Sequence record: OQ411014.1
Direction: 5' to 3' (one strand)
Source of the DNA: Escherichia phage EJP2
DNA: 64,000 nucleotides
Of the stretch, positions 1 through 64,000 are shown piece after piece. Under the pieces are notes generated by a model. The model was not told where the DNA came from, did no database searches, and saw only the letters and a list, made by a program, of their open reading frames with translations. Within the stretch, counting starts at the first letter, position 1. Each line of letters starts with the position of its first letter. The position numbers were made by a program, and so were the translations under genes.

Positions 1-47
1 ATCGTCGAAATAAATATGAATCCTATATTTAAAACAGGAGTATAATA

Positions 48-605
48 ATGCTACAAGAAATCCAAACACTAATTACACAAATTGAAAACTTCCTACAAGA
101 AAAAGAAGGTTTCAGTGCAGAAGTCCACACTGCTGGTGCAGTACTGAAAGTTCATGAACCATCTGGTAATGAAGTACAGTACGATGGGTATGAACTACTC
201 CTTTACACTCTAGCTTCACGTAAACTCGGTCATGAGATCAAACTAAGCGTAGTGAAAGATGAAAAAGGTAATGATACGTTCCGTATCAATTCAGGTGCTA
301 ATTATGACCTTGATAAATATATTGCAGAAGTAAACAGTACAGTACTGTCTAAAGTGAAAGCTAAAGATGTACACGCAGTAGTAATGAGCCGTCAAACTGG
401 TTCAGTAGAATTCCCGTACTGTATCAATACATTCTTTGAAGGTGGTTCTTGGTTGCGTTATGACGTAACTATGCCTGAAATGCTATATGCAGCTATTCAT
501 GAACTACCAGTAGAAGAACAGTCTGACAAGTCATTCGCGTTTACTAAACTACGTAACATCACTGAAACTCTACGCGTAGAGATTGAAGAATTTCTCAAAA
601 AATAA
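48..605 (+). CDS. hypothetical protein (185 aa)
   Basis: ORF track; AGGAG RBS 5 nt upstream of ATG. Confidence 0.6.
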   Translation: MLQEIQTLITQIENFLQEKEGFSAEVHTAGAVLKVHEPSGNEVQYDGYELLLYTLASRKLGHEIKLSVVKDEKGNDTFRINSGANYDLDKYIAEVNSTVLSKVKAKDVHAVVMSRQTGSVEFPYCINTFFEGGSWLRYDVTMPEMLYAAIHELPVEEQSDKSFAFTKLRNITETLRVEIEEFLKK

Positions 606-614
606 ATAAATTTT

Positions 615-643
615 TGAACATTTCAGAAAAAATGTGATATAAT
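615..643 (+). promoter_or_regulatory. sigma70-type promoter with extended -10 (TTGAAC N17 TGTGATATAAT), upstream of tRNA
   Basis: Conserved TGTGATATAATATAA block, one of 5 near-identical copies in window; followed by hairpin and tRNA. Confidence 0.5.
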
Positions 644-681
644 ATAAGTACAGGAGATGAGAGTTCTCCTGTAACAAATTA

Positions 682-754
682 GCTTGAATAGCTCAGTAGG
701 TAGAGCAGCGTACTTGTAATACGAAGGTCGTGGGTTCAATTCCTGCTTCAAGCA
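682..754 (+). tRNA. tRNA-Thr (anticodon UGU)
   Basis: Acceptor GCTTGAA/TTCAAGC, D-arm GCTC-AGTAGGTA-GAGC, anticodon loop CTTGTAA, T-loop GGTTCAATTCC; CCA not encoded. Confidence 0.75.
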
Positions 755-803
755 TTTATTCATACGATGATAATAAAAAATAAATATAGTCCTTGACAAT
801 CTT

Positions 804-833
804 ACCCAGAATTTGTATTCTGGGTTTTCTTTT
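804..833 (+). terminator. rho-independent terminator
   Basis: Inverted repeat ACCCAGAAT/ATTCTGGGT followed by T-run, immediately after tRNA. Confidence 0.5.
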
Positions 834-855
834 AACTAATCAAAAGGTAAATCCT

Positions 856-1362
856 ATGCAAATGACTTACGAAGATACAATGACTCATCTCAGTACTATT
901 GATATTGAAAAGTTCACTCTAGAAGTCACTACTGGCGACCGCAACAAGAAGATGTGGTACAGTGAATATGAAAATCAAGATGACCTGTATGTTGTGGTTT
1001 CTGATAACAGTTCTTGGGGATTGGTATCAATCACAGTATTCACACCAAATGCTGACAGGACAGTTTTGCATCGCTTCAACCGTTCTATCCATCCTAAGCA
1101 CGAACTGGACGTGATGAAGATTGAATCAATTATGTTCGACTTTGGTGGAAATCGAGATGATAAAGCGGACATTCCAGCAGTGTGCATTCAAAACCTAAGT
1201 ACACTGAAGTCCGAGTCTGATTTCTTCAGTTATATCCTAATGAACAACATCAATGATATCACACATCAGAATATCGTTGACTTCATTGAATTCACTGATA
1301 AACTGTACAGTAAATGGGTAGAACAGTTCGGTGAACCATCTCTAGGAGACGAAGATGAGTGA
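856..1362 (+). CDS. hypothetical protein (168 aa)
   Basis: ORF track 793..1362 trimmed to first ATG with AAAAGG RBS; track start overlaps terminator hairpin; C-terminal ESDFFSYIL resembles FFQ-family motif. Confidence 0.5.
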   Translation: MQMTYEDTMTHLSTIDIEKFTLEVTTGDRNKKMWYSEYENQDDLYVVVSDNSSWGLVSITVFTPNADRTVLHRFNRSIHPKHELDVMKIESIMFDFGGNRDDKADIPAVCIQNLSTLKSESDFFSYILMNNINDITHQNIVDFIEFTDKLYSKWVEQFGEPSLGDEDE

Positions 1363-1753
1363 AATTCAATCCAGATGTTATATAGTACTGAACAAAGAAC
1401 TCCAGATGCCTGTCGGTAAAGCTGCTGTACAGGTTGGTCATGCGATGGATCAGGTTTGGGGAGCTTTCTGTAATATGACTTCACAACCTACCATGTCTTT
1501 GTTGGGTAACCTGAAGTACATGGAAGACTTTTCCAAATGGAAAGATGAAGGCCGTAAGAAAGTAACACTAGGTGCTAAGAACGACGCTGAAGTTCAGAAA
1601 TATAAAGACAAACTCCTTGATGCGGGTTATACTGTGTTTGATATCGTTGACTACGGAATCAATTTCTTTGATGGTGTAACCAGGACTGGTATTGTAGTCT
1701 TTCCAGTACTGAATGCTATCCCTGAACTAAAACGTTTACAGGTATTCAAATGA
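1355..1753 (+). CDS. PTH2-like peptidyl-tRNA hydrolase domain protein (132 aa)
   Basis: Motif YIVLNKELQMPVGKAAVQVGHA resembles PTH2 core (hydrophobic strand, GK, AAQ..HA); ATGA start/stop overlap with upstream gene. Confidence 0.45.
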   Translation: MSEIQSRCYIVLNKELQMPVGKAAVQVGHAMDQVWGAFCNMTSQPTMSLLGNLKYMEDFSKWKDEGRKKVTLGAKNDAEVQKYKDKLLDAGYTVFDIVDYGINFFDGVTRTGIVVFPVLNAIPELKRLQVFK

Positions 1754-2172
1754 AAGAATTCAACCGTGCAGAAGCTATAGCAGAGGCTTATGAGAAAATA
1801 AAAAACAATGAACTACGTCTAAAGGATGTATCTCAATCGAATAAGCATCGTGAAACTGACGAATACGTATTGTATTTCAACCCATATGCTGGTATGTTCA
1901 TCTTACGAATGAACTTGGAATGTATCCTAGATACAAACCAGAATCGGACGTTATTATTTTATTCGACCGATGAACCAGATGAAGCATTAGTACCAGTACA
2001 GAACGGTATTGGTAGTATAATTGTACACCCTTATAAATCTGAAGCTGAACAGTTCCAGCGTACTTTGGTCGAAGAAGATTATCCTGACGTTGAAACTATG
2101 AAACAGATTCAATATATTGTTGAGTATATCAAAAGTACACATTTCGGAGGCGTTGATGCAGTACAAGAATAG
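1750..2172 (+). CDS. hypothetical protein (140 aa)
   Basis: ORF track; ATGA overlap coupling; C-terminal SEAEQFQRTL motif. Confidence 0.55.
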   Translation: MKEFNRAEAIAEAYEKIKNNELRLKDVSQSNKHRETDEYVLYFNPYAGMFILRMNLECILDTNQNRTLLFYSTDEPDEALVPVQNGIGSIIVHPYKSEAEQFQRTLVEEDYPDVETMKQIQYIVEYIKSTHFGGVDAVQE

Positions 2173-2521
2173 TTATGCAGTCCAACTCGGTACTATGCTG
2201 GCTTTTACTTTCCTGAACGGTTTGTTTGCGTTCTTTTCTCCTAGTACTCCAGAAGTACCAGCACAGGGTCAAGAGAAAGTACTCAAGATTGAAACCATCC
2301 GTCAGGACGTAACTTCATACACTCAAGTACTGAAAAAAGCCGATACGTGTGAAAAGGTAACTGATAAAGAAGAAAATGATTTCTATAGTTGTCCTGACAG
2401 TACTACTATTTCTATGGTACACTGGACTCGTAGCCCAGACCGTAAAGGTGTGGTAACAAAATACTATGACAAGGATAAGAACCTGTTGATGATCTATGGT
2501 CATCCAGATGATGTTTACTAA
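2156..2521 (+). CDS. hypothetical protein (121 aa)
   Basis: ORF track 2117..2521 trimmed to ATG preceded by GGAGG RBS. Confidence 0.5.
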   Translation: MQYKNSYAVQLGTMLAFTFLNGLFAFFSPSTPEVPAQGQEKVLKIETIRQDVTSYTQVLKKADTCEKVTDKEENDFYSCPDSTTISMVHWTRSPDRKGVVTKYYDKDKNLLMIYGHPDDVY

Positions 2522-2530
2522 GGATATATA

Positions 2531-2968
2531 ATGCAATCGTACTTCTCCATAATTACCGATGTACTCGCAGAATATACCAAACCAGAACAGTGGACACCAA
2601 TCAAATCAGACGTAGGAGAACGCTACCGTTCAGTACTGGATGGTAGTGTCCTGTCCGTATCTAAAGCATTGATTGGTTTCATTTACAATGGAGACAAAGC
2701 ACCAGTCCAGGAATTGACTGTGAACATTTTTGCTAACTCGAAGTATTTTGTATTTGTAGACCGAAATACCAACAAGGTAAGAATAAAGACCAGTGTAGGC
2801 AGTACTGGTATTATGACGAGTAAGGTACTTTCTACTTTAGTTCCAGAAGATGAGTATTTTCATTTGATGTTATCATCTGATGAGTATCAGATATCCTATG
2901 AAGAGCAGAAAATATTGCTCAAGTTCATAGAACTCGCAAAGTGGGTACACAGGAAAAATAATCGTTGA
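2531..2968 (+). CDS. hypothetical protein (145 aa)
   Basis: ORF track; TAAGGA RBS. Confidence 0.55.
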   Translation: MQSYFSIITDVLAEYTKPEQWTPIKSDVGERYRSVLDGSVLSVSKALIGFIYNGDKAPVQELTVNIFANSKYFVFVDRNTNKVRIKTSVGSTGIMTSKVLSTLVPEDEYFHLMLSSDEYQISYEEQKILLKFIELAKWVHRKNNR

Positions 2969-2993
2969 CAGTACTGCTAGGTGTGCGTATAAT
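2965..2993 (+). promoter_or_regulatory. sigma70-type promoter TTGACA N17 TATAAT
   Basis: Canonical hexamers; CAGTACTG abuts the -35 box. Confidence 0.55.
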
Positions 2994-3033
2994 CACTTCA
3001 TAACGAAATGACTTAAACACTAAGGATAACAAA

Positions 3034-3291
3034 ATGGCTAACGTAATTCGCTCTCGAAAAATGATTTCTGGTAATGACCTTCGCTATCTGAACAACTATC
3101 GTCATCTTTTCCAACAGTTGGGTAAAGGTGTAAAAATGACAGTTATTACTGATACCATTCAGGAACCAGAAGACATTTTTGGTGTATACCATAGCGTTTT
3201 CAATCTATACATCAAACGTGGTCTGTTGGACGTAAAAACCATTACTGAAATTGATGACGATGAAGAGATGGAGAATTTCCTGTTCCTATGA
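3034..3291 (+). CDS. hypothetical protein (85 aa)
   Basis: ORF track; AAGGA RBS. Confidence 0.55.
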   Translation: MANVIRSRKMISGNDLRYLNNYRHLFQQLGKGVKMTVITDTIQEPEDIFGVYHSVFNLYIKRGLLDVKTITEIDDDEEMENFLFL

Positions 3292-3434
3292 ATAATGAAT
3301 ACTACAATGCTTGGTCGTACGCGATTGAGTTTTGTCGAAAGTACGACATATGCACGAGTACTAAAAAATGGAAACCGTGGGAGAAGAAATTCTTCTTCTA
3401 CATTTATAACCTAAAATTAGGACGTGAGGTGTAA
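3288..3434 (+). CDS. small hypothetical protein (48 aa)
   Basis: Uninterrupted frame ATG..TAA found by hand; ATGA overlap with upstream stop; below ORF-track size cutoff. Confidence 0.35.
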   Translation: MNNEYYNAWSYAIEFCRKYDICTSTKKWKPWEKKFFFYIYNLKLGREV

Positions 3435-3457
3435 CATGCCAGAACCATTAGATCGTG

Positions 3458-3973
3458 ATGATGATTTCATGGATGAACGCTATGGTGATAAGGATGAGTA
3501 GATTCCTTACACTAGCTGATGTAATCAAGGAGGCTAATGATTATCTTGACAGTAAACCAGTGTTCAATGATAATGCAAAGGATACAAGAACATCTTTCGT
3601 CCCGAATTTGATTAACACTGCGTACGCTAATATTATTGACGTATTCGTGTGTCCACGCTATGCTATTTTCAAATTCCGTGATGTTGAGAATCTCGTGGAG
3701 TATCAACTATCAGTTCTTCCGTGGCGTAGTGGATTTTCGTTTATGTCATGGGATGATAGTTATATTGATGACGGTGAAGACATGCGGCATCTTTCAATGG
3801 GGTTTATTACATCAGAAGAACAGTTCTTCCAAGAATCGTTGAAACGTGATTTGTCATGGGTAGAATTGGTTGACGTTATCAATGCCAAGAAACTTCATGA
3901 CCGCATCTTTGAGTACTATGGTATTACACCATGTGATGATGAGCAGGACCAACTAGGTGACGTATACAAATGA
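3458..3973 (+). CDS. FFQ-motif family protein (start uncertain)
   Basis: ORF track 3455..3973; first ATG used; C-terminal TSEEQFFQESL motif. Confidence 0.5.
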   Translation: MMISWMNAMVIRMSRFLTLADVIKEANDYLDSKPVFNDNAKDTRTSFVPNLINTAYANIIDVFVCPRYAIFKFRDVENLVEYQLSVLPWRSGFSFMSWDDSYIDDGEDMRHLSMGFITSEEQFFQESLKRDLSWVELVDVINAKKLHDRIFEYYGITPCDDEQDQLGDVYK

Positions 3974-4488
3974 AAGTAGAACCGTTCAGTACTGAATTTA
4001 TGCTGGTGGACGTATCACTCTCCAATTTCAAGCGTACTATGCGAAATTCTGGAGTGCACTATTATCGTTTTAAGAATAAACGATTAGTGCATGATACGAT
4101 TCATAACACTGTAAAACTTGTATGTGAATATCAGATTGATGAAGATACTCACACAAACCAAGTTCTGCACTTCAATTACAAAACTAACGAGTTGACTGCA
4201 CTCTTTACTGTAGTTCACAATAAAGTCAAGGAAAAATTCGTAGGTAAATATAAGTTCACGCTAGACGAATGTGAGTACTTCTTACTAAGTTTATCTGCGG
4301 AGAAATATTTTCCTAGTCTACAAGATTTAGTTCAAATCAATTCAGTAGTTCAAGAATTGAAAGAAGATGTGAAGTCTTGGGATGAAGAGATGACCGCTGC
4401 CGCATATAAGCGTCGTGTTGAGAGTTTTCATAAATGGGAAATGAAAACAGGTCGGAAGTTATTTCATTATAATAGTAAGGCAAAATAA
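3970..4488 (+). CDS. hypothetical protein (172 aa)
   Basis: ORF track; ATGA overlap coupling. Confidence 0.55.
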   Translation: MKVEPFSTEFMLVDVSLSNFKRTMRNSGVHYYRFKNKRLVHDTIHNTVKLVCEYQIDEDTHTNQVLHFNYKTNELTALFTVVHNKVKEKFVGKYKFTLDECEYFLLSLSAEKYFPSLQDLVQINSVVQELKEDVKSWDEEMTAAAYKRRVESFHKWEMKTGRKLFHYNSKAK

Positions 4489-4742
4489 TGAGTGAATATT
4501 CAAACGTATTGAAAGCAATCATTGCTGATTTGGGCGAAGATTGTGCTAATGTTTCCGAAGAAGAATACCAGTTGTGGAAGATGAACTATGAAAGTCTCCC
4601 AGAGCATGATAAAGTATTCAATCTTCTAGGTGCAATGTCACAGTACTTGACTTGTGCATCTAAAGCTAGTGCAAGTATCTTAGCTACTGCGGTAGTTTGC
4701 ACAGAACGTTGGTGTAACGAAAAAGATTTGGAGAATTTCTAA
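4488..4742 (+). CDS. hypothetical protein (84 aa)
   Basis: ORF track; start overlaps upstream stop. Confidence 0.5.
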   Translation: MSEYSNVLKAIIADLGEDCANVSEEEYQLWKMNYESLPEHDKVFNLLGAMSQYLTCASKASASILATAVVCTERWCNEKDLENF

Positions 4743-4760
4743 TATATAAAAGGATTTTAT

Positions 4761-5618
4761 ATGCAACCAATAACAGTACTTAGTCTGTTCAATGGAATGT
4801 CAGGCGGGATGCTTGCTTTAAACGAAGCACAAATACCCGTACATAAGTACTATTCATCTGAGATAGATAAGTTCGCAAACGCTGAGTCCCAAGCGAATTT
4901 CCCTGATATAGTCCAGTTGGGTGATGTTACCAAGTGGAAGGAATGGGATATTGAATGGGACAAAATAGATCTACTCATGGGTGGATTTCCATGCCAGGCA
5001 TGGTCTGTGGCTGGTAAACAGGGTGGAACGAACGATCCACGTGGAATGCTATTCCATACTATGGTTGATATCTATCATCATATTAAGGCGTTGAATCCGA
5101 ACTTGAAAGTACTGTTCGAGAACGTCAAGATGAAAGAAGACTTCAAGCAATACATTGATGGTATCTTAGGAATGACACCTAAGATGATCAACTCTCAAAA
5201 CTACACTGCTCACTATCGCCAGCGATATTACTGGTACTCATCTGATAAGTACTTTATCCCGCCTCCTATCATGTCTTCCCCTTCACTGCAATCAATTCTT
5301 GATAGTGATTACACTGATAGAGAGAAATCGTACTGTATAGATGCGAACTATTGGAAGGGTGGAGATCCTAACCAGTACTTCAACAAGTCCAGGCGGCAGA
5401 TGGTGTTCATGGACCCTGATATTGATAGAGAGTACCTTATTGAAAAGGGTATAAACAAGATTGACTATCGTAAGCTAAGTGTAGTAGAATGTTGTCGTTG
5501 TCAGGGAGTGCCGGATGATTACTTTAAAGTGTCCAGCAATACCCAAGCGTACAAGATGTTAGGTAACGGGTGGACTATCCCAGTCATCGCTCACTTATTA
5601 CGTGATATATTCTTTTGA
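4761..5618 (+). CDS. DNA (cytosine-5)-methyltransferase
   Basis: C5-MTase motifs in order: I LFNGMSGG, IV GFPCQAWS, VI ENV, C-terminal GNGWTIPV; RBS AAAGGA. Confidence 0.8.
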   Translation: MQPITVLSLFNGMSGGMLALNEAQIPVHKYYSSEIDKFANAESQANFPDIVQLGDVTKWKEWDIEWDKIDLLMGGFPCQAWSVAGKQGGTNDPRGMLFHTMVDIYHHIKALNPNLKVLFENVKMKEDFKQYIDGILGMTPKMINSQNYTAHYRQRYYWYSSDKYFIPPPIMSSPSLQSILDSDYTDREKSYCIDANYWKGGDPNQYFNKSRRQMVFMDPDIDREYLIEKGINKIDYRKLSVVECCRCQGVPDDYFKVSSNTQAYKMLGNGWTIPVIAHLLRDIFF

Positions 5619-5648
5619 TATAATACTATGACTTACAAAGGAGAGCAT

Positions 5649-6218
5649 ATGAACTTTATCAAGTTCAATACATCTGAGTCAGAAGCATACTTTGATACAA
5701 ATAATAAATTCAATATTATTCTAAAAGACGGAACAGTTATTATCGGAGTATCATTACTATCATTTGATGGTGAAAACCGCAAAACTGTTTATAAATTCAC
5801 CAATCTTGATGGTGATTACTGGGATACATCAGATGTATCTAAAATTTGCACACATTATGTATTTGAATCAATTGAAGTTGGTGATGGATGGGCGTTGACT
5901 TGTAATGGTAATAAAGTATTTTCTGGTAACATATTTGGGGTAATCACCGAAAAGGAAATAGTAGACCATCATCTTCATGTCCTCAATGATACTGCTAACA
6001 CTTATACACCTGATAATATCAACCTTCGCGATATTGTAACATATACTGATTGTAATGGTTTCAGTCATAAAGCAATCGTAACTGAAGTCAAAAAACCAAG
6101 AAATTATTTCGACCACGGTGTAATTGAAGTATATATGGTAGATGTTGATAAACAATACTTTGAACATTTCACTTATACTGGTTGGGATAAATTCCTAACC
6201 GTTATTGAAGAATATTAG
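5649..6218 (+). CDS. hypothetical protein (189 aa)
   Basis: ORF track 5628..6218 trimmed to ATG with AAGGAG RBS. Confidence 0.55.
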   Translation: MNFIKFNTSESEAYFDTNNKFNIILKDGTVIIGVSLLSFDGENRKTVYKFTNLDGDYWDTSDVSKICTHYVFESIEVGDGWALTCNGNKVFSGNIFGVITEKEIVDHHLHVLNDTANTYTPDNINLRDIVTYTDCNGFSHKAIVTEVKKPRNYFDHGVIEVYMVDVDKQYFEHFTYTGWDKFLTVIEEY

Positions 6219-6272
6219 GATTACTCGTGTTCTTGATACATTTTTTACTAATTCAATGAGGTTTTTTATAGT

Positions 6273-6791
6273 ATGCCAAATACAAACAATTACAATATTC
6301 CGTCACTTGCTACTGCCAAATCAGACCGCATTAGTGAACAAAAAGAATATGTGAAACGCCGTACGGATGGTGGTTTTTGTCCAGAAAAGGGTGACCGCGT
6401 ATTCTTCCAAACAACCGACCGTGATGGTAATATTGGTCGCAGTGGTTATGGTAAAGTTAGTGGTAAACATCAGTACAGTTCAAAACACTACATGTACTTT
6501 ATAGACTGTGATGATGCTACAATAGAGAATGTTGTTGTTGGACATCCTAGTGGTTTCTATCCAAAGGACTTTATCCAGTTGGAATCAATGTATAATAAAG
6601 ATAAAGAACTCAAACCTGAAGTTGTACCAAAAGAATACTTTGGTCTATATGACTTCAGAACTCAACGAGTTGAACTTGGAAGTCTATTCACATACCGTTC
6701 TGATACGTTTGAGTATGCAACATCGAAGTACGGAAACCCATTACCACATAATTTAACGATTCGTGCATTCATCATACACGAAAAGTTATAA
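6273..6791 (+). CDS. hypothetical protein (172 aa)
   Basis: ORF track; followed by terminator. Confidence 0.55.
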   Translation: MPNTNNYNIPSLATAKSDRISEQKEYVKRRTDGGFCPEKGDRVFFQTTDRDGNIGRSGYGKVSGKHQYSSKHYMYFIDCDDATIENVVVGHPSGFYPKDFIQLESMYNKDKELKPEVVPKEYFGLYDFRTQRVELGSLFTYRSDTFEYATSKYGNPLPHNLTIRAFIIHEKL

Positions 6792-6798
6792 ATCATAC

Positions 6799-6823
6799 GG
6801 AGTCTTTTTTTAGACTCCTTTTA
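6799..6823 (+). terminator. rho-independent terminator
   Basis: GGAGTCT/AGACTCC hairpin with T-rich loop and tail. Confidence 0.55.
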
Positions 6824-6850
6824 AATTGAATATCCACACTAGGAGTTGTA

Positions 6851-7231
6851 ATGAATCAATTAGATTGGCTAGACAAAGCTCTTGAAAAGATGCGAGCCGA
6901 AGATCCTGAAGTCCTGCACAGAAAGTTATTCGGATTTAGTGCCGCCGAATTTGAACAGTACTGCAACGATTTGACATTCTTTGATGAAGCCAAAACTGTT
7001 CTTGACTTTATGAAGAGCAAAGACTACACGATCATTAACATCTATGATACTGATGATTTTGAGTTACCTTCTCGGATGTTCTTACATTATTTCGAATCTT
7101 ACTGTACTGAAGGATACGATGAATCCTTTTGGAGTGGGTATGGTGCACATACATTGACACATGATGAATTGCAGTTACAATATCTTTTCGTTAATGGTCA
7201 GGGGACTGAACATTTCTTTCGGATTATCTAA
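6851..7231 (+). CDS. hypothetical protein (126 aa)
   Basis: ORF track; TAGGAG RBS. Confidence 0.55.
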   Translation: MNQLDWLDKALEKMRAEDPEVLHRKLFGFSAAEFEQYCNDLTFFDEAKTVLDFMKSKDYTIINIYDTDDFELPSRMFLHYFESYCTEGYDESFWSGYGAHTLTHDELQLQYLFVNGQGTEHFFRII

Positions 7232-7233
7232 CT

Positions 7234-7602
7234 ATGTATGAAGATTACAAAGTAGTACTGGAACCTAAACATCTTGTAAAAATAAAACAAATTTATAAAA
7301 GAGCACATGAGTCCAATGAACCACATTCTTACATTGTAAATAACACAATGTTTTATCTGTGTAAGGGTTTTGCAACAATGACTCGTTCTGGTGGTAATTT
7401 TTATGTAATTTCACAAATGCATAATGACCACATAGAAATCTTCAAAATGAGTTCAATGGGAAAAATTACACATAGCCATACACTCAAATATTGTAATGAT
7501 GAAGACTATTTGTTTCAACTTTCCCTTGTGTGTGATTTTGATTTGACATTAGACGATATGAATCTTATGATTGGTATCCGAGACAATATAGTAAAGGAAT
7601 AA
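7234..7602 (+). CDS. hypothetical protein (122 aa)
   Basis: ORF track. Confidence 0.5.
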   Translation: MYEDYKVVLEPKHLVKIKQIYKRAHESNEPHSYIVNNTMFYLCKGFATMTRSGGNFYVISQMHNDHIEIFKMSSMGKITHSHTLKYCNDEDYLFQLSLVCDFDLTLDDMNLMIGIRDNIVKE

Positions 7603-7603
7603 A

Positions 7604-7816
7604 ATGAAATACCTAATAAAAGAAGTGTTTGCATTTCTGTATGTGTTGCTGTTGAGTATAGGCTCAATTACGTTAGCTCTTACTCCTTCAATTGTGTACC
7701 AATTCATTTGTGTATCAAATGATTATAACTTCGATGAAACGATCCATTTCACATTACGTGTTTTTGGCTTCATTGTGTGGTTATGTGCATTTAGTTATTT
7801 TATGAACAGGAAATAA
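7604..7816 (+). CDS. small membrane protein (70 aa)
   Basis: ORF track; hydrophobic segments. Confidence 0.5.
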   Translation: MKYLIKEVFAFLYVLLLSIGSITLALTPSIVYQFICVSNDYNFDETIHFTLRVFGFIVWLCAFSYFMNRK

Positions 7817-7817
7817 T

Positions 7818-8117
7818 ATGAACAAGCACGAAGTAATTATCTTTGACCGGAAAGTATTCGTACCAACCGAGAACAGTACTGAATCGTACTATCTCATCAA
7901 TGAGATCATGTCCGCAACTAGTACTAGCTGTGAGCAGAAACCAGGTGAGTACATCTTCAGTCAGACCATTGGGTATTATCGTTACAAAGAAAAAGAACAT
8001 TTTGACATTGATTCTGAAAAAATCATTGCAGTACTGAAAGAATGTGGCTATAATGAATGTATTGAAAACGACACTACCTTACCAGTTGTCGTGTTTACAC
8101 TAAACCCAACCATCTAG
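7818..8117 (+). CDS. hypothetical protein (99 aa)
   Basis: ORF track. Confidence 0.5.
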   Translation: MNKHEVIIFDRKVFVPTENSTESYYLINEIMSATSTSCEQKPGEYIFSQTIGYYRYKEKEHFDIDSEKIIAVLKECGYNECIENDTTLPVVVFTLNPTI

Positions 8118-8126
8118 GATAACATT

Positions 8127-8405
8127 ATGCATTTCGAAAAATTCAACGCAAACCGTAACACACGTATTGAAATGTTGTTTGAAACTCAAGATACTATCAG
8201 TATTTGTACTAAGAGTGGTGATGTTTACCATGAATGTACTATTGAGTGGGAACAAGGCCGAACACGTTCTGTTGAGTTTGACAACTACCATTTCAAACAA
8301 GGCGACCGCAAGATCTGGCCTGAACTGGTAGAAAGCATTGCATATGAAGATGAAGATAAAGAATCTTTTATCAAAGAAAATCCAGAAAATGATGAAGATT
8401 TTTGA
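8127..8405 (+). CDS. hypothetical protein (92 aa)
   Basis: ORF track; TAGGA RBS. Confidence 0.5.
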   Translation: MHFEKFNANRNTRIEMLFETQDTISICTKSGDVYHECTIEWEQGRTRSVEFDNYHFKQGDRKIWPELVESIAYEDEDKESFIKENPENDEDF

Positions 8406-8431
8406 GCATTTTGAAGAAAATGTGATATAAT
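8402..8431 (+). promoter_or_regulatory. extended -10 promoter (TTGAGC N18 TGTGATATAAT) upstream of tRNA pair
   Basis: Second copy of TGTGATATAATATAA block. Confidence 0.5.
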
Positions 8432-8485
8432 ATAATTAAGAAAGGGACAACATGATGTTCTTTTCTTGTTAATAAATAGAATACA

Positions 8486-8576
<91 letters not shown>

Positions 8577-8689
8577 GTTTTCAAAAGGTAGCCGAAAGGC
8601 AAGTTTATAGGATTTACGGATAGTTATAAATCTGAATTGACAGCAACTCCTAACAGAGTTACTATCCGCTCCTATCTTTTCTTAATCCA

Positions 8690-8764
8690 CGGGGTATAGC
8701 TTAATGGATAAAGCAGTAACCTTCTAAGTTATTGATCTAAGTTCGATTCTTAGTATCCCGACCA
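8690..8764 (+). tRNA. tRNA-Arg (anticodon UCU)
   Basis: Acceptor CGGGGTA/TATCCCG, anticodon stem GTAAC/GTTAT loop CTTCTAA, T-loop GTTCGATTC, encoded CCA. Confidence 0.75.
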
Positions 8765-8779
8765 AATAAGAGACACAAC

Positions 8780-9286
8780 ATGAACTCCAGAATCTATAAA
8801 GAACTAACTAATATAATGTATGAATTTATGGATTTTGAAGTCCAGCTTGGTGTCATATGGGGTCACACCCAACCCCGTGCCACAGATTTGTTTGAAAACT
8901 GTGGCTATTTTGTTTCTGATTGGTCATGGTATGATGGTCACATTGTATCATTACTTTCTAAACAGTACCCAAATATTGAAATTGACTACGCTGCTTGTGC
9001 TGATTCTTATACATTTAGCAGTACTGAATTTCCTGGTTTGGCAATATGTATAGAAGAAGTTCCTAAGATAAGGACAGAGCCATCAGATCATATCTTTAAT
9101 AGAGTTCCAATTTATAAGGTACTTGAAAATAGGTCAGAAGAAGTACGTATTACTAATCCAACTCCAGAGTTCAGTGAGTTCGTACAAGAATTATGTCAGT
9201 GGGTGATGACATTTGACAAGTCAGAAGAACTTGATTATACTGTCAGTATATATGTACAAGAAAACATTGAGGTCACTGAACTATGA
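8780..9286 (+). CDS. hypothetical protein (168 aa)
   Basis: ORF track. Confidence 0.5.
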   Translation: MNSRIYKELTNIMYEFMDFEVQLGVIWGHTQPRATDLFENCGYFVSDWSWYDGHIVSLLSKQYPNIEIDYAACADSYTFSSTEFPGLAICIEEVPKIRTEPSDHIFNRVPIYKVLENRSEEVRITNPTPEFSEFVQELCQWVMTFDKSEELDYTVSIYVQENIEVTEL

Positions 9287-9720
9287 TCAATTATGAAGCA
9301 GTACTGAAATCATTTATACACTGGTTGAACGACGATATCGTATACAAAACCATTGTGCGTACTAGAAATGATGAATACATTCCTATTCAGTATTTGGATA
9401 AGAATGAAGATATCTTCTTAGATAATGAAAACCTACATTACAGTTATCAACACTGGGAATTGAACACAACTACCCAAGCTGAAAGCCTGACTTCGTACTT
9501 TGGTATTGATATAAATCGTGATGGTTCTATTGTTATATTATATAATCCATCAGGAAGTGTACGTGATAAAACTCCACCTGCACGATTTAATATTAGTACT
9601 ACAGAAGAGGAATTATTCCAACTTAGTACTATCCAAGAGGATTATGACGTAACGATGGAAGTACTGAAAGAGTTTGCTAAACTGCACGAGAAATATTTTG
9701 GGAACCTAGACGATGTGTAA
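9283..9720 (+). CDS. FFQ-motif family protein
   Basis: ORF track; C-terminal TTEEELFQLST. Confidence 0.55.
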   Translation: MINYEAVLKSFIHWLNDDIVYKTIVRTRNDEYIPIQYLDKNEDIFLDNENLHYSYQHWELNTTTQAESLTSYFGIDINRDGSIVILYNPSGSVRDKTPPARFNISTTEEELFQLSTIQEDYDVTMEVLKEFAKLHEKYFGNLDDV

Positions 9721-10159
9721 TAGATATAACATAAAGATGATCCAACGTGGATTTGATGTGTTTAAAAATATCATTGCAGCTTATAGGTTCTTGATGGAAG
9801 TTGATAATCTTTCTGAACTTGACTTATGTAATGATTTCTGTATAATTGATGATGCTGGTAATCGCAATACTGCATCAGCCACTATAGACGATGATAGAAT
9901 AATTTTCTCATTTGACGCTGCTGGTGTTATAGTTGATAACAATGAACTGATTTACACGGAATGTCTATATGATGATTCTGGACATAAAATCAAGTTCATC
10001 GTGAAGAATCCGAAATTCATTGTAAATGAAGAAACATTCTTCCAAGCGAGTATGTTGTATGATTTGTCTGATGTGAAAAGTTACGAATGGTTTGTAACTA
10101 TTATGCAAACATATGATTTCGTTATGGATTTCATGAAAATGGATTTTGAACAATACTAG
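9713..10159 (+). CDS. FFQ-motif family protein (tandem paralog)
   Basis: ORF track; C-terminal VNEETFFQASMLYDLSDV nearly identical to next gene. Confidence 0.55.
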   Translation: MCNRYNIKMIQRGFDVFKNIIAAYRFLMEVDNLSELDLCNDFCIIDDAGNRNTASATIDDDRIIFSFDAAGVIVDNNELIYTECLYDDSGHKIKFIVKNPKFIVNEETFFQASMLYDLSDVKSYEWFVTIMQTYDFVMDFMKMDFEQY

Positions 10160-10167
10160 GACTTAAA

Positions 10168-10572
10168 ATGATTGATCTTCAGAAACTGCTAATGGTTCAG
10201 TATGGTTTTGATGTGTTGTCGAGTAGTGATTTATCGAACGTGAATTTGAAAGATTTTGAATTCATTATCAGAGATGCAAACAATAACAGTACTGATGCTT
10301 ATGCGTCAATTCATAACGAAAGCGTTGATTTCACATTCAATGATTGTTCTGTGTATGTTGATGCTACAGAAATCGAAATCGTTTACCGTGTATATAGTGA
10401 AAACTACGCGGACGATATCGAATATATCCTTTGTATTGAAAATCCAACTTATATAGTGAATGAAGAAACTTTCTTCCAGGCTAGTACACTTCAAGATTTA
10501 TCAGAAGTTCCTGGGTATGAGTGGATTGTTTCTATTATGCAAATGTACAAAAATATTATTACTAAGGTATAA
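10168..10572 (+). CDS. FFQ-motif family protein (tandem paralog)
   Basis: ORF track; C-terminal VNEETFFQASTLQDLSEV; TAGGA RBS. Confidence 0.55.
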   Translation: MIDLQKLLMVQYGFDVLSSSDLSNVNLKDFEFIIRDANNNSTDAYASIHNESVDFTFNDCSVYVDATEIEIVYRVYSENYADDIEYILCIENPTYIVNEETFFQASTLQDLSEVPGYEWIVSIMQMYKNIITKV

Positions 10573-10573
10573 T

Positions 10574-11092
10574 ATGAAAGAGCTTATTGAACGTGTAGAT
10601 TTCTTTGAACTGATTGCATTGGAATTTGATCCAGAATGTACTGATATTCTTTCAGATGTACCAATCTTCCCTATTGAAAACGATGATGGTACTTCATCGT
10701 ACTTAGAAGATTACGAAGATTATTTGCGTAGCTTCTGTCCAACATCAAACGATAAAGTGCATCTCTTTACTGAAATTATTCATGTACAATACAATACAAA
10801 TAATAAAGAAATTGTATTATGTGCAATGGATACATTCAACAGTACTGAAGCTGGTATTGCACGTGAGTATGCTAAACTATATCTCATTGATACAGGTGAG
10901 TATTGTAAACTTACCATCAAGGAAAATTCATTTATATTCAATAACAAAGAATATAAGCTAGGTACTACTGAAGAAGAGAACTTCCAGATTTCATGTACTG
11001 ACATGGGTTACTTCAATAATGTAGTAAATGAAGTAAAGAAATTTATTCTTCAAGATATTGACAAGAATGGATTACCTGAGTATAATAAATAA
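10574..11092 (+). CDS. FFQ-motif family protein
   Basis: ORF track 10460..11092 trimmed to ATG after TAAGGT RBS (track start overlaps upstream gene by >100 nt); motif TTEEENFQISC. Confidence 0.5.
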   Translation: MKELIERVDFFELIALEFDPECTDILSDVPIFPIENDDGTSSYLEDYEDYLRSFCPTSNDKVHLFTEIIHVQYNTNNKEIVLCAMDTFNSTEAGIAREYAKLYLIDTGEYCKLTIKENSFIFNNKEYKLGTTEEENFQISCTDMGYFNNVVNEVKKFILQDIDKNGLPEYNK

Positions 11093-11101
11093 CAGAATTA
11101 C

Positions 11102-11191
11102 AGAAGGTTGGCAGAGCGGCTAAATGCACTCGCCTACTAAGCGAGCACTCGCTCCGGCGAGTCGAGGGTTCGAATCCCCCACCTTCTGCCA
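11102..11191 (+). tRNA. type II tRNA with unusual anticodon loop (apparent anticodon ACU; identity uncertain)
   Basis: Acceptor AGAAGGT/ACCTTCT, T-loop GGTTCGAATCC, long variable arm, encoded CCA; anticodon stem CTCGC/GCGAG with loop CTACTAA. Confidence 0.6.
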
Positions 11192-11204
11192 TATTAGGAT
11201 TTCA

Positions 11205-11594
11205 ATGATGACAATGCATGTGTACGATGAGTATGAAGAACGTATAAAACATGAAATCCAAAGTTATTTGGATGGTGTCAATAAAAAATTGAAATACAGT
11301 TCGGGTAAACGTTTTCAATCATTCACCCTAGAATACATGGATTGTGATGATTATAAACAACGCAGAATAACTATAAAAATTGCAGTTGATCCGAAGTTTA
11401 GTTGTGTGCATTCATCTTTACAGATAGATTCCACTTTTGGTGAAGATGAAGATCAATACTGGAGTGGTTTTTCCTATATACCAGAAAGTGAAGAAAAGCA
11501 CTTTCAAGAAACGTTACTCAATAAACAGATTTTAAGCTGGGATTTATTGCAGTACTTGATTGTTTTCTTCACTAAAATGCAAAATAAAGATTGA
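11205..11594 (+). CDS. FFQ-motif family protein
   Basis: ORF track 11124..11594 trimmed because track start lies inside the tRNA; ATG after AGGAT RBS; motif SEEKHFQETL. Confidence 0.5.
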   Translation: MMTMHVYDEYEERIKHEIQSYLDGVNKKLKYSSGKRFQSFTLEYMDCDDYKQRRITIKIAVDPKFSCVHSSLQIDSTFGEDEDQYWSGFSYIPESEEKHFQETLLNKQILSWDLLQYLIVFFTKMQNKD

Positions 11595-11641
11595 CTGTAC
11601 TGTAATGAACTAGTATTATATTACTTAGAGGATATAAAAAC

Positions 11642-12001
11642 ATGGCAGTTCAGGATTTTTCAAAATATGAAAAGTTTCTTAGAACATTTTTGAATTCCAA
11701 ATTAACATCTTACGATGCAGCACATAGTGAAGATAAACCAGCACGTCGCATTGTAAATGAAAATCAAGATTCATTTATTATTACTAATGATGAAATTATT
11801 TTTGAATCATTTGAAGATATAAAAAGACCTGCAAAACCAACTTTACAAGATATCGTAAATAGCTTAAATGCTAGATACATTACCTTTCAGTTGTGTAATG
11901 ATGAAGAAGATGAATTTCAGAAAAGTACAGTATATGAGAATATCTTTCCACATGAATTAAATTCTGTTATACTTGATATACTGAATAGTACTGAACAGTA
12001 G
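11642..12001 (+). CDS. FFQ-motif family protein
   Basis: ORF track; RBS AGAGGA; promoter TTGACT N17 TATTAT upstream; motif EEDEFQKST. Confidence 0.55.
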   Translation: MAVQDFSKYEKFLRTFLNSKLTSYDAAHSEDKPARRIVNENQDSFIITNDEIIFESFEDIKRPAKPTLQDIVNSLNARYITFQLCNDEEDEFQKSTVYENIFPHELNSVILDILNSTEQ

Positions 12002-12028
12002 ATATCAGTACTGATAAAAGGGTAACAC

Positions 12029-12238
12029 ATGAAAGCACGAGAACTTGCTAAAATTCTGATGGATAATCCCGAAGCTGAAGTTGTTTTGAATGATAATGAA
12101 TCAAATTATCAATTTTCACATATTGCCTGTACTGAAACTTTTTATAAAGATTCGTATGCTGAATCTTGGCAAAACGATGATAACAAAACTATTTCAGAAA
12201 ATGAAAAATTCAAAGTTGATGTAATAGTTTTGTACTGA
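12029..12238 (+). CDS. small protein, MKxxELxxIL N-terminal family
   Basis: ORF track; N-terminus MKARELAKILMDNPEAEVV shared with 13494, 14536 and 16293 genes. Confidence 0.5.
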   Translation: MKARELAKILMDNPEAEVVLNDNESNYQFSHIACTETFYKDSYAESWQNDDNKTISENEKFKVDVIVLY

Positions 12239-12445
12239 TATAATGAATTCCACAATCAGACGTATATGGTGTAAGTTACGTCGATGTAATCCAGAACAAG
12301 ATCTCTGGTACTCTAGGAAGTGGTGAATGTTAACCTAGACGGGTTTGATAATTGGACGATAGGCAATTATTACTTGACTAGCAGGTTTAAACTAGAGGTG
12401 ACAGTCCTTCACCAAACTGGAAAACCGGATGGACTTTTTAATTTA

Positions 12446-12540
<95 letters not shown>

Positions 12541-12607
12541 TATTGTTCCGAAAAGAATCGAGTTCTAAGATTTGTGATAACTTGTCTTAGTATAAGATTT
12601 TGTGTAA

Positions 12608-12686
<79 letters not shown>

Positions 12687-12695
12687 TCCAAATTC

Positions 12696-12769
12696 GGCCC
12701 TTTAGCTCAGTTGGTTAGAGCAGAGAACTCATAATTCTTTGGTCACTGGTTCGAGTCCAGTAGGGGCCA
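12696..12769 (+). tRNA. tRNA-Met (anticodon CAU; could equally be a lysidine-modified tRNA-Ile)
   Basis: Acceptor GGCCCTT/AGGGGCC, D-arm AGCTCAGTTGGTTAGAGC, anticodon loop CTCATAA, T-loop GGTTCGAGTCC; CCA not encoded. Confidence 0.8.
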
Positions 12770-12785
12770 TTAACAAGGAAACAAA

Positions 12786-12971
12786 ATGCAACTTTTCATT
12801 CTTTCTGTATTGTATATTATGATAATGATTCCATTATCAATACGTCTAATTGCAGTAGAGGGATTTTTATCGAAACATGGACATAGATCTATGATCTTAG
12901 TTCCTATTGGTTTGATACTGTTTGGTATTGTTGCATTTATCATGGGAATTAAAGCTGCATTCTTTTCATAG
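12786..12971 (+). CDS. small membrane protein (61 aa)
   Basis: ORF track; AAGGAA RBS; two hydrophobic helices. Confidence 0.5.
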   Translation: MQLFILSVLYIMIMIPLSIRLIAVEGFLSKHGHRSMILVPIGLILFGIVAFIMGIKAAFFS

Positions 12972-12980
12972 GAAACAACA

Positions 12981-13238
12981 ATGACATATTTCTTGATTCA
13001 AAGCGATGCGGATGATGAAGTAATCGCAAAAACTAAAATCGATATTGATAACTACCGTACAGTACTGGAAGCTATTCACTACTATGATGTGCGTTTACCA
13101 AGCAATGTCAACGAAATCAAAAACTGGATTGAACTGGGTGAATACAAAATTGAATCTTTATCCATTTCAGGTGATGAGTTAGAAGAAGATGGTTTCCTTA
13201 CAGAAACTATGTACTTGACTATTGAAAACGAGTTCTAA
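12981..13238 (+). CDS. hypothetical protein (85 aa)
   Basis: ORF track. Confidence 0.5.
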   Translation: MTYFLIQSDADDEVIAKTKIDIDNYRTVLEAIHYYDVRLPSNVNEIKNWIELGEYKIESLSISGDELEEDGFLTETMYLTIENEF

Positions 13239-13255
13239 CTCACGGGGAATAACGA

Positions 13256-13507
13256 ATGTTATCAGTATATGTTGTAATATCAATGTCGATTGTCATTTCA
13301 CTTATTCTCATGGTTATCATTTACGATACACTGGTAACACTTAACATCGTTGATGGTACACGTATCAGTACTGGACTATTCGGTTGGCATGTGTTAGCAT
13401 TCATGCTTTCATTTCTACCATTTATCAATCTAGTATGGTTGATGGTTATTATCGTCCATATCCGAAACATGCGTAAAGACACTGGGAAATCAAATGAAAA
13501 AGAATGA
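13256..13507 (+). CDS. small membrane protein (83 aa)
   Basis: ORF track; hydrophobic. Confidence 0.5.
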   Translation: MLSVYVVISMSIVISLILMVIIYDTLVTLNIVDGTRISTGLFGWHVLAFMLSFLPFINLVWLMVIIVHIRNMRKDTGKSNEKE

Positions 13508-13895
13508 CTTGATCAAAATGCTCCAAGAGATTGACGGCAATCCAGAGATTGTTATTTGGAATGGCTATGTCGATGATTATATGAACATCGAAAAAGGCTT
13601 GACTAAAATCACTCTAGTCAAAGAAACTGAACAGTTCCTTCTGAACGCATTAGAACACGAATGGTGCGAACGTAACAAGACATTCGACATACCAGAAGAC
13701 CAACGAACTAAGATTGCTGAACGGGCAAAAGAACTTCATAAGAAACGTGAATACGATTTCCAGAACCCATATGTTACTGAAGAAGAATTCAATCACTGGT
13801 ACGGAAAGAAAAAGTTGACAAAGTATGTCCTTTCACCTAAACTACGTGGTAAGACTTCACTTGGTGTATTCAACGCTTCTGACTTGGACTACTAA
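13494..13895 (+). CDS. MKxxDLxxML N-terminal family protein (133 aa)
   Basis: ORF track; N-terminus MKKNDLIKMLQEIDGNPEIVIW. Confidence 0.5.
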   Translation: MKKNDLIKMLQEIDGNPEIVIWNGYVDDYMNIEKGLTKITLVKETEQFLLNALEHEWCERNKTFDIPEDQRTKIAERAKELHKKREYDFQNPYVTEEEFNHWYGKKKLTKYVLSPKLRGKTSLGVFNASDLDY

Positions 13896-13906
13896 GGAAA
13901 AATAAA

Positions 13907-14227
13907 ATGATGTGGTATTCTAACGTACCGTGTGAACCTAAATATATTCAGATTTCACATAATGCACTGAAAGCGTTCTGTGATAATTGCAGTACTAAAG
14001 ATTATCACTTCGAAGACTTCAGAACGTTGATTTATGACCATCACTGTCAGCCAGCAACCAAAGATGGTATGTTTGTAATTGAACAATTCTTTCATGGTAA
14101 AGTATTGCAAATTGTTGCTGATTATCTGAAAGCAATGGGATATATTATCAAAGATGATTATCTTGATTTGGAAGGTGAATGCATTGTTGATGGTTATGAT
14201 GGTGTACTGATGAATTGGACATGGTGA
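13907..14227 (+). CDS. hypothetical protein (106 aa)
   Basis: ORF track; TAAGGAA RBS. Confidence 0.5.
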   Translation: MMWYSNVPCEPKYIQISHNALKAFCDNCSTKDYHFEDFRTLIYDHHCQPATKDGMFVIEQFFHGKVLQIVADYLKAMGYIIKDDYLDLEGECIVDGYDGVLMNWTW

Positions 14228-14231
14228 TGAA

Positions 14232-14534
14232 ATGATTGCAACAATGATGATTGTACTTATCCCAATAGTACTAGTAATTCTAGTTACTTCATATGGTGCA
14301 ACCACAACTATTGAAGATCTAAAAACACATTACGCTATCGTCTTTAGTGAAGCACATGAAGACTTTGGTACAGTACTGACCGATAAGACTTATATTGCAA
14401 CTAAATGTAAGTACTACCGATTCTGGGAACGTTCTGACAAATACCACTACAGAGATGAGAAAGGCGTGAATCAGTACTTAGACGTACTGGATGCATTCTT
14501 GAAACCTTACTATACAGTAACCGAGGTAAAATAA
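14232..14534 (+). CDS. hypothetical protein with N-terminal hydrophobic segment (100 aa)
   Basis: ORF track. Confidence 0.5.
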   Translation: MIATMMIVLIPIVLVILVTSYGATTTIEDLKTHYAIVFSEAHEDFGTVLTDKTYIATKCKYYRFWERSDKYHYRDEKGVNQYLDVLDAFLKPYYTVTEVK

Positions 14535-14535
14535 C

Positions 14536-14751
14536 GTGAAAGCTAAAGATTTGATTTCAATTTTACAGAAAAACCCAGAAGCAGATATTCTTATTCATGC
14601 TTCGCCTTATGATGACTATGCGATTGGTAGTTGCGAAACTGCTCATTCATATCAAGCAGGGGACACCGCTGTTGAAGAGTCTGGTGAAGATTTTTCGGAT
14701 TCATTTGATGAAGATGGAAAACTCTTAGTACCAGTCATCATCCTCTCATAA
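14536..14751 (+). CDS. MKxxDLxxIL N-terminal family protein (71 aa)
   Basis: ORF track (GTG start, GAGGT RBS); N-terminus MKAKDLISILQKNPEADIL. Confidence 0.5.
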   Translation: MKAKDLISILQKNPEADILIHASPYDDYAIGSCETAHSYQAGDTAVEESGEDFSDSFDEDGKLLVPVIILS

Positions 14752-14840
14752 AAGAACGAAATGTAGACGGTCGTATTCAGTACTGAGTCACCAGGGGAGG
14801 TTGTGATTCCCGATTCAGTAGCTTATAAAGCAGTTCCGTG

Positions 14841-14941
<101 letters not shown>

Positions 14942-14960
14942 AGAGGTACTTCGAGTATGC

Positions 14961-15087
<127 letters not shown>

Positions 15088-15088
15088 A

Positions 15089-15135
<47 letters not shown>

Positions 15136-15232
15136 GTTAGATAAAGGTAAGAGTAAAAAATAATACAGTAAGATAACCTCCCCTCAATGCGAAAGAGTAT
15201 GGAGACTTGTTGGTTATCTTACTTCCTAAATA

Positions 15233-15294
15233 GCCGTTTAGCTCAGTTGGTAGAGCAAACACCTAGGTCGTCTGTTCGAGTCAGATAAACTGCA
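15233..15294 (+). pseudogene. tRNA-like element lacking an anticodon arm (degenerate tRNA or tRNA-derived RNA)
   Basis: Canonical D-arm TAGCTCAGTTGGTAGAGC and T-arm GTCTG-TTCGAGT-CAGAT with a 6/7 paired acceptor, but only 13 nt (containing palindrome ACCTAGGT) where the anticodon arm should be. Confidence 0.45.
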
Positions 15295-15311
15295 CAAAAT
15301 AAAGGTACAAT

Positions 15312-15728
15312 ATGGAATACAACATTGTTAAAATGGTGAACTACGTATTAAAAAACAACACATGGTCACTCTATGATGTACAAATAGAAGATATTGGTGA
15401 AGTTAGAGTATTTTGTTATGATCCAGATTTGTATGAAACCACAGATTTGAGTAAATGTTTTAATATTTTTCTTGGTTATGAAATCAATAATCATTTTTAT
15501 TCATTTGATGTGTATTTTGAACGAGTTATAATCAGAATTACTAATGTAGATAATGATTATTTTGACACTGAAATTATATTGAATTTTAACGATATTGATA
15601 CAGAAGAAAAATTCTTCCAGTACTCTTTAGTTAACGACACAATGGGATTGTCATTTGAGGACATTGAAGCTATACTTAAAGTTCAAAGTTCAATTTCAGA
15701 AGAGGTTCTAAATCCGTTAAATGTCTAG
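15312..15728 (+). CDS. FFQ-motif family protein
   Basis: ORF track; motif DTEEKFFQYSL. Confidence 0.55.
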   Translation: MEYNIVKMVNYVLKNNTWSLYDVQIEDIGEVRVFCYDPDLYETTDLSKCFNIFLGYEINNHFYSFDVYFERVIIRITNVDNDYFDTEIILNFNDIDTEEKFFQYSLVNDTMGLSFEDIEAILKVQSSISEEVLNPLNV

Positions 15729-15933
15729 AACAGTTTACAAGCACAATGGTGTAGTTTACATTACTGACAATGCTGGAACGTGGATTGTTAATAAAGGTAA
15801 TGCACCAAACCCGTACTCAATTGGTAGTGAGTTTTTATTGAAAAGGACATGGATTGCCACAGACAATATGTGCAAGTGCGGTGAGTACAGTACATATGAA
15901 GAAGCAATGAACCGTGTTCGTTCTATTATGTAA
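15721..15933 (+). CDS. hypothetical protein (70 aa)
   Basis: ORF track. Confidence 0.5.
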   Translation: MSRTVYKHNGVVYITDNAGTWIVNKGNAPNPYSIGSEFLLKRTWIATDNMCKCGEYSTYEEAMNRVRSIM

Positions 15934-15944
15934 TAGGAGATTTT

Positions 15945-16136
15945 ATGATTTGGAATTTAGCATGTTTATTTGGTCGTACATTCGTACTGGCAATTATCCA
16001 CACTCCTGGTATTCGTAATTTCGTTTCGTATGAATTCAAAGAAGCATACCATAACAACACTGAGCCTCGTCTTATTCGTATGAGTAAAGACTTTAACGTT
16101 CCTGTACAAAAATTCAAAAAGTACAGCGACGAATAA
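15945..16136 (+). CDS. hypothetical protein (63 aa)
   Basis: ORF track; TAGGAG RBS. Confidence 0.5.
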   Translation: MIWNLACLFGRTFVLAIIHTPGIRNFVSYEFKEAYHNNTEPRLIRMSKDFNVPVQKFKKYSDE

Positions 16137-16292
16137 TATAACAAATTTGAACAATTCAATCCGAACTAGTACTGATAGAACAAGCACTTACGGCTGTAAA
16201 CTGGGGTTCAGTACAAACCCCTTCAGGTACAGAGTGCAACAGATTGATGACAAAAGGTATCCTTCGTCACGTTCAACCCATAAGGACAACCC

Positions 16293-16658
16293 ATGAATGT
16301 AAAAGACCTCATGGCGATTTTAACTCGCCTTGACCCTGAAACTGAAGTAGTTATTGACGTTCAGGTTCCATATGACTCAATCGGTCCTACACCTAGTGTA
16401 GCTATCAAACACGCAGTAAAAGGATTTGATTGGGATAATGGTACAGTACGTTTATGTACTGAGCAGAAGTTAGTACTGTTCAATGAAGAGCAATATAAAC
16501 ATTTCTGTGTAATGAAGACTGAAGCTCGTAAAGAACGTTCAGATGCATGGAATAAACTAAACATCAGGAGTATGTCCTATGAAGAGTCCATTGAAGTTTC
16601 TAAGGACATTGATAAAAATGTACACCCTCTATTCAAAGGTTCTTACAATGAAAGATAA
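16293..16658 (+). CDS. MxxKDLxxIL N-terminal family protein (121 aa)
   Basis: ORF track; TAAGGA RBS; N-terminus MNVKDLMAILTRLDPETEVVI. Confidence 0.55.
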   Translation: MNVKDLMAILTRLDPETEVVIDVQVPYDSIGPTPSVAIKHAVKGFDWDNGTVRLCTEQKLVLFNEEQYKHFCVMKTEARKERSDAWNKLNIRSMSYEESIEVSKDIDKNVHPLFKGSYNER

Positions 16659-16877
16659 GAAATTCAATACAAAACGGTTTATCAGTCCAGAAGTAAAAGC
16701 TCGTCTAATCGAGATGTTGAAAAAGAAATAATCAATAATACCTATCATCTAATATCAGTACTACCAGGCGAGGTTCTACGTTTGCAGTACTGACAGGATA
16801 CCTCGTTCGCCAGTGGTGGGTTCGGGGGATGTACGTAAAGTCGTACTGGGTATGCCAAATGTGATATGGAGAGAAAC

Positions 16878-17357
16878 ATGGAATTAAGTTTAAAGCACCA
16901 GAATGCTCTGAAACGAGTAATGGACCATATCAAAACGAACAAGTCACTTTCTATGAGTACGTATGATTCCTTCCACAAAACAACACAAGTGTGGGCGAGT
17001 GATTCATTCGATAACTCGAAAGATAAAAGTAATTCTTGTATAGAAGATACTGATGGTGTAATATATGTAAATCTAAAGTACTCAAATTTTGAAGAAATGT
17101 ATATGTATATCGACATCAGAGATATGGTGGTTAACATTTCATATGCATATGATGAAGACATTGCTGCATTGAAACATGAATCGGAGATAACAAATGATTA
17201 TTGGTATGCTGATTTCACTGTTCCGATATTTGAAAAAGAAGAAGAATATTTCCAGTACTTAACTACTGAAGAGAATCCTTTGTCTATAGAAGAAAACAAA
17301 ATGTTTATTGATTTTGTTGTTGAATTTTATAAAAGAAAAGAAAAACATATTCGTTGA
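16878..17357 (+). CDS. FFQ-motif family protein
   Basis: ORF track 16866..17357, second in-frame ATG preferred (GGAGAG RBS); motif KEEEYFQYL. Confidence 0.55.
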   Translation: MELSLKHQNALKRVMDHIKTNKSLSMSTYDSFHKTTQVWASDSFDNSKDKSNSCIEDTDGVIYVNLKYSNFEEMYMYIDIRDMVVNISYAYDEDIAALKHESEITNDYWYADFTVPIFEKEEEYFQYLTTEENPLSIEENKMFIDFVVEFYKRKEKHIR

Positions 17358-17382
17358 CACATGACCTGTACTTGAGTATAAT
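17354..17382 (+). promoter_or_regulatory. sigma70-type promoter TTGACA N17 TATAAT with hairpin spanning the -10
   Basis: Inverted repeat ACCTGTACT/AGTACAGGT encloses the -10 and is followed by a T-run. Confidence 0.5.
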
Positions 17383-17417
17383 CAGTACAGGTTTTTTTAT
17401 TGTCAAAAGGTGAAGAC

Positions 17418-17885
17418 ATGACAGCCCAAACTATAGCAAAGCACTTTCAACAGGAATGTGAAACGTTCAGGACATTTAAAATTGACAACTGGTTAGGTCC
17501 AGATGGTAAGCCAACTGTAGATTTCAATGCTAGTGGTGAAGGAATTACTAATTACTACGCCCCGAACTATAAACCATCTGTAGGTTTAGCACAGACTATA
17601 TACATCGGCAATTATGCAACATCTATTGGTGTAGTTGGTGGTGATGGAACAGGTGATATTGAACTGGATTTGAGTTATTATTACGAAACCAGTACTCTGA
17701 AGATTCACTACAGTTATACTAACGCCAATGACTACGGTCAGATTGAAACGAAAATTAGCGGTACTGAAGAAGATTACTTTCAACAAAGTACAATTCATGA
17801 GAAGCTATTCTCGCTGGAGTTCGAAAAAGAAATGTACGAATTCTTTCAAGAAGTCAAGAAACATTTCGCATATAAATCTAGGTGA
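17418..17885 (+). CDS. FFQ-motif family protein
   Basis: ORF track 17400..17885 (TTG) trimmed to ATG with GGTGA RBS; motif GTEEDYFQQST. Confidence 0.55.
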   Translation: MTAQTIAKHFQQECETFRTFKIDNWLGPDGKPTVDFNASGEGITNYYAPNYKPSVGLAQTIYIGNYATSIGVVGGDGTGDIELDLSYYYETSTLKIHYSYTNANDYGQIETKISGTEEDYFQQSTIHEKLFSLEFEKEMYEFFQEVKKHFAYKSR

Positions 17886-17888
17886 CAT

Positions 17889-18302
17889 ATGAGTAAGTTA
17901 TTTGAAGAGTTATTAGACATGCTCGTTCAAGGGGCATATGATTTGGGTACGTTCTCTGCTGAAGAACATGCACGGAAATTCCGCTACGGCCTGACTAGTT
18001 CTTCTATGATCGTCGGGACGTACGCAGTGTTTGCACCTGATTCGTCCTTTAGTCTCAAAAGTGAAGCATATACTATTGACAAAGACGTATTGAAACTACC
18101 TAACGGTACTAAGATTCCACACAAAGAGTGCCAAACAGAAGAACAGTACTTCCAATTTAGTTTATTAGAGAATACTCTGGACCTGGAGTACCATGAATAC
18201 GCGTACGTTGTGAAGAAATATAAAACTCTACAATTCACTGCGAATCGCAAGATTTATCATTACAACAATTTATCACATAACAGTTTAGTTGCGAGGTACT
18301 AA
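17889..18302 (+). CDS. FFQ-motif family protein
   Basis: ORF track; motif QTEEQYFQFSL. Confidence 0.55.
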   Translation: MSKLFEELLDMLVQGAYDLGTFSAEEHARKFRYGLTSSSMIVGTYAVFAPDSSFSLKSEAYTIDKDVLKLPNGTKIPHKECQTEEQYFQFSLLENTLDLEYHEYAYVVKKYKTLQFTANRKIYHYNNLSHNSLVARY

Positions 18303-18700
18303 TGATGTGGACTATCAATGTAAAATATCAAACTGGGGATAGCTTTGGTTCTTCTGAATCTGAAGATACTATCCCTGTTGTGTGGGAAAACTTGGCATTA
18401 GCTAAAGAAGCACTACAGGCGATCCGTAATCACAACACAGCGGCGAATGAAATCGATAACGCAAGAAACCGTGAAGCAAAAATTGCATCCATGATGAAAT
18501 ACAATGCTGAGTACTGGTTCCTTCCATCAGAGAACCTGACAGGCCAGCACTGGGACTACAACTTAGCAGTACTGAACGATGATCGAATCCCTACTATTAT
18601 TCATGCTTTCTGGCGTGGATACTTTGAGCGTATTATTTGTGCTAAGATTGTGAAGTACACTGAAGATGATGAAGATGATGGTATGGAAATTTATTTCTAG
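18302..18700 (+). CDS. hypothetical protein (132 aa)
   Basis: ORF track; overlapping start/stop. Confidence 0.55.
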   Translation: MMWTINVKYQTGDSFGSSESEDTIPVVWENLALAKEALQAIRNHNTAANEIDNARNREAKIASMMKYNAEYWFLPSENLTGQHWDYNLAVLNDDRIPTIIHAFWRGYFERIICAKIVKYTEDDEDDGMEIYF

Positions 18701-18728
18701 TTGACAACGCATTCAGTACTGATATAAT
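18701..18728 (+). promoter_or_regulatory. sigma70-type promoter TTGACA N16 TATAAT with TCAGTACTGA in spacer
   Basis: Spacer and -10 context TTCAGTACTGATATAAT is identical to the promoter at 38714. Confidence 0.55.
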
Positions 18729-18759
18729 GTCAGTACTTTAACCAACTAAGGGTAATGAA

Positions 18760-18939
18760 ATGCAAAAGCAACGTATAGTGAACGTTCCAAAGGCGAATGA
18801 ACCTAATAACCGTGTGTTAGGGTTCGTGGTCGATTCTTCTAAAATTCCAGTAATGGGTTTATTCGAAGAAGAGTTCGAAGAAGAGTGCATTAACTATCTT
18901 CGTTCTAAGGGTTATGTTATTCAGTCCATAGGGGAATGA
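18760..18939 (+). CDS. small hypothetical protein (59 aa)
   Basis: Uninterrupted frame found by hand downstream of promoter; AAGGG RBS; below ORF-track cutoff. Confidence 0.45.
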   Translation: MQKQRIVNVPKANEPNNRVLGFVVDSSKIPVMGLFEEEFEEECINYLRSKGYVIQSIGE

Positions 18940-18940
18940 T

Positions 18941-19456
18941 ATGTTTTCAATTATGTACAAAGATGAGAATAATCAGCCACAGTACTTAGAGAGTTCCAGA
19001 TTTTACTCTTGGACTGATGATCTCGACGATGCTGCAAAGTTCGCACAAGAGAAGACAGCAGAAAAAGAAGTCAAGAAGATGTACAAAAATGGCTTCGATG
19101 AACAACTCTACGTAGTCTCTGTGAAGTGTGTTGCTATGTCTTTGAATACTGTAAAAATGCCCCCTATGAAGAATGGGTATACTTTCTGGTTGTCTGTTAC
19201 TGAAGAGTTCTATCGTGGTCCTAAGAAAAACTTCGGATTCAGTTCTTTCAGTACTGCGGTAAGTGCATGTACTATATTCAAAACAGAAGAAGAAGCTGAA
19301 AAAACAATGCAAGAATATATTCAGTTCTTGCAGGATTGTTATAATATGTATAAAACAACTTCACCTTCGTATAAAGTATATAAAGATACATATGATAAAG
19401 AATCAGTACAGCTTCGTGTTGTGAAAATTGTTGATGGGAAAATGCACAATGCGTAA
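18941..19456 (+). CDS. hypothetical protein (171 aa)
   Basis: ORF track; start overlaps upstream stop. Confidence 0.55.
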   Translation: MFSIMYKDENNQPQYLESSRFYSWTDDLDDAAKFAQEKTAEKEVKKMYKNGFDEQLYVVSVKCVAMSLNTVKMPPMKNGYTFWLSVTEEFYRGPKKNFGFSSFSTAVSACTIFKTEEEAEKTMQEYIQFLQDCYNMYKTTSPSYKVYKDTYDKESVQLRVVKIVDGKMHNA

Positions 19457-19937
19457 AATTCATCACAAGATGAAACCCTTCTGGAAAGAAGTTGATGGGC
19501 TGGTGGAGTACTTAGTGTACTACCATGCATTTGGTTCCGTCTATGAACGACAAGGCTTGAAGGACCGTTCCATCTGTATCAATAAATCCAAATCGTACTT
19601 CATTTCATTTCAGTACGATAACTTATTGTACATGATTCTTTACAGCCTGAAGAACCCGAATGTGTTTTCTATTGAGATTGCAGATACATGGGACAAAACA
19701 TCATATTCTACACTATATGATTTCACTGTACCAGTACTGCTAACTGAAGAAGAACTGTTCAGTAAAGCATTGACGCAAGACATTGCGGAGTATAGTATTG
19801 AATTGCATAAGGAAGTATATAATTACTTCATGTACGTTCACACTATGCTTGGGGTTGGTCAGTTGAAAGATATGGACCCAATCACACCGCACATCCAGTC
19901 AGTACTGGATTCTGTAAAAGATTTGAAGAAGTGTTGA
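19434..19937 (+). CDS. FFQ-like family protein (start uncertain)
   Basis: ORF track 19428..19937 (TTG); first ATG used; motif LTEEELFSKAL. Confidence 0.5.
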   Translation: MGKCTMRKIHHKMKPFWKEVDGLVEYLVYYHAFGSVYERQGLKDRSICINKSKSYFISFQYDNLLYMILYSLKNPNVFSIEIADTWDKTSYSTLYDFTVPVLLTEEELFSKALTQDIAEYSIELHKEVYNYFMYVHTMLGVGQLKDMDPITPHIQSVLDSVKDLKKC

Positions 19938-19962
19938 CATAGGGGGAATCTTCCCCTATAAT
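19934..19962 (+). promoter_or_regulatory. sigma70-type promoter TTGACA N17 TATAAT with hairpin in spacer
   Basis: GGGGGAATCTTCCCC inverted repeat sits in the spacer. Confidence 0.5.
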
Positions 19963-19989
19963 TAATTCATACAAAACGCAGAGGTTAAC

Positions 19990-20691
19990 ATGGACATTAC
20001 TGATTCTTTAATTGTGGTATTACGTAATCACATACAAAAGCACTTCAATAGGACTGAAATTAGAAATTTCAATTATGAACTATCTGAATGCACCAAGCTG
20101 CAATTTGTACACGAAGAACCATTTAAGGTTATTAGTGTAGCATTTGTTTCCGAAGGTGGGTGTACACAGCATCCGTTCTTTGAGTTCGAGGACAAATACT
20201 TAAAGAGTGCATTTAGCTATGAAGATACTATTTCAATTGAAACATCAAGGATTGCACCAATTCATATAGAAACGATTCCGTGGAGTCGATTACTTGATGC
20301 ACCTGCAATTCAATGCGAACCTGACTGGGTGGGACTTAGTATTGAAGTAATATCGTACATTCAATATCCTACGTCAGACGATTATGGATTTGCTCTTGAT
20401 GCGTACCTATTACAATGTACTGATTTGAAGATGAAAACAGTACTGAAGACTTCCAGAAAGCGAACTGACCTGATATACTATAAGGATGAGATTATAGCTA
20501 TCATGTCCGGTACTGGATCATATGGGATGCGTTATACAGTACTCAGTACTGATAGAGATAAGTTCACTGAAATGATACATACAATCATTACAGAATCCAA
20601 AGCTGAAGATTACAAAATTCCAATTGAACATACGAAAGTGATTGACTTCACCCAAGACCCTGATGTATACTTTCATGTACCAGGTTTATAA
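19990..20691 (+). CDS. hypothetical protein (233 aa)
   Basis: ORF track; GAGG RBS. Confidence 0.55.
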   Translation: MDITDSLIVVLRNHIQKHFNRTEIRNFNYELSECTKLQFVHEEPFKVISVAFVSEGGCTQHPFFEFEDKYLKSAFSYEDTISIETSRIAPIHIETIPWSRLLDAPAIQCEPDWVGLSIEVISYIQYPTSDDYGFALDAYLLQCTDLKMKTVLKTSRKRTDLIYYKDEIIAIMSGTGSYGMRYTVLSTDRDKFTEMIHTIITESKAEDYKIPIEHTKVIDFTQDPDVYFHVPGL

Positions 20692-20710
20692 ACAAACATA
20701 GGAACAGAAA

Positions 20711-20905
20711 ATGAAATTTTTTGAACGTATCGTCGCATCAATCAAAGCATATCTTGGTAACAACAACACAGGCCCAGGTGAGCTAGAGTGCTGGCGTGAT
20801 TGGGATAAACGTATGGATAGTATTGTTCCAGCGGCACATCCTAAGACGTATGACCGTTACGACCCGAAGTACAATCTTCATGAAAAAATTGAAAAAGATT
20901 CATAA
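20711..20905 (+). CDS. hypothetical protein (64 aa)
   Basis: ORF track; TAGGAA RBS. Confidence 0.5.
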   Translation: MKFFERIVASIKAYLGNNNTGPGELECWRDWDKRMDSIVPAAHPKTYDRYDPKYNLHEKIEKDS

Positions 20906-20910
20906 AAAAA

Positions 20911-20939
20911 TGAGACAAACTGGAAAATTGTGATATAAT
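20911..20939 (+). promoter_or_regulatory. extended -10 promoter (TGAGAC N~17 TGTGATATAAT)
   Basis: Third copy of TGTGATATAATATAA block; followed by ~95 nt leader with hairpin. Confidence 0.45.
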
Positions 20940-21036
20940 ATAATTATCCAAACATCGTCGGATGTAAAACGAAAAACTCACAGCGTTCAATCATTTGAAC
21001 GCAATTCTATAGAAAAGTAATAAAAGGATTTATAAA

Positions 21037-21258
21037 ATGGCTAACGAACTAAACCAAACCGCAGTAATCGCTGACATTTCCGATGTAGAACGTACCATGA
21101 ACTACATTCAATTCCAACTAAGTCAAGCAGATGCTGAATTGGCTACCTTTGCTGGTACAGATGCTAAGAAAATCTGTTATGTTCACCTACTTGCTTGGAA
21201 GCAAGAGCTACAAACTGAACTACATGAACTACGCAAAGCTCTAAAGCGTAAAGCATAA
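21037..21258 (+). CDS. hypothetical protein (73 aa)
   Basis: ORF track; AAAGGA RBS; host-like codon usage. Confidence 0.5.
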   Translation: MANELNQTAVIADISDVERTMNYIQFQLSQADAELATFAGTDAKKICYVHLLAWKQELQTELHELRKALKRKA

Positions 21259-21261
21259 GTT

Positions 21262-21296
21262 CATAATGAATGCCATCCACATGGGTGGCATTTTTA
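21262..21296 (+). terminator. rho-independent terminator
   Basis: ATGCCATCC/GGGTGGCAT hairpin followed by TTTTT. Confidence 0.5.
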
Positions 21297-21319
21297 AACT
21301 TACCTATTTGGAGATTATA

Positions 21320-21568
21320 ATGAAACAAGGCGATTTGGAGCAACAAGTCAAACATCTACACAAACGTATTGAGCAGATGAAAGCCCAACGTACAGAAGCG
21401 TGGAGTAAATGGCAAGAACTACAAAACGTACAAGCAACTCGTGAAATTCAAAAAGAAATTTCTTCTCTTTCTGGATTGATTTGTTCTCTGAACTATAGTA
21501 TTATGGGTACTCAGAAGACGTACAAAGAAGCGTGTTCCGAATTGATTTCATTCATCACTAAAGGGTAA
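21320..21568 (+). CDS. coiled-coil protein (82 aa)
   Basis: ORF track 21266..21568 trimmed to ATG after GGAG RBS (track start lies in terminator). Confidence 0.5.
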   Translation: MKQGDLEQQVKHLHKRIEQMKAQRTEAWSKWQELQNVQATREIQKEISSLSGLICSLNYSIMGTQKTYKEACSELISFITKG

Positions 21569-21573
21569 TAACA

Positions 21574-22101
21574 ATGTCAATTGAAATGATTTTTCTGTTC
21601 TCATGTTTAGCTTTCCTGGGTGCGTTCATTGTACTGCTAACTATCAGTACTGCGGTAATTGGTTCTAACAAAGCACTTCGTTTGCAATACATGATGAGTG
21701 CTCTGAAGAAAGATAAGAACGTTACTGATATCGTTGAGCATATCTTAGCTAAAGAAGAAGTAGGTCTTCTTGAAGTTTCACTATCTGGTAATCGCTTACG
21801 TTTTTATGAAGTAGGTGAAGTTCCAAATGATGGTCTTTCCTGGAGCAACCGTAACTCACATAGTGTTTCTATTTGGATTGGTAATCGTTATTCTAACTAT
21901 GGTTATATCGAGAAGTACTATTCCGAAGATGATTCACAGTTCGACGGTAAGTGTCCAGCATATAAGACTTGGTTGAAACTGATTGCACTTGAACAAAGGA
22001 TTGCAAACAAAGAAACTGGTATCAATACCGACAAGACCAAAGCTAAGAAAGAAACTACTTACAAAGCTGAAAAGAACAAAGTAACAGAAATCGAATTATA
22101 A
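21574..22101 (+). CDS. membrane-anchored protein (175 aa)
   Basis: ORF track; N-terminal transmembrane segment. Confidence 0.55.
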   Translation: MSIEMIFLFSCLAFLGAFIVLLTISTAVIGSNKALRLQYMMSALKKDKNVTDIVEHILAKEEVGLLEVSLSGNRLRFYEVGEVPNDGLSWSNRNSHSVSIWIGNRYSNYGYIEKYYSEDDSQFDGKCPAYKTWLKLIALEQRIANKETGINTDKTKAKKETTYKAEKNKVTEIEL

Positions 22102-22104
22102 TCA

Positions 22105-22127
22105 AAAGGGGTCTTGTGCCCCTTTTT
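22105..22127 (+). terminator. rho-independent terminator
   Basis: AAAAGGGGTC/GTGCCCCTTTTT hairpin. Confidence 0.55.
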
Positions 22128-22144
22128 CGTGTAAGGAAATGAAT

Positions 22145-22444
22145 ATGAGTATTCACCAAACTATTGTTGATAAACTCCAAGAAGTTCTCGATGAAGTTCA
22201 AGAACTTCCTGCTGGATATCAGTACAAGATTCGTGAGTTATGTTCTTGTATTGAAACTGTTGTTAGCATGTATGAAGATGTTCAGAAGGGTATCATCCCT
22301 GAAGTTTTCAAAAAGAATACGGCACAGCATGTAGATGCAGCAGAACATGAAGTTCAGGATGAACCACAGCCTGTTCAAGAAGTAAAAGAAGAAGTAAAGC
22401 CCATAAAGAATGATGTGTTGAATATCCCTAACATCGAGCTATAA
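22145..22444 (+). CDS. hypothetical protein (99 aa)
   Basis: ORF track 22139..22444, ATG with better spacing to AAGGA RBS preferred. Confidence 0.5.
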   Translation: MSIHQTIVDKLQEVLDEVQELPAGYQYKIRELCSCIETVVSMYEDVQKGIIPEVFKKNTAQHVDAAEHEVQDEPQPVQEVKEEVKPIKNDVLNIPNIEL

Positions 22445-22446
22445 TT

Positions 22447-22947
22447 ATGATAAACCCAAAGGTACTCAAAACTATAAAAGACGAATTGACAGTACTGCAA
22501 AGTACTATCCCAATGACTCGTAATAGTGGTGTACACAATTCAACAAAGAAGACTACCGTATTCATACCCATTGATGGTGTTAGTGGTGAAGATATAAATC
22601 TCACAGTGAACACGTATCATAATGGAGAGACATTCTTTGATGGTAAGTGTAGTAACATTCATATACTCGTTGTGGGTAGAAATGATGATGTTGATGCAGC
22701 GGGGAATCGATATTCTTCATTTTTCGAGATTGACATATATCGAGATAGATTGTTCATGCCTGGAATGAATGGTGAAGGATCTATCGATTTCAGTATGTTC
22801 TCTGACGATTATGAAATTAGTGAAAAAGAATTGTTTGAATTTTTCCTAGTTACTGATACAATGGGTTTACCAGATGACCTCATGTTGACTATCATCGAAG
22901 TTACACGAGTATTACAAGATACTGATACGTTTTCACCCATATTCTAA
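22447..22947 (+). CDS. FFQ-like family protein
   Basis: ORF track; C-terminal ISEKELFEFFLVTDTMGLPDD parallels 15312 protein FFQYSLVNDTMGLSFED. Confidence 0.55.
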   Translation: MINPKVLKTIKDELTVLQSTIPMTRNSGVHNSTKKTTVFIPIDGVSGEDINLTVNTYHNGETFFDGKCSNIHILVVGRNDDVDAAGNRYSSFFEIDIYRDRLFMPGMNGEGSIDFSMFSDDYEISEKELFEFFLVTDTMGLPDDLMLTIIEVTRVLQDTDTFSPIF

Positions 22948-22956
22948 GGAACAACA

Positions 22957-23229
22957 ATGCAAAATTTAGATGGCTTCAAACCTTTCTTCACTTTCTATGA
23001 CTTTGGTATTCGCAAAGAAGATGCTAAAGGTTTCTTACAATTTGGTGCTACTGTAGCAGGTTCCCCAAACAGTGGATATCATGTGTTCATTGCAGCACTA
23101 GGGAAACGTTCTAAAGTACTGGCAGACTTGGAACTCTTCCATAAGCTACATGTTGCGTTAGAAGATAATCAAGAGTTTTATGATTTGTGTGTTCAAATTG
23201 TAACAGAAAATCCAGAACGTAATAAATAA
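22957..23229 (+). CDS. hypothetical protein (90 aa)
   Basis: ORF track; TAAGGAA RBS. Confidence 0.5.
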   Translation: MQNLDGFKPFFTFYDFGIRKEDAKGFLQFGATVAGSPNSGYHVFIAALGKRSKVLADLELFHKLHVALEDNQEFYDLCVQIVTENPERNK

Positions 23230-23366
23230 TAATACCAAAAGAAGAATAACATAATTATATCCCTCCCCTACCTATGGGATTTGGTGTACTAGTACTGCAA
23301 TAGTACTGTACATCCCGTTGGTAGACAACTTGTGTATCTCCTGCACATATAAACATCCGCAAACTG

Positions 23367-23396
23367 TCCAGCTTTATGCTGGACTTTTTGTTTTTA
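23367..23396 (+). terminator. rho-independent terminator
   Basis: GTCCAGC-TTTAT-GCTGGAC hairpin followed by T-run. Confidence 0.5.
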
Positions 23397-23438
23397 TGCT
23401 GTTATAATTTAAGTATTAACAACCATAAAGAGATAATC

Positions 23439-23828
23439 ATGAAAGCTGAACTATATGATTTATTGTTACAATCATTGAAGACTGAATTTGTATTTGACTT
23501 CAAGAACCCAACTGGCTCAATTGTATTCACGAACAAGATCGTTTATGCCAAAGCTGAAGGCGGGGCATCTGTAATCTACGTACCGTATGAAGGTCAATCA
23601 TTTTATGTGTGTATCTATCCTGACACAACAGATTACGTTACAGTAATGTACATGTCAGGTGATGATTTTGAAGAAAAAGAGGGCAGTACTGAATCTTTTG
23701 GTACATTCAAAATGATCAGTACTGAAGAAGAGTTCTTCATGAAGAGTACTATCAACGATATGAATCATTCTTTTGAATTGATCAGTACTCTTCATGAACT
23801 CCAGAAAGAACTTGACCAGTATTTGTAA
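23439..23828 (+). CDS. FFQ-like family protein
   Basis: ORF track 23376..23828 trimmed (track start inside terminator); motif STEEEFFMKST. Confidence 0.55.
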   Translation: MKAELYDLLLQSLKTEFVFDFKNPTGSIVFTNKIVYAKAEGGASVIYVPYEGQSFYVCIYPDTTDYVTVMYMSGDDFEEKEGSTESFGTFKMISTEEEFFMKSTINDMNHSFELISTLHELQKELDQYL

Positions 23829-23834
23829 GGACAG

Positions 23835-24170
23835 ATGATGTTAGAACTACTAGAAACAATCCTGTACGCAGCTAGAGCAGAACGATATGATAAACTCGAT
23901 GCACTAGCACCTAAAGTGTTTTATGGTCGAGAAGGTGATGCGATATTGTCCTTTACTATCATGACAGAAGAAAACTTTTCTATCATGATTAGGGCAACAC
24001 ACGTCATTGACTGTCGTTGTAAAAACTGGTCTGACGCAACATTGAAGTACGGTTACAAGGAAGATGAATTCTTCTTAGAATCACTCAAGCGTGAAATACA
24101 TTTTTCCTATGAAGAATATCTACTTGCACAAAAAATTTCAGAAGTTCTAAAAAGACTCGCATATAAATGA
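23835..24170 (+). CDS. FFQ-like family protein
   Basis: ORF track; motif YKEDEFFLESL. Confidence 0.55.
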   Translation: MMLELLETILYAARAERYDKLDALAPKVFYGREGDAILSFTIMTEENFSIMIRATHVIDCRCKNWSDATLKYGYKEDEFFLESLKREIHFSYEEYLLAQKISEVLKRLAYK

Positions 24171-24196
24171 GAAATTTAGGATAAATGTGATATAAT
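24168..24196 (+). promoter_or_regulatory. extended -10 promoter (TGAGAA N17 TGTGATATAAT)
   Basis: Fourth copy of TGTGATATAATATAA block; followed by ~140 nt leader with two hairpins. Confidence 0.45.
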
Positions 24197-24338
24197 ATAA
24201 TTATTAGGGACATTCGTCCCAACCGCCCTCACTGAAGCATGGTCAGACTCAGTGAGCACACTACGGGTGCTCTGACTGGTAAATGGAGGCTACCATAGAT
24301 GTAGCCTCCAATTTATCCTTAAACAAAAGGAGAGCAAA

Positions 24339-24785
24339 ATGAAATTCAACAAAATTCAGTTAGTGTTTGAAAACTGTGAAACTTTAGTTATTAATGCATC
24401 TGATATTGTTACATTGAAGACTTCACCAGCCCAAACTTCTTATCACAAGAACTACGGTAACAGTATCATTGAAGAACATGAAATCAAACACATCTTCCTG
24501 GCAGTGAAGAATGGCACTAAGGCTGATCCTGATTCTGTGTCATGGGACGATGACAGTACTGTGCGATTCCGTAATGACGTTACGAACATTACCTTCATTA
24601 GTGATAATGAAAGTAAAAACTACGTAGTTCGTTGGGAAGAGAGTAATACTAATAATTACTCATCTGCGTATCAGCGTTGCACAACCACTCTAGATGGTCA
24701 TCAAGTCTGGATCAACTCATCTGATGTTATTATGGATTTGCAAATTTCTGACGTTGATGAGTTAGCATCGTTTATGAATATCTAA
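24339..24785 (+). CDS. hypothetical protein (148 aa)
   Basis: ORF track; AAGGAG RBS. Confidence 0.55.
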   Translation: MKFNKIQLVFENCETLVINASDIVTLKTSPAQTSYHKNYGNSIIEEHEIKHIFLAVKNGTKADPDSVSWDDDSTVRFRNDVTNITFISDNESKNYVVRWEESNTNNYSSAYQRCTTTLDGHQVWINSSDVIMDLQISDVDELASFMNI

Positions 24786-24794
24786 GGAAATCAA

Positions 24795-25157
24795 ATGACA
24801 AAGCACCGTACATTACATAATGCAATAAAACATGTTCATACTAATATCAGTACTATCATGTCTAACCAGCCATATATATGCGGTGCTTTGGAATTCACAT
24901 CTCTAGGACACCAAACTGTCCACGCATACGAACTCTTCTGGAACACCCACAGAGCCATTACTATTGATATGTATGAGAATCACATGGCCTTCAAATCATG
25001 GAACGTTGATACGTACCGATGGATGGATGTGTGCAAGATAAGTTATGACATCACCAGGGAAGAGTTCGATCAGTTGTTGTTCGTTCATGACTTACGTACT
25101 TTGGAGTTCAAATCATTCAAGTACCTAAAGCTCATCAAAGAACACATTTTCAGTTGA
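24795..25157 (+). CDS. hypothetical protein (120 aa)
   Basis: ORF track. Confidence 0.5.
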   Translation: MTKHRTLHNAIKHVHTNISTIMSNQPYICGALEFTSLGHQTVHAYELFWNTHRAITIDMYENHMAFKSWNVDTYRWMDVCKISYDITREEFDQLLFVHDLRTLEFKSFKYLKLIKEHIFS

Positions 25158-25210
25158 CAATGATTTGTTATGATGTATAATACTAACAAATAACACAGAG
25201 GATTGAAAAC

Positions 25211-25639
25211 ATGTCATTAGAAGCTAAAGTACATTTCAAAGATACGTGGATTGACTTAACCACCAATACAGTACTGAACAATGAATTCAGTACACAAACT
25301 CTTTCTGCTGATACAGTAGAAGAACTAACCAAAGATGTTAAGCAACTCATCTCATCACGTGTTGGCTCTGACGTATACAACGCTCAACGCCATATTACTG
25401 AATTGTTAGGTGTAGATGGTATTGAATACCAGATGCAGTACAAAATGAGCAAAGAAGAGATGTTTGACTTCATTTTGACTAACAATGTAGAAATCACACG
25501 AGATGGTGCTGTTTGGACTAAAACTGACGGTCGTAAAGTTCGTGTGAAATATTCTGTCAAGATCAATGATTTGAACTTAGCTGGATATGATTTAGAAGAA
25601 GCTATTCAGTACTATCACGATACGAGAGGTTCACGATGA
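25211..25639 (+). CDS. hypothetical protein (142 aa)
   Basis: ORF track; promoter TTGACA N16 TATAAT at ~25154. Confidence 0.55.
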   Translation: MSLEAKVHFKDTWIDLTTNTVLNNEFSTQTLSADTVEELTKDVKQLISSRVGSDVYNAQRHITELLGVDGIEYQMQYKMSKEEMFDFILTNNVEITRDGAVWTKTDGRKVRVKYSVKINDLNLAGYDLEEAIQYYHDTRGSR

Positions 25640-26028
25640 TTGTAGTTGCAGTATTACTTGGATTTGCTATAATGGCTATAACGTTACGTCTTAACGGTTA
25701 CTACAGAGACGAACGATTTCGCATTGAGCGAGAGAAAGAACGTGACTTGCACAAAGAAATATATAAAGCACATGAGCCAGTAAAATCACCATATGAAGTT
25801 CGATTGTCTTTGAGTAAGGACAAGAAGTTGGGTTATGCAGTGTATGACCACAGTGTGGGGCATTTTGCGAACTCAAATGGTGTTTTTATGTGGTTTCCTG
25901 ATTCGAAAAGTGCTATGATATTTCAAACAACACTGGAAGTGATTGGTTCATATCCACTAACGTACAAAGAATATCTAGATGTAATTCTTCCTGAAGTACT
26001 AAACCAAGAGAAAACTGAGGAAAAATAA
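25636..26028 (+). CDS. membrane-anchored protein (130 aa)
   Basis: ORF track; N-terminal TM; related to next gene (shared RWGYAIWD / KLGYAVYD segment). Confidence 0.5.
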   Translation: MIVVAVLLGFAIMAITLRLNGYYRDERFRIEREKERDLHKEIYKAHEPVKSPYEVRLSLSKDKKLGYAVYDHSVGHFANSNGVFMWFPDSKSAMIFQTTLEVIGSYPLTYKEYLDVILPEVLNQEKTEEK

Positions 26029-26379
26029 ATGTTAGCTGCAATCATCTGTACTGTTATCTTTTCTGCAACGTATTATATTTGCCAGAAGAAACGTACTGAA
26101 GCGTTTGAAACAGCACAAGCTAATCAACTAGAACTTGAGCGTTCTATGTTGATACAGGAGTCCAATGAGGGTAAAGAAGATTCCCCATTCCTCATTAAAC
26201 GTGTAGAATGTAATGGTCGCTGGGGTTATGCAATTTGGGATAAACGTATTTCTGATTATGCTAACATCTCTGACCAAAAGATTGAATTCTTCAGGACATT
26301 GGCTGCGGTTTATTGTATTATGAACGAAATAGAAACTTTTGAGAACTTTAAAGTTACTAAACCTATGCATACATTATAA
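26029..26379 (+). CDS. membrane-anchored protein (116 aa), paralog of previous
   Basis: ORF track; N-terminal TM. Confidence 0.5.
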   Translation: MLAAIICTVIFSATYYICQKKRTEAFETAQANQLELERSMLIQESNEGKEDSPFLIKRVECNGRWGYAIWDKRISDYANISDQKIEFFRTLAAVYCIMNEIETFENFKVTKPMHTL

Positions 26380-26390
26380 GGAGATATAAG

Positions 26391-26537
26391 ATGATTACTG
26401 TACAACTAAATGGTGTAGAACTAGAACTATCTGTCAAGGATGCAGAGAAACTAGTAGAAGAACTGAACTTCAAAATCAACGAGTACTATTACAGTACTAC
26501 TAACGTTCCTGACTCGGAAATCCTATACCGCGAGTAA
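26391..26537 (+). CDS. small hypothetical protein (48 aa)
   Basis: Uninterrupted frame found by hand; strong AAGGAG RBS; below ORF-track cutoff. Confidence 0.45.
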   Translation: MITVQLNGVELELSVKDAEKLVEELNFKINEYYYSTTNVPDSEILYRE

Positions 26538-26540
26538 ATC

Positions 26541-26942
26541 ATGCAAGAAGAAGATATTGTCGATATACTGAAGGGTGTAGTCAAAGAAATCAGAGATAAT
26601 GGTGAATGCAAACAATGTAGGTTCACCATCAATGATGGTAATGGTTCTGATGGCTCATTTCTTATGCAGTTTGAGAATATGACACTTACCATTTACCCGA
26701 CTTCAGTTATAACAAATCAGTTCGAAACAAATTCAGTGAATTACTTTCGGCGGCATCCAAACGATACAGAAGAACAGTACTTCGCTAGAATGCTAACAGG
26801 CACTGAGAGTATAATTTCTCCCAGTACTGAATTAGTACTACAAAGATTCTTTTTCGTTGTCATTACATTCATTCGTGATGGTCTATCCATGTTTCACGAT
26901 ACAGTCTGGACTGGCAATGCATACTACGATGACCAATTATAA
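26541..26942 (+). CDS. FFQ-like family protein
   Basis: ORF track; motif DTEEQYFARML. Confidence 0.55.
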   Translation: MQEEDIVDILKGVVKEIRDNGECKQCRFTINDGNGSDGSFLMQFENMTLTIYPTSVITNQFETNSVNYFRRHPNDTEEQYFARMLTGTESIISPSTELVLQRFFFVVITFIRDGLSMFHDTVWTGNAYYDDQL

Positions 26943-26956
26943 GTTAGGAGATATAT

Positions 26957-27754
26957 ATGATTTTTGATAAAGTTAGTTTTCCTGCACATGCCTTCACTCA
27001 TGCGATTGTAGAAGACACAACTCTGTACGTGTACCTTAGTACTGGTAAGTGTATTGATATTGAATACGATAGCAATGACGCAGCAGAATACGCACTACTA
27101 CGCATTGATGCAGCCGTTTCACAATCCAATCCAGCACAAGAAGTTGTGTACGATGTGAAAGGTAAGATCACTGACATTGTGGGTTCTCTGAAAGAAAAAG
27201 TACTAGACGTTGCTAAAGATAAGGTCAAGAAAACTGCTCAAGAGAAAATCCAAGACACCATTGAAGAACGTGCACAGAAAATGTACGATGACCTACAGAA
27301 TGCACTAACTAACACCAAAGGTGTAGTTCAGAAGGTAGATGATATTTTCAGTACTATCTTTAGTGTTGGTGCACCCACTGAAGAAGAAAAACCTAAAGCA
27401 AAACCAGAAGTGAAACCTTCCCAACCTAAGAAGAAAACATACAAGCATTTTGGTGAAGATTTTTACAGTACTGTAAAAGTAACTGACCAACCGCGTGATC
27501 TAGACGGTCATCAACTACTCAATACTAAAGTATCTGATTTGACCCTGGATGAACTACGTACTGCTGTTGGTTTTGGTATTGATGATGCAATTTCTAACAA
27601 TCCAAATGTTAGTGAAAGTATCAAGATGATTGTGAAAACATTTGGTGCACAAGAAACTGAAGAAGCAATGACTTATCTAAAAGACCTGATTGTGGATTAT
27701 GCACAATCACAACCGAACGCAACCGTTCGACAAGCAATCGCTAAATTCTTGTAA
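26957..27754 (+). CDS. hypothetical protein with K/P/E-rich linker (265 aa)
   Basis: ORF track; TAGGAG RBS. Confidence 0.6.
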   Translation: MIFDKVSFPAHAFTHAIVEDTTLYVYLSTGKCIDIEYDSNDAAEYALLRIDAAVSQSNPAQEVVYDVKGKITDIVGSLKEKVLDVAKDKVKKTAQEKIQDTIEERAQKMYDDLQNALTNTKGVVQKVDDIFSTIFSVGAPTEEEKPKAKPEVKPSQPKKKTYKHFGEDFYSTVKVTDQPRDLDGHQLLNTKVSDLTLDELRTAVGFGIDDAISNNPNVSESIKMIVKTFGAQETEEAMTYLKDLIVDYAQSQPNATVRQAIAKFL

Positions 27755-27759
27755 TAAAA

Positions 27760-27785
27760 AAGGCTCCTATAAAGGAGCCTTTTGT
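27760..27785. terminator. bidirectional rho-independent terminator
   Basis: AAAAAGGCTCC/GGAGCCTTTT hairpin between convergent genes. Confidence 0.6.
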
Positions 27786-27786
27786 T

Positions 27787-28929
27787 TTAATCTTTTCCAG
27801 CAATTACGATAGAACCAGCAAACCCATCGAGGGCTGTTAGTACTATATCATCTGCGTCATTAACCTGAACCTGAACAGTACAAACTGATGTACCATCATA
27901 TACAGTATATGACATATTGGATTTACCATGTTGTGCTTTGGTAATAGAAGCACTTGAGGAACCATCACCATTTGGTGTCCATGATAGAGCAGAACGGAAT
28001 GGAACACTTTGAGATGTTTTACCAATAATAACAACAACAGCGGCAGACGCAGCACTTTGTGTAACAGTAATGTTACCACTTGCATCTACGTCTACAGTAC
28101 TGAATTGTACTGCGTCATCTTGAGGTTCATGTAACTGAACAACCAGGTCCGCACCACGTCCGTGAATGATAGCAGGAACAGTAGCTTTGTACTGACCATC
28201 TGATTGTATTGCAAAATCAGCAGGAGCAATGTTGATTGAAGTTACATAGTCAGAATCAGCACCATCTGCATATACAGGGAATTGTACTTGAATTTCATTG
28301 TAATTCGGTGAAGTAATTGTTATAGTAGCTGTACCAGTTTGGGAGATAACCACTGGAGAAATACTGAATGTTCCATCTGGATTAACAGTACCTTCATATT
28401 CAGAACCATCTGGTAGAACAATTTTAACAACCATATCAGTAACGTCTAGAGCACCCGAACTAGAGGTGATAGCACCACTAATTTCAGTATCATTAACGTG
28501 AACTGGATTGATTACGATGTTGTCAATATCTGGTAGAGGGATAGTACATGTAGGTGTGTACATATCATAAAGCGTTTTACCAGTACTGAGAATTATTTTG
28601 TTCAATAGGAAACGAATGACGAAACCTTCCTTGGTCTTTTGATCATTGTAACCCCTTACAAAGAAGGTATTGCGTGGAATCTTAGCCAAGATTTGATCGT
28701 TATTTTCTAGATAATCCAGAACTCTACCCTCGGTGTCATAACCAGTGAGTAGTACTTTTTGATAAATTGTGTTTGTCGCAGGATCAATAAGGTCGAACAT
28801 TACATCAGAACGTTGTTTGTATATACGTAACATCTTTTTCTTTGTAAAGTCTCGCAGATATGCCCCATCAACTACAAATCCACAAACCCCATAAGGATAA
28901 TCCCCAACCCCAGCTATCGGTTTAGCCAT
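27787..28929 (-). CDS. Ig-like domain protein (possible virion decoration or adhesin)
   Basis: ORF track 27787..29025 trimmed to ATG (MAKPIAG) preceded by AAGGAG RBS; S/T/V/G-rich beta-sandwich-like repeats. Confidence 0.55.
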   Translation of the reverse strand: MAKPIAGVGDYPYGVCGFVVDGAYLRDFTKKKMLRIYKQRSDVMFDLIDPATNTIYQKVLLTGYDTEGRVLDYLENNDQILAKIPRNTFFVRGYNDQKTKEGFVIRFLLNKIILSTGKTLYDMYTPTCTIPLPDIDNIVINPVHVNDTEISGAITSSSGALDVTDMVVKIVLPDGSEYEGTVNPDGTFSISPVVISQTGTATITITSPNYNEIQVQFPVYADGADSDYVTSINIAPADFAIQSDGQYKATVPAIIHGRGADLVVQLHEPQDDAVQFSTVDVDASGNITVTQSAASAAVVVIIGKTSQSVPFRSALSWTPNGDGSSSASITKAQHGKSNMSYTVYDGTSVCTVQVQVNDADDIVLTALDGFAGSIVIAGKD

Positions 28930-29049
28930 AGATAAACTCCTTTTTTTGTTTTTCATTATGAACGTATTTACCCCTTGACATGTGATTATGCTTGTATTAT
29001 GATACATGCATTGATTGACGCACATGTAATAAAGAACATTAAATGTGTG

Positions 29050-29078
29050 TTGACAGTACTGAATGACTGCTCTATAAT
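29050..29078 (+). promoter_or_regulatory. sigma70-type promoter TTGACA N17 TATAAT
   Basis: Canonical hexamers; CAGTACTG abuts -35. Confidence 0.55.
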
Positions 29079-29123
29079 ACTTACATCAACTACGAACTTA
29101 AAGAAACCATAAGGAATACTAAA

Positions 29124-29702
29124 ATGACTACTCGCTTAAAAATCGTTGACAACAAAATGTCCATCAGCCTGTTCAAAGACGAAGCTGATTCTTACATGGC
29201 TAAAGCAATGGCTAAATCACAGCGTTATAACAACATGCTGAATGGTCGTAAAGCTCCTTACGGTCAGAACCACCCACACAGCCACTACGTTGGTATGGTT
29301 GCTGAACACGCTACTTTAGTACTGATGGAAGAAATCGAACAGCTTCTGAACATTGATATGAAAATCGATGCAGTGTTCCTGGACGACAAGCGTGACAAAG
29401 AATGTGATATCGTTGTGAATGGTCTGCGTATTGAAGTAAAATGCATCAAGTACGGTTCATGGGTAAAATTCGGCCCTTGCATTACTGCCGCTCAACGTAA
29501 GAACATTGAACGCAAAGCTGATGTAGTACTGTGGGCTGTATACAACGAACGTAAACAATCCTTTACGTTTGAAGGTTTCAACCGTGTAGAAGACATTGCT
29601 AACATCCCAACTGAAATGACTGGTGTCCAAGGTCGTGAGAAGATCGAAAACCATCCAGTAATGAGTATCATCAAACCTTTACAGGAGATGCAATTTTGCT
29701 AA
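29124..29702 (+). CDS. hypothetical protein (192 aa), host-optimal codon usage
   Basis: ORF track; TAAGGAA RBS; CTG/CGT/GGT/AAC-rich codon usage unlike neighbours. Confidence 0.6.
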   Translation: MTTRLKIVDNKMSISLFKDEADSYMAKAMAKSQRYNNMLNGRKAPYGQNHPHSHYVGMVAEHATLVLMEEIEQLLNIDMKIDAVFLDDKRDKECDIVVNGLRIEVKCIKYGSWVKFGPCITAAQRKNIERKADVVLWAVYNERKQSFTFEGFNRVEDIANIPTEMTGVQGREKIENHPVMSIIKPLQEMQFC

Positions 29703-29905
29703 AATATTTCTTACACTTCGAAGATGATGATGAGTTTATTGTGGTACGTGAATTTACATTACCACATAAACCACAGAAAGGTGATTTCATTACAATTGGA
29801 ACTGAATACCATTCAGTACAATATGTAGTTCAAGAAGTCGATACGTTCCTTGATATTGAAAGTGCAGCGTATAGTGTGAATGTTCATTTGGAAAAACGAA
29901 AATAA
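29696..29905 (+). CDS. hypothetical protein (69 aa)
   Basis: ORF track. Confidence 0.45.
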   Translation: MLKYFLHFEDDDEFIVVREFTLPHKPQKGDFITIGTEYHSVQYVVQEVDTFLDIESAAYSVNVHLEKRK

Positions 29906-30252
29906 TGAAAATTGTATCAGTACTGGCTGGGTTGATTTTATGTAGTACTCAAGTATTGGCTAGTACAGTCGATACTGATGTGAATTATAAGAAAGAGTAC
30001 AAGACTGGTATTGCATCTGACCCATCATATTGTATTGGTTATGCGGATGCAAAGATGTTCCAGACAGGGAATCAGCAGTACTACGAATGGATGAAACAAT
30101 GGTACGAGGATCAAACTAGTAATACTGATTTGGTCATGAAGCCATTCAATCATCGTTCGTACGTTAACGGTACTGAAATGAATAATAACGATTTGACCGT
30201 TGAATGTGTAATGGAATTTGATTTCATTATCACTGACGAGGTACAACAGTGA
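29905..30252 (+). CDS. secreted protein (signal peptide)
   Basis: ORF track; N-terminus MKIVSVLAGLILCSTQVLAS. Confidence 0.5.
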   Translation: MKIVSVLAGLILCSTQVLASTVDTDVNYKKEYKTGIASDPSYCIGYADAKMFQTGNQQYYEWMKQWYEDQTSNTDLVMKPFNHRSYVNGTEMNNNDLTVECVMEFDFIITDEVQQ

Positions 30253-30258
30253 GGCTCT

Positions 30259-30723
30259 ATGAGTGTATTTGATTTGGTATCTAGTATTTCGTGGATTGAA
30301 GTAATAATCTTTATTGTACTTAGTGCAGTACTGTTCATGTTCATGTTCAACGATGATTACACGTACTGTAAAAAGATTCATAAAGCATGTGCAGAACCAG
30401 TATGGAAATCATTTTGGTATATGCAGTTCATCCCGAATAAGTTCATACGACCGTTTGAAAGCTGGTGTGATGTTTCAACCAGAACAGTCCCCACGATTGA
30501 AACGATTTTATCTCTCTATGAAGATAATCGAGATTCGTTGATTATCAAACTTATACCTACATTAGATGATGATACAATCGAATTCATATGCAAGAGATTA
30601 CCATCCGTATCAATTAGGGTTAGTAACAAAATGGTTGTGAACTACAGGACTGAGCATGTGATTCCACCACGAGTTCTTGTGGGTTTGTTGAATATGTACG
30701 AAATAGAACGAAAGAAAATCTAG
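30259..30723 (+). CDS. membrane protein (154 aa)
   Basis: ORF track; N-terminal TM. Confidence 0.5.
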   Translation: MSVFDLVSSISWIEVIIFIVLSAVLFMFMFNDDYTYCKKIHKACAEPVWKSFWYMQFIPNKFIRPFESWCDVSTRTVPTIETILSLYEDNRDSLIIKLIPTLDDDTIEFICKRLPSVSIRVSNKMVVNYRTEHVIPPRVLVGLLNMYEIERKKI

Positions 30724-30780
30724 ACATATACTTTGAGTGTGTTATAATACAGTCATCAAATAACAAGAAGAGAGGTTTAT

Positions 30781-31230
30781 ATGAACGTACTAGGAACGAA
30801 GTTCAGTACTGCAATGGGTGCACGTAATGGTTGGTTTACTATCAATGAAGTACTGGACGATACTTTCAAACATTACACGTTCAATCAGTGCCTAAAACTC
30901 AAAGTAACTCCAGAAACTAAAGATGACATGAACTTCATCGAGTGGGTTATGTATTGGGAAGGTTCACCCGTTGCAGTGCATTTACACGTTCTAACTACAG
31001 TATTGAGTACTGGTTATGTGAAAGCAACTGTCATCTCTAAGCGTCATGTATTCACTGATGAAATTGGTGAATTCCCAGGTAAACAAGCAATCATTGATGG
31101 TTACATGATTGATGGGAAATTCATGGATAAGAAGGGTGCAGAGGCATATCATACTCGTAAGCTAATGAACGGGAACTTCCGTCCAGCAGCTAAGATCCCT
31201 GATGCAGTCATTCAACCTAAACGTAAGTAA
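30781..31230 (+). CDS. hypothetical protein (149 aa)
   Basis: ORF track. Confidence 0.55.
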   Translation: MNVLGTKFSTAMGARNGWFTINEVLDDTFKHYTFNQCLKLKVTPETKDDMNFIEWVMYWEGSPVAVHLHVLTTVLSTGYVKATVISKRHVFTDEIGEFPGKQAIIDGYMIDGKFMDKKGAEAYHTRKLMNGNFRPAAKIPDAVIQPKRK

Positions 31231-31279
31231 TGTAGTCCCTCCTTAACTGGGGGGATTTAAACACATAAGGACAAAATAA

Positions 31280-31705
31280 ATGTTCAAATATTGTTTCCGT
31301 ACGTATGTAGTACTGTTCTTAGTACCAGCACTGTACTTGATTACTGCACAACTTAGTAAAATCTTCGAAAGTCTTAGCTTTTTGAATTTTACTGCACCAG
31401 AACAGTACAAAATTCTATTGACAATAATGTACGTTTTTTCTTTCATATTGTCAGTACTGATCATTTTCAATTCAGGATGTGACTACCGAGAGTTTCATAT
31501 TTTCAGAAACTTCAAGAACGTAACGTACTCAAAGTTCTGGAGTTATATACTCGCAGTCCCTGTTGTATTGAATTTCCATATTGAGGGCTTCTCGTTCACA
31601 ACTTTTATGCTCTTCATTGAACCAATTGCAATCTATATGTACATCCATCAACATAACCGATTCGTATTGAGTCATAATCTAGTCCACGTAGAGGAACAAC
31701 CATGA
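31280..31705 (+). CDS. multi-pass membrane protein (141 aa)
   Basis: ORF track; several hydrophobic helices. Confidence 0.5.
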   Translation: MFKYCFRTYVVLFLVPALYLITAQLSKIFESLSFLNFTAPEQYKILLTIMYVFSFILSVLIIFNSGCDYREFHIFRNFKNVTYSKFWSYILAVPVVLNFHIEGFSFTTFMLFIEPIAIYMYIHQHNRFVLSHNLVHVEEQP

Positions 31706-32199
31706 ATACGTATATCAGTGGGTTTTACAAGTACTACCTATCGTTCATAACTATATTTGCTATTCTGTTATTGAATGAAACAGAACAATTTGGATCAAAA
31801 TTCCTATCAGAAGGACTAGGAATCTTCCTTCAGGTTATCTTTGCACTGATGGCTGCTATATCAATGCCAGTACTGATCTATGGTATTCATCTTGTTGCGA
31901 GCGATGACCAGGATAGTAAGGACTCGTGTATCCGTGAGTACTGCCAAGCAGCAAAATACAGTACTATAAGTTCTATGATACCGTTTAGTCTAATTATTGT
32001 GTCCATCGCTATGTTCCAATGGAATCTGTGGTTCTTGGGTACGTTTGGATTTATTATGGGTTGTAGTATGTACGTGTATACTAAAGTACTATACAGAGGT
32101 GAGAAACTATTCACTGAAATGGAAGCCCGTAAAGGAACCAAAGCACCAGTTCAACGAGAAGAGCGAGATTATTTCGCACCAGACGATGAGTTACCTTGA
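31702..32199 (+). CDS. multi-pass membrane protein (165 aa)
   Basis: ORF track. Confidence 0.5.
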   Translation: MNTYISGFYKYYLSFITIFAILLLNETEQFGSKFLSEGLGIFLQVIFALMAAISMPVLIYGIHLVASDDQDSKDSCIREYCQAAKYSTISSMIPFSLIIVSIAMFQWNLWFLGTFGFIMGCSMYVYTKVLYRGEKLFTEMEARKGTKAPVQREERDYFAPDDELP

Positions 32200-32224
32200 C
32201 ACGTACCTGAAGAGTAGCTATAAT
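32196..32224 (+). promoter_or_regulatory. sigma70-type promoter TTGACA N17 TATAAT
   Basis: Canonical hexamers upstream of 32260 gene. Confidence 0.55.
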
Positions 32225-32259
32225 ACTTTCATTGAAGCGAAACTAACAAAGGAAACATA

Positions 32260-32514
32260 ATGGATACCGTACAGATTGAATCTTTGACTTCACTTGTTCT
32301 TGATAATGTAAAAGCTGAAGAAGAAATTTCAGTACAAATCAAAGCAGAGTATCAGTGCATTACTGAAAAGCTCCAAGATGCGAAGTACACTGTAACGAAA
32401 GAAATTGAAGAGCATTATAAGAACATTGAACGTCTGTTCCGTGTCAAGCAAGAACACATTGTTCGTCAGAATAACGCTAAGACTGCAATCAATAAACTTC
32501 TGGGAATCGCATAA
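32260..32514 (+). CDS. hypothetical protein (84 aa)
   Basis: ORF track. Confidence 0.5.
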   Translation: MDTVQIESLTSLVLDNVKAEEEISVQIKAEYQCITEKLQDAKYTVTKEIEEHYKNIERLFRVKQEHIVRQNNAKTAINKLLGIA

Positions 32515-32993
32515 TGAAAAACGTACAACAATACATTCAGAACTTCACCGCATATCCAGTATCAGTAATGTTCGGACATATCGATACACCTACTCCTAAG
32601 CAGAAGAAAGCGGAGAAACGTGTAGCAGAAATCTGTGAAGAACTGTATCGTTTTGATTGTACAGTACTATCAGATGTGCGAGCAGCATTCCGCGAGTTAG
32701 ATGTTCTTATCTCCTTGAGTGATGATAAGTTCCGCATCAAGCAAGTGCGTCTAACTCGTATGACTGGTCGTTTGGCATATTTTGTTGACAAAGCGGTTGT
32801 AATGCTCGATAATATGCACAAGAAAGACCAGCAACTTCAGCAGTACTGGCAACCGCTGTCAATGAAAGCTAAAGTACTGAAGGATGAAATCAAATCATTC
32901 CTTATCCAGTACGATACTTCAGTTGATAAGATTGTATTACTGTCTGAATTTGACAATGCATACAAAGAAGCCCAAGAGGAAGATAAGAAATGA
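32514..32993 (+). CDS. hypothetical protein (159 aa)
   Basis: ORF track. Confidence 0.55.
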   Translation: MKNVQQYIQNFTAYPVSVMFGHIDTPTPKQKKAEKRVAEICEELYRFDCTVLSDVRAAFRELDVLISLSDDKFRIKQVRLTRMTGRLAYFVDKAVVMLDNMHKKDQQLQQYWQPLSMKAKVLKDEIKSFLIQYDTSVDKIVLLSEFDNAYKEAQEEDKK

Positions 32994-33490
32994 CAACTGT
33001 TTTCGTGAGTAAAGAATTAGGAATTGCTATTACTGACTCACGAGCCACGTTTCAAGAGTCCAGGAAGTTTCTTGGGCTTTTTAACTTGACTCCATTACCA
33101 TCGTATAAAGTTGTGAATCAAAAGGCTTTGTATGTTCATGACCGTTTATTCTTAGCATGTGGAAGTGTAGATACTATTGATAAAGTATTGCAATATTTCA
33201 TCGACGGTACTAAGTTCAAGATAAACAAGAAAACTCCAAGCTGTGAGTGTCTTCTTCTTGGTAAAGAATACGGTGTACACTTGTACGTGTGGAATGGTAA
33301 GATTCATAAGAAGACTATCTTCTTGGCGTATAATTTTGTACACTTCATGGGGTCTGGTAGTTCTGCCCTACTCAGAAAGTACTACAAGACTTTAGAACGT
33401 AATACACCAGATGAAGTTATTGATATTTTCAAGACTGTACATTTGGATGATAGCTTCACTGACGATAACGTAAATTTATACAGAATCTAG
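32990..33490 (+). CDS. hypothetical protein (166 aa)
   Basis: ORF track. Confidence 0.55.
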   Translation: MTTVFVSKELGIAITDSRATFQESRKFLGLFNLTPLPSYKVVNQKALYVHDRLFLACGSVDTIDKVLQYFIDGTKFKINKKTPSCECLLLGKEYGVHLYVWNGKIHKKTIFLAYNFVHFMGSGSSALLRKYYKTLERNTPDEVIDIFKTVHLDDSFTDDNVNLYRI

Positions 33491-33519
33491 TTGACAGTCT
33501 AAAAGAGATATCATATAAT
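33491..33519 (+). promoter_or_regulatory. sigma70-type promoter TTGACA N17 TATAAT
   Basis: Canonical hexamers upstream of small ORF and sigma gene. Confidence 0.55.
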
Positions 33520-33549
33520 CATTGCATACCACAACGAGAGAGAAACAAA

Positions 33550-33696
33550 ATGAGTACATTCATCGTAGAATATGTTCTGACTGGTCAAAGCATCTGGCAG
33601 GTACAAATGGTAAAAGCATGTAATAAAGAGCAAGCCCAGAGCACGCTCAAGAAAATGATTTCTGGTGTAGTAACCACCAAAGCATACCCAGCATAA
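33550..33696 (+). CDS. small hypothetical protein (48 aa) upstream of sigma factor
   Basis: Uninterrupted frame found by hand; followed by terminator hairpin AATCCGC-TCTGT-GCGGATT plus T-run. Confidence 0.4.
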   Translation: MSTFIVEYVLTGQSIWQVQMVKACNKEQAQSTLKKMISGVVTTKAYPA

Positions 33697-33758
33697 TTTA
33701 GAGCTATAATGAATCCGCTCTGTGCGGATTCTTTTTTTTAATATCAAAGGAGAAAGTA

Positions 33759-34751
33759 ATGACTGTAAAACAACTCAATCTAGAATCTATTCAAGACGAT
33801 ATCATGGATGAATGTTTTGTAAATGAAAACAATACGTTCGAGCGTATTAGTGAACAGTCACATGACAGTACTGAAGAAGTAGAAGAAAGTACTGATGACG
33901 TAGGTTCTTTCAAGACTTACAACACATCTAGCGTTTTACCAGAAGGTGAGACGAATGAATCTATTATTCGTTTAATCCGTGACGGTATCAATGTGAAGCG
34001 TAACATTGACCTTATCGTACGTAACAACGTAGGCTTAGTATATAGCCAAGCACGTCAGTGTACTTGTAATATCCCATTCCAAGATAAAGCACAGTACGCT
34101 TTTGAAGGTCTAATGCGTGCAATCCATCGTTATGATGTGAATCAGAATATTCTTTTCAGTACTTACGCTACTGTGTCTATTCGCCAAACACTCTATAACT
34201 TTGGTAATGATGAAGTTCGTCTAATCAGTATTCCACGTCACTTGTCAGTGGATAACATCAAGATTCAGAACTACATTGAGAAGCATCGTTCTAAGTTCGG
34301 TCGTACCCCAAGTGAAGATGAAATCAGTACTGCTACTGGCATCAAGTTATCCGCAGTGAAACGTGTAGTGCAGTACATGAACAGTAAGCCAATGAGTTTC
34401 GATACTCCAATGGGTTCTGACAGTACTGAAAACGATATGAGCTTAGTGGATGTAATCCCAGGAACTTCCAATGATTACACACTAAGTGCAGATACAGTTC
34501 AGAAAGCACCACTAGATGTAATTGCATTGGTCATGTCTGAACTACCAGAAGAAGAGCAGTTGCTGATCAATAAGATTCACGGCTTGAATGGACATGAAGA
34601 AAGTACTTTTATTGCTCTAGAGACTGCTGGATTGGTAGATGCGAAGGGTAAGAAGCTAACTAACCGTTGCACTATTCATCGTCGTTACAATGCAATACTG
34701 GATAAGATTCGTAATATTCTAAAAGCACGTGACATTTCATTCGATGACTGA
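33759..34751 (+). CDS. RNA polymerase sigma factor, sigma70 family
   Basis: Region 2 match VGLVYSQARQ..FEGLMRAIHRYD..FSTYATVSIRQT and C-terminal region-4-like helix-turn-helix; AAGGAG RBS. Confidence 0.7.
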   Translation: MTVKQLNLESIQDDIMDECFVNENNTFERISEQSHDSTEEVEESTDDVGSFKTYNTSSVLPEGETNESIIRLIRDGINVKRNIDLIVRNNVGLVYSQARQCTCNIPFQDKAQYAFEGLMRAIHRYDVNQNILFSTYATVSIRQTLYNFGNDEVRLISIPRHLSVDNIKIQNYIEKHRSKFGRTPSEDEISTATGIKLSAVKRVVQYMNSKPMSFDTPMGSDSTENDMSLVDVIPGTSNDYTLSADTVQKAPLDVIALVMSELPEEEQLLINKIHGLNGHEESTFIALETAGLVDAKGKKLTNRCTIHRRYNAILDKIRNILKARDISFDD

Positions 34752-34911
34752 TATGATTCGTTACAAGGCAAACAAAGTACAAGGAACTGCTGTTGTAGTT
34801 TTCTTGTACTGGACTGAGAATCCGGTCTATGTTCTGGCAGAGAACAGTACTGTATCGCTGTCGGAGTTCATTGATATAGCAATTGAAGAATTCAAATCAT
34901 TAGAGGAATAA
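34744..34911 (+). CDS. small hypothetical protein (start uncertain)
   Basis: ORF track 34729..34911 (GTG); internal ATG chosen; weak RBS. Confidence 0.35.
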   Translation: MTDMIRYKANKVQGTAVVVFLYWTENPVYVLAENSTVSLSEFIDIAIEEFKSLEE

Positions 34912-34915
34912 TACT

Positions 34916-35287
34916 ATGTTGCACAAAGTTGAAGGTTCAAAGCACAATTGGATTGACGAATACGATATCTATGTTGGGTATGATACTTCCCCGTGTTGTT
35001 GTGAATATGCGGATTACTTCTTGAGTTATGAGATTGAGAGGAATGGAGTACCAGACGAAGAACTAATTGATAAAAGTACTTTCAAATGGGAAGAATACGA
35101 CTTCTATCCATTCGCATCTGCACTGATCGAAAACGTCCCAGGACTTGATGAAGGTGCTATTGCGATGTTCCCAATGATCCACAAAACGACTTCCCGTATG
35201 GTGTACTTGCACTTGTTTAACGCTCACAATGGTTATTACAGCCACGGGTTCGAAAGCAATACATTCATTGGTAACGGTTCTTTATAA
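34916..35287 (+). CDS. hypothetical protein (123 aa)
   Basis: ORF track; AGAGGA RBS. Confidence 0.55.
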   Translation: MLHKVEGSKHNWIDEYDIYVGYDTSPCCCEYADYFLSYEIERNGVPDEELIDKSTFKWEEYDFYPFASALIENVPGLDEGAIAMFPMIHKTTSRMVYLHLFNAHNGYYSHGFESNTFIGNGSL

Positions 35288-35296
35288 GGAATTTTT

Positions 35297-35470
35297 GTGA
35301 AAACTAAAAACTCAAAATCTTTAGGTACATATGTGAATGGTAATCGCTATGCGAAAATCAGTACATGTATTGATTGCAGTACTGGAAATACTTTATACTA
35401 TTACTGTATTCCTGGTGAGCGGGTGTATATCAGTTCAGAAGAATTCAAGAATGAATGGGTAAAAAACTAA
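35297..35470 (+). CDS. small Cys-containing protein (57 aa, GTG start)
   Basis: Uninterrupted frame found by hand; TAAGGAA RBS. Confidence 0.35.
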   Translation: MKTKNSKSLGTYVNGNRYAKISTCIDCSTGNTLYYYCIPGERVYISSEEFKNEWVKN

Positions 35471-35476
35471 AACAAA

Positions 35477-35512
35477 ATGCTTGACTTCGGTCGAGCATTC
35501 TTTTAATATAAT
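35477..35512 (+). promoter_or_regulatory. terminator-promoter module (hairpin containing -35 TTGACT, T-run, -10)
   Basis: ATGCTTGAC-TTCG-GTCGAGCAT hairpin then TTTT then TAATAT. Confidence 0.5.
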
Positions 35513-35549
35513 TGCATCAACTACACTACTACACTTGAGGATAACAATC

Positions 35550-35990
35550 ATGGCTTGGATTCACAGCAATCATTCTGAACTGAACAATTTCGATATCTTT
35601 GCATTCGTGAACATGCAAGAGAAGATCTTCATCAAAGGACGTCTCTGCACGCTCTCTGACGGCTCACGGGCCATCTGTAACATGAACAACAAGGGTGAAG
35701 TACTGGATATCGTTGCTCTTCCTGCGTGGGCTACTGTGCAGCCTGAAGAGGCACTTATGCGTCTACTCTTTGAAGAGATTGGTAAACTTCCAGGTACTGA
35801 TGTGGAGAACAAACTCTTCAACATCAAACACTCCAAGTACAGTGCTGACCAATTATCTGGTTTAACTGATACAGTACTGAAAGAAGTTGTAAGTAATCAA
35901 TGTAACGTAATTCTTAAGTACGTTCCTGAACTGGAACTGACTGAAGAAATGCTAGTGGAATTTGACATCAACGCTAAGGGTTCTCTATGA
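35550..35990 (+). CDS. hypothetical protein (146 aa)
   Basis: ORF track 35481..35990 trimmed (track start is the TTG of the promoter -35); ATG after GAGGA RBS. Confidence 0.55.
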   Translation: MAWIHSNHSELNNFDIFAFVNMQEKIFIKGRLCTLSDGSRAICNMNNKGEVLDIVALPAWATVQPEEALMRLLFEEIGKLPGTDVENKLFNIKHSKYSADQLSGLTDTVLKEVVSNQCNVILKYVPELELTEEMLVEFDINAKGSL

Positions 35991-36349
35991 GACTAATCCT
36001 GTTACTGATTTTGTTAGTAACTGCACAGACGATACCATCTGATTCATATATCGATATAAATCCAGCACGTGAGTTCATTATTTGTACAGACAGAGTAGAC
36101 AGTACTAAAAAGATTGAAGTCCTCTTCGATTCAAGTACTCCAGAATATGTAGTGACGAACAAAGTACAGTACAAATTCATTTCTCACGAAGTTATTGGGG
36201 ATGTAGATGTACTTCAATATAAGTTCGGTTCAAAGACTATGAATTTTGAATTTATTATGCAAGGTGATAAAGTATCTTCTATTCGATTGGAAGTACTTGG
36301 TGCTATCCCTGGTATGGAATTCATGGATGGGGAGTGTAAACTGCTATGA
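35987..36349 (+). CDS. secreted protein (signal peptide)
   Basis: ORF track; N-terminus MRLILLLILLVTAQT. Confidence 0.5.
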   Translation: MRLILLLILLVTAQTIPSDSYIDINPAREFIICTDRVDSTKKIEVLFDSSTPEYVVTNKVQYKFISHEVIGDVDVLQYKFGSKTMNFEFIMQGDKVSSIRLEVLGAIPGMEFMDGECKLL

Positions 36350-36690
36350 TTTCAGTACTGAATAGTATTAGTATTGTTGTTATGATTTTAGCCTGTACCT
36401 ACGCTATCCTAGCTGGGGTGCTCATCTTCTACAAGAAGACTAAGTTCTTGGGGTGGTTACAGATAAGTAAAACTGGCTATTGTTTTGTGTACGGAATAAG
36501 TGCCTTTTGTATATACAGGGATTTATTTTTAGGAGTACTTCCTCCTGATTTCAATGGGTACAACTTTAGTGCAGTGTTCTTATTGTTTTATATTGTACTT
36601 ATTGTGCTTGGTCTTTGTATACCGTATGTACTTATAGTTGGTGTTTCAAAGGTACTTGAGTACCGTAAACGTATTCCTGATGAGGATTGA
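36346..36690 (+). CDS. multi-pass membrane protein (114 aa)
   Basis: ORF track. Confidence 0.5.
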   Translation: MISVLNSISIVVMILACTYAILAGVLIFYKKTKFLGWLQISKTGYCFVYGISAFCIYRDLFLGVLPPDFNGYNFSAVFLLFYIVLIVLGLCIPYVLIVGVSKVLEYRKRIPDED

Positions 36691-36693
36691 TAA

Positions 36694-37023
36694 ATGAAGA
36701 TGGAAGACTTAGTAGAACTATTACAGCCGTACGCTACAGTACTATTTTTGATTGCTTCAATGTATACTGTTGTAACTCTAGTACTTGGATTCTTCAAGTA
36801 TCGAACACTAGCTAAACGCTTAGACGAGAACTTATGGCTCTCTGTTCCTAGTATCTTTAGTGTAGCTATTAGTATTGCAAACTATTTTATTGAAGATCGT
36901 ATGTTCGCTGCTATTATGTTATTATTTGTTTTGGTTGGGGTAACATTTGTAGGTACTATCTATGCAATGTGTAAAGGATTTGTGTACGTTCGTTCCAAGA
37001 TACCAGATCCAGAACAAGAATAA
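36694..37023 (+). CDS. multi-pass membrane protein (109 aa)
   Basis: ORF track; ends KIPDPEQE like previous gene (RIPDED). Confidence 0.5.
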   Translation: MKMEDLVELLQPYATVLFLIASMYTVVTLVLGFFKYRTLAKRLDENLWLSVPSIFSVAISIANYFIEDRMFAAIMLLFVLVGVTFVGTIYAMCKGFVYVRSKIPDPEQE

Positions 37024-37029
37024 TTCTAA

Positions 37030-37058
37030 TTAATGCTCACTTCGGTGAGCATTTTTTT
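37030..37058 (+). terminator. rho-independent terminator
   Basis: GCTCAC-TTCG-GTGAGC hairpin followed by TTTTTTTT. Confidence 0.6.
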
Positions 37059-37074
37059 TATTTTGTGATATAAT
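37045..37074 (+). promoter_or_regulatory. extended -10 promoter (GTGAGC N~16 TGTGATATAAT)
   Basis: Fifth copy of the TGTGATATAAT block; drives a ~580 nt ORF-free region. Confidence 0.45.
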
Positions 37075-37654
37075 TAAGCTATAATCTCGATTAACCATTA
37101 TGGTATAAAGAAACCTAATCCACTCGAAAATGTAGAGGGTAGATGAGTTGAGTAATCGCAACGAAGTGCAAATGAAACCCGTTAGGTGAAGGCATAGTTA
37201 GTACCTCCCACGGCGACGCGGCACTATAAATGAGCATGGTAAGATGATATTGCTCACTCGATAGACGTATAGGATGAACACCTACCAAATATCTAAGGGA
37301 GTTCATCAAAAAGGCTGGCTATAGATCCGTCCAGAATTTGATGAACACAGTACTGAATTGACTGTATAGTTCAGTACTGAAGTGTAGTAAGACTACGACC
37401 GTTGCAGAACAGAGATAGGGAGAAACAGGGCAACCCGCTTCCGTATCGTAAGATAATTCTCTATACAGTACTCCGATGCTATCAGCGTCAGATTGTCGTC
37501 CCTCCCTTGTGGGGGGATGAAATTTCCTCAACAAATCTCGTCAGGATTGATTCAGTACTATTGATATTAAATGAATATTCAGTTATGATACGAAGTATCT
37601 AACGAATACCAGACTTCTCATAAGAGAAGGATGTGATGACCCAAAGGAGATATA
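37075..37654 (+). ncRNA. putative structured non-coding RNA region (identity unknown)
   Basis: No + strand ORF of 60 aa or more across ~580 nt downstream of a promoter; multiple strong inverted repeats. Confidence 0.3.
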
Positions 37655-37903
37655 ATGAAGATTTTCAAATTTATTGCTGCTTCAGTACTAGCACTTTCCC
37701 TAAGTGCGTGTGATCGCGTAACAGAAGAACGTTCGCATGAGTTCGCACTTCCTTCTGAGTTAGTTCAAGCAGGATGTAAGATTTATCGTATGCGAGCTGA
37801 AAGTGGTGTAACTCTATATGCTTTGTATTGTCCTAATTCCACAACCACAACAAGCTACACCAGTGGTAAACAAACTCATCATGTCACTACGTACAGTAAC
37901 TAA
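37655..37903 (+). CDS. lipoprotein (82 aa)
   Basis: ORF track; AAGGAG RBS; signal MKIFKFIAASVLALSLSAC with lipobox LSAC. Confidence 0.55.
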   Translation: MKIFKFIAASVLALSLSACDRVTEERSHEFALPSELVQAGCKIYRMRAESGVTLYALYCPNSTTTTSYTSGKQTHHVTTYSN

Positions 37904-37905
37904 CT

Positions 37906-38676
37906 ATGTTCAAAATATCATACTACTCACCTAAGTGTATAACTGAGCTTACACAGTCAGAGATTGATGGTATTGACTGGACTGAAATAGATCCACCAAC
38001 AATGGATTCTATCCCAGAGGATTATCTACATCACGTCAAGAATCTTCCGATTCTCTTTGAAAAGAGAACACCTGGTACGGTCAGTGATGCGTGTCTTCGT
38101 AAGTTACTTCTCAAAAGCATGAAAGGACGTAGTACGTACTATCGTGATAGTATTTGTGAAAGTCTCTGTGACTGGGCTGGGCCAGAATTTAGTGCTAGAA
38201 ATGTGACAATGTTTGCACGTTTCATGCGAACTGGACCAATGTGGAGAACTAAACTCTACCTTATGAAACATAACATCATTAGCCTAAATGTTTACAGAAG
38301 TACCAAATCATTGAGTTCTGCAAACATGGAAGAAGTGCTGAGTTCTGTACATGTCCCAGTGCAGGAAAAGTTTGAGTACTTACTGCATTCGAATTACATT
38401 TTCGACAAGTACAATATCATTGACGAATCGTGCTTATTCGTTCATAATAAGTATCTCATAGATTTGGGCCTACCACCAATAGTGGTTAACCCTAACTCCA
38501 TGAACGAATATGAAGTACAAGAATGGAGTAATCTCGGATGTCTACAATGGGATGTTCTCCTTGATGCGTACCTTCGTGGAGAAATCGCTCCAGAATATCT
38601 GTATGACATTCATATGATGTTCTTTGATGAAAATAGCATGAAAGATAGAACCTTCTATTTTCGTGATAATGAATAG
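37906..38676 (+). CDS. hypothetical protein (256 aa)
   Basis: ORF track. Confidence 0.6.
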   Translation: MFKISYYSPKCITELTQSEIDGIDWTEIDPPTMDSIPEDYLHHVKNLPILFEKRTPGTVSDACLRKLLLKSMKGRSTYYRDSICESLCDWAGPEFSARNVTMFARFMRTGPMWRTKLYLMKHNIISLNVYRSTKSLSSANMEEVLSSVHVPVQEKFEYLLHSNYIFDKYNIIDESCLFVHNKYLIDLGLPPIVVNPNSMNEYEVQEWSNLGCLQWDVLLDAYLRGEIAPEYLYDIHMMFFDENSMKDRTFYFRDNE

Positions 38677-38682
38677 AATAAT

Positions 38683-38712
38683 ACAGTACAGAAACTTTTC
38701 TGTACTTTTTAA
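38683..38712 (+). terminator. rho-independent terminator
   Basis: CAGTACAGAAA/TTTCTGTACT hairpin followed by TTTTT. Confidence 0.55.
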
Positions 38713-38713
38713 G

Positions 38714-38740
38714 AAAAAAGAGTTGACACAGATTTCAGTA
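38714..38740 (+). promoter_or_regulatory. sigma70-type promoter TTGACA N15 TATAAT with TCAGTACTGA in spacer
   Basis: Spacer and -10 identical to promoter at 18701. Confidence 0.5.
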
Positions 38741-38801
38741 CTGATATAATTACTACATCAAGAACGAACTAACTAAAACACTCAAACATAGGATTAAAAA
38801 T

Positions 38802-38960
38802 ATGCCATATCTTCTGATTATTATCATTTCTTTCGGTGCAGGTATCTACAGTGGTAAAGTGATGTTTGAAAAAGAAATCACTGCTGGTGCTTGTTTGGAC
38901 AACAGTACTAAGTCCATCGGAGAGAAGTATGATGATATTATGAAAATCATCAAAGAATAA
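38802..38960 (+). CDS. small membrane protein (52 aa)
   Basis: Uninterrupted frame found by hand; AGGA RBS; preferred over antisense track ORF 38769..38975. Confidence 0.4.
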   Translation: MPYLLIIIISFGAGIYSGKVMFEKEITAGACLDNSTKSIGEKYDDIMKIIKE

Positions 38961-38987
38961 TTCTACACTATACAAAAGGAAACAACT

Positions 38988-39311
38988 ATGAAAGCTCTAC
39001 GTAACATTATCGCTTATGCAGTAATCTCTATGGGTATGACCTTTGCAGCACATGCAAACAGTTCTATCCTATGTGAATCGGAAAATGGCAAACAGCACGT
39101 TATGAAACATAACAGTACTGTTATGACTGTTCACGGTGAAAACTTCAACTTTGAACAAACTGGCACTCTCAAGAGCGGTGCGGATGTATTTGTTTACTGG
39201 AACCAAGAGCGTACTAAACTATTGGCGGTAACTTCTGCTGATAAGCAAACTATTGTTTATCAAATCATGGATAAGCGTCAACGTGTACTTGACATGGGTA
39301 CTTGTAACTAA
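38988..39311 (+). CDS. secreted protein (signal peptide)
   Basis: ORF track; AAGGAA RBS; N-terminus ends AAHA. Confidence 0.55.
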   Translation: MKALRNIIAYAVISMGMTFAAHANSSILCESENGKQHVMKHNSTVMTVHGENFNFEQTGTLKSGADVFVYWNQERTKLLAVTSADKQTIVYQIMDKRQRVLDMGTCN

Positions 39312-39371
39312 TATACTTTATGGGTGCATTAATATTGATGCACCTAAAACAACTAGCTCTGGAGTTTAGAT

Positions 39372-39677
39372 ATGATTGGTGTAAATTGGAATATCATTGT
39401 ATTATGTGTACCGTTGTTATTCATGACTATTGCAATGCTTGTCCGAATGTGGAAGCCCAGCATCACTGAAAAGGATATCGGATTCAATCCGCTGATTCAG
39501 CTACTCGACAATGTTTTATGTATGTGGGTAGTACTGGCATTCGTTTGGCTCTATGTATTCAATGAAGATTATCTAAACGCCAGAGCAGCACTGTATTCAA
39601 TGATTGCACTTGGGTGGTTGTGGTTGACGTGCTTCACTATTCAAACTACAGTAAAGTTCTTTCAAAATAAGGGTTGA
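39372..39677 (+). CDS. membrane protein (101 aa)
   Basis: ORF track. Confidence 0.5.
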   Translation: MIGVNWNIIVLCVPLLFMTIAMLVRMWKPSITEKDIGFNPLIQLLDNVLCMWVVLAFVWLYVFNEDYLNARAALYSMIALGWLWLTCFTIQTTVKFFQNKG

Positions 39678-39700
39678 CTTCGGTCAACCTTTTTTGAGCC
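39671..39700 (+). terminator. rho-independent terminator (hairpin-with-TTGACT family)
   Basis: GGTTGAC-TTCG-GTCAACC then TTTTTT. Confidence 0.55.
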
Positions 39701-39742
39701 TAATTTTGGGAACTTGATCTAGATCAATGTACAGGAGTAGTA

Positions 39743-40069
39743 ATGAAAAAGATATTTTTCAGCACTTTAGTAGTACTGAGTTTGTTGTCTTTCAATGTTA
39801 GTGCTTTAGAGTGCATAGATGATGCCGATAATCATTACATCATTGAGCCAGGAGAAGAAGATTCAGTACTGATCAATAACACAGAGTTTTATAAACTCAA
39901 TACGGAGGAATTCAAAGATACAGAGACAACCATTCATGATACTTGGTTACAGGATGAATCTGGAACCATTGCATTACTATCAGTAATAACAACAAAGAAA
40001 TCAAAAGAAGTTCAAACTAAACTGCACTTCGTCCAGGGAGATGAAATGTATAAGGGGATTTGTAAGTGA
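39743..40069 (+). CDS. secreted protein (signal peptide)
   Basis: ORF track; AGGAG RBS; N-terminus MKKIFFSTLVVLSLLSFNVSA. Confidence 0.55.
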   Translation: MKKIFFSTLVVLSLLSFNVSALECIDDADNHYIIEPGEEDSVLINNTEFYKLNTEEFKDTETTIHDTWLQDESGTIALLSVITTKKSKEVQTKLHFVQGDEMYKGICK

Positions 40070-40371
40070 ATACAACACGCGTCATAAACTATGTCATGGC
40101 AGACATGAAACAAGCGTACGAAGATGCATACGTACGTTACTTAGGGAAAGAGGAAGTTATTGCGACGCGAGTATACCTTGCATATGAGATGAGTTGTTCT
40201 ACACACCCTTCACTGAATAGCAAAGAAAACGCTAAGTTATTTCGTAAAGTAATTATTGACCACTACCGTAAAAACGGGTATCATATCCCTAGTGTTATGA
40301 AACTCTTCATGAATGTGATTCCTTCTAAGTATTCAGTTCATGGGGACTACGAGCCATTAACCTTAGAGTGA
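40066..40371 (+). CDS. hypothetical protein (101 aa)
   Basis: ORF track. Confidence 0.5.
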   Translation: MNTTRVINYVMADMKQAYEDAYVRYLGKEEVIATRVYLAYEMSCSTHPSLNSKENAKLFRKVIIDHYRKNGYHIPSVMKLFMNVIPSKYSVHGDYEPLTLE

Positions 40372-40377
40372 TAAACC

Positions 40378-40710
40378 ATGCAACTAAGAGAAGTACCATT
40401 AGTCCTGCCAGTACTGGCAAATTGTGTAGTACTGTTGATATTTGTATACGCATTCTTTGAATGTTTGTGTCACTTATATGTAACAGGAAGATACAGAAAC
40501 AAGTTCTTTGAGTACTCAAGAGTAGACGTAATTGCTTCAACATATTGTACGTTACTGTCGAGTACTTTGGTATGTGCTTTCTGTGTTTATATATTACCGG
40601 ACACATATTTCGCATTGACTATGTGGGCTATGATATCTAATGGTGCTGCTTTGATGTACCTGATATACATCGTGGACTACTGGAATCTAAAAAGAACTAA
40701 ACGTATATGA
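40378..40710 (+). CDS. membrane protein (110 aa)
   Basis: ORF track. Confidence 0.5.
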   Translation: MQLREVPLVLPVLANCVVLLIFVYAFFECLCHLYVTGRYRNKFFEYSRVDVIASTYCTLLSSTLVCAFCVYILPDTYFALTMWAMISNGAALMYLIYIVDYWNLKRTKRI

Positions 40711-40832
40711 TTTTATTCTTTATTTTATGTAGTACTGTAGTGTATACTCTCTTCGCTCCAAAGAAATCTACTATACAGATCTTGAGCGAAGAGATTAATA
40801 AATCCAAATCTAAATCCAATAAGGAGAAGTAA

Positions 40833-41084
40833 ATGTCACTACTTGCTTTTGTAGTACAAATGCTCATTGCAGTTTTAGTCGTACTTCCAGTACTGATCGC
40901 GTTATTCCGTGCTAAACAGGGTGTGTTCTTCGCAACAATGGGCTTGACATTTGTTATCCCAGTTGGACACCAAATCATCTTTGGTTCTTACGCAAACATG
41001 AGCAATACTGTACTAATTGTATATGGTGTATGTTATGTTACAGCACTAGCCCTCGCAATCTTCACTGAAGCAGATAAAGGATAA
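40833..41084 (+). CDS. membrane protein (83 aa)
   Basis: ORF track; AAGGAG RBS. Confidence 0.5.
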   Translation: MSLLAFVVQMLIAVLVVLPVLIALFRAKQGVFFATMGLTFVIPVGHQIIFGSYANMSNTVLIVYGVCYVTALALAIFTEADKG

Positions 41085-41088
41085 GAAC

Positions 41089-41592
41089 ATGCAACTAGAA
41101 AATTGGTTAGGATGGACTATCGTAGTAATATGTGTAGTACTGATGTATGCCCCACTAGTGCTGGTATTCGTCAAAACTAAAACAATCTCAATGCTGCTTC
41201 TGTCAATGGCAATCATTGCTGGTGCAGTAGGTGCACTCTTCGGTCAAGCATCTCCTAAAATCAGTGCAGTATTGATGGTAATGATTTGGGTAGTGATGTT
41301 GTTCGTTTCTCTCAAACTCATTTGGGCTGAGAAGGCTCCAATGTTTGAAGCTGATGAAAAGGGTAAGCGATGGTTCCTGTACTGCTTGAGTCATGATTTA
41401 CGTGTACGCATTACTGACGGAAAGATTGAGTACTATCTAGGTGAAGTAGTAACGCTTGACGAAATTCTAAAAGTGTATAAACTATCAGAACAGAATCATA
41501 ATGCATTACTTGACCAGATTGAAGCTGAAGAGTTCGCAGAACATCGTGAACAAATCAAGAAGGACTTAGCTGATTTGCGTTGTGCAAACTAA
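41089..41592 (+). CDS. membrane-anchored protein (167 aa)
   Basis: ORF track; terminator GGGAACC/GGTTCCC follows. Confidence 0.55.
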   Translation: MQLENWLGWTIVVICVVLMYAPLVLVFVKTKTISMLLLSMAIIAGAVGALFGQASPKISAVLMVMIWVVMLFVSLKLIWAEKAPMFEADEKGKRWFLYCLSHDLRVRITDGKIEYYLGEVVTLDEILKVYKLSEQNHNALLDQIEAEEFAEHREQIKKDLADLRCAN

Positions 41593-41646
41593 ACACTAGG
41601 GAACCGATGGGTTCCCTTTATTAATCCAACACACATAGAGAACAAA

Positions 41647-41946
41647 ATGAATTACATCTTATCTGTCATCTTCTTCAGTACTCTAATTGCGTATTCAGTC
41701 AATTCTTATAAAGAGAACATTGCACCAGATATGTATGAGTGTACAATAAATGTACAGTACGATACAGTACTGAAGACTAAGAAAGATACGTTCACATCCA
41801 CACGTCTGAACGAGATTGTAGACCACGGTGGTGCAATGCTGGGTGTTCATGTAGAAGATATGAAAGAAGATTCAGATTCATATAAAGGTGTAGTACTGAA
41901 ATATGAAGACGTAGTTGGTGGTAGTGTAGTGTGTAACAGAATATAA
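41647..41946 (+). CDS. hypothetical protein with N-terminal hydrophobic segment (99 aa)
   Basis: ORF track. Confidence 0.5.
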   Translation: MNYILSVIFFSTLIAYSVNSYKENIAPDMYECTINVQYDTVLKTKKDTFTSTRLNEIVDHGGAMLGVHVEDMKEDSDSYKGVVLKYEDVVGGSVVCNRI

Positions 41947-41961
41947 AAAGAGGTACGAGTG

Positions 41962-42135
41962 ATGAAAAAATGTACACTTTATGTATTGGCTTTTAGTATC
42001 TTTGCTGTACTGACATATTTTTCATTTTCTATCAAAGAAAGTTCTTCCCTTTGGGTATTCGTTGTGTTAGAATTCTTTTCGTTGGCAGTGACAATGTTGT
42101 TCATCGAACTATATTGTCGTTACATTAAAACTTAA
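41962..42135 (+). CDS. small membrane protein (57 aa)
   Basis: Uninterrupted frame found by hand; AGAGG RBS; below ORF-track cutoff. Confidence 0.4.
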   Translation: MKKCTLYVLAFSIFAVLTYFSFSIKESSSLWVFVVLEFFSLAVTMLFIELYCRYIKT

Positions 42136-42149
42136 ATGAGATACTAACC

Positions 42150-42785
42150 ATGACTAAACAAGATATTTTCAAAACTGTAATCAATGCTCTTCGGTCTGAA
42201 GAAGTTCGTTGTATGATGGAATACAACATCAATAAAGCCACTGACGCTATCGTTCCTGTTATTGAAGCTGCTGGCCTGGTGTTCGTTGGTATTGGTATGT
42301 ATTCTGTCGTTGTGGAGCATCCTAAGTACCCTGGACGTGTGTTTAAGGTTAGTACTTCACGTTGGGATGGTTTCCGTGAGTACGCTAAGTACTGCAAAGA
42401 TAACAGCAACAAACCATTTGTACCTGCTATCTATAGTGCTGAAGTTAAAGGTAACTTCGCATGGTATGAGATGGACAAATACTTCTCAATCATGAAGGCT
42501 GATGAATCTGATTTCGTAAGCAACAAAGCAGATGAAATGTATTCCTTTGCTAATGCTGGTCAGTACGGTTCATCTCTTCGTGAAGAGATGGATGTACAAC
42601 AGGATCGTATGGATATCTACAACTTCGCTAAGGAGTTAGAAAGTGCATACGGTTCGCGTTTCACGCTGGACATTCACACTGGCAATATCATGATGGATGT
42701 ATTCGGTAACTTCTTTATCACTGACCCACTTGCTGGTGATTTACGCCGCGAGATTCCAGTACTGGAAGAAGATCCAGTATTCTAA
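42150..42785 (+). CDS. protein kinase-like fold protein (211 aa)
   Basis: ORF track; glycine-rich GIGMYSVV, lysine in VFKV, catalytic-loop-like DIHTGNIMMD, DFG-like ITDP. Confidence 0.5.
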   Translation: MTKQDIFKTVINALRSEEVRCMMEYNINKATDAIVPVIEAAGLVFVGIGMYSVVVEHPKYPGRVFKVSTSRWDGFREYAKYCKDNSNKPFVPAIYSAEVKGNFAWYEMDKYFSIMKADESDFVSNKADEMYSFANAGQYGSSLREEMDVQQDRMDIYNFAKELESAYGSRFTLDIHTGNIMMDVFGNFFITDPLAGDLRREIPVLEEDPVF

Positions 42786-42794
42786 GGAGATATA

Positions 42795-43088
42795 ATGAAA
42801 GGTGCATTATTAGTAATTTTTGGAATGATTTTGATTTATTTTAGTGTTGACAAGTACACACAAAAGTCTGTACAATCAGTACCAGAAGCCCAAGAGACTT
42901 CACCAGTTCAGGAGCCACCAGCACCGGAACCTAAGTCCCAAGAGCAAGTACAAAACGAATACTACGCACATCACGTGTATCGTTTTAAAGATGACAAGTA
43001 CAAAGTTATTTGCTGGCGTATCATGAATATGAACCATGCAGGTTTATCTTGTCTCCCTGAACATTTGGTAAACGAAAGGACCGAATAA
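42795..43088 (+). CDS. membrane-anchored Pro/Gln-rich protein (97 aa)
   Basis: ORF track; AAGGAG RBS. Confidence 0.5.
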   Translation: MKGALLVIFGMILIYFSVDKYTQKSVQSVPEAQETSPVQEPPAPEPKSQEQVQNEYYAHHVYRFKDDKYKVICWRIMNMNHAGLSCLPEHLVNERTE

Positions 43089-43420
43089 TGAATATCATTT
43101 ATCCTAACACAAGCACCAATTTTGATGACGTTGTAAGTGTTCTGAACAATAACAGTACTGTAACAATTCAGTTTCAGTTATCACCAAGTACTGGTCTTCT
43201 TGTGAAGAAAGAAGTATCCAAATACGTTGGCTATGAAAACCAAACTGTAATTGAAGTTTCGTTCTATGAAGATGATGCATCTGTGTTCGGTCGCATGTCA
43301 TCTGGTACTGAAATTCATGCAGCAGATGAAGCACTATTAGTAGTGCGTGCACTAAAGGAACGCTTGGCTTCAACGTCACCAAGCGATGTCAGTTCTATCT
43401 CTCTAGCTCGCGTGTGGTAA
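43088..43420 (+). CDS. hypothetical protein (110 aa)
   Basis: ORF track. Confidence 0.5.
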   Translation: MNIIYPNTSTNFDDVVSVLNNNSTVTIQFQLSPSTGLLVKKEVSKYVGYENQTVIEVSFYEDDASVFGRMSSGTEIHAADEALLVVRALKERLASTSPSDVSSISLARVW

Positions 43421-43425
43421 ACGAA

Positions 43426-43728
43426 ATGAAACAGGTTATTATTGCAACGTTTGTATTTTTACTATTCACTCCAGTAACTTATGCTGGTATCAATCTGGAT
43501 TGTGTACTCACTAATTCATCTGGTGCAAAGATGCAGATCAATACCAGACAGACCTTTGGTGAATCTTATATTGAGTCAGATGCTTATATCAACTTCAAAG
43601 CAGTGGACTTTGTTGAAGGCTCGTTCATCAACTCCAACATGGTACTGGATAAGATTACTCTCAAGGGAGTGTTCAGTACTCAAAAGGATAACGGTAAAAC
43701 CCATCACGCAATGGTAGATTGTAACTAA
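43426..43728 (+). CDS. secreted protein (signal peptide)
   Basis: ORF track 43414..43728 (GTG) trimmed to ATG; N-terminus MKQVIIATFVFLLFTPVTYAG. Confidence 0.5.
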   Translation: MKQVIIATFVFLLFTPVTYAGINLDCVLTNSSGAKMQINTRQTFGESYIESDAYINFKAVDFVEGSFINSNMVLDKITLKGVFSTQKDNGKTHHAMVDCN

Positions 43729-43743
43729 GAGGAAAGCTAAGTT

Positions 43744-43827
43744 ATGACGTACTTATCTATTGCAGTTGTTGTATTTTTAGTTTTAGTCGTTTGTGCATTT
43801 GGGTATCTCATGACTAAAGGTGATTGA
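43744..43827 (+). CDS. membrane micro-protein (27 aa)
   Basis: GAGGAAAG RBS then ATG; single hydrophobic helix; speculative. Confidence 0.3.
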   Translation: MTYLSIAVVVFLVLVVCAFGYLMTKGD

Positions 43828-44018
43828 ATGTGAAATACATATTAGTCCTACTAGTATTATTCACTACATGCACAAATGCTAGTGCATTGAAGGAGCAGAA
43901 ATTCTTTGTATCCTTCTTTGCACCAGTACAAACGAAGCACATTAAATGGACGTATAATTCAAATCTACTAGAGTTGAATGAGCACAGGATTGGATTCGTT
44001 ATCAATTACGTGTGGTGA
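43824..44018 (+). CDS. secreted small protein (64 aa)
   Basis: ORF track (TTG start overlapping upstream stop); signal-peptide-like N-terminus. Confidence 0.4.
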   Translation: MNVKYILVLLVLFTTCTNASALKEQKFFVSFFAPVQTKHIKWTYNSNLLELNEHRIGFVINYVW

Positions 44019-44040
44019 ATAACAATTCAGTACTGAAGAA

Positions 44041-44073
44041 TGGGTTGACTTAGGTCAGCCCTTTTGTTATAAA
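44041..44073 (+). promoter_or_regulatory. terminator-promoter module (GGGTTGACTTAGGTCAGCCC hairpin, T-run, TATAAA)
   Basis: -35 TTGACT inside hairpin stem, 17 nt spacer, -10 TATAAA. Confidence 0.55.
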
Positions 44074-44120
44074 TAACGGTATAGAAAAACACTATATGAA
44101 ATCTATGGAGAGAAATCAAA

Positions 44121-45641
44121 ATGCCAAATGATATGAAACACAAGAATGGTGCATTAGTACAACACTCTGACAAATGGAGTGAAGCTAATCGTCGTAAGAA
44201 TTCACACAACGCAGGCCAAGGATCTCGTGGCTCTCGCAATCAGGGGACTGGTGAAGCTGGTAAAGCTAATACAGTTGCTTCTGGTGGTATGGACACTTCC
44301 AATATGTCTCAACATGAGAAACTAAAGTACTTCAACAGTTTAGGACTCCTAAACCCTACACAGAAGAAGCAATTACAAGACATGGACGCTGCTGCATCTG
44401 CACCAAAAGAACAGCCACAGCAAGCTCCTAAAGCTGCTCCTGCTGGTAATCCTGTCAAAGAGCTATCTGATAACTTAGGTCGTATCTTTGCACAGAAGCC
44501 TAATCTAATTCAAGGTATTGTAAAAGAACTACAAGCAGTACCGAAGGAAGAGCTAAAGAGTAAAGCACAAGCTGTACTTGATGCTATGAAAGGCAATCGC
44601 AGTACTGAACCAACCGAAGTATTCAGTACTATCATGCGTGCACTTCAAGCTAAACCACAAGCTGCTCCAGCACAGAAAGCACCTAAGATGGACAGTGCAC
44701 AGGACATGTCAGATTTGTTTGGTAAAGTTGGTGCTGAAGGTAAGAACAACGCACAACAAGTCAAGAACGTCCAAGCTAAGATTATTGATCGTTTAGGTGA
44801 TAATCAAGACAAGACTAAGCGGGCATTTGACGCATTGAACAAAGCACTTGAATCTTATGTTCCTGGTGAGAAAGACAAGTTCCAGACCATCATGAACGCA
44901 GTCTTTGGTGAAATGAAGAAGTACGAAGCAGAGCACGGTGAGAAGGTATCATCTGATGGCTATATGATTCGTAAAGACGAAGAAGGTGCAGTAGACCAGA
45001 AAGATGCTCCTAAAGAGCAAGAAGACCTACCTGATACAGTTGATATGGATGGTTACATTTCTCGTCCAGATGAATATGACTTCGGTTCAGACAAAGAAGG
45101 TTATGAGTATGCTATGGACATTTATCGTTTCCTAGCTAAGAACTATGATTATGCTAACAAGTACGTAGATCAGTTTGTCAGTGCTTGGGATAATTACAAA
45201 GATAAAGGTTATGACTTCCCTGCGGAAGCTGCATTCTTTGAGTTAGGTAAACTACTCCAGAAAGATGGTGTAGAGATTGGCTCGAAAGAAGATACTTCTA
45301 GTCTAGATGCAGAATTGGCAAAAGACCGTCAAATGACACCAGGTTCTAAAGCTGAATTGAATAAGCTCCTATCATGGATTGTTGACATTGGTAAAAATGC
45401 TGGTAAAGATAACAAGAGTATCAACCGCAGTATTTCTTGGATCAATAATAAAATTGATAACAACGGGCGTAAGCTACAGAAAGCATGGAGTGATTTAGTC
45501 AATGGTGCAGATGAGATCGATATTGATTCTCCTGAAGCATATGAGTATGCGATGACGACTCTAGACAATTCCTTCCAGGACTATGAAAATGGTAATCTAA
45601 CTGCTAGTGAACAAGACATCATGCGTTCACACGGAAAATAA
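44121..45641 (+). CDS. large A/K/Q/P-rich protein (506 aa)
   Basis: ORF track; GGAGAG RBS; low-complexity N-terminal half; host-like codon usage. Confidence 0.65.
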   Translation: MPNDMKHKNGALVQHSDKWSEANRRKNSHNAGQGSRGSRNQGTGEAGKANTVASGGMDTSNMSQHEKLKYFNSLGLLNPTQKKQLQDMDAAASAPKEQPQQAPKAAPAGNPVKELSDNLGRIFAQKPNLIQGIVKELQAVPKEELKSKAQAVLDAMKGNRSTEPTEVFSTIMRALQAKPQAAPAQKAPKMDSAQDMSDLFGKVGAEGKNNAQQVKNVQAKIIDRLGDNQDKTKRAFDALNKALESYVPGEKDKFQTIMNAVFGEMKKYEAEHGEKVSSDGYMIRKDEEGAVDQKDAPKEQEDLPDTVDMDGYISRPDEYDFGSDKEGYEYAMDIYRFLAKNYDYANKYVDQFVSAWDNYKDKGYDFPAEAAFFELGKLLQKDGVEIGSKEDTSSLDAELAKDRQMTPGSKAELNKLLSWIVDIGKNAGKDNKSINRSISWINNKIDNNGRKLQKAWSDLVNGADEIDIDSPEAYEYAMTTLDNSFQDYENGNLTASEQDIMRSHGK

Positions 45642-45654
45642 GTAAAAATAAGGG

Positions 45655-45683
45655 TTGACATATGTCATCCCTTTTTGTATCCT
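45655..45683 (+). promoter_or_regulatory. terminator-promoter module variant (GGGTTGACATATGTCATCCC)
   Basis: Hairpin with TTGACA in stem followed by TTTTT and weak -10. Confidence 0.45.
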
Positions 45684-45720
45684 ATCAGTACTGAATTAAT
45701 CCCAACTAAGGTGACAAAAC

Positions 45721-46041
45721 ATGGAACTCAAACAATACGACGCAGCAATCGAATTTATGGGTTATACTGAAGAGTACCCAAATGACTTCATCTATAAGCA
45801 CGATGTAGGGCGTGATCATTCAATTTATTTCATTCAGCATAAACAAACTGGTGTACGCATTGGTGTGAATGATACATATTCTGTAGCGAAGAACTTTTCT
45901 TCCTTCAATCATGTAAATTCAACTGTAGCAAAGAATGTTGTTGACACAGTACGCAAATTCATAGAGAATGAACGTCATCAGGAATCAGTTTCCTCCGACA
46001 ACGCAAGCCTTATGAAAGTGTTTGCTCACTATAAACTCTAA
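45721..46041 (+). CDS. hypothetical protein (106 aa)
   Basis: ORF track; AAGGTGA RBS. Confidence 0.55.
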   Translation: MELKQYDAAIEFMGYTEEYPNDFIYKHDVGRDHSIYFIQHKQTGVRIGVNDTYSVAKNFSSFNHVNSTVAKNVVDTVRKFIENERHQESVSSDNASLMKVFAHYKL

Positions 46042-46355
46042 TGCTGAGACTAATCATGACTAATCCACAATCTGATTTTGATATTGAAGTGTATGTAGGT
46101 TCTAATGTGTACCCTGAAATCTTGTCAGATGTACAGGAACTGAAAGGTACAAGTTCAGTACTGCACTTTGAAGAACTTTGCGTGAAGTACGGTTCTATGG
46201 GTGATAAAGAGTTTATTGCATTCTACATGGAAGCGAGAAACTTGAAGTTTTTAGATGGTTCATATTTCAAAGTACAAGAAACAGTCGCAGCAGACTATTC
46301 AAAGAAATATGAAAGTTCAATCATTGACTTGTATAAAAAGTACGGAATCTTATAA
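46041..46355 (+). CDS. hypothetical protein (104 aa)
   Basis: ORF track. Confidence 0.55.
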   Translation: MLRLIMTNPQSDFDIEVYVGSNVYPEILSDVQELKGTSSVLHFEELCVKYGSMGDKEFIAFYMEARNLKFLDGSYFKVQETVAADYSKKYESSIIDLYKKYGIL

Positions 46356-46364
46356 GGAACTCCA

Positions 46365-46742
46365 ATGCGTGTATCATATAAAGTAACTGAATTCAACAAA
46401 GATTTGTTAGTACGTTCTATGTTTGAAGATGCGAAATCATTCAAGTACTTCAAAATTGGATTAGATGCGTGTATTGAGATTCAGAAGTTGATAGATGCTG
46501 GATATATCATCATGGATAATGGTGAACCTATTCCACGGCATTATGAGTTCAAGATTGCATTTGACTCATTCGATTCAGTGCTTAGTATGCCGCGACTGGG
46601 ACCAGATGGGGTTATGTGGTTAGGTTCAACTATGGGTAACATTGAAGATACTGTGTTTGTGTATAAGAAAGAACTCAACGAAGCATTTGGTAAACTTTCT
46701 TACATCAAGCCAGAAGACCAATGTAAACTGAAATTTATTTGA
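46365..46742 (+). CDS. hypothetical protein (125 aa)
   Basis: ORF track; TAAGGAA RBS. Confidence 0.55.
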   Translation: MRVSYKVTEFNKDLLVRSMFEDAKSFKYFKIGLDACIEIQKLIDAGYIIMDNGEPIPRHYEFKIAFDSFDSVLSMPRLGPDGVMWLGSTMGNIEDTVFVYKKELNEAFGKLSYIKPEDQCKLKFI

Positions 46743-46749
46743 GGTATGT

Positions 46750-47082
46750 ATGTTAGTATATAATTACTTCAGTTTTATAATCTTCATGATGTTTTCGCTT
46801 TATATCATCATGGGTAACGTTGCGTGTTTCTTGAAGCATTATAAACTCGCAAACAGATGGTTTATGATGACAAATCCTTGCTTCCCGAATTTCTGTGCAT
46901 TTATATCTGGGATTTTAGTACTGGTAGATTTGTTCTTGGGTATCTCATCGGAACAACCATGCTTCTCTGCGGTAGCGATGACATTTTTGCTCGTTGCAAC
47001 AGTCCTGGGTATTGTGTTTATCATCTGTACAGTACTGATAGAGTTGATTAGTGATTGGCGACGAAAGTGGCCTGAACAATAA
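46750..47082 (+). CDS. multi-pass membrane protein (110 aa)
   Basis: ORF track. Confidence 0.5.
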   Translation: MLVYNYFSFIIFMMFSLYIIMGNVACFLKHYKLANRWFMMTNPCFPNFCAFISGILVLVDLFLGISSEQPCFSAVAMTFLLVATVLGIVFIICTVLIELISDWRRKWPEQ

Positions 47083-47095
47083 CATCATAAAAGGG

Positions 47096-47124
47096 TTGAC
47101 TTCGGTCAGCCCTTTCTGTATTAT
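47096..47124 (+). promoter_or_regulatory. terminator-promoter module (GGGTTGACTTCGGTCAGCCC, TATTAT)
   Basis: -35 TTGACT in hairpin stem, 17 nt spacer, -10 TATTAT. Confidence 0.55.
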
Positions 47125-47151
47125 ACATACATCAACTGAGAGGATAATTAA

Positions 47152-47580
47152 ATGCGTGTATTTCGTTTTGAATTAAAATATTCTATTCTTGAAGGTAAGT
47201 ACAACTCTATCATTACTGGTATGGGACCATTCACATGGTACTACAAAGATTACAGTACTGAAGCTGGCTACCGTGCACTTGAAATGAAAACGCTTGAAGA
47301 GTGTCAACCAGAGCCAGAGGATGATGGTATTCATGCTATTAAGAACGGATGGGCTTTTGGGTGTGACTCACTGGAATCGCTGTATGAGTTCTTTAATGCT
47401 GATATCCAGGCTTTGAGTGCTGCTGGGTTTGCAGTGTCTGAATATGAAGTTCCTTATCAGCACGTAGACATTGGTCTACATCAAGTACAGTACTACAAAA
47501 AGAGTGCACAATTGCTAGCTATCCATGATGTGAATGAAATATTCAAATCAGTACTTGACAATTGTACTGTTCAGTACTAA
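47152..47580 (+). CDS. hypothetical protein (142 aa)
   Basis: ORF track; GAGAGGA RBS. Confidence 0.55.
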   Translation: MRVFRFELKYSILEGKYNSIITGMGPFTWYYKDYSTEAGYRALEMKTLEECQPEPEDDGIHAIKNGWAFGCDSLESLYEFFNADIQALSAAGFAVSEYEVPYQHVDIGLHQVQYYKKSAQLLAIHDVNEIFKSVLDNCTVQY

Positions 47581-47612
47581 ACTATATCTAACTTAACAGA
47601 GGAATCAAACAA

Positions 47613-48224
47613 ATGACTAAATGTGCTTACGGTCTGGACTATTCCATCAATGGTAAATTCACATCTCTCGGCACTTCTAACGATTGGCGTGCCATTTTTG
47701 AGACATTCATTAATGATGTTATTAGCACATCAGTTGAAAGTGTTGAATATGCAATCCTCACGTTCAACGATGAACCGATTGTAAATTCAGTACTGGACGT
47801 TATTCTTTTTGGGATGGTAGAACACAAATATCGTGTAGTTCTTTTGAATAAAGAACGTGACACTATTATTTCATGTGCTTCTTACAACGAAACATATAAC
47901 ATGCGTGAATGTAATTTATGCTCTGGTATTATTGAAGTAAAAGCAGTAAATCAAAACAACTTATGTTTTTCATTGGGTAAGGACTTTTCATTTAGTAGTG
48001 CTGATTTTGAAGTGTTCATGAATGATTGGAATACTATGCATCTCAAGACTAAAACTAAAATTTCTAGCTTACAACGCCCTACTGAAGTTGCAAAAAACGA
48101 GAATACTATTCAGTACCATGTCAGTACTGAATTAGAGAAAGCAATCAAAGTAATTGATTCTAATCCAGAAGAAGCAAAGCGTATTCTTAACGTAATGCAA
48201 TATATGTTCACTAACAAAGGATAA
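47613..48224 (+). CDS. hypothetical protein (203 aa)
   Basis: ORF track; AGAGGAA RBS. Confidence 0.6.
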   Translation: MTKCAYGLDYSINGKFTSLGTSNDWRAIFETFINDVISTSVESVEYAILTFNDEPIVNSVLDVILFGMVEHKYRVVLLNKERDTIISCASYNETYNMRECNLCSGIIEVKAVNQNNLCFSLGKDFSFSSADFEVFMNDWNTMHLKTKTKISSLQRPTEVAKNENTIQYHVSTELEKAIKVIDSNPEEAKRILNVMQYMFTNKG

Positions 48225-48229
48225 TTGAA

Positions 48230-48826
48230 ATGCTATTCAATAAAAGTAATTATTTTTCAGTACCGAAGGTTTCTGGCAAACCGCTCCAAATGACTTTTGA
48301 TATGAATATCAGTACTATATTCTATAATTTGCTTCGCATTCAAAATAATGATAAAGAGTTCGTCTTGGGTAAAGCAGCAATTTACAATTCAGATGATATT
48401 CCTTTGATTTGTGATTTTGATAAAATTCTTGAAGCAGCACGTTCAGCCACCAGTAGAGTATATAAATTCACTGTTTGTGATTTGTCACAGAAGGTACTTG
48501 ATTATAGTTTCTATATGGATGAAGAAAGTTTGAAGGTAAGTATCACAAATATCATCAATGCAGACATTACCCTTGATAAGAAACCGCACCTTTCGATCAC
48601 AGATAATGAGACTGGGGAAACTCGAAGTGGTACTGTGAATGAAATTTATGATCATTACTTCCATGCACAGATTGCACCTAAAAATGATTCTACTATGTCT
48701 GTAGTACTGGACATGGAAGAAGTACTGAATGAAATGCGTCCTATTATTCAGAATGGTACTGACGTAGAAAAGTCCAACGCAAAAGCAATCCTGGCGTATG
48801 TTGCAGCTAAATTGGCTAAACAATAA
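48230..48826 (+). CDS. hypothetical protein (198 aa), paralog of 53302 gene
   Basis: ORF track; C-terminus LNEMRPIIQNGTDVEKSNAKAILAYVAAKLAKQ matches VNDMREQIKSGTDKEKIEAKAVLSYIATKIALKQ. Confidence 0.6.
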   Translation: MLFNKSNYFSVPKVSGKPLQMTFDMNISTIFYNLLRIQNNDKEFVLGKAAIYNSDDIPLICDFDKILEAARSATSRVYKFTVCDLSQKVLDYSFYMDEESLKVSITNIINADITLDKKPHLSITDNETGETRSGTVNEIYDHYFHAQIAPKNDSTMSVVLDMEEVLNEMRPIIQNGTDVEKSNAKAILAYVAAKLAKQ

Positions 48827-48832
48827 AAGAAA

Positions 48833-48856
48833 AAAGGAGACTTTGTAGTCTCCTTT
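48833..48856. terminator. bidirectional rho-independent terminator
   Basis: AAAGGAGAC-TTTGT-AGTCTCCTTT between convergent genes. Confidence 0.6.
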
Positions 48857-48860
48857 CTTT

Positions 48861-50039
48861 TTATGGTAAATCAAATTCCGTATATGAATATTTGTATACA
48901 CCATCTGGTCCACGACCTGAGTATCGTAATTTACCAGAAGTAGTTATATATGCTGAAGTAATATTACTAGTACTGAATATGTTAAACACTGACTTCATAT
49001 CATTCACTGTACCGTTACCGAATGGTATCAGGTTAAGTTCATTGCCGTTGACACCAGTACTCAATCTTCCTGAAGAATTTGCTCCACAACCATATGCATT
49101 TGATGGGCTAAGAGCAACGTAACCAGTATTACTAGTATAATAACTTAGTAAACCAATAAAATTCTCTGTAGTGGCTATTTCAGTAAAGACTCTAATATTG
49201 ACAGAACTATTCACTCCATTACCTAAGTTTCCAGCATTCTGGCTTCCCGCAGCATATAGATGTGTTTTACCAGTACCGTCACTGTACAATATTGTGAATG
49301 CTGATTCAGTTAGACCAATATCAAAAACACTAAGACCTGGGTCTGGTAGTGGTACTTGTGTTAGCACATTTATTCTTGTATCTGGATGACCAATACCGAG
49401 TTGACCAAATGAGTTTGAACCTGAAACCCAAACACTTAAATCATTTTTTAATATCAGTACTGATGAATTAACAAATTCAACTTTTTGAACATCTGATGTA
49501 AGTTTTGAGAAAGTAGTTAGTGCAAGATAATTACCAGTTGCTAGTTGGCCTTGGTTATTAAAACCGCTTCTATAAAGATCACCATTGTTCATTAATATAT
49601 ATAATGCATATACACCAGCATGAACAGATGTTATTTGATTAAGATTCCCTGTACCTATACCAGCTTCAATAAATGGGGTACAATCAGTATATGATGTCAC
49701 AACTTCAGTAGATGATGTATTGCCAGTTTGAAAGCTACGGCGACCAGTATATAATAATTTTCCATCCATAGTTTTAATGATAACAAAACTTGTGTTTGTA
49801 CACCAAACATCTTGAACATCATCTCTGATTAAAGTCCACTCTAGCTTTTGTTCTGTTGGCTTTCCATCCCCATAGATATAATTATCAACTGTTCCTCCAC
49901 CGATACCATACAATCTGTTATCATCATATAATACCATAAATGCCGGACGAGACGATGCATAAGGTACTAATATTTTTGTAATTTCAGGTAATGAAGGTGC
50001 TTTATTACCATAATTAAGCATTCGTACAAAAGGTAACAT
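48861..50039 (-). CDS. RCC1-like repeat (beta-propeller) protein (392 aa)
   Basis: ORF track; GGAGA RBS on minus strand; repeated G-x-N-x-x-G-Q/N-L-G motifs (GFNNQGQLATG, GSNSFGQLGIG, GSQNAGNLGNG). Confidence 0.65.
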   Translation of the reverse strand: MLPFVRMLNYGNKAPSLPEITKILVPYASSRPAFMVLYDDNRLYGIGGGTVDNYIYGDGKPTEQKLEWTLIRDDVQDVWCTNTSFVIIKTMDGKLLYTGRRSFQTGNTSSTEVVTSYTDCTPFIEAGIGTGNLNQITSVHAGVYALYILMNNGDLYRSGFNNQGQLATGNYLALTTFSKLTSDVQKVEFVNSSVLILKNDLSVWVSGSNSFGQLGIGHPDTRINVLTQVPLPDPGLSVFDIGLTESAFTILYSDGTGKTHLYAAGSQNAGNLGNGVNSSVNIRVFTEIATTENFIGLLSYYTSNTGYVALSPSNAYGCGANSSGRLSTGVNGNELNLIPFGNGTVNDMKSVFNIFSTSNITSAYITTSGKLRYSGRGPDGVYKYSYTEFDLP

Positions 50040-50148
50040 AATTAAATCTCCGTCTAATAATTATAATGTATTTACCAAAAAGGACTTGACAGTACTGAAC
50101 AGTACTAGTAGAATTGTATCCAAGATAACTCACTAAGGAATATCCAAA

Positions 50149-50439
50149 ATGACAACTGTTACTTATTATCAAACACGCCGCCTTTTTGACATGACTGAAG
50201 GGCGTGGCCCAATGATCAATGATTTGGCATTCACTGAGTACCGCCATGCTGAAGCATACATCAACTCCCAACCTGGTGTTATGGGTCGTCGCTGTAACTG
50301 GACACAAGAGCGTCATGCGTCTGACTGGGACATTCAAACAGTACACGCCAGGACTGAAGCCTATGATCCACAAGAAGAAGCACGTCAGCGTGCATTAGCT
50401 AAACTAACCAAAGAAGAACGTAAACTACTAGGACTCTAA
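50149..50439 (+). CDS. hypothetical protein (96 aa)
   Basis: ORF track; TAAGGAA RBS; promoter TTGACA at ~50082 with two CAGTACT copies in spacer. Confidence 0.55.
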   Translation: MTTVTYYQTRRLFDMTEGRGPMINDLAFTEYRHAEAYINSQPGVMGRRCNWTQERHASDWDIQTVHARTEAYDPQEEARQRALAKLTKEERKLLGL

Positions 50440-50440
50440 T

Positions 50441-50653
50441 ATGACAGTACAACTAAAAACTTATAAAGAAGATGATAAAACATATGTAGCTACTGGTTTT
50501 ATCAAAGACAATGGCTTCCATCGTGCACACGATCAACGTCAATACACAGCAGAACGTGCTGGCGGTGAAGTACTCAACACTGACAGCTATGATGATGCAT
50601 TAGCTTTCATTGCTGCCGGACTAGGTAAACCAGAGCGGTTATATACGTTATGA
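50441..50653 (+). CDS. hypothetical protein (70 aa)
   Basis: ORF track. Confidence 0.5.
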   Translation: MTVQLKTYKEDDKTYVATGFIKDNGFHRAHDQRQYTAERAGGEVLNTDSYDDALAFIAAGLGKPERLYTL

Positions 50654-50916
50654 AATACATTCTAGTACTTCTAAGTATCTTCTTTCTTACGGCATGTGAA
50701 CCGGAAGAAGAACGTGAAGAACGTATTGATGCGAAGTATCTGGTGGCGAATGATTGTAAGTACACTGGCGAATCCTTTATAAACGAAGAAACCATTATGG
50801 TGGGTCCAGCCCGTTTCTCTAGGCCAGAGGTCGTTGAGAAGCGTTATTACGTGTATAAATGCAGTCAAGAGCGGAAGGTTCTCGCTACAGTTCGATTTGA
50901 AATTGAAAAAGAATAG
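50650..50916 (+). CDS. lipoprotein (88 aa)
   Basis: ORF track; signal MKYILVLLSIFFLTAC with lipobox LTAC. Confidence 0.55.
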   Translation: MKYILVLLSIFFLTACEPEEEREERIDAKYLVANDCKYTGESFINEETIMVGPARFSRPEVVEKRYYVYKCSQERKVLATVRFEIEKE

Positions 50917-50944
50917 TTGACACACAATGGGAGTACTGTATAAT
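50917..50944 (+). promoter_or_regulatory. sigma70-type promoter TTGACA N16 TATAAT with hairpin across -10
   Basis: GGGAGTACTGTATAATACTCCC inverted repeat encloses -10. Confidence 0.5.
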
Positions 50945-50976
50945 ACTCCCATCTTAACGACAAAAGAGGAATTGAA

Positions 50977-51126
50977 ATGGAACGTGTATACTTGAACGTA
51001 ATCACTGGTGCTAAACGTAAGTTCATCGGCAAAGAAGGATATTTCTGGATGAACAATAAGCAGTGGGTTCCTAATGGTACATCAGAAGAACTCATCAAAG
51101 CATTACCATATTACAAAGTACTCTAA
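50977..51126 (+). CDS. small hypothetical protein (49 aa)
   Basis: Uninterrupted frame found by hand; AAGAGGA RBS. Confidence 0.4.
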   Translation: MERVYLNVITGAKRKFIGKEGYFWMNNKQWVPNGTSEELIKALPYYKVL

Positions 51127-51143
51127 CTATAGGAATCAATCCC

Positions 51144-51791
51144 ATGCTCAAAGATATATCAATTGATGTAGATGCACTGAATGAAGAGTACAAAGATAAA
51201 GGGATTGATTTTTTTGAAACCGTAAGGGAAAACCCAATTAATGGTTCAAAACTACAAGTTACAATGGGAGTTGTTAATCCATTACATCCAGCAATACAGG
51301 CAAAGAAACTACCTATTAGTACTAAACCAATACGCCTTATGCTCGCGGCACATTGTAGTACTGGTATCTATATGGGATTCCCATTACATGAAACTATTCG
51401 CAAGTACAGCAAAAGCGAAGTTGTTTCTCGTATGGTTGAGTTTGATTTGAGTACTGGAATGTGGTATGATTCTCATGAAGTGGCACAGTCCTTCAATGAG
51501 AAGGAATTACCTTCTGGAAAGGCTCCTGCCGATATTACTCGCTTGAGTAGTTCTTATGGTTTAGCTGATAACATCAAGCAAATCATCAAGCACTACAGAA
51601 AAGTAATTAACAGGAGTGACTTCAATGTAGTGCTGCATATTACGTACAACAATGAAAAGCAACTGGCTGGATTGCGTTGGCATAAATGCGGGAAGTACTT
51701 GGGTAAGCATAAACAGAAGCACGAATACTTAGAAGAAGATAATATAAAGAGTATTCTACAATTCCACCTTTATGTACTGAAGGAGGACTAA
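51144..51791 (+). CDS. hypothetical protein (215 aa)
   Basis: ORF track; TAGGAA RBS. Confidence 0.6.
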   Translation: MLKDISIDVDALNEEYKDKGIDFFETVRENPINGSKLQVTMGVVNPLHPAIQAKKLPISTKPIRLMLAAHCSTGIYMGFPLHETIRKYSKSEVVSRMVEFDLSTGMWYDSHEVAQSFNEKELPSGKAPADITRLSSSYGLADNIKQIIKHYRKVINRSDFNVVLHITYNNEKQLAGLRWHKCGKYLGKHKQKHEYLEEDNIKSILQFHLYVLKED

Positions 51792-51950
51792 ATGAATCAT
51801 GATAAGATTCAAGAAATTGAAGAGAAGCGTAATCACTTAAACGCACTCACGTATGAAATGACACAGACTGCTGATGTGGTGATGGGAGTATTATCAACAT
51901 CCGCAGTTCTTTCAGTACTGATAGCGATTTATATATTTTTCTTGTCATGA
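51792..51950 (+). CDS. small tail-anchored membrane protein (52 aa)
   Basis: Uninterrupted frame found by hand; strong AGGAGG RBS; C-terminal hydrophobic helix. Confidence 0.45.
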   Translation: MNHDKIQEIEEKRNHLNALTYEMTQTADVVMGVLSTSAVLSVLIAIYIFFLS

Positions 51951-52016
51951 AGTGTTTGACAATCTTAGTATCATCTAGTATGATGTTTGTACTATAATGA
52001 TATAAGGAAATACAAA

Positions 52017-52262
52017 ATGAAATTTATTAGTGCAATTATTCTTTCGATGACTTTATTGGTTGGATGTTCAACTGATTTCATGAAAGAAGCATACGTTGGT
52101 GAAGTGAATGGACGTACAATCGTCTTCTTCAAAGATATCCAACGTAACGGTATGCAGTACTACACTCCGCAGTTTGCATCTGTATGCCGTGATATGTTCG
52201 GGGTAAGTTCACCATGTAGGATAAAAGAAACTGCAATCAAAAACATTCGTCCATACAAATAA
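52017..52262 (+). CDS. lipoprotein (81 aa)
   Basis: ORF track 51987..52262 (TTG) trimmed to ATG after TAAGGAAA RBS; signal MKFISAIILSMTLLVGCS with lipobox LVGC. Confidence 0.55.
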   Translation: MKFISAIILSMTLLVGCSTDFMKEAYVGEVNGRTIVFFKDIQRNGMQYYTPQFASVCRDMFGVSSPCRIKETAIKNIRPYK

Positions 52263-52273
52263 GGAAACACAAT

Positions 52274-52597
52274 ATGTTTATTCTTTCTTTCCCACTGTTC
52301 GTTCTGCTTATCTGTTATATTGCAGTAGTAGCAGTAGGTTCTAAGTACAAAGATCTCCCTGAATATCTGAACATTGGTGACGGTCAAACAAATTCGCTAC
52401 GCTTTGTTCTGGGTGCAACGTTTGTATCATTAGGGTTCCAAATTCTTGGTCTGTTCTTTGCGTTTGCAATTAGTCTAGGACTGTTGTTTTCAACTATTGC
52501 TTCAGTCCTTGCGTGGTGGTGGTTGTTTGAAACATTCCAGTCTGGTAAGATCAAGATCTGGTACAAAGATGCTAAAGCATATTTCGATCAGGACTAA
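52274..52597 (+). CDS. multi-pass membrane protein (107 aa)
   Basis: ORF track; TAAGGAAA RBS. Confidence 0.5.
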   Translation: MFILSFPLFVLLICYIAVVAVGSKYKDLPEYLNIGDGQTNSLRFVLGATFVSLGFQILGLFFAFAISLGLLFSTIASVLAWWWLFETFQSGKIKIWYKDAKAYFDQD

Positions 52598-52615
52598 TTG
52601 ATTCATTGTTTCATC

Positions 52616-52645
52616 GGGGTTAACATGTGTTAGCCCTTTTTTGTA
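52616..52645 (+). terminator. rho-independent terminator (variant of hairpin family)
   Basis: GGGGTTAACA-TGTG-TTAGCCC hairpin followed by TTTTTT. Confidence 0.5.
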
Positions 52646-52652
52646 GGTAATA

Positions 52653-53036
52653 ATGCGAGCGATGATTAGTATAGATAAGAAAGGTGCAACTCGGATTGTA
52701 TTCTTGACGAAGAGATACGCAATCAAGATACCATCTTTCTATTCGTGGAAAATGTTCTTACATGGATTGATTGCTAATCTAAATGAAAGAGCATTCAAAG
52801 AGTACTCATGTTCTCCTGGTTCTGGATTATGCCCTACTGTATATGCGTCAGGAACGGGTCTAATAAGCATTCAGAAGAGATGTTTACCAGTACAGCACAG
52901 AGGTATGTTCTGGGTGGAATTGGCTCACCTAGCGTGCAGTACTGTACTACATGAGGACTTCTTTTATTCGGATGCGAAGCCTGAGAACTTCGGGTATATA
53001 GATGGGAAGTTAGTAAAATTGGATTACGGAGATTGA
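52653..53036 (+). CDS. protein kinase-like protein, N-lobe plus catalytic loop only (127 aa; possibly truncated or split)
   Basis: ORF track; YAIKIP (VAIK-like lysine), HEDFFYSDAKPENFGY (HRD-LKPEN-like catalytic loop), KLDYG (DFG-like); frame ends right after DYG. Confidence 0.5.
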   Translation: MRAMISIDKKGATRIVFLTKRYAIKIPSFYSWKMFLHGLIANLNERAFKEYSCSPGSGLCPTVYASGTGLISIQKRCLPVQHRGMFWVELAHLACSTVLHEDFFYSDAKPENFGYIDGKLVKLDYGD

Positions 53037-53037
53037 T

Positions 53038-53226
53038 ATGCTAATTTACAATAACAATGGTATTAGAGTACTTCAGCATGAATACTTACAAGTGTTTCAT
53101 GTACAGAAGTTCATGGAGGGTGATAATCCTCGGAGCTATGGTCGTACGATGGATTACTTCACTGTAAAGGAATGCTATAGTATTCAAGAAGTTCGTGAAG
53201 TTGTATCTGAATTACTTGAAGAATAA
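53038..53226 (+). CDS. hypothetical protein (62 aa), possibly C-terminal part of split kinase-like gene
   Basis: ORF track; begins 2 nt after previous stop in another frame. Confidence 0.4.
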   Translation: MLIYNNNGIRVLQHEYLQVFHVQKFMEGDNPRSYGRTMDYFTVKECYSIQEVREVVSELLEE

Positions 53227-53239
53227 TATTAGAAAGGGG

Positions 53240-53269
53240 TTGACTTCGGTCGGCCCTTTTTGTTATAAT
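53240..53269 (+). promoter_or_regulatory. terminator-promoter module (GGGGTTGACTTCGGTCGGCCC, TATAAT)
   Basis: -35 TTGACT in hairpin, T-run, -10 TATAAT. Confidence 0.55.
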
Positions 53270-53301
53270 CATTACATCGACAACCAATAGGAAATCTAAA
53301 A

Positions 53302-53964
53302 ATGCCAATTCCATTGTTTCATGAAAGTAATACATTCACTATCTACAAAAATAATGGCGAACTGAAGACTATTCACTTCACTGGTCACAAAGTAGGTTTG
53401 TATTACAAGTTGTATTCAATCCTACGTAAGAGTCACAACTTCAATATGCCTTCAGTAACTGTACGTGATATTACAGGGCGGGTATTATCCAATGGAAACT
53501 TCTTGGATATCTATTTTGAGTTGATTGATGTATTGAAAGCAGAACACAAGTACTCAATCATGACGACCAATAGTGTTGGTGAAGATCTATATCACTTCCG
53601 TGATGAACCTGAAGGTGTACTGCAACAACTGAAGCATCTGAGAGATACATATACTAAAAATGGTGATCCGCGTCGTTTTGAATATCACACAGTAGTACGA
53701 AGAGATGACTCATCGTTTATTCGTAACAAGTTGGATTATTTGATTATAGAATACCAGAAAATTGCTGATGCAGAGAACTCAGAGAAAGCTGGCGAAACCG
53801 ACTGCATTGGTGAAACTGGCGAAATGGGGTTAGGTGTGTACCTGGAGTTCGATGAAGTAGTGAACGATATGCGTGAGCAAATCAAATCAGGTACTGACAA
53901 AGAGAAGATTGAAGCTAAAGCAGTACTGTCATATATCGCTACTAAAATAGCACTGAAACAGTAA
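53302..53964 (+). CDS. hypothetical protein (220 aa), paralog of 48230 gene
   Basis: ORF track; TAGGAAA RBS; shared C-terminal block. Confidence 0.6.
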   Translation: MPIPLFHESNTFTIYKNNGELKTIHFTGHKVGLYYKLYSILRKSHNFNMPSVTVRDITGRVLSNGNFLDIYFELIDVLKAEHKYSIMTTNSVGEDLYHFRDEPEGVLQQLKHLRDTYTKNGDPRRFEYHTVVRRDDSSFIRNKLDYLIIEYQKIADAENSEKAGETDCIGETGEMGLGVYLEFDEVVNDMREQIKSGTDKEKIEAKAVLSYIATKIALKQ

Positions 53965-53974
53965 AATAAAAGGG

Positions 53975-54004
53975 TTGACTTCGGTCGGCCCTTTTTGCTA
54001 TAAT
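53975..54004 (+). promoter_or_regulatory. terminator-promoter module (GGGTTGACTTCGGTCGGCCC, TATAAT)
   Basis: Same architecture as 53240 copy. Confidence 0.55.
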
Positions 54005-54034
54005 CATTTCAACTTCTGATGAAAGGAAAATTAT

Positions 54035-54283
54035 ATGTTCGCACTACGCCACAAAGAAACAAAGAACTTCATGTGTATTGATACACAGTGGGATTGCTTT
54101 GGTAGTACTGAAGTATTGGAAGAACACGCTGAGAACGTCTTTGTTGTTAGTGAACGTTCATTGTTGGAAGCACTAATTGAGGACTTCAATGCTGGTACTA
54201 ATGCATTCTCTCTGAACTTTCCGGTTGTTGCAGATCCAGAAGCATTTGTTATGTACGAAATTGTAGAACTTACTGTGAAATAG
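54035..54283 (+). CDS. hypothetical protein (82 aa)
   Basis: ORF track; AAAGGAAA RBS. Confidence 0.5.
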   Translation: MFALRHKETKNFMCIDTQWDCFGSTEVLEEHAENVFVVSERSLLEALIEDFNAGTNAFSLNFPVVADPEAFVMYEIVELTVK

Positions 54284-54300
54284 TATCATTGGAGATAACC

Positions 54301-54597
54301 ATGAAAGCACTGACCGCCGTAGAAATCAAAGAGCAATACAAAGATTTATTCGAGTTTAAACACAACGGTGAAGAATTCAAACGTAGTAGTACTGTACGTG
54401 ACTTCTTGAACAAACTCTTCTGTACTAAGTTCAAAGCTGCGTACATTACTATGCCTGAGCGTACTTCAAGTGCAGAAGATATCAAGAAGTTCGGTTTAGG
54501 TTGGGATGCACAATCAATCATCCTGGTGAATGCAGATGAAGAGCTAGTGTACTTGACTAACTCCGAGTGGGCTTCTTTCATGTATCTTCGTAAATAA
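54301..54597 (+). CDS. hypothetical protein (98 aa)
   Basis: ORF track 54289..54597 (TTG) trimmed to ATG after GGAGA RBS. Confidence 0.5.
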   Translation: MKALTAVEIKEQYKDLFEFKHNGEEFKRSSTVRDFLNKLFCTKFKAAYITMPERTSSAEDIKKFGLGWDAQSIILVNADEELVYLTNSEWASFMYLRK

Positions 54598-54606
54598 GGA
54601 ACTATA

Positions 54607-54789
54607 ATGAAACTGAAACGTTATGACCGCAATCGTATTATGGATGCTTTGTATCGTGAAGAAATTTCACTCAATAAGGTGAAAGTGTACTTTATGTTAG
54701 AAGGACGGCTTCCAGCACGTAAAGCTAAACAGTTAGCTATTGAACTGTTGAACGAAGGTATTGAGTACTGGCATTATGACGGATATTGA
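54607..54789 (+). CDS. hypothetical protein (60 aa)
   Basis: ORF track; TAAGGAA RBS. Confidence 0.45.
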   Translation: MKLKRYDRNRIMDALYREEISLNKVKVYFMLEGRLPARKAKQLAIELLNEGIEYWHYDGY

Positions 54790-54800
54790 TTTGTGAAATA

Positions 54801-54856
54801 AAAGGTTGACTTCGGTCAGCCTTTTTCGTATTATGTACTCATCGAAACGAAGGAGA
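54801..54856 (+). repeat. repeated ~55 bp promoter-leader cassette, copy 1 (hairpin with TTGACT, TATTAT, leader, AAGGAG)
   Basis: Near-identical to copies at 56641 and 56937. Confidence 0.6.
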
Positions 54857-54865
54857 TATAAAAAA

Positions 54866-55102
54866 ATGAAACTATCTTTTATACGATTGGGTCAATTCTT
54901 CGGTACTAATGTTATAACTTTACAACAAATTGCAGATAATACATCTCTAACGATTCAAGAAGTACTTGACTTGGATGACATAAATTACGATACTACATGT
55001 ATCGAGTACAAAGAAGGTCTTATCGAAAAGGATAAGATTCAGGCTAAAATTAATGGTGCTGGAAAAGTTCAGTACTGGAAGGGAGTGTTAAGTAATGTGT
55101 AA
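54866..55102 (+). CDS. hypothetical protein (78 aa)
   Basis: ORF track 54806..55102 trimmed: track start is TTG of the promoter -35 and the first 20 codons translate the cassette; ATG after AAGGAG RBS. Confidence 0.5.
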   Translation: MKLSFIRLGQFFGTNVITLQQIADNTSLTIQEVLDLDDINYDTTCIEYKEGLIEKDKIQAKINGAGKVQYWKGVLSNV

Positions 55103-56192
55103 CTTTGATGTTTTAGATTGTTTTTCTGTAGATGAAATTATTTATGAACCCAAATCACATAATTCAGTATCCCCAGGGCAATATGAAAAGAAAATAACAG
55201 AGTTATTTTCATTAAATGATCATAATGTTGTTTTTATCGGATTCAATATGAAAACCGCCAATGAATGGCAAGCGGGTGATACTAAAGTACATTTTAAACT
55301 CGTCAACAAATATTACGAGGATATTTTTTCTGATGTGACAATAGAAAAGATTATCAAAAAATTTAAGAAAAAAACCTACAAACCTAAACATAAAAAATTA
55401 ACAATGGAAATTATTGAATATCAGGCCAAGGCTGTATCTTACTTAAAAGGCCATCGGATTATATCATTTGGTCCATTTGATGGTGCACTCACTAAAATTG
55501 AGATGGAATGTCTAATGGATTCACATACGTGGTCTACCAGTTACAATTCATATGTGACAAATGACAAAGGTTGTGTTAAATGTGGAATTGTAGTGACCTC
55601 TGAGTTTCACCGGACAAATCACGATGATGTGAACTTGTTCTTAAAAGAAAATGGAGATATTAACAATTATGATTTATATGAAGAATTCATATATTCTAAT
55701 AATTTAACAATAATAAAAAGAATTTGCAAAATATGTAATCATGGTAAATGTGGAGAATGGAAAACGTCTTATGAATGCATTAAGAATCGTGATCATCAGT
55801 GTCCAGTATGTAAGACAACTGAAGCTCGGTGCATCAAACGTGATCTAGATCCGATTTTTAGTGGGTTCGGTGTGGTAGAATGTGAAAAAAAATATGATGA
55901 TTGTAGGATGATTAATCATTTACGCTACGACCGCTTCATCCCGAAACTCAACATGTTATTTGAATATGATGGAGAGCAACATTTCAATAAGAGGAACATT
56001 CGTTGGCATGGTGAAAGTGGTGAAAAACGTGATCAAATAAAAACAGAGTTCGCAATCAACAACGGTTACAACTTCATTAGGATTGCATACTATGAAGACC
56101 ACGTTGCAGTACTGGAATCTTTCCTTAAACTCATAGAAGAGAACCCAGGAAAGCAAATCGTACAGATCTATGGTGATGTGAAAATTATCTAA
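55095..56192 (+). CDS. PD-(D/E)xK nuclease-like protein (Vsr/DUF559-like), possible homing endonuclease
   Basis: ORF track; C-terminal FEYDGEQHF..RDQIKTEFAINNGYNFIRI resembles E-x-DG-x-x-H..RD..GW-x-x-R nuclease core; Cys-rich middle; markedly AT-rich. Confidence 0.5.
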   Translation: MCNFDVLDCFSVDEIIYEPKSHNSVSPGQYEKKITELFSLNDHNVVFIGFNMKTANEWQAGDTKVHFKLVNKYYEDIFSDVTIEKIIKKFKKKTYKPKHKKLTMEIIEYQAKAVSYLKGHRIISFGPFDGALTKIEMECLMDSHTWSTSYNSYVTNDKGCVKCGIVVTSEFHRTNHDDVNLFLKENGDINNYDLYEEFIYSNNLTIIKRICKICNHGKCGEWKTSYECIKNRDHQCPVCKTTEARCIKRDLDPIFSGFGVVECEKKYDDCRMINHLRYDRFIPKLNMLFEYDGEQHFNKRNIRWHGESGEKRDQIKTEFAINNGYNFIRIAYYEDHVAVLESFLKLIEENPGKQIVQIYGDVKII

Positions 56193-56201
56193 AATAAAAG
56201 G

Positions 56202-56230
56202 TTGACTTCGGTCAGCCTTTTTGCTATTAT
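56202..56230 (+). promoter_or_regulatory. terminator-promoter module (GGTTGACTTCGGTCAGCC, TATTAT)
   Basis: -35 in hairpin, 17 nt spacer. Confidence 0.55.
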
Positions 56231-56366
56231 ATCAGTACTATCAATGTGAAAGAGTTCGATAAACATCTGAAGAAGAATGGCTTCGATACGAACAACTTTG
56301 CTATCAGTAGTATTACTGAAATCATGATTCAATACAACATTATTGTAGATACATTACGAGGGTAAA

Positions 56367-56633
56367 ATGAAACCAATCACAACAACACAGAGTACTAACC
56401 TAACGGTTTTACATGATGGTTTAAAAGGTACAGTACGTGATCTTCTGAACTTCATTGATAGTATTCAAGGTGATACCGGATACTGCATTTATACTACTAT
56501 CATTCCTGGTGGTACAGAACTGTACTTCACCAATATGGAAGTATCGGAATCGGGTGAAACTGATGATTCATTCCAAGAAGCCATCCAACAATTTCAGGAA
56601 TCCTTAGAGGATTTAGGTTTTACGGTACAATGA
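56367..56633 (+). CDS. hypothetical protein (88 aa)
   Basis: ORF track; GAGGG RBS. Confidence 0.5.
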   Translation: MKPITTTQSTNLTVLHDGLKGTVRDLLNFIDSIQGDTGYCIYTTIIPGGTELYFTNMEVSESGETDDSFQEAIQQFQESLEDLGFTVQ

Positions 56634-56640
56634 CGAAAAA

Positions 56641-56698
56641 AAGGTTGACTTCGGTCAGCCTTTTTCGTATTATGTACTCATCGAAACGAAGGAGATTA
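56641..56698 (+). repeat. repeated promoter-leader cassette, copy 2
   Basis: AAGGTTGACTTCGGTCAGCCTTTTTCGTATTATGTACTCATCGAAACGAAGGAGAT. Confidence 0.6.
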
Positions 56699-56700
56699 TT

Positions 56701-56832
56701 ATGTATATTTTAATAGTGGAGTACTGCTTCTATACTCTATGGATTTACTTAGGTTGTCGATATGGCTTACCTTTATTTGGTAAGTACTTCTTAGATTCTG
56801 GTTCAGACAAATATGGCGAGAGAAATGACTAA
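56701..56832 (+). CDS. small hydrophobic protein (43 aa)
   Basis: ATG directly downstream of cassette RBS; uninterrupted frame found by hand. Confidence 0.35.
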   Translation: MYILIVEYCFYTLWIYLGCRYGLPLFGKYFLDSGSDKYGERND

Positions 56833-56936
56833 AGGAATGCAGAAGTTAAACTGTTCGTGAAAACTCAAGACTGGCCTGAAGTTGTACAGCAAGTAATATG
56901 TTCATTCACTAAGACTGAACTAATATAAGAAAAAAT

Positions 56937-56990
56937 GGTTGACTTCGGTCAGCCTTTTTCGTATTATGTACTCATCGAAACGAAACGTAC
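56937..56990 (+). repeat. repeated promoter-leader cassette, copy 3
   Basis: Same cassette; explains identical spurious N-terminus MTSVSLFRIMYSSKR of track ORFs 54806 and 56939. Confidence 0.6.
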
Positions 56991-57004
56991 TAAGGATTAA
57001 GAAA

Positions 57005-57775
57005 ATGAACCGCACAGAAAAAGCAATGCAAATCGAAAAGAACTTCAACTCCATGATGGCTGCTCTTGAATGTCTTCTGGATACCCAAGCTAACTCAATC
57101 AACTCTCTGATTGTTTCTGGTAAAGGTGGTGTTGGTAAAACTTATAACGTAGACAAACGTCTGCAACAAGCAGATAACAACTACGAAATCGACTACAAAA
57201 AGATTTCTGGTAAAGTAACTACTATGGGTCTGTACGAAGCACTGTATCACTCTCGCCACGCTGCTTCAGTACTGTTACTCGATGACGTTGATATCTTCGG
57301 TGACGAAACTAATATCGACCTCCTTAAAGCAGTACTGGATACTTCCGATAAGCGTGTTGTTTCTTATGCAACTTCCGGTAAGCACTTGGACGCGATGGGT
57401 ATTCCTAAGCAGTTCGAGTTCCGTGGTAAAGTGATCTTCCTGACGAACAAAAACCTGTCACAGATTGCTAAAGGTAAAAGCAGTTTAGCACCACACATCG
57501 ATGCTCTGATTACTCGTAGTATCTTCGTGGACCTGCAACTGTTCAGCAACGAAGAAGTAATGATTCACATCGAAAACGTTATGTCCAAAACTAACATTCT
57601 GGAAAACCAGTTCGTTAGTCCAGAAGGTGCAGGTCACATTCTGAACTTCATGCTCAAGAATGAAGATCGTCTGCGTAGTCCTTCTCTGCGTATGCCAGTA
57701 CTGATCGCTGGCTTGTATAATAAGTTCCCGTTTGATTGGGAATCAATGGCTGAAAACATGTTCCTGGAGAAATAA
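57005..57775 (+). CDS. P-loop ATPase with deviant Walker A (ParA/MinD-like)
   Basis: ORF track 56939..57775 trimmed to ATG after TAAGGA RBS; Walker A SGKGGVGKT, Walker B-like VLLLDDVD; host-optimal codon usage. Confidence 0.6.
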   Translation: MNRTEKAMQIEKNFNSMMAALECLLDTQANSINSLIVSGKGGVGKTYNVDKRLQQADNNYEIDYKKISGKVTTMGLYEALYHSRHAASVLLLDDVDIFGDETNIDLLKAVLDTSDKRVVSYATSGKHLDAMGIPKQFEFRGKVIFLTNKNLSQIAKGKSSLAPHIDALITRSIFVDLQLFSNEEVMIHIENVMSKTNILENQFVSPEGAGHILNFMLKNEDRLRSPSLRMPVLIAGLYNKFPFDWESMAENMFLEK

Positions 57776-57776
57776 T

Positions 57777-58154
57777 ATGCAAATGTTCTTGACACCTTTT
57801 GGTTCAATCTGTTTAGTACTGGAAACTTTCCTATCTGTTGCAGTACTATGTATGCTGATTGGGAAGTTCTTTAATGCTCGCCCATTCAATAAGTACTATG
57901 ATGCAATTTATGATCAAAGTGAAAGTGAAGGCGTAGCTATCTTTCAATTGCTGGTGGCTATCGTAATCGCTACTATCCTTGCATGGATTGGTATCATCGG
58001 GGAATTCGAACTCCTAACAGAATTTTCAGTTGTAGCAGCTTCTGTGTGTACTGCCTTTACAATTCTGTACTTTACAATCTGTGCAGTGGATGCTATTATT
58101 CCTTATATCAAAAACGTGCACCACAAAATCGTAAAGAAAACCAACGGGGAATAA
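57777..58154 (+). CDS. multi-pass membrane protein, tandem family member 1
   Basis: ORF track 57732..58154 trimmed to ATG after GGAGA RBS; C-terminus HHKIVKK. Confidence 0.5.
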   Translation: MQMFLTPFGSICLVLETFLSVAVLCMLIGKFFNARPFNKYYDAIYDQSESEGVAIFQLLVAIVIATILAWIGIIGEFELLTEFSVVAASVCTAFTILYFTICAVDAIIPYIKNVHHKIVKKTNGE

Positions 58155-58155
58155 A

Positions 58156-58284
58156 ATGAAACCTGAGCAGTGGATTATTGATGACATGCGTTCTATGCGA
58201 GCAATTAAAGAACGCACATACGTACAAGAACAATATCTCGAACTCTTGATGTGGTACGTAAAAGTACTGAACTCTAAGGAATAA
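58156..58284 (+). CDS. small hypothetical protein (42 aa)
   Basis: Uninterrupted frame found by hand; GGGGA RBS. Confidence 0.35.
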   Translation: MKPEQWIIDDMRSMRAIKERTYVQEQYLELLMWYVKVLNSKE

Positions 58285-58286
58285 TT

Positions 58287-58634
58287 ATGTCTGCATATAC
58301 TATGATTACATGTTCTAATCTTGTTAGTATTGCGTACTTTATGTACGTCGCACTTATGGTTGTATGTTGGTACTTTCGCTTGTCAAAGGTTTATTGTGCA
58401 ATTGTCCCAAGTTCTGAATTTGGGATGTTCTTTATAAAATTCATGTTCATTGTTACATCAGTAACGAACTTCCTACAACTTATGGACTCCTTCTTCCCAG
58501 GTACTGGTGAGCCAGTAGCGTTTGCATTCTATATGAACGTTGCAATTGCCGGAGCTTTATTAGGTTGGTTCTTACTGTGTAAAGTAGTGAATTACCTTTT
58601 GTACATCCGAGCAGAACATATTCCACGGAGATAA
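58287..58634 (+). CDS. multi-pass membrane protein, tandem family member 2
   Basis: ORF track; TAAGGAA RBS. Confidence 0.5.
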   Translation: MSAYTMITCSNLVSIAYFMYVALMVVCWYFRLSKVYCAIVPSSEFGMFFIKFMFIVTSVTNFLQLMDSFFPGTGEPVAFAFYMNVAIAGALLGWFLLCKVVNYLLYIRAEHIPRR

Positions 58635-58637
58635 TAA

Positions 58638-58985
58638 ATGAATTCGTTCTTTTCTTCATTAGCAGCATTAGCAACAGAAAACACACTATACACCATCTTC
58701 ATTTGTACTCTATCATTATGTTATGGTGCAATGTGGTTCACTAATCATCGCTGGTTCCATGTTATTGATAAGAAGTTCGGTATAGTAGTATTTGCAATAC
58801 ATTTAGCAACACTAGTAGCAGTACTGACGTGGGTGATTGATACTCTAGCTCCAGGAAAGCCCGTTGGGATGGTTATCAACTTCATGTATTGGGTTGTGAT
58901 GGGTGTATTTGTTGGTGGTGTATTCATCTTTGAATATATGTCAAAGATTCGTAAAAAATATTTTATTGATAAAGGAAACTACTAA
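58638..58985 (+). CDS. multi-pass membrane protein, tandem family member 3
   Basis: ORF track. Confidence 0.5.
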   Translation: MNSFFSSLAALATENTLYTIFICTLSLCYGAMWFTNHRWFHVIDKKFGIVVFAIHLATLVAVLTWVIDTLAPGKPVGMVINFMYWVVMGVFVGGVFIFEYMSKIRKKYFIDKGNY

Positions 58986-59323
58986 TGTTTTATTTCTGTT
59001 CAGCAGTAATGCTATTGTGGATCTTCACATGGGTTAGTTGGATCTTCTGTCTAGATATCGCCAAATGGTTCGACAAACAACTCAAATACACTACATATGA
59101 CTTTGATGGTAAGATCTTTATCATAATCGTTTCGGTTTTTGCTGTCATCGCTGAAGTTCTTGCGTGTCTTGGTATCTTTGTGATGCACGGTAAGGACTCA
59201 ACGGTACTATTGGTAATTGCTACACTAATTACTAGTACTACCTTGATATCTTATGTAGTTTCGTTTATAATCTTTTGTGTCGTCCCCTGGAGGGATAAAC
59301 TAGCACGTAAGAAAGGATATTAG
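58985..59323 (+). CDS. multi-pass membrane protein, tandem family member 4
   Basis: ORF track. Confidence 0.5.
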   Translation: MFYFCSAVMLLWIFTWVSWIFCLDIAKWFDKQLKYTTYDFDGKIFIIIVSVFAVIAEVLACLGIFVMHGKDSTVLLVIATLITSTTLISYVVSFIIFCVVPWRDKLARKKGY

Positions 59324-59324
59324 T

Positions 59325-59681
59325 ATGGAATCATTATCACCGTTCGGGTTAGGTATTTGGTACATGAACGTAGTCATTTCAGTACTGATAGTGTTGTTGT
59401 TCGTACTGAAGTTCTTCCATGTATCACCGTTTTATAAGTTCTATGACTCAATGATAGAAACTGCTGTTATTGTTCCTATTCTGTCTGTGGTATATGTAAT
59501 ATGCACATTGATTCTAGTGCCATCAAATATCAATACGTTCTGGACTATTTTTGGGATGATGATCCCAACGTTGTATGATATTTGTTTAGTAGTTTTCTTA
59601 TTCATTTTAGGACTACTCGGTGCATATCAAGGCTTAGAGAATCTTCACAAGAAAATCGTTGATAAAAAGGTAAATCGATAA
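59325..59681 (+). CDS. multi-pass membrane protein, tandem family member 5
   Basis: ORF track; C-terminus LHKKIVDKK parallels member 1. Confidence 0.5.
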   Translation: MESLSPFGLGIWYMNVVISVLIVLLFVLKFFHVSPFYKFYDSMIETAVIVPILSVVYVICTLILVPSNINTFWTIFGMMIPTLYDICLVVFLFILGLLGAYQGLENLHKKIVDKKVNR

Positions 59682-60019
59682 TGAATATTTCACCTGACTT
59701 CATCGTACTAGTGAACTGCATGAGTATCTTTGTATGTGCATGTTCACTGTTCCTTGCTGTTATCTGGTTCTTTGACACTCCATTATGGAACCATTTTACC
59801 AGTACTGATGGATGTACCTTCATTGTTATTCCAGTGCAATTGTTCCTTACTGTTCTAGTACTTACAGGTCAGTACGCAACAACTGGTGGTAATATGAAGC
59901 CATACGAAATATTATTCCTAGGTATTCTTCTCGGAATGGCAGTAAACATCGGTTCAGTACTAGTAGCTTTAGTAATGTACTGGAGAACAAAGATGCTAGA
60001 ACGTCGTGATAGACGATAA
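59681..60019 (+). CDS. multi-pass membrane protein, tandem family member 6
   Basis: ORF track. Confidence 0.5.
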   Translation: MNISPDFIVLVNCMSIFVCACSLFLAVIWFFDTPLWNHFTSTDGCTFIVIPVQLFLTVLVLTGQYATTGGNMKPYEILFLGILLGMAVNIGSVLVALVMYWRTKMLERRDRR

Positions 60020-60174
60020 AAAATAGTTTCAAATAACCCAGTCCTAATGGCTGGGTTTTGCTCTTGAATGTATTAAATACATTTTTAGACAATATCTTTC
60101 TTGTCTAATGCTTAAAAAAACAAGAGGAAATAAATGATAAATTTTGACTTCTATTTGATTGTTGAGGACTGTAT

Positions 60175-60477
60175 ATGCTAATTTATATATTGACCTCGAT
60201 TGTTGTGTATTATCACGTATGTATACTATTAGGTACTTCGCTGTTGTTGCTAGACTATGCTTTGGATGTAAACTATCTCGAAGGTTATAGATGGATTGCG
60301 GACGAGCCTCTCTTTATAATGTTGTGGTTCGTTGAGATCCCAATGATTATAGGATATGCATTGTCTTTCTACATGAACAGTACTTTAATATTAAGCATCT
60401 TATGGGTTAGTACTTTCATAGTACTAATAACTATCTTATTAACGTTAATTGGATATTATATACATAAAAATGTATAA
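60175..60477 (+). CDS. multi-pass membrane protein (100 aa)
   Basis: ORF track; GAGGA RBS. Confidence 0.5.
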   Translation: MLIYILTSIVVYYHVCILLGTSLLLLDYALDVNYLEGYRWIADEPLFIMLWFVEIPMIIGYALSFYMNSTLILSILWVSTFIVLITILLTLIGYYIHKNV

Positions 60478-60481
60478 CATA

Positions 60482-60508
60482 AAGCCCCTCAATCGAGGGG
60501 CTTTTTTT
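60482..60508 (+). terminator. rho-independent terminator
   Basis: AAAGCCCCTC-AATC-GAGGGGCTTTTTTT hairpin; TTGACA promoter immediately downstream. Confidence 0.6.
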
Positions 60509-60565
60509 ATTGACACAATCCCTTAGACTATGCTATGATGTATCAAATTCATTGGAGACGCAACG

Positions 60566-61243
60566 ATGCATAAGAAGACACAAAAGAAGAAATCCCGTAC
60601 ATTCAAACATTACTTACACAGTTTTAAGTTCTGGCGGTACAGGTCTAAGTTATATGAGAAGATGTATGATGTTGGGCGTGAACCTTGGCAGTACTATTCG
60701 ACTTACTCATTGGCAGTTCGAGAAAACGATTATGGCATTTCTAAGAAAGTACATAAGCTATTAGAAGCCTGTAATGTACGTTTGGACTATGCAGAAGTAC
60801 TACATGACTTTGTGTACATGTACATGGCAAAACCAAATGACCAAATGCACTACACAAGTGGTGAATTTATACACAGCAATACACAGTACGAATTCAATAT
60901 CATGGGGGATAAATCCTTTATGATCCGTGAGTACAATCGTGCTGATCCACAGGTGTATATTTCGTACAAGAAAGGTTCAGTAAAGGTAGAACTAAAGTAC
61001 GCATACAGTGCTAGACCTAAAAATAATGATGAGCTACAAGAAGCTCTCACTAAGCACGTACAATCTGAACTAACCGAAGCGGAGTTATTTCAGTACACAA
61101 TTATGTACGAACAGTTCGAGAGACTCATTTTCATGTTGAATCTGCTTAAACCTTTATGTATATTCAAAGATACTAAAGTAAATGCCTATTCGTTGTACAC
61201 ACTATTCAGTACTCACGAGACTTACAAAGGACAATTACAATGA
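60566..61243 (+). CDS. large FFQ-family paralog (225 aa)
   Basis: ORF track; GGAGA RBS; motif LTEAELFQYTIMYEQ. Confidence 0.6.
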   Translation: MHKKTQKKKSRTFKHYLHSFKFWRYRSKLYEKMYDVGREPWQYYSTYSLAVRENDYGISKKVHKLLEACNVRLDYAEVLHDFVYMYMAKPNDQMHYTSGEFIHSNTQYEFNIMGDKSFMIREYNRADPQVYISYKKGSVKVELKYAYSARPKNNDELQEALTKHVQSELTEAELFQYTIMYEQFERLIFMLNLLKPLCIFKDTKVNAYSLYTLFSTHETYKGQLQ

Positions 61244-61860
61244 AGCTAACAGCCTTACAGAAGCACTATCAACAAACGTTCAATTTCTACCGAACTCGAT
61301 ATCATCGCACACACGGAGCAACAATCTATCGCCCTCGTAGATTGGGACGTGTACGTAAAGGAGGTAAGTTCTTCAAAAAGATCTGTAACGAACTGAACAT
61401 CAAATGTCATGGACTGTACGGTTCTAATTCTAATGGCAAAGTAAACGTAAATGAAAACCTTCGCAGTGGTACACGTATTGATACGGTTGCTGGGAATATC
61501 TACACATCCGAAAGCCGGATGTATTTCCCTAAAGGTAAGTCCGAAGATTCTCGCTATGTATTGTGTTATGATTCTTGTGAGTCACCGCTTAGTATCGAAG
61601 ATATCATGGTACTTGATTATAAGTTCGAATACCAGGATGATTCGGTCACTAGTGAAGAACTAACCGACATCGTTCAGAAGCACCTAAAAGGTACTCTAAC
61701 GGAGGCAGAACTATTTGTAGCCCTACTATACCATGAAGAGGTAATGCAGCTTCTGGCTGGTGCTGAGATGCTTTATAAGCTATTTGGATACGTACACAAA
61801 GAGCAAGTATCACTCATTGACATTTATGTTTCAGTACTGAAGAGTGAGCAATCTAAATGA
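61240..61860 (+). CDS. large FFQ-family paralog (206 aa)
   Basis: ORF track; motif LTEAELFVALLYHEE. Confidence 0.6.
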   Translation: MKLTALQKHYQQTFNFYRTRYHRTHGATIYRPRRLGRVRKGGKFFKKICNELNIKCHGLYGSNSNGKVNVNENLRSGTRIDTVAGNIYTSESRMYFPKGKSEDSRYVLCYDSCESPLSIEDIMVLDYKFEYQDDSVTSEELTDIVQKHLKGTLTEAELFVALLYHEEVMQLLAGAEMLYKLFGYVHKEQVSLIDIYVSVLKSEQSK

Positions 61861-62531
61861 AGATGAACCGTTTTGGGAATCACTACAACAAGTACTTCAA
61901 ACATATGCACTACGTACAAGCAGAATCTACTACTTCTGCGTATGTATATAACCGTAATGCAACCAGACGGACTCATATGCGTAGGTCGTTTTCTGCTGTA
62001 CTGAAGAAGTTCATGCGAGCTAAAGGATTTATGTTCAAAAAAGATACACGGTCTGGATGGTCTTGGGAGAACCATAACACATCACCATCATCTGTGTATA
62101 ATATAGGTCTAACATATTTCAGTTTTATGATTGATGATATTCCTTGTTTGGTTTCGTATTATACATATCCATATACCTACAATGTCACTGTATATGTGAA
62201 TTATATATCAGTCGATGATGATGAAAAATTACTGAAACAAAACGTTATTCAAGTTGGTATATCAAATGAAGTATACGCCGCCCAGGATAAAGAGTTGGAG
62301 GATATTCTTAGGAAAAAGTTACCAAAGTACCATGAAGTACTGACGGATGAAAAGATGTTTCAGTACAGTACAATGATACCGAATGCAGATGTATATTGGA
62401 AAGCTAACAATATATATCATAATATTACACAAATGATAATGAGTAGTTATCATGAGAACATACATCACCCATACAATAAAAAGAATAAAACAATCATTCA
62501 TTTATTGAATTGTATCTTGAAGGAATTATAA
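61857..62531 (+). CDS. large FFQ-family paralog (224 aa)
   Basis: ORF track; motif LTDEKMFQYSTM. Confidence 0.6.
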   Translation: MKMNRFGNHYNKYFKHMHYVQAESTTSAYVYNRNATRRTHMRRSFSAVLKKFMRAKGFMFKKDTRSGWSWENHNTSPSSVYNIGLTYFSFMIDDIPCLVSYYTYPYTYNVTVYVNYISVDDDEKLLKQNVIQVGISNEVYAAQDKELEDILRKKLPKYHEVLTDEKMFQYSTMIPNADVYWKANNIYHNITQMIMSSYHENIHHPYNKKNKTIIHLLNCILKEL

Positions 62532-62537
62532 AAGAAA

Positions 62538-62566
62538 AATGCCAGTACATATTTTAGTACTGGCAT
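62538..62566. terminator. bidirectional rho-independent terminator
   Basis: AATGCCAGTAC-ATATTTTA-GTACTGGCATT hairpin between convergent genes. Confidence 0.55.
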
Positions 62567-62570
62567 TTTG

Positions 62571-63701
62571 TTAAAATGGTAAATCTATTTGTTTGGTAAT
62601 CGTCATACCTAAAGGTATTGAACACATTGACATATTTTTCCCATTTAGATTGGAAGGCGGCTGTCCGTTCATCCATATATTGGTATCGTCATAGAATGTA
62701 CTCCACCACGTAGAACCACCTTCTATGTGAATATTTTGATTAAAATCAGCGAATTGGCATTCTTGAAAAACTTCAAAAAACGGAATAGATGATAAACTAC
62801 TACTAGTAAATGGTGTATATCCTGTTGCCATTAACTTATTCGTATCTGAATTTACTAAAAAGATAACATTACCTGCATTGTATGGTACATATTTGGGATA
62901 TAAATTACTCATATCACCAATAGGGAAGTTAATATTAAATATTTTACTATGCGTACCCGTTCCTGAAAGTGTAGTACCAGTTACGTATATTTTATTATCA
63001 GTTGTACCCATAATAAACCCAATACCAAACCCAGAACAAAATGTAATGTCGTATGAAACATTATCAAATAGTTGAACAAACGTAGTTACATCACCTGCTG
63101 GACTTTGTATTTGTAAACTATTGTTTGCACCTGCTCCCCAAACAGTTCCGTTACTTTTCACTTTGAATAAAGTATCTCCTATATAGTGACCATATATGCT
63201 ATCAACTTCAGTATCAAGTTCTGTCCATTGTGACACAAAGTTTTTATGCCCTAAACCTAAACACCCATTACGATTAAGCCCTCTACCGTACAATGTACCA
63301 TCATTCATCAATACAAATACTGTATATCCACATAACATTTTTTTAATTTGTGTAACGTCGATACCATTAAAATACCCACTCCAATCTGCATAACCTTGTT
63401 GCATTGTCGAAGAATTTGTAAATGCTTGTGTTGGCCCTGAACCATATATTTTACCACCTTTAATAATGACTGAAAACGATCCCAACCACACATCTTGAAC
63501 ATCCTGAGCAATTGTTTTCAATTCACCATATGCAGTTAAGGGAGTACTTTGCCCTGAACTATATGTTGAATCTTCTCCGTGTGCATATAATGTTCCATCT
63601 TGTGTTAGAATCATTTCTAAGTAAACAGCACTTACACTTTTCTTTATTTTATTAACTTCTATTTTATTTCCGTACTTCAACATCCTTGCAAAAGGTAACA
63701 T
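62571..63701 (-). CDS. RCC1-like repeat (beta-propeller) protein (376 aa), paralog of 48861..50039
   Basis: ORF track; shared N-terminus MLPFARMLKYGNK vs MLPFVRMLNYGNK; motif GLNRNGCLGLG; GGAGA RBS on minus strand. Confidence 0.65.
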   Translation of the reverse strand: MLPFARMLKYGNKIEVNKIKKSVSAVYLEMILTQDGTLYAHGEDSTYSSGQSTPLTAYGELKTIAQDVQDVWLGSFSVIIKGGKIYGSGPTQAFTNSSTMQQGYADWSGYFNGIDVTQIKKMLCGYTVFVLMNDGTLYGRGLNRNGCLGLGHKNFVSQWTELDTEVDSIYGHYIGDTLFKVKSNGTVWGAGANNSLQIQSPAGDVTTFVQLFDNVSYDITFCSGFGIGFIMGTTDNKIYVTGTTLSGTGTHSKIFNINFPIGDMSNLYPKYVPYNAGNVIFLVNSDTNKLMATGYTPFTSSSLSSIPFFEVFQECQFADFNQNIHIEGGSTWWSTFYDDTNIWMNGQPPSNLNGKNMSMCSIPLGMTITKQIDLPF

Positions 63702-64000
63702 GATAATCTCCTATCGATCAAATTTAAAATCTGTTATGTGTGTCCAAACATGTGGTAATGGTGTACTCAATGGTGTAAATCCAGCAGGGTCTGACAAAGT
63801 ACTACCACATGCGTACATAAATTGATTACCAGTACAATCCATTATAGCATAAGAACGTGTAGCTGTACCACATTTGAATCCAACTGCACTGCTTGGTGTT
63901 GGTAATACTTCAAATGTTAGTGCATTTGATGAACCACCACCATCCTTTGTACCTGCGATGTATAGTACTCCATTATTATCAATGATTAAGTTGGTCCAAT
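63677..64000 (-). CDS. hypothetical protein, partial (5' end beyond window)
   Basis: Uninterrupted minus-strand frame from window edge to a stop ~25 nt inside the start of the 62571..63701 gene; G/T/S-rich like neighbours. Confidence 0.4.

What the first reader, a model, noticed from the sequence alone, without database searches (positions are those of the whole stretch)
1..64000. Massive over-representation of the palindrome AGTACT, usually as CAGTACTG
By hand tally I find roughly 220 AGTACT hexamers in 64 kb, where base composition predicts about 20. Around 100 of them are the octamer CAGTACTG or the 10-mer TCAGTACTGA, where fewer than one is expected. They occur in all three reading frames (coding Ser-Thr, Val-Leu or Gln-Tyr), in intergenic DNA, and repeatedly in promoter spacers or abutting -35 boxes (2965, 18701, 29050, 38714, 50082). 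Palindromes are normally avoided in phage genomes, so positive selection for one points to a DNA-level function. Candidates are a binding site for a phage regulator or nucleoid protein, a site-specific nicking, packaging or modification target (possibly linked to the methyltransferase at 4761), or a self-marking signal.
Basis: seen in the sequence. Interest (0 to 1): 0.85.

Follow-up and report, generated by a model that had tools for sequence, protein, structure and literature searches.

The report
Highly iterated AGTACT palindrome in phages
This giant-phage DNA carries the 6-letter palindrome AGTACT about every 270 bases (11 times more than chance), a selected feature shared by its whole phage clade and by an unrelated family of small temperate phages but nearly absent from their bacterial hosts, so it most likely marks phage DNA for a reader that is still unidentified.

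Summary
AGTACT occurs 240 times in 64 kb (21 expected). CAGTACTG occurs 84 times (0.7 expected). A protein-preserving synonymous shuffle still gives only 58 and 8 in coding DNA.

The window comes from a Rak2/121Q-like jumbo phage. The same hexamer is the top-scoring word in six relatives on five host genera. It is absent from PA5oct, XacN1, T4 and alia.

Sites sit in all frames and in intergenic DNA, and their flanks extend the palindrome to TTCAGTACTGAA. They distort codon and dipeptide usage. They are conserved above background (73% vs 41%).

A scan of viral contigs found the same extended palindrome in an unrelated family of ~25-34 kb temperate phages. In one prophage, 65 sites stop at the host junction.

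Every AGTACT-rich genome also has zero GCGC. Host DNA is the reverse.

The C5 methyltransferase at 4761 is not linked. Promoter overlap covers about 3% of sites. The SlmA site shares the core but not the flanks.

Best reading: a selected, protein-read "self" mark of phage DNA, analogous to cyanobacterial HIP1. I found no prior description.

The parts
1..64000 (.). Genome-wide array of 240 AGTACT sites (mean spacing 267 bp). 84 are CAGTACTG. The consensus extends to the 12-bp palindrome TTCAGTACTGAA.
   Evidence: Searches give every start coordinate (140, 341, 892 ... 63798, 63964); one search lists the 84 octamers. There are 10-19 sites per 4 kb. The spacing CV is 0.85 vs 0.99 +/- 0.06 for random placement. 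Flanks: C at -1 in 55%, G at +1 in 54%, T at -3 in 44%, A at +3 in 48%.
3985..3996 (.). Example of the full 12-bp palindrome TTCAGTACTGAA. The other copies start at 14897, 36351, 37370, 44026 and 61830.
2965..2993 (+). Perfect sigma-70 consensus promoter whose -35 box overlaps a site: TTGAC[AGTACT]G...TATAAT.
18701..18737 (+). Perfect consensus promoter with a site directly upstream of the -10 box ([AGTACT]GATATAAT, which supplies the TG of an extended -10). A second site lies 11 bp downstream, at 18732.
29050..29078 (+). Perfect consensus promoter, TTGAC[AGTACT]GAATGACTGCTCTATAAT.
38723..38750 (+). Perfect consensus promoter with a site abutting the -10 box ([AGTACT]GATATAAT).
50086..50114 (+). 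Promoter-like site (1 mismatch) holding two sites 10 bp apart: TTGAC[AGTACT]GAAC[AGTACT]AGTAGAAT.
23291..23307 (.). Intergenic pair of sites 11 bp apart (one helical turn). Similar 11-bp pairs lie at 26482/26493, 26823/26834 and 60409/60420.
   Evidence: Four pairs sit at exactly 11 bp, where about 0.9 is expected per distance.
11102..11191 (+). Phage tRNA-Ser with anticodon ACT, cognate to the AGT codon that the motif inflates. Probable co-adaptation, not part of the DNA signal itself.
   Evidence: ARAGORN. AGT is 29% of Ser codons, and 59% of Ser-Thr dipeptides are written AGTACT. 121Q carries the same tRNA.
4761..5618 (+). C5 cytosine DNA methyltransferase. Examined as the proposed modifier of the motif and rejected. 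The gene itself holds 5 sites.
   Evidence: PMC3622015.

Best explanation
AGTACT is a highly iterated palindrome of phage genomes. It is a short double-stranded DNA word kept at about one copy per 200-400 bp by natural selection.

It is read by a two-fold symmetric (dimeric) sequence-specific factor. The preferred full site is TTCAGTACTGAA.

The word is about 60 times denser in phage DNA than in host DNA. The same genomes contain no GCGC at all, while host DNA is full of it. I therefore propose that the pair forms a sequence code distinguishing phage from host DNA without base modification. AGTACT is the positive mark, bound by a reader that recruits or protects.

Shown here:
- the excess;
- its symmetry;
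- its effect on codons and proteins;
- conservation of sites;
- its distribution across the clade;
- its independent presence in a second phage family;
- the sharp phage/host contrast.

Inferred:
- that a protein reads it;
- that the purpose is self/non-self discrimination.

For: (1) Strength of the excess:
- 11x over composition; 3.6-7.6x (hexamer) and 9-49x (octamer) over codon-aware nulls.

(2) Graded, symmetric flanks typical of a dimeric DNA-binding protein:
- C(-1)/G(+1) at 55%/54% and T(-3)/A(+3) at 44%/48%.
- The two halves contribute roughly independently: 35% of sites have both, 30% expected from independence.

(3) The force is strong enough to rewrite proteins:
- Ser-Thr is written AGTACT 59% of the time vs 14% expected.
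- Val-Leu is written GTA-CTN 57% vs 25%, preceded by a codon ending in A 75% vs 29%.
- Dipeptides ST, VL and QY are 1.6-1.9x over expectation, while TS, LV and YQ are 1.15, 0.77 and 0.68.

(4) Clade trait, independent of host:
- It is the top-scoring hexamer (first or second by z-score, beaten only by an overlapping word) in A4, 121Q, Hallingskeid, RaK2, GAP32 and XaC1, at about 2.4-5.1 sites per kb.
- It is absent from PA5oct, XacN1, T4 and alia.

(5) Selection on individual sites:
- 121Q vs A4 (81% nt identity): 73% of sites conserved vs 41% of all hexamers, p = 8e-5.
- Window vs relatives through protein-guided alignment: 27-32% vs 8-18%.
- Xu et al. used the same argument for HIP1 (PMC5861425).

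(6) No single-mismatch neighbour is depleted; all are at or above 0.9x. This argues against a repair-driven conversion.

(7) Spacing is slightly more even than random in 5 of 6 genomes: CV 0.82-0.91 vs 0.99.

(8) The same extended palindrome occurs in an unrelated family of ~25-34 kb temperate phages:
- Pooled, 694 sites in 160 kb, with C(-1) 61% and G(+1) 59%.
- In prophage L252 there are 65 sites in 16.6 kb and none in 7.1 kb of adjoining host DNA.
- Accessory genes lack sites while core genes hold 4-10 per kb.

(9) Host contrast:
- An E. coli 50-kb sample has 3 sites, 11.6 expected.

(10) Coupled negative mark:
- GCGC is 0 in the window (73 expected), 0 in 253 kb of Rak2-like DNA and 0 in 182 kb of the temperate family (342 expected).
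- 25 of 25 AGTACT-rich viral loci have GCGC = 0, vs 2 of 51 control loci.
- The host flank has 69 GCGC in 7.1 kb.
Against: - No reader was found. No DNA-binding domain or further methyltransferase is recognisable among the 119 window proteins or in the temperate phage.
- No informative gene is shared by the two phage families in the DNA I hold; only a lysozyme, a small lipoprotein and mobile HNH endonucleases are shared.
- The self/non-self function is inference from contrast alone.
- Absence of GCGC may be ordinary restriction avoidance with no link to AGTACT. The AGTACT/GCGC association rests on only two independent phage families.
- Site conservation does not strictly exclude a sequence-specific biased repair process.
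- Host counts come from small samples (50 kb and 7 kb).
Confidence: 0.4

Rival explanations
1. HIP1-type epigenetic target. An orphan methyltransferase (phage N6-adenine or N4-cytosine type, or a host enzyme) modifies AGTACT or its GTAC core. The dense methyl marks, not a binding protein, carry the function: strand discrimination for repair, timing of replication or packaging, or blanket protection from ScaI- and RsaI-type restriction.
For: - HIP1 (GCGATCGC), the closest known analogue, contains the targets of two orphan methyltransferases (PMC4390886; bioRxiv 10.64898/2026.06.24.733823).
- Rak2-like phages encode two to three methyltransferases (PMC5259590; PMC11895373; PMC3622015).
- These genomes purge most other G/C-containing 6-bp palindromes yet tolerate about 1,300 ScaI sites. 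This suggests the sites are shielded.
Against: - The only methyltransferase in the window is a C5 enzyme of the M.HhaI/DNMT3 type, and its RaK2 orthologue goes with m5CpG.
- An orthologue-bearing phage, alia, has no AGTACT.
- The temperate family has the motif but no recognisable methyltransferase.
- A modification target gives no reason for enrichment by itself.
- Graded flank preferences out to +/-3 are unusual for a Type II methyltransferase.
Confidence: 0.2
2. Neutral drive. A sequence-specific biased repair or mutation process (like very-short-patch repair) keeps converting near-cognate words into AGTACT. The word itself has no function.
For: - The motif accumulates with residence time: recently acquired accessory genes lack it.
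- All single-mismatch neighbours are mildly enriched, as a mutation-decay halo would be.
- GTAC is formally the double C-to-T product of GCGC, which is absent.
Against: - No neighbour word is depleted. The transition neighbours AATACT and AGTATT are at 0.89x and 1.22x, whereas a converting drive should drain them.
- GTGC and GCAC, the intermediates from GCGC, are only 1.15-1.46x, and CpG is 0.8-0.9.
- A pool of about 73 GCGC cannot yield 659 GTAC.
- Sites are conserved well above background.
- The process would have to exist in two unrelated phage families yet spare the host chromosome next to the prophage.
Confidence: 0.08
3. Hijack of the host nucleoid-occlusion protein SlmA. Its binding site GTGAGTACTCAC has AGTACT at its centre. 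Phage DNA would titrate or activate SlmA and so block FtsZ and cell division.
For: - The core hexamer is identical to positions 4-9 of the SBS consensus (PMC3020112).
- SlmA occurs in the enterobacterial hosts (my own knowledge).
- Many phages block division (my own knowledge).
Against: - SlmA needs G1 and T2 and a purine at position 3. Phage sites have C at position 3 in 55% and T at position 1.
- There is no full SBS in any AGTACT-rich locus that I checked (window, 121Q, Hallingskeid, GAP32 and the prophage locus L252).
- GTRAGTACT occurs at 4 of 240 sites (1.7%, 3.1% expected).
- RAGTACTY occurs at 10% of sites vs 25% expected, so it is avoided.
- SlmA also accepts AGCGCT cores, which are absent here.
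- The trait persists in a Xanthomonas phage.
Confidence: 0.05
4. Operator of a phage regulator of early promoters. The many other copies would be incidental or would act as a sink.
For: 5 of 12 perfect sigma-70 consensus promoters contain a site (background 9%, p = 0.003). The site sits in one of two fixed registers, TTGAC[AGTACT] or [AGTACT]GnTATAAT.
Against: - Only about 8 of 240 sites lie in promoters.
- Density is uniform along genes, and RaK2 structural genes are equally rich.
- Part of the overlap is a sequence coincidence: TTGACA shares its final A with the site, and AGTACTG supplies the TG of an extended -10.
- A regulator would be titrated by about 1,300 genomic copies.
Confidence: 0.05
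5. By-product of coding. Codon bias, favoured peptides or the phage tRNA set produce the word.
For: The phage carries tRNA-Ser(ACT) and tRNA-Thr(TGT), which match AGT and ACN codons.
Against: - The word occurs in all three frames and is denser in intergenic DNA, 5.0 vs 3.6 per kb.
- It survives shuffles that keep proteins and codon usage.
- Its flanks are palindromic.
- It is present in a prophage that has no such tRNAs in the DNA examined.
Confidence: 0.01

Closest known systems
HIP1, the highly iterated palindrome GCGATCGC of cyanobacteria (Xu, Lawrence & Durand 2018, PMC5861425; Elhai 2015, PMC4390886)
   Same: - A short palindrome, over-represented ten-fold or more across the genome.
- Present in genes in all frames and between genes.
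- Sites are conserved between genomes more than control words, which was taken as evidence for selection rather than biased repair.
- No gene-level or RNA-level role is apparent.
- The function is still unknown.
   Different: - A different word (6-bp core, 12-bp extended) in viruses rather than cellular chromosomes.
- No cognate methyltransferase was found. The one in the window does not fit, and the temperate family has none.
- It is coupled to a total absence of GCGC.
- It is much denser in phage than in host DNA, so it can discriminate two DNAs inside one cell.
- The 10-90 kb periodicity reported for HIP1 could not be tested in 64 kb.
DNA uptake sequences (USS of Pasteurellaceae, DUS of Neisseriaceae; PMC1939737)
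   Same: A short word, hundreds to thousands of copies per genome, found in coding DNA in all frames. It works as a 'self DNA' tag read by a protein.
   Different: - USS and DUS are not palindromes. They are 9-12 nt long and often occur as inverted pairs in terminators.
- They serve natural transformation of competent bacteria.
- Here the word is itself a palindrome and sits in phage genomes. No uptake machinery is implied.
Chi (GCTGGTGG) and KOPS, the polar over-represented motifs of bacterial chromosomes (PMC3784561 for Chi in phages)
   Same: An over-represented short word that tells a DNA-processing machine (RecBCD, FtsK) that the DNA is self, or which way to go.
   Different: - Chi and KOPS are asymmetric and strand-skewed. 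AGTACT is a palindrome and cannot carry polarity.
- Its density is 10-20 times higher.
- E. coli Chi itself is present 3+1 times in the window (0.3 expected). That is a separate, small effect.
SlmA-binding sequence GTGAGTACTCAC of E. coli (Tonthat et al. 2011, PMC3020112)
   Same: The central hexamer is identical. It is a palindrome read by a dimeric helix-turn-helix protein and is scattered over a genome.
   Different: - The flank positions critical for SlmA (G1, T2, purine 3) are not met and are in part avoided.
- E. coli has about 50 SBS per 4.6 Mb by my recollection of Tonthat et al. 2011 (not checked here), against about 3.75 sites per kb in the window.
Restriction-site avoidance in phage genomes
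   Same: The same genomes show extreme avoidance of other palindromes: GCGC, CTGCAG, CAGCTG, GGATCC, GCATGC, GAGCTC and others are absent or nearly absent. A few exceptions occur in RaK2, and AAGCTT is purged only in the window and the temperate family.
   Different: AGTACT (the ScaI site) behaves in the opposite way, at 11-14x enriched.
Base-modification self-marks of T-even phages (hydroxymethylcytosine, which lets phage nucleases and Alc act on host DNA only; my own knowledge)
   Same: In the proposed logic, phage and host DNA are told apart inside the infected cell.
   Different: Here the distinction would be written in sequence composition (a word gained and a word lost), not in chemistry. 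This is untested.

Membership tests
Highly iterated palindromes (HIP1-type) | A short palindrome over-represented at least ten-fold genome-wide relative to composition | tested here: met
   AGTACT 240 vs 21.4 (11x); CAGTACTG 84 vs 0.7. 7-15x in six relatives. 13.6x in the temperate family.
Highly iterated palindromes (HIP1-type) | Occurs inside genes in all reading frames and between genes, with no gene-level pattern | tested here: met
   Frame counts 79/42/87 and 32 intergenic sites. The metagene profile is flat apart from dips at start and stop codons.
Highly iterated palindromes (HIP1-type) | Sites conserved between related genomes more than control words (selection rather than replenishment) | tested here: met
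   73% vs 41% between 121Q and A4. 27-32% vs 8-18% between the window and relatives.
Highly iterated palindromes (HIP1-type) | Cognate orphan methyltransferases that recognise sub-words of the palindrome | tested here: inconclusive
   The window's only methyltransferase does not fit. The temperate family has none recognisable. Other methyltransferases of Rak2-like phages lie outside the window and their specificity is unknown.
Highly iterated palindromes (HIP1-type) | Long-range (10-90 kb) periodic distribution along the chromosome | not testable with these tools
   The window is 64 kb. At short range there is only a slight evenness (CV 0.85) and no periodicity.
SlmA-binding sites (SBS) | 12-bp palindrome GTRAGYRCTYAC, with G1, T2, A4 and G5 required (PMC3020112) | tested here: not met
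   0 full matches. GTRAGTACT at 4 of 240 sites. Purine at position 3 in 27% of sites vs 53% background.
Polar chromosome motifs (Chi, KOPS) | An asymmetric word with strand skew | tested here: not met
   The word and its extended consensus are palindromic.
DNA uptake sequences (USS/DUS) | A non-palindromic 9-12-mer, often as inverted pairs forming terminators, in naturally competent bacteria | tested here: not met
   The core is a palindrome. Information content falls to about 0 beyond +/-3. Sites are not concentrated after stop codons. The host genomes sampled lack the word.
Sigma-70 promoter element or operator | Copies confined to promoter regions at a fixed distance from the start site | tested here: not met
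   About 8 of 240 sites lie in promoter-like contexts. Enrichment within strong promoters is real but minor.
Rak2/121Q-like jumbo phages (identity of the window) | Synteny and protein similarity to Asteriusvirus, Alcyoneusvirus, Mimasvirus and Erwinia phage Hallingskeid | tested here: met
   The 506-aa virion protein is 61-68% identical to A4 and 121Q. The sigma factor is 60% identical and the methyltransferase 85% identical to Hallingskeid. In separate local tblastn searches, 40 window proteins hit the held 121Q region, 31 the Hallingskeid region and 21 the A4 region; a pooled search of all five relatives' regions gave 91.

The most novel reading that the evidence does not exclude
Two unrelated phage lineages of Enterobacterales, the ~350 kb Rak2-like jumbo phages and a family of ~25-34 kb temperate phages, have converged on the same two-part sequence code. 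AGTACT sits about every 250 bp and GCGC is absent, the exact inverse of host DNA. This would let one machinery (a GCGC-directed nuclease plus an AGTACT-binding protector or recruiter, phage- or host-encoded) tell phage from host DNA without any base modification.
Probability: 0.25. Interest if true: 0.9.

Novelty: new variant of a known kind. Interest (0 to 1): 0.82.

Why it matters
- Phage genomes are known for avoiding palindromes. A palindrome under strong positive selection, to the point of reshaping codon use, dipeptide content and possibly the phage tRNA set, is the reverse of that rule.
- It has not, as far as my searches of open-access text show, been described for Rak2-like phages or any other phage.
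- It gives cyanobacterial HIP1, unexplained for 30 years, a viral counterpart in culturable coliphages (121Q, PBECO4, RaK2, GAP32). There, pull-downs, ScaI digests, methylomes and recoding are straightforward.
- If the AGTACT-rich, GCGC-free signature is a self/non-self code, it would be a new way for viruses with unmodified DNA to spare their own genome. It would explain how these jumbo phages manage without a nucleus or hypermodified bases.
- In practice, the signature is a simple k-mer marker for finding such phages and prophages, and recently acquired genes within them.

Tried and rejected
1. Methyltransferase link. PDB and phage searches, the RaK2 paper and the alia control all pointed away, so I rejected it.
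2. A reader inside the window. Pfam and PHROG scans of 119 proteins found only a C5 methyltransferase, a sigma factor, RCC1-like proteins, a PTH2 hydrolase, a kinase and virion proteins.
3. Genes shared between the temperate family and Rak2-like DNA. I found only a lysozyme, a small lipoprotein and a widespread mobile HNH endonuclease family, none informative.
4. SlmA. The core matches but the flanks do not.
5. Origin by deamination of GCGC. The intermediates are not enriched, CpG is near normal, and the pool is too small.
6. A bacterium with a genome-wide AGTACT excess. It is inconclusive.
7. Short-range periodicity. None found beyond a codon-phase signal.
8. Link to gene boundaries. The profile is flat, with dips at start and stop codons.
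9. Literature. Searches for AGTACT or CAGTACTG with phage, jumbo or methyltransferase terms found primers, ScaI assays and giant-virus methylomes. Nothing concerned this excess.
10. Source of the window. Megablast found only a 400-bp match to Erwinia phage Hallingskeid, so the phage itself is not in the collection.

Full report
**Observation.** The window holds 240 AGTACT, 84 CAGTACTG, 19 TCAGTACTGA and 6 TTCAGTACTGAA. AGTACT is the most frequent hexamer of all. Base composition predicts 21.4, 0.7 and 0.07 for the first three.

Among the 64 palindromic hexamers, AGTACT stands alone at 11.2x; the next is 2.2x. Twenty-six are completely absent, including AAGCTT (21 expected) and all GCGC-containing words.

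I called 140 genes with a simple greedy ORF rule (90% coding, 124 on the + strand) and built two codon-aware nulls:
- Shuffling synonymous codons within each gene keeps every protein and the codon usage, which is itself inflated by the motif. It gives 58.5 +/- 6.9 AGTACT in coding DNA against 208 observed (z = 21.6), and 8.0 CAGTACTG against 73.
- Shuffling codon order gives 27.5 and 1.5.

**Anatomy.**
- Sites are spread evenly, at 10-19 per 4 kb. The spacing CV is 0.85 against 0.99 +/- 0.06 for random placement. CV is 0.82-0.91 in four of the five relatives examined and 0.99 in the fifth (121Q). I found no periodicity.
- Sites use all frames and are somewhat denser between genes, 5.0 vs 3.6 per kb.
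- A metagene profile is flat except for dips at the ribosome-binding site and start codon and just before stop codons.
- The flanks extend the palindrome: C at -1 (55%), G at +1 (54%), T at -3 (44%), A at +3 (48%). The consensus is TTCAGTACTGAA, with no information further out.
- The enrichment is nested. GTAC outside AGTACT is about 2.2x, NGTACT and AGTACN about 3x, AGTACT 11x and CAGTACTG more than 100x.
- No single-mismatch neighbour is depleted.

**Effect on coding.**
- 59% of Ser-Thr dipeptides are written AGTACT (14% expected).
- 57% of Val-Leu are written GTA-CTN (25% expected). In 75% of those cases the preceding codon ends in A (29% expected).
- The dipeptides ST, VL and QY are 1.6-1.9x over expectation, while their reverses are 1.15, 0.77 and 0.68. 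The DNA word therefore shapes the proteome.
- The phage carries a tRNA-Ser with anticodon ACT (11102-11191) and a tRNA-Thr(TGT). 121Q has the same Ser tRNA. This looks like co-adaptation to the inflated AGT and ACT codons.

**What the window is.** A 506-aa virion protein is 61-68% identical to proteins of E. coli phages A4, 121Q and PBECO4 and about 60 other Rak2-like jumbo phages. The sigma-70-like protein (33759-34751) is 60% identical, and the C5 methyltransferase 85% identical, to Erwinia phage Hallingskeid. At the nucleotide level only 400 bp match anything in the phage collection. The window is thus a new lineage of the Rak2-like clade, nearest to Hallingskeid.

**A clade trait.** AGTACT is the top-scoring hexamer (first or second by z-score, beaten only by an overlapping word), and CAGTACTG is at or near the top of the octamers, in six relatives:

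| Phage | Host genus | AGTACT per kb |
|---|---|---|
| A4 | Escherichia | 2.8 |
| 121Q | Escherichia | 2.8 |
| Hallingskeid | Erwinia | 3.7 |
| RaK2 (a structural-gene region) | Klebsiella | 2.4 |
| GAP32 | Cronobacter | 5.1 |
| XaC1 | Xanthomonas | 31 sites in 12 kb |

It is absent from the more distant jumbo phages PA5oct (0 in 12 kb) and XacN1 (0). It is also absent from T4 (2, 4 expected) and from phage alia (0, 5 expected). T4 and PA5oct even avoid GTAC.

**Selection on sites.**
- Between 121Q and A4 (13.6 kb aligned, 81% identity), 73% of AGTACT sites are conserved against 41% of all hexamers, p = 8e-5.
- Through protein-guided alignments of the window to Hallingskeid, 121Q and A4, 27-32% of sites lie at the exact orthologous position, against 8-18% for hexamers in general.
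- So individual sites are under purifying selection. About 70% still turn over at deep divergence while density is kept.
- This is the argument Xu et al. used to conclude that HIP1 is selected rather than replenished by biased repair (PMC5861425).

**A second, unrelated family.** I scanned IMG/VR for CAGTACTG-N(1-30)-CAGTACTG. Besides the records of 121Q, RaK2 and GAP32, it returned a set of ~25-34 kb contigs (GC 37-45%) with 3-5 AGTACT per kb.
- They encode a lambda-type portal, a GpA-type terminase, an HK97-type capsid, tail proteins and a large serine recombinase. They are temperate phages unrelated to the jumbo clade.
- The family is deep, at 34-97% protein identity among members, and all members are AGTACT-rich.
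- Pooled, 694 sites in 160 kb show the same flanks: C(-1) 61%, G(+1) 59%, T at -3/-4, A at +3/+4.
- One member is a prophage in a 4.78-Mb chromosome contig (GCA_029892245.1, locus L252). Its flank (mdtG-lpxL-trhO-yceI-yceJ-solA-bssS-dinI order) is 77% identical to E. coli. The host is therefore an Enterobacterales species other than Escherichia.
- In L252 the prophage part has 65 AGTACT in 16.6 kb (5.1 expected). The adjoining 7.1 kb of host DNA has none.
- Within the phage, accessory or mobile genes (HNH endonuclease, LRR protein, two unknown ORFs) have no sites. Core genes have 4-10 per kb. The word accumulates with residence time in the lineage.

**A coupled negative signature.** Every AGTACT-rich genome lacks GCGC completely:
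- window: 0 (73 expected);
- six Rak2-like regions pooled: 0 in 253 kb;
- temperate family: 0 in 182 kb (342 expected).

The controls are normal: PA5oct 5/6, XacN1 29/52, T4 15/16, alia 11/17. Host DNA is rich in GCGC: 342 in the 50-kb E. coli sample and 69 in the 7.1-kb prophage flank.

Among the scanned viral loci, 25 of 25 genuinely AGTACT-rich ones have GCGC = 0, against 2 of 51 others. The Fisher p is 4e-18, but only two phage families are phylogenetically independent.

GTGC and GCAC are only 1.15-1.46x and CpG is 0.8-0.9. GCGC was therefore removed by selection, not by methyl-cytosine decay into GTAC.

At the L252 junction the two words switch within about 200 bp. On the phage side there are 65 AGTACT and 0 GCGC. 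On the host side there are 0 AGTACT and 69 GCGC.

(a) The methyltransferase at 4761-5618.
- It is a 285-aa C5 enzyme (Pfam PF00145). It is closest to M.HhaI and to DNMT3 catalytic domains.
- Its RaK2 orthologue (60% identity) belongs to a phage whose DNA was shown by bisulfite sequencing to carry m5CpG (PMC3622015).
- A 52% orthologue lies in phage alia, which has no AGTACT.
- The temperate family has no recognisable methyltransferase. So there is no link.

(b) Promoters.
- The window has 12 perfect TTGACA-N16-18-TATAAT promoters, all on the + strand. Five contain a site, either as TTGAC[AGTACT] or as [AGTACT]GnTATAAT (background 9%, p = 0.003).
- This is real, and it suggests that whatever binds the word could also occlude early promoters. 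It concerns about 3% of sites. Part of it is sequence compatibility: the shared A of the -35 box and the TG of an extended -10.

**Other candidates examined.**
- SlmA. The binding site of this E. coli nucleoid-occlusion protein is GTGAGTACTCAC (PMC3020112), so the core is identical. But SlmA needs G1, T2 and a purine at position 3. Phage sites prefer T, T/A and C at those positions. There is no full SBS, and RAGTACTY is under-represented, 10% vs 25%.
- Chi, KOPS and uptake sequences are asymmetric words.
- Coding artefacts are excluded.

**Most likely mechanism.** The symmetric, graded flanks and roughly independent half-sites indicate a two-fold symmetric sequence reader. So does the purifying selection on sites with maintenance of density, the presence in every genome region, and the insensitivity to host genus. 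A modification enzyme with a strict hexamer, or a mutational process, fits these features less well.

The roughly 60-fold phage/host contrast, the stop at the prophage boundary, the lack of sites in newly acquired genes and the mirror-image behaviour of GCGC suggest that the word marks DNA as phage.

I commit to this reading at about 0.4. It is a selected, dense recognition site that lets a protein act on (protect, recruit to, or organise) phage DNA specifically. The selected DNA-level element is shown. The protein reader and the self/non-self purpose are inferred.

**Comparison and novelty.** The closest known phenomenon is HIP1 of cyanobacteria. HIP1 shows the same kind of excess, frame independence and site conservation, and its function is still unknown (PMC5861425, PMC4390886). 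The differences are:
- the word itself;
- the viral setting;
- the lack of a cognate methyltransferase so far;
- the coupling to GCGC loss;
- the contrast with a co-resident host genome.

None of the Rak2-like phage papers I could search mentions AGTACT, and broader searches found nothing on it. Paywalled papers, such as the GAP32 genome paper, could not be checked. I class it as a new variant of a known kind, of high interest.

Noticed in passing
window 1-64000; also L001-L006, L085-L127, L252: GCGC is completely absent from the window (0, 73 expected) and from every other AGTACT-rich genome examined (0 in 253 kb of Rak2-like DNA, 0 in 182 kb of the temperate family). It is at normal levels in AGTACT-poor phages and abundant in host DNA (69 in the 7.1-kb prophage flank). 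It is not explained by CpG decay (GTGC and GCAC 1.15-1.46x, CpG 0.8-0.9).
   Followed up: partly
L085-L092, L096-L098, L105, L108-L127 (IMG/VR contigs of ~25-34 kb); L252 1-16600 (prophage in GCA_029892245.1): An unrelated family of temperate phages (lambda-type portal and terminase, serine recombinase) carries the same extended AGTACT palindrome at 3-5 per kb. Their accessory genes lack it. No repressor, replication gene or methyltransferase is recognisable by Pfam.
   Followed up: partly
window 11102-11191 (also 682-754, 8487-8576, 8690-8764, 12451-12540, 12696-12769): Six tRNA genes, including an unusual tRNA-Ser with anticodon ACT (cognate to AGT) next to a standard tRNA-Ser(GCT), and a tRNA-Thr(TGT). 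121Q has the same Ser(ACT) tRNA. They may compensate for codons inflated by the motif.
   Followed up: no
window 35483, 39676, 47098, 53242, 53977, 54808, 56204, 56647, 56941 (starts of GACTTCGGTC): Nine copies of a cassette, AAAGGnTTGACTTCGGTCAnCCTTTTTnnTATnAT. A G+C-rich hairpin with a TTCG loop and a T-run (terminator-like) holds a -35 box (TTGACT) in its 5' arm and is followed by a -10 box. It resembles the promoter-early stem-loop (PeSL) cassettes of T4-type phages (recalled from memory, not checked).
   Followed up: no
window, + strand: 2965, 11058, 15030, 17354, 18701, 19934, 25154, 29050, 32196, 33491, 38723, 50917: Twelve perfect TTGACA-N16-18-TATAAT promoters, all on the + strand and none on the - strand. 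This is an unusually pure set of consensus host-type early promoters.
   Followed up: partly
window 4761-5618: The phage keeps a C5 methyltransferase most similar to M.HhaI (which targets GCGC), although its own genome has no GCGC. Either the specificity differs (m5CpG was reported for RaK2) or its substrate is not the phage genome.
   Followed up: partly
window 4002, 19499, 57950 (+), 42915 (-): E. coli Chi (GCTGGTGG) occurs 3 times on the + strand and once on the - strand, against 0.3 expected per strand. The numbers are small.
   Followed up: no
window 51987-52262: A 91-aa predicted lipoprotein (LVGCS lipobox) is 38-40% identical to ORFs in two AGTACT-rich ~20-34 kb viral contigs, L117 and L110 (only weakly related to the characterised prophage). 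Together with a generic lysozyme match to RaK2, it is one of only two proteins found shared between the AGTACT-rich small-phage contigs and Rak2-like DNA in the sequences held. It could be a spanin or a superinfection-exclusion protein.
   Followed up: no
window 48861-50039 (-) and 62571-63701 (-): RCC1-repeat (beta-propeller) proteins on the minus strand. Homologues in A4 and GAP32 are annotated 'DNA condensation protein' or 'regulator of chromosome condensation' purely from the repeat name. Nothing here links them to DNA or to the motif.
   Followed up: no
window, whole: Other palindromes besides GCGC are purged: AAGCTT 0/21, CTTAAG 1/21, CTGCAG, CAGCTG, CCATGG, GGTACC, GGATCC, GCATGC, GTCGAC, CTCGAG and GAGCTC all 0/7; TTAA 0.27x; GATC 0.5x. 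AGTACT itself is under-represented in the E. coli sample (3 vs 11.6) and in phages alia, PA5oct and XacN1.
   Followed up: partly

Follow-up and report, generated by a model that had tools for sequence, protein, structure and literature searches.

A conserved extended −10 promoter motif in Escherichia phage EJP2 and other RaK2-like jumbo phages is enriched at RNA genes

Results

Five intergenic sites share an extended −10 block

The window analysed here, a stretch of 64,000 nucleotides from Escherichia phage EJP2 (OQ411014.1), covers the early/tRNA part of the genome of a RaK2-like jumbo phage, a myophage distantly related to T4, whose closest relative is Erwinia phage Hallingskeid. A motif scan of the window located four exact copies of the 15-mer TGTGATATAATATAA at positions 633, 8421, 20929, and 24186, all on the + strand, and a fifth site at 37064, TGTGATATAATTAAG, which matches it in 12 of 15 bases, the first 11 being identical. 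The mean number of exact copies in shuffled sequence was 0.005 (200 shuffles); the occurrence of the near-identical blocks noticed in the preliminary description is thus non-random. At up to two mismatches, 0.9 matches are expected in the window, and the sole further one, at 9531, falls within an ORF and lacks TATAAT. The block comprises a full extended −10 element (TGTGn and TATAAT) followed by A/T-rich bases, and TGn with a near-consensus −10, TGATATAAT, is present at all five sites with the TG at −15/−14. The weak TGAG- or TTGAAC-type −35 that had been proposed about 17 nt upstream was recovered as a hexamer starting with TGA exactly 17 nt ahead of TATAAT in every case (TGAACA, TGAGCA, TGAGAC, TGAGAA, and TGAGCA at sites 1–5). 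Shifted one base in the 5′ direction, with an 18-nt spacer, the same hexamers read TTGAAC, TTGAGC, ATGAGA, ATGAGA, and GTGAGC. The spacers are 75–100% A+T compared with 50–83% in the canonical promoters, and the discriminator and start regions are 67–92% A+T (ATAATT, ATAAGT, TAAGCT).

The −10 block alone is not confined to RaK2-like phages: more than 120 viral-contig stretches contain the 15-mer, and more than 120 the 18-mer TGTGATATAATATAATTA, and almost all of the contigs concerned are much shorter than a RaK2-like jumbo genome. The frequency of both oligomers in such unrelated contigs and the 63% A+T composition of the window would suit an interpretation in which the similarity is not functional, reflecting chance A/T-rich matches or the remnants of a duplicated cassette. 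We regard this as very improbable, considering the excess of exact copies over the shuffled expectation and the location of all five sites between genes on the coding strand. Moreover, the flanks of the sites differ, which argues against a recent duplication, and, as detailed below, their positions match those of class promoters in related phages, and their spacing from tRNA 5′-ends, as from the start of a conserved RNA, is fixed.

Predicted transcripts of the five promoters

The start sites were placed at the A seven bases past TATAAT (A650, A8438, A20946, A24203, and A37081), and the transcripts, all on the + strand, would begin with a 5′ hairpin. Promoter 1 (615–647) consists of the box TGAACAT (615–621), an A/T-rich 13-nt spacer, TG (635–636), TATAAT (638–643), and ATAA (644–647), and includes the exact 15-mer. 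Its predicted transcript (650–754) opens at +1 with a hairpin (650–672; −12 kcal/mol, z −3.9) and continues into tRNA-Thr(tgt) at 682–754, identified by ARAGORN and Rfam. Promoter 2 (8403–8435; box TGAGCAT 8403–8409, TG 8423–8424, TATAAT 8426–8431, exact 15-mer) is similarly followed by a hairpin (8438–8467; −12.1 kcal/mol, z −4.0) and tRNA-Ser(tga) (8487–8576; ARAGORN, Rfam) in a predicted transcript of 8438–8576.

Promoters 3 and 4 drive small-protein units with structured leaders. Promoter 3 (20911–20943; TATAAT 20934–20939), the box of which, TGAGACA (20911–20917), is the best match to the class box, would produce a transcript (20946–21258) with a 91-nt leader containing hairpins, followed by a 73-aa ORF (21037–21258, phrog_15704); the leader shows 68–71% nucleotide identity in Munch and Hallingskeid. 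In the case of promoter 4 (24168–24200; box TGAGAAA 24168–24174, TATAAT 24191–24196, exact 15-mer), the predicted transcript (24203–24785) has a 136-nt structured leader (MFE −49.2 kcal/mol, z −4.6) ahead of a 148-aa ORF (24339–24785, phrog_2349). This leader includes a 5′ hairpin at 24207–24220 and a strong hairpin at 24284–24310 with a weak T-tail, resembling a terminator, and past the promoter block it has no counterpart in the Munch and Hallingskeid stretches examined.

Promoter 5 (37046–37078; TATAAT 37069–37074) overlaps the upstream terminator hairpin (37032–37053), its box, TGAGCAT (37046–37052), lying in the descending arm, and is followed by a structured non-coding RNA of approximately 475 nt (37081–37555) inside the ORF-free stretch 37081–37654. 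The claim that four of the sites precede tRNAs or long ORF-free structured regions was therefore roughly right, the four being the two tRNAs, the long non-coding RNA, and the long structured leader.

The sites belong to a promoter class of RaK2-like phages

Reading 5′ to 3′, the class has A/T-rich upstream DNA, the 7-nt box TG[AG][AG]A[CT]N in the place of a −35 element, 13 nt of A/T-rich spacer, TGn, TATAAT, and a discriminator that is again A/T-rich. From box to hexamer (7+13+3+6), the match is exact at all five window sites, and the 18 sites of Pectobacterium phage CBB, three Hallingskeid sites, and the promoters ahead of the large-RNA copies described below share the layout. Beside canonical promoters, the same layout was found in Hallingskeid, 121Q, CBB, BF, GAP32, uncultured jumbo contigs, and, with one more spacer base, Munch, which upholds the proposal of a class separate from the TTGACA/TTGACT promoters. 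The window boxes match the class box to differing degrees: TGAGACA fits fully, TGAGAAA at 5/6 specified positions, and TGAACAT and TGAGCAT (twice) at 4/6, the latter three sites fitting better one base upstream (TTGAACA, TTGAGCA, GTGAGCA). A scoring matrix built only from 37 sites of other phages ranked the window sites 1–5 among the 128,000 window positions scored (26.2 for promoter 3, 16.1 for promoter 4, 12.2 for promoter 1, 9.3 for promoter 2, and 8.1 for promoter 5). The maxima obtained from shuffled sequences had a mean of 7.8 and reached 16.8, thus only the top site exceeds every shuffle maximum, while 12.2, 9.3, and 8.1 fall within their range.

Four of the five sites have positional counterparts. 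A class promoter precedes tRNA-Thr in Munch in the same arrangement as at 633, and class promoters lie ahead of tRNA-Ser in Hallingskeid and Munch as at 8421; the Hallingskeid one, TGGGATA-N13-TGATATAAT, is 8 nt ahead of the tRNA. Ahead of the orthologue of ORF 21037, counterparts of the 20929 site were located at 31789–31819 of the Munch stretch and, on the − strand of the Hallingskeid stretch, with the TG of the extended −10 at 28554. The 37064 site corresponds to class-layout promoters ahead of every full-length large-RNA copy examined, while no counterpart of 24186 was present in the Munch and Hallingskeid stretches examined. The mature 5′-ends of tRNA-Ser and tRNA-Arg in Munch and Hallingskeid lie 8–9 nt past TATAAT, which fits a start about 7 nt downstream of the hexamer.

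The motif is not new. It was predicted in CBB as a “divergent RpoD-like” promoter and stated to occur in Cronobacter phage GAP32 as well, by motif prediction rather than experiment (PMC5259590). The CBB boxes are TGAAACG or TGGAACG, followed by 13 nt, TGn, and TATAAT (Table S6, PMC5259590), an architecture identical to that of the window sites. The CBB class likewise occurs together with canonical RpoD-like promoters and with T4-like late ATAAATA motifs, in a RaK2-like phage that has a gene for a sigma-70-family sigma factor. The differences lie in the boxes (TGAGACA, TGAGAAA, TGAACAT, and TGAGCAT in the window) and in the longer invariant −10 block TGTGATATAATATAA. Since the search in CBB covered only 100 bp upstream of ORFs, its list lacks the promoters ahead of the two CBB large-RNA copies examined here. 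A literature search found no transcriptome or start-site study of the RaK2-like phage genera.

A large structured RNA follows promoter 5 and its relatives

The RNA at 37081–37555 has 16 predicted helices, including a long-range closing helix (37144–37146 with 37541–37543). Its length is about 475–570 nt, with a provisional 3′-end. It is conserved at 66–86% nucleotide identity in about 70 jumbo-phage records, with several copies per RaK2-like genome, and occurs also in integrated elements of Enterobacterales. In the alignment, 96.3% of cells were paired compared with 78.3% after shuffling (0/500) and 36–45% when the structure was slid, and compensatory changes affected 50 of 80 pairs, indicating strong covariation; invariant G-U pairs fix the strand. 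Rfam 15 contained no covariance model matching this RNA: only tRNAs reached the gathering score in the window, and two matches at E up to 5 on 37040–37680 were on the opposite strand and far below gathering. The comparison with ncRNA001/002/004 of PA5oct, RNA-seq-defined non-coding RNAs of a related jumbo phage, was also negative (nhmmer, nothing below E = 0.1; covariance model R1 with filters off, at most 4.8 bits), and no annotated feature lies beneath the E. coli RefSeq copy. This previously undescribed RNA is carried also by mobile islands of enteric bacteria. Similar to ROOL and GOLLD, it is long, rich in helices, found in phages and prophage-like elements near tRNA genes, and of unknown function. 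Both of those families are held in Rfam; the RNA described here differs in having no Rfam match, in its several copies per jumbo genome, and in a conserved promoter of its own.

In every one of the 32 full-length copies examined, the RNA is preceded by a promoter of the above box-to-hexamer layout; they include 7/7 isolate copies and 16/16 full-length IMG/VR copies with a class promoter. The nine copies in Enterobacterales assemblies all keep box-N13-nnn-TATA[AC]T, five of them having lost the TG but not the box. In relatives, the conserved RNA start lies 5–44 nt past TATAAT, which, like the tRNA 5′-ends, supports initiation 6–8 nt downstream of the hexamer indirectly. The resemblance among the promoters of these copies might also stem from inheritance of a promoter–RNA cassette from a common ancestor rather than from shared function, which counts against the reading favoured below.

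The class is enriched at, but not dedicated to, RNA genes

Three of the five class targets in the window and six of ten in a 50-kb Munch stretch are RNA genes, which, together with the consistent association with the large RNA, supports part of the idea of a dedicated stable-RNA class. The dedication itself did not hold, as two window sites drive protein genes and 11 of the 18 CBB members are reported to precede ORFs of the DNA-synthesis region, while the canonical promoters of CBB are placed mainly in the early region (PMC5259590). Furthermore, the window genes for tRNA-Arg (8690) and two tRNAs-Ser (11102 and 12451) sit behind TTGACA-type promoters. The canonical set in the window includes 12 perfect TTGACA-N16-18-TATAAT sites on the + strand and none on the − strand (0.12 expected), and only two of these 12 have the TG extension. 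Consequently, the class is genuine, and RNA genes are over-represented among its targets without being the only ones.

A phage sigma factor is a candidate alternative reader

A sigma-70-family sigma factor is encoded at 33759–34751 (+ strand; Pfam Sigma70_r2 and r3), behind a perfect canonical TTGACA-N17-TATAAT promoter (33491–33519). The protein shows 60% amino acid identity to the Hallingskeid sigma factor and aligns to regions 2–4 of Thermus aquaticus SigA (chain 1l9u_H). It keeps the Tyr, Gln, and His of the FSTYAT, IRQ, and IP.H motifs (regions 2.4–3.0), which presumably contribute to −10 and TG recognition, but has Val-Ser in place of the Trp-Trp pair of SigA, and it diverges (VDAKGKK) opposite VTRERIR, which we take to be the region 4.2 helix reading the −35 element. 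The position of this gene behind a canonical promoter and its divergence opposite region 4.2 count against reading of the class by host sigma-70.

This protein is a candidate alternative reader of the class, which would then be its delayed-early or middle regulon: host sigma-70 would transcribe the sigma gene from the canonical promoter, and the product would direct the polymerase to TGRRAY-N17-TATAAT ahead of tRNAs, the large RNA, and replication genes elsewhere in the genome. The clade-wide conservation of a box unlike TTGACA, the divergence opposite region 4.2, the retained residues presumed to read −10 and TG, and the perfect promoter ahead of the gene agree with such a cascade, as does the distribution in CBB, where the class is concentrated ahead of DNA-synthesis-region ORFs and canonical promoters are mainly early (PMC5259590). 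Even the bacterial copies that keep the box without TG would fit islands firing upon infection by such a phage. Nevertheless, the RNA is preceded by the same promoter layout in integrated elements and prophages, and no sigma gene, phage-type or other, is annotated within 7 kb of the copy in the E. coli island, one of the nine bacterial elements. At the −10, the class carries a perfect extended element of the sigma-70 type, which the sigma-70 holoenzyme should be able to use unaided. In addition, the Val-Ser substitution makes identical reading of TATAAT not assured, and the clade box is matched poorly at three of the five window sites. On balance, a phage-sigma regulon appears possible but rather unlikely.

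Discussion

The substitute element at −35 and the sigma-70-type −10, often TG-extended, recall the middle promoters of T4, among the targets of which tRNAs, small stable RNAs, and replication genes are likewise found. By analogy with T4 MotA/AsiA or the gp39 switch of Thermus phage P23-45, sigma-70 could read the −10 while a protein of phage or host origin occupies the TGRRAY box, or a phage anti-sigma could disable −35-dependent promoters and leave extended −10 promoters as the only active ones. The conserved box at about −35 to −29 adjoining a sigma-70-type −10, the nearly universal extended −10, and the parallel in targets are in line with this, and extended −10 promoters are known to resist AsiA- or gp39-type inhibition. 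However, the box is not the MotA box TGCTTtA, the box-to-hexamer distance is 16 nt versus about 12 in T4, and the ten ORFs flanking the sigma gene gave no MotA- or AsiA-like Pfam match. Overall, either form of this reading seems improbable. Assignment as T4-type middle promoters was rejected, since the element TGRRAY at −35 to −29 is not (a/t)(a/t)(a/t)TGCTTtA near −30; RaK2-like phages also differ from T4 in encoding a full sigma-70-family sigma factor.

Considering these results, the five sites are probably genuine promoters of a class common to all RaK2-like jumbo phages examined, read most likely by the host sigma-70 polymerase. The holoenzyme would bind chiefly through the perfect extended −10 element, and the upstream box (nTGAnn, a weak −35 at 18-nt spacing) would add to or tune the binding. 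Ordinary E. coli sigma-70 extended −10 promoters (TGnTATAAT) similarly have a TG one base ahead of a consensus −10 and a weak −35, TGTGn being the fuller form of their extended element, but they lack a conserved non-TTGACA box at −35. Since all nine Enterobacterales copies keep the layout and no sigma gene is annotated within 7 kb of the E. coli copy, the host polymerase may suffice. In the window, a perfect extended −10 goes with a degenerate box, while five of the nine bacterial copies have lost the TG and retained the box, a compensation that would arise from one holoenzyme reading both elements additively.

Some observations stand against host sigma-70 reading. Of the five window boxes, TGAGACA alone agrees with the clade consensus throughout, and the conservation of the box across genera as TGRRAY instead of TTGACA, even where the TG is lost, suggests that something other than ordinary sigma-70 region 4 reads it. 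In addition, the location of the CBB class in the DNA-synthesis region, with canonical promoters mainly early, looks like a temporal switch.

The class resembles the host rrn P1 and tRNA promoters in driving tRNAs from A/T-rich upstream regions, presumably with high strength. Host rRNA and tRNA promoters have G+C-rich discriminators. A stringently controlled promoter of this host type was rejected for the class, as its discriminator is A/T-rich (ATAATT), its spacer is 17–18 nt rather than 16, and the TG is present; owing to these features, regulation of the stringent-control type would not be expected. With a discriminator opposite in composition to that of the host rRNA and tRNA promoters, the output of the class should escape the stringent-response shutdown of the host.

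Sequence and number of the class promoters

The preliminary description had reported five near-identical copies of an extended −10 block, and the scan of the window confirmed this count: TGTGATATAATATAA occurs in four exact copies (633, 8421, 20929, and 24186), only on the + strand, against 0.005 copies expected from Markov shuffles of the window, and the fifth site (37064, +) is the variant TGTGATATAATTAAG. The block comprises a full extended −10 element (TGTGn followed by TATAAT) with A/T-rich bases after it. At all five sites, a TGA-initial hexamer (TGAACA, TGAGCA, TGAGAC, TGAGAA, and TGAGCA) lies exactly 17 nt 5′ of TATAAT, and each site is intergenic and directed at the downstream feature. 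Perfect canonical promoters (TTGACA-N16–18-TATAAT) were found 12 times, all on the + strand, versus 0.12 expected, and only two of them include the TG. The A+T content of the spacer is 75–100% at the class sites versus 50–83% at the canonical ones, and the discriminators of the class sites are A/T-rich, unlike those of the canonical sites. A third promoter type has TTGACT inside the terminator hairpin GGTTGACTTCGGTC[AG]GCC. The window thus contains two or three sequence populations.

The 15-mer and 18-mer forms of the −10 block were also found in IMG/VR, mostly in unrelated contigs among the matches listed, thus the −10 block by itself is not diagnostic of the class. One of the contigs, IMGVR_UViG_3300012662_000153 (12 kb, viral, 36% G+C), has the exact 15-mer three times (5514, 11306, and 11622), each copy preceded by CCTCTTGACAA, that is, a canonical −35 box combined with the same −10 block. 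This contig is far too small for a complete jumbo genome.

Two further repeated elements were observed. The GGTTGACTTCGGTC[AG]GCC hairpin, followed by a T-run, is terminator-like and has nine + strand copies within 39672–56954 (39672, 44043, 47094, 53238, 53973, 54804, 56200, 56643, and 56937). It contains the TTGACT −35 hexamer, and eight of the nine copies have, at promoter distance downstream, a −10-like hexamer (TATAAT, TATTAT, or TATAAA). The element is a combined terminator–promoter module; it is also among the terminators listed for Pectobacterium phage CBB. The palindrome CAGTACTG occurs 84 times in the window versus about one expected, an excess striking for a phage palindrome (AGTACT: 240 vs. 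23 expected; GTAC: 659 vs. 236 expected, whole window). It overlaps canonical promoters as TTGACAGTACTG at 2965, 29050, and 50086 and as CAGTACTGATATAAT at 18701 and 38723, and is also present within the large RNA described below.

Relatives of the phage and conservation of the promoters

The window has a G+C content of about 37% and six tRNA genes, and nearly all of its ORFs are short and + stranded. DNA and protein searches grouped it with the RaK2-like jumbo myophages (121Q/PBECO4, Munch/7t3, CBB, GAP32, BF, and RaK2). These phages have up to about 35 tRNA genes each, besides early genes of unknown function that number in the hundreds, and to our knowledge no map of their transcription programme exists. 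Megablast gave nothing beyond patchy matches (92%) to 121Q-like phages, and the same DNA and protein searches found no close relative in the phage collection; the nearest one is Erwinia phage Hallingskeid, with 60% amino acid identity in the sigma factor. A sigma-70-family sigma factor is encoded at 33759–34751. The region of CBB proposed as early likewise includes short ORFs, canonical promoters, and the sigma factor gene (PMC5259590), thus the window, which contains this gene, is its counterpart.

ORF 5628–6218 (similarity at 5616–6217) and the tRNA-Ser gene (similarity at 8482–8576) are about 92% and 97% identical, respectively, to 121Q-like coliphages at the DNA level, and no such nucleotide similarity was found in the genes around them, which looks like recent exchange or exceptionally strong conservation. 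The genes of two RCC1-repeat (beta-propeller) proteins (48861–50039 and 62571–63701, both −) run against the majority strand in a region otherwise almost wholly + stranded.

In CBB, 18 “divergent RpoD-like” promoters were predicted, composed of TGAAACG or TGGAACG, N13, TGn, and TATAAT, and the same motif was noted in Cronobacter phage GAP32 (PMC5259590). The five sites of the window have exactly the same 7+13+3+6 layout. In Munch, 50 kb contains ten CTTGGGACAAA-N10-TGTGATATAAT sites, with a spacer one base longer and on the gene strand only, besides seven canonical promoters, and 50 kb of Hallingskeid contains three TGGGAT[AG]-N13-TGATATAAT sites. Scored with a position matrix derived exclusively from 37 sites of other phages, the five sites took ranks 1–5 among 128,000 positions of the window; the top score alone was above every maximum of the shuffles, the second was just under the highest maximum, and the scores of three sites were not individually above the shuffle maxima. 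This clade-wide layout bears out the earlier proposal of a distinct promoter class.

The positions of the class promoters are conserved among the relatives, while their flanks are not. Site 8421 corresponds to sites located 8 nt upstream of tRNA-Ser in Hallingskeid and Munch, the order of promoter 633, hairpin, and tRNA-Thr is the same in Munch, and site 20929 corresponds to class promoters that Hallingskeid and Munch have ahead of their orthologues of the 73-aa ORF, where the leader is conserved as well. The 5′-ends of three mature tRNAs of Munch and Hallingskeid are 8–9 nt past TATAAT, the place predicted by a start about 7 nt downstream of this hexamer, which is indirect evidence for promoter function. 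By the same spacing, transcription in the window would start at A650, A8438, A20946, A24203, and A37081, and stable hairpins begin at or a few bases from four of these five positions. No paper on start-site mapping in RaK2-like genera was found in a literature search, outside of which lay the GAP32 paper.

Targets of the five promoters

All targets lie on the + strand: promoter 633 precedes tRNA-Thr (682–754), 8421 precedes tRNA-Ser (8487–8576), 20929 a 91-nt leader and a 73-aa ORF (21037–21258), 24186 a 136-nt structured leader and a 148-aa ORF (24339–24785), and 37064 an ORF-free stretch (37081–37654). The suggestion that the class is dedicated to stable RNAs could therefore be kept only in part: RNA genes are clearly enriched among the targets, but protein genes are served too, and three other tRNA genes of the window stand behind TTGACA-type promoters.

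One tRNA-Ser gene (11102–11191, +) has an unusual anticodon call, ACT, and the lowest Rfam score among the six tRNAs (47.9 bits); it begins about 9 nt past the predicted start of the perfect canonical promoter at 11058–11086. About 200 nt without a long ORF (12245–12450, +) lie ahead of tRNA-Ser(gct), downstream of the extended −10 promoter TTGATG-N17-TATAAT at 12216–12244. Comparable gaps of 185–200 nt separate class promoters from tRNA-Ser or tRNA-Leu in Munch. Such gaps of about 200 nt could accommodate a long leader or a further small RNA.

The leader of the 73-aa ORF (20946–21036, +; 31820–31904 in the Munch stretch, L122, and 28452–28545, −, in the Hallingskeid stretch, L123) is 68–71% identical over its whole length in the two phages, and ATCGnCGGATGTAAAACG and the next hairpin are kept in Munch; a regulatory role as a 5′-UTR element is possible. 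The leader at 24203–24338 (+, 136 nt) is strongly folded (z −4.6) and has a terminator-like hairpin (24284–24310) directly 5′ of the ribosome-binding site of ORF 24339. It could serve in attenuation or be a small RNA in its own right. Past the promoter block, no counterpart of this leader was detected in the stretches of Munch and Hallingskeid that were compared.

A large structured RNA behind promoter 37064

The sequence at 37081–37555 (+, about 475 nt, 3′ boundary approximate) is shared, at 66–86% nucleotide identity, by about 70 jumbo-phage records that span nine host genera; each genome has several separate matches, always in gaps without credible ORFs. This conservation is striking next to that of the sigma factor, which is only 36–60% identical at the protein level. 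The consensus structure derived from an alignment of 19 copies comprises 80 base pairs in 16 predicted helices. Of the cells, 96.3% were paired, versus 78.3% in shuffled alignments (0 of 500 reached the observed value) and 36–45% with partners slid; compensatory double changes were detected in 50 pairs (269 cells vs. 27–55 slid), and invariant G-U pairs fixed the strand. The large RNA is thus strongly covarying and has been overlooked by annotation pipelines; short “hypothetical protein” annotations overlie it in several phage records. It had no Rfam match, no paper describing it was found in the literature search (the GAP32 paper being outside it), no further copy was detected in the 64-kb window by BLAST and nhmmer, and neither plasmids nor isolated temperate phages were found to carry one.

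In PA5oct, a related jumbo phage, ORF-free regions are transcribed, which is an analogy only. The block order of its RNA-seq ncRNAs seemed alike by eye, but neither nhmmer nor covariance model R1 (filters off) gave a match, thus homology was rejected.

The promoter–RNA cassette in bacterial islands

A class promoter stands directly upstream of the large RNA in 7/7 isolate copies and 16/16 full-length IMG/VR copies. The RNA was also detected in assemblies of Serratia, Citrobacter, Silvania, Buttiauxella, Enterobacter, an unclassified Enterobacteriaceae isolate, and two metagenome bins, and in two of 5,426 complete E. coli genomes. At six of nine bacterial loci, the RNA directly follows a gene for an integrase of the large serine or tyrosine type, and at five of nine a CI-like repressor gene is close to it. 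All nine bacterial copies are preceded by TGAAAC[AG] or TGAAATG, N13, TGC, TCC, or TGG, and TATACT or TATAAT. The loci in Enterobacterales integrated elements with the RNA and a box-N13-nnn-TATA[AC]T promoter are L406 (3520–4118), L422 (3671–4149, −), L401, L365, L410, L412, L434, L430, L384, and L447 (7001–7583). The large RNA thus connects lytic jumbo phages with integrated elements of Serratia, Citrobacter, Enterobacter, and E. coli. The likeness of the promoters before the RNA copies may be partly due to common descent of the cassette.

In E. coli LR-29-1, the RNA is in an island adjoining ffs, 3 kb from the candidate defence system PDC-M45. A weak defence match (PDC-M01B, E = 3e-7) came from the ORF that immediately precedes the E. 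coli copy; no defence-system match was obtained for the downstream neighbours in this island or for three ORFs tested in the other bacterial loci.

Which sigma factor reads the class

Host sigma-70 is favoured as the reader of the class promoters, with about an even chance of being right; the main rival is the phage sigma factor. The −10 part is the consensus extended −10 element of sigma-70, and three boxes of the window resemble TTGA-type −35 elements at 18-nt spacing. At the −35 location, nevertheless, the box is kept as TGRRAY and not TTGACA across genera, which argues for the phage sigma or another phage factor. The box and the TG seemingly compensate each other, as would suit host sigma-70, while the persistence of the box in bacterial copies lacking TG points to a phage factor. 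The integrated elements presumably depend on the host polymerase, and no annotated sigma gene was found within 7 kb of the E. coli copy. The phage sigma gene stands behind a canonical promoter and its product has a divergent stretch opposite region 4.2, both in favour of the phage sigma or another phage factor. In CBB, moreover, the class is reported to cluster around the genes of DNA synthesis, with the canonical promoters mainly in the early region (PMC5259590), a distribution that also favours a phage factor.

Other candidates found no support: the ten ORFs flanking the sigma gene had no Pfam match to MotA/AsiA-type factors, and neither the CRP half-site (TGTGA) and the Cra operator (TGAAACGTTT, in some copies) nor the sigma-32, sigma-E, and sigma-S consensus elements fitted across the class. 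Only TATACT with C at −13, in the bacterial copies, resembles a sigma-S-preferred −10.

As a motif, the class had already been predicted in CBB and GAP32. New are its spread over the whole clade, its connection with tRNA genes, the family of large RNAs behind it, and the promoter–RNA cassette shared with bacterial islands. The layout and the predicted starts give a precise, testable promoter definition and sharpen the question to whether TGRRAY-N17-TATAAT is read by the phage sigma factor or host sigma-70. The A/T-rich discriminator suggests a route to phage tRNA synthesis while host stable-RNA promoters are shut down.

A further, rather improbable reading is that a mobile promoter–RNA cassette is common to lytic RaK2-like phages and Enterobacterales islands or prophages, its box being read by a factor of the phage, in the simplest case its sigma factor. 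Island copies would then be inactive unless a RaK2-like phage infects, and the RNA would act in phage–island conflict, either as a defence or satellite effector on the island side or as a decoy or counter-measure on the phage side. If this cassette reading is true, the RNA would represent a novel class of large functional RNAs served by a promoter type dedicated to them.

Follow-up and report, generated by a model that had tools for sequence, protein, structure and literature searches.

The window analyzed here, a stretch of 64,000 nucleotides from Escherichia phage EJP2 (OQ411014.1), raises near its start the question of whether this phage carries a peptidyl-tRNA hydrolase of its own, and of what use such an enzyme would be during infection. 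The original prediction had placed a PTH2-like domain at positions 1355-1753, beside tRNA genes, and had proposed that the product could recycle stalled peptidyl-tRNA or reverse the modification of aminoacyl-tRNAs by toxins, which would make it an anti-defence function. The features of the locus are the following:

856..1362, plus strand: upstream ORFan, given as context from the ORF list (168 aa in a near-identical contig; no Pfam match)
1344..1348, plus strand: Shine-Dalgarno-like AGGAG, 6 nt 5' of the ATG, read from the sequence
1355..1753, plus strand: PTH2-family CDS, an ATG-to-TGA ORF of 132 aa, stop codon counted in the coordinates
1750..2172, plus strand: downstream ORFan, given as context from the ORF list (no Pfam, PHROG or PADLOC match)

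The position proposed for the domain is exactly that of an ORF, and the segment YIVLNKELQMPVGKAAVQVGHA corresponds to residues 9-30 of its 132-aa product. There is an 8-nt overlap between the end of the upstream ORF (stop codon TGA, 1360-1362) and the start of the PTH2-family gene, the stop codon of which in turn overlaps the ATG of the following ORF within the sequence ATGA (1750-1753). These overlapping starts and stops indicate that the gene is one member of a tightly packed, co-directional chain of small genes. At the DNA level, the window, which belongs to a RaK2-like jumbo phage, is matched by isolate phages in short patches only, for instance at 5616-6000 with 92% identity to Asteriusvirus phages. 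The only near-identical copy of the gene was found on a 70.9-kb metagenomic contig (run SRR22213601), which is about 98% identical across the first 4.75 kb of the window; there, the encoded protein is 98% identical to that of the phage, and the neighbourhood is 97.9% identical. The two copies of the gene differ at 10 codons, 8 of them synonymously, and both amino acid changes sit in a variable loop. The PTH2-family gene is thus under purifying selection.

Membership of the PTH2 family was examined with profiles and with a predicted structure. The protein matched Pfam PF01981 (PTH2) with 52.5 bits for a gathering threshold of 23 (E = 6.7e-14), residues 8-118 aligning on positions 3-100 of the 115 positions of the profile, the last 15 of which found no match in the phage protein. 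PHROG 1866, a group annotated as of unknown function, was matched over residues 4-130 (E = 9.3e-22). By contrast, scores for the NCBIfam Pth2 equivalogs NF003314 and TIGR00283 were far below the cut-offs (42.0 vs. 126 bits and 33.7 vs. 82 bits, respectively), which points to a divergent subfamily and not to an archaeal-type equivalog. An alignment of 27 close homologues was then used as a profile against the PDB, where it retrieved seven distinct solved Pth2 sequences (E between 6e-10 and 1e-5) and nothing else. The same alignment was compared by hhalign with five solved Pth2 sequences, giving a probability of 98.3% and an E-value of 1.3e-14. The AlphaFold2 model of the 132-aa protein (pLDDT 89.4, pTM 0.83), weak only in a loop at about residues 40-55, shows the Pth2 alpha/beta fold, i.e., a four-stranded mixed sheet with flanking helices. 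When this model was searched against the PDB with Foldseek, all 14 matches at E <= 0.001 were Pth2 chains, the best being that of Sulfolobus solfataricus (1xty; TM 0.78/0.85, rmsd 2.3 A). Pfam, PHROG, hhalign and the predicted fold therefore all agree with the domain first proposed, in the profile comparison as well as in the structural one, and these sequence and model data confirm that ORF 1355..1753 genuinely encodes a small protein of the PTH2-type peptidyl-tRNA hydrolase family.

A chance ORF with a spurious resemblance to PTH2, to which we attach practically no probability, was also considered. It is ruled out by the profile E-values (1e-14 to 1e-22), by the predicted fold, which is that of Pth2, by the existence of 26 close homologues with 44-98% identity, and by the ribosome-binding site, the coupled start and stop codons and the synonymous-biased substitutions; no point in its favour was found.

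The kinship with archaeal and eukaryotic Pth2 is nevertheless a distant one. As compared with the enzymes of S. solfataricus (1XTY), P. horikoshii (1WN2), M. jannaschii (2ZV3) and human (PTRH2/Bit1, 1Q7S), the phage protein shares the fold (TM up to 0.85 for the predicted model), together with the G-K...A-Q-V-x-H helix, the W...G-x-x-K strand, the D-x-G loop and the T-x-T...P strand, and it keeps the equivalents of Lys18, His25 and Asp86. However, the identity is only about 20-27%, the phage protein has Asn at the position of Thr90, Phe at the next one and Arg at that of Gln54, an extra loop of 10-20 residues lies between helices 1 and 2 (about residues 40-55), and the canonical I-T-G-x-L-K-L-L C-terminus is replaced. 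The sequence matches also included PDB entry 24bt, a solved 127-aa Pth2-type peptidyl-tRNA hydrolase with the canonical D-A-G-L-T-Q motif.

The most telling of these differences concerns the active site. Lys18, Asp86 and Thr90 of S. solfataricus Pth2 were reportedly found essential for activity by Fromant and colleagues in 2005, who are also said to have described a Lys18-Asp86 salt bridge and to have put forward Thr90 as the candidate nucleophile. The S. solfataricus sequence that we used for numbering is identical to chain 1xty_A, which shows that this numbering is right. HMMER, MAFFT and hhalign agreed in aligning K22 with Lys18, H29 with His25, D99 with Asp86, G101 with Gly88 and N103 with Thr90. 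On the DNA, the residues concerned are encoded as follows:

1418..1420, plus strand: codon of K22, equivalent to Lys18 of S. solfataricus Pth2 in the three alignments (Lys in 173 of 173 relatives)
1439..1441, plus strand: codon of H29, equivalent to His25 (His in 173 of 173 relatives)
1649..1651, plus strand: codon of D99, equivalent to Asp86 in the three alignments (Asp in 173 of 173 relatives)
1661..1666, plus strand: codons of N103-F104, in place of the canonical Thr90-Glu/Gln (all 29 members of the clade have Asn-Phe)

The 173 relatives, aligned on one common profile, comprise the 26 close homologues and 147 of the 150 representatives listed from a profile search run exhaustively against 1.84 billion proteins, which gave 2052 representatives at E <= 0.001. 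At the position of Thr90, 139 of them have Thr, 32 Asn, one Ser and one Val. In a neighbour-joining tree, the phage protein forms a clade of 29 with the RaK2-like and GAP32-like representatives, and every member of this clade has Asn-Phe, vs. Thr followed by Glu, Gln or Val in the rest of the family among the relatives listed. Outside the clade, Thr was found in 140 of 146 sequences, the S. solfataricus reference being counted, and Asn in four scattered ones; Thr also occupies this position in the five solved Pth2 enzymes that were aligned (5/5). In the phage protein, the D-A-G-x-T motif thus has N103 at the place of its Thr, and the alignments make N103-F104 a signature of the RaK2-like clade. 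As for the catalytic residues expected of a PTH2 enzyme, the Lys, the Asp and an invariant His are kept, while the equivalent of Thr90 is an invariant Asn in the clade. Two very long proteins of the representative search, P0030 (2694 aa) and P0135 (1713 aa), contain 14 and 8 separate stretches, respectively, that match the profile of the phage Pth2, most of them covering profile positions from about 43 to 119. These may be artefacts of repetitive or low-complexity sequence, or repeated Pth2-like half-domains.

Such a replacement could mark a shift in function, the PTH2 fold being kept with a changed chemistry or substrate, for example another acyl-tRNA or ester, or for ligand binding only, such as the sequestering of tRNA 3' ends. 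The constancy of N103-F104 in all 29 members of the clade, when 140 of the 146 relatives outside it have Thr, would fit a change of this kind, as would the low equivalog scores and the low-confidence extra loop combined with a different C-terminus. We nevertheless regard it as unlikely. K22, H29, D99, T111 and P117 are strictly conserved among the aligned relatives, unlike in typical pseudoenzymes, and, as the Asn itself is also strictly kept, this conservation suggests a constrained, working active site and not a decayed one. Moreover, Asn is a usual catalytic helper among ester hydrolases, and it is found at the same position in four unrelated members of the family. Bacterial Pth1 itself uses Asn10 and Asn114 catalytically (PMC4929431). 

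The reading that we prefer, and hold to be fairly probable, is that of a phage-lineage PTH2 peptidyl-tRNA hydrolase, a soluble esterase that would recycle tRNA during infection; the activity, the substrate and the benefit that we infer are as follows. The bond cleaved would be the ester that links the 3' end of the tRNA to a peptide or to an N-blocked amino acid. Its substrate would be tRNA lost from the ribosome with a peptide or an N-acyl-amino acid still attached, and the cleavage would return free tRNA to the pool. Since Asn invariably takes the place of the canonical Thr, catalysis, provided that it has been kept, would use a water molecule activated by the Lys/Asp(/His) site, N103 bringing a hydrogen-bonding residue instead of a hydroxyl. 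In this way, the phage enzyme may supplement the single Pth1 of the host at a time when a genome of about 350 kb is being heavily translated. This single Pth1 is essential, archaeal Pth2 complements E. coli pth(ts), and the growth of phage lambda is sensitive to the level of host Pth (rap/bar); the last two observations make a benefit to the phage from an extra Pth plausible. The likeness to the host enzyme (E. coli Pth) would be one of catalysis, presumed here to be the release of a peptide or an N-acyl-amino acid from tRNA. In contrast, Pth1 has an unrelated fold and active site (His20, Asn10, Asp93, Asn114; PMC3488237, PMC4929431), and the phage protein has no sequence similarity to it. Against this proposal stand the swap at N103 of the near-universal Thr, the NCBIfam scores far below cut-off, the unmatched end of the Pfam profile, the altered C-terminus, and the lack of the gene in most Asteriusvirus phages of E. 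coli. In the literature searched, we found neither a biochemical assay of any phage Pth2 nor experiments on an anti-defence role of phage Pth2.

The protein is by no means isolated among phages. A tblastn search of 50,697 phage records found it in 35, with at least 95% of the protein covered in each. All of these are RaK2-like jumbo myoviruses of about 340-380 kb, except phiKp_21, an 86-kb record in which the coordinates and the identity of the match are the same as in RaK2-type Klebsiella phages. The carriers include RaK2, K64-1, Muenster, GAP32, CBB, BF, fHe-Yen9-04, Munch, XbC2 and A4; identity is 36-40% in most records and reaches 61% in Erwinia phage Hallingskeid. When a Thr-type distant relative (P0034) was used as query, nearly the same RaK2-like set was recovered, together with one mycobacteriophage. 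A common gene order was observed in RaK2, GAP32, A4 and Hallingskeid, with ORFans, Pth2, an ORFan, a membrane protein, ORFans and a C5 DNA methyltransferase, the latter located at 4761..5618 in the window. Full-length similarity, this gene order and the signatures N-F-F and K-R-L-x-V-[FYW] place the protein in the orthologue group of PHROG 1866, and on these sequence grounds it was shown to be an orthologue of RaK2 ORF188 and GAP32 gp382. With these two proteins and with the Pth2 of K64-1, CBB, BF, Munch, A4 and Hallingskeid (CDS0288), the orthology extends over the full length (36-61% identity) and includes the D-x-G-x-N-F-F motif and the K-R-[LV]-[QR]-[VLC]-[FYW] C-terminus, the difference being that the nearest tRNA gene varies from phage to phage.

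Many of the 35 records already annotate the gene as a peptidyl-tRNA hydrolase, so that the function assigned here is an established annotation in RaK2-like jumbo phages, a point that was missing from the original prediction. The RaK2 genome paper of 2013 singles out ORF188 as a putative Pth2 (PMC3622015), and this Pth2 gene is already covered by a 2021 survey of jumbo phages (Iyer et al., 2021; PMC7824862). From these two papers, the kind of gene is to be regarded as known.

Among the Escherichia Asteriusvirus records, of which about 30 match the neighbouring DNA, tblastn detected the gene in phage A4 only. In phage 121Q, gp85 and gp86, the orthologues of the genes that flank Pth2, abut directly (L006, 5329-6112), and neither tblastn nor the family profile revealed a Pth2 remnant in the 14.6-kb syntenic locus of this phage. 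This precise absence from the 121Q slot indicates that the Pth2 gene is accessory, with a clean presence/absence polymorphism between phages that otherwise keep their synteny, and its absence from most Asteriusvirus phages of E. coli indicates that it is not needed for such a lifestyle.

The original prediction had set the domain beside the tRNA genes. ARAGORN detected six tRNA genes in the 64,000-nt window. The nearest ones to the Pth2 gene, in this phage and in four relatives, are:

682..754, plus strand (this window, ARAGORN): tRNA-Thr(UGU), 600 bp upstream of the PTH2-family gene
GAP32: tRNA-Leu, 0.4 kb downstream
Hallingskeid: tRNA-Ser, 3.7 kb upstream
RaK2: none within 4 kb
A4: none within 4 kb

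The tRNA-Thr gene is preceded by a promoter-like site at 614-643 (TTGAAC, 18 nt, TATAAT, with TG) and followed by a terminator-like hairpin at 804-825; both are consensus matches only, as is a perfect sigma-70 consensus at 2965-2993. Judging from these signals, tRNA-Thr(UGU) is probably a stand-alone transcription unit, separate from the Pth2 cluster. The claim that the Pth2 gene adjoins tRNA genes therefore holds only loosely: tRNA-Thr lies 600 bp upstream, but this tRNA has its own promoter- and terminator-like signals and the linkage is not kept in relatives. A conserved physical link between Pth2 and tRNA genes, considered as a general feature of the lineage, is ruled out by the differing distances in GAP32 and Hallingskeid and by the empty 4-kb surroundings in RaK2 and A4. 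Among the other tRNA genes of the window, a tRNA-Ser at 11102-11191 (plus strand, ARAGORN) has the anticodon ACT, with an A at the wobble position that is unusual for serine, and two further tRNA-Ser genes (TGA, GCT) are present. The same ACT call was obtained for a tRNA-Ser of Hallingskeid (L001, 2211-2301), which makes it probable that this phage tRNA is genuine and conserved.

The genes around Pth2 gave no clue to its function. They are small ORFans in a long series, interspersed with phage tRNA genes. The ten ORFs that flank the PTH2-family gene had no Pfam match, and PADLOC found none among the neighbouring ORFs. Apart from a conserved membrane protein, encoded two genes downstream, the PHROG matches of the neighbours were to families of unknown function only. 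Further away in the window, we noted a protein of 330 aa in which the domains Sigma-70 region 2 and region 3 were recognised (33759-34751, plus strand), likely a phage sigma factor, and two proteins with RCC1-like beta-propeller repeats (48861-50039 and 62571-63701), both encoded on the minus strand, when almost all other genes of the window are on the plus strand.

This context bears on another explanation, in which the main selected role of the enzyme would be counter-defence. It would either deacylate the N-acetyl-aminoacyl-tRNAs made by GNAT toxins of the TacT, AtaT or ItaT type, or remove the nascent peptide from tRNAs that anticodon nucleases have cleaved, the cut tRNAs being thereby freed for repair or for replacement by phage tRNAs. 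Peptide stripping, as a form of ribosome rescue, was proposed by Iyer et al. (2021; PMC7824862), and the acetylation by TacT can be reversed by host Pth (PMC9241777). The accessory nature of the gene, with an empty slot in 121Q and A4 as sole carrier among about 30 Escherichia Asteriusvirus records, would agree with such a role, and so would its location among small ORFans with scattered phage tRNA genes. Nevertheless, we consider it decidedly unlikely as the main role. No experimental or contextual link to a defence system was found, the neighbours being uninformative and without PADLOC match, related phages do not share the tRNA linkage, and the scanned proteins of the 64-kb window included no recognised product of an RNA repair gene. 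Besides, recycling as a housekeeping function rests on the same activity, so that the two are not separable by sequence.

Both alternatives could also be combined. The remodelling of the loop in the RaK2-like clade (Thr to Asn, Glu/Gln to Phe) would then have produced a mechanistically distinct Pth2 tuned to a conflict substrate, for instance toxin-acetylated aminoacyl-tRNA or the peptidyl fragments of nuclease-cleaved tRNA. We hold this to be very improbable; if it were true, the gene would encode a dedicated counter-defence enzyme in place of a housekeeping supplement.

Our preferred reading thus remains that of a putative tRNA-recycling Pth2. The gene adds one fairly divergent member to the phage Pth2 lineage, which has been annotated since 2012-2013 and is discussed as an archaeal/eukaryotic-type translation factor of jumbo phages. 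The clade-wide replacement of Thr by Asn, together with the clean presence or absence of the gene, was not found described in the literature searched, and this combination could merit experiment.
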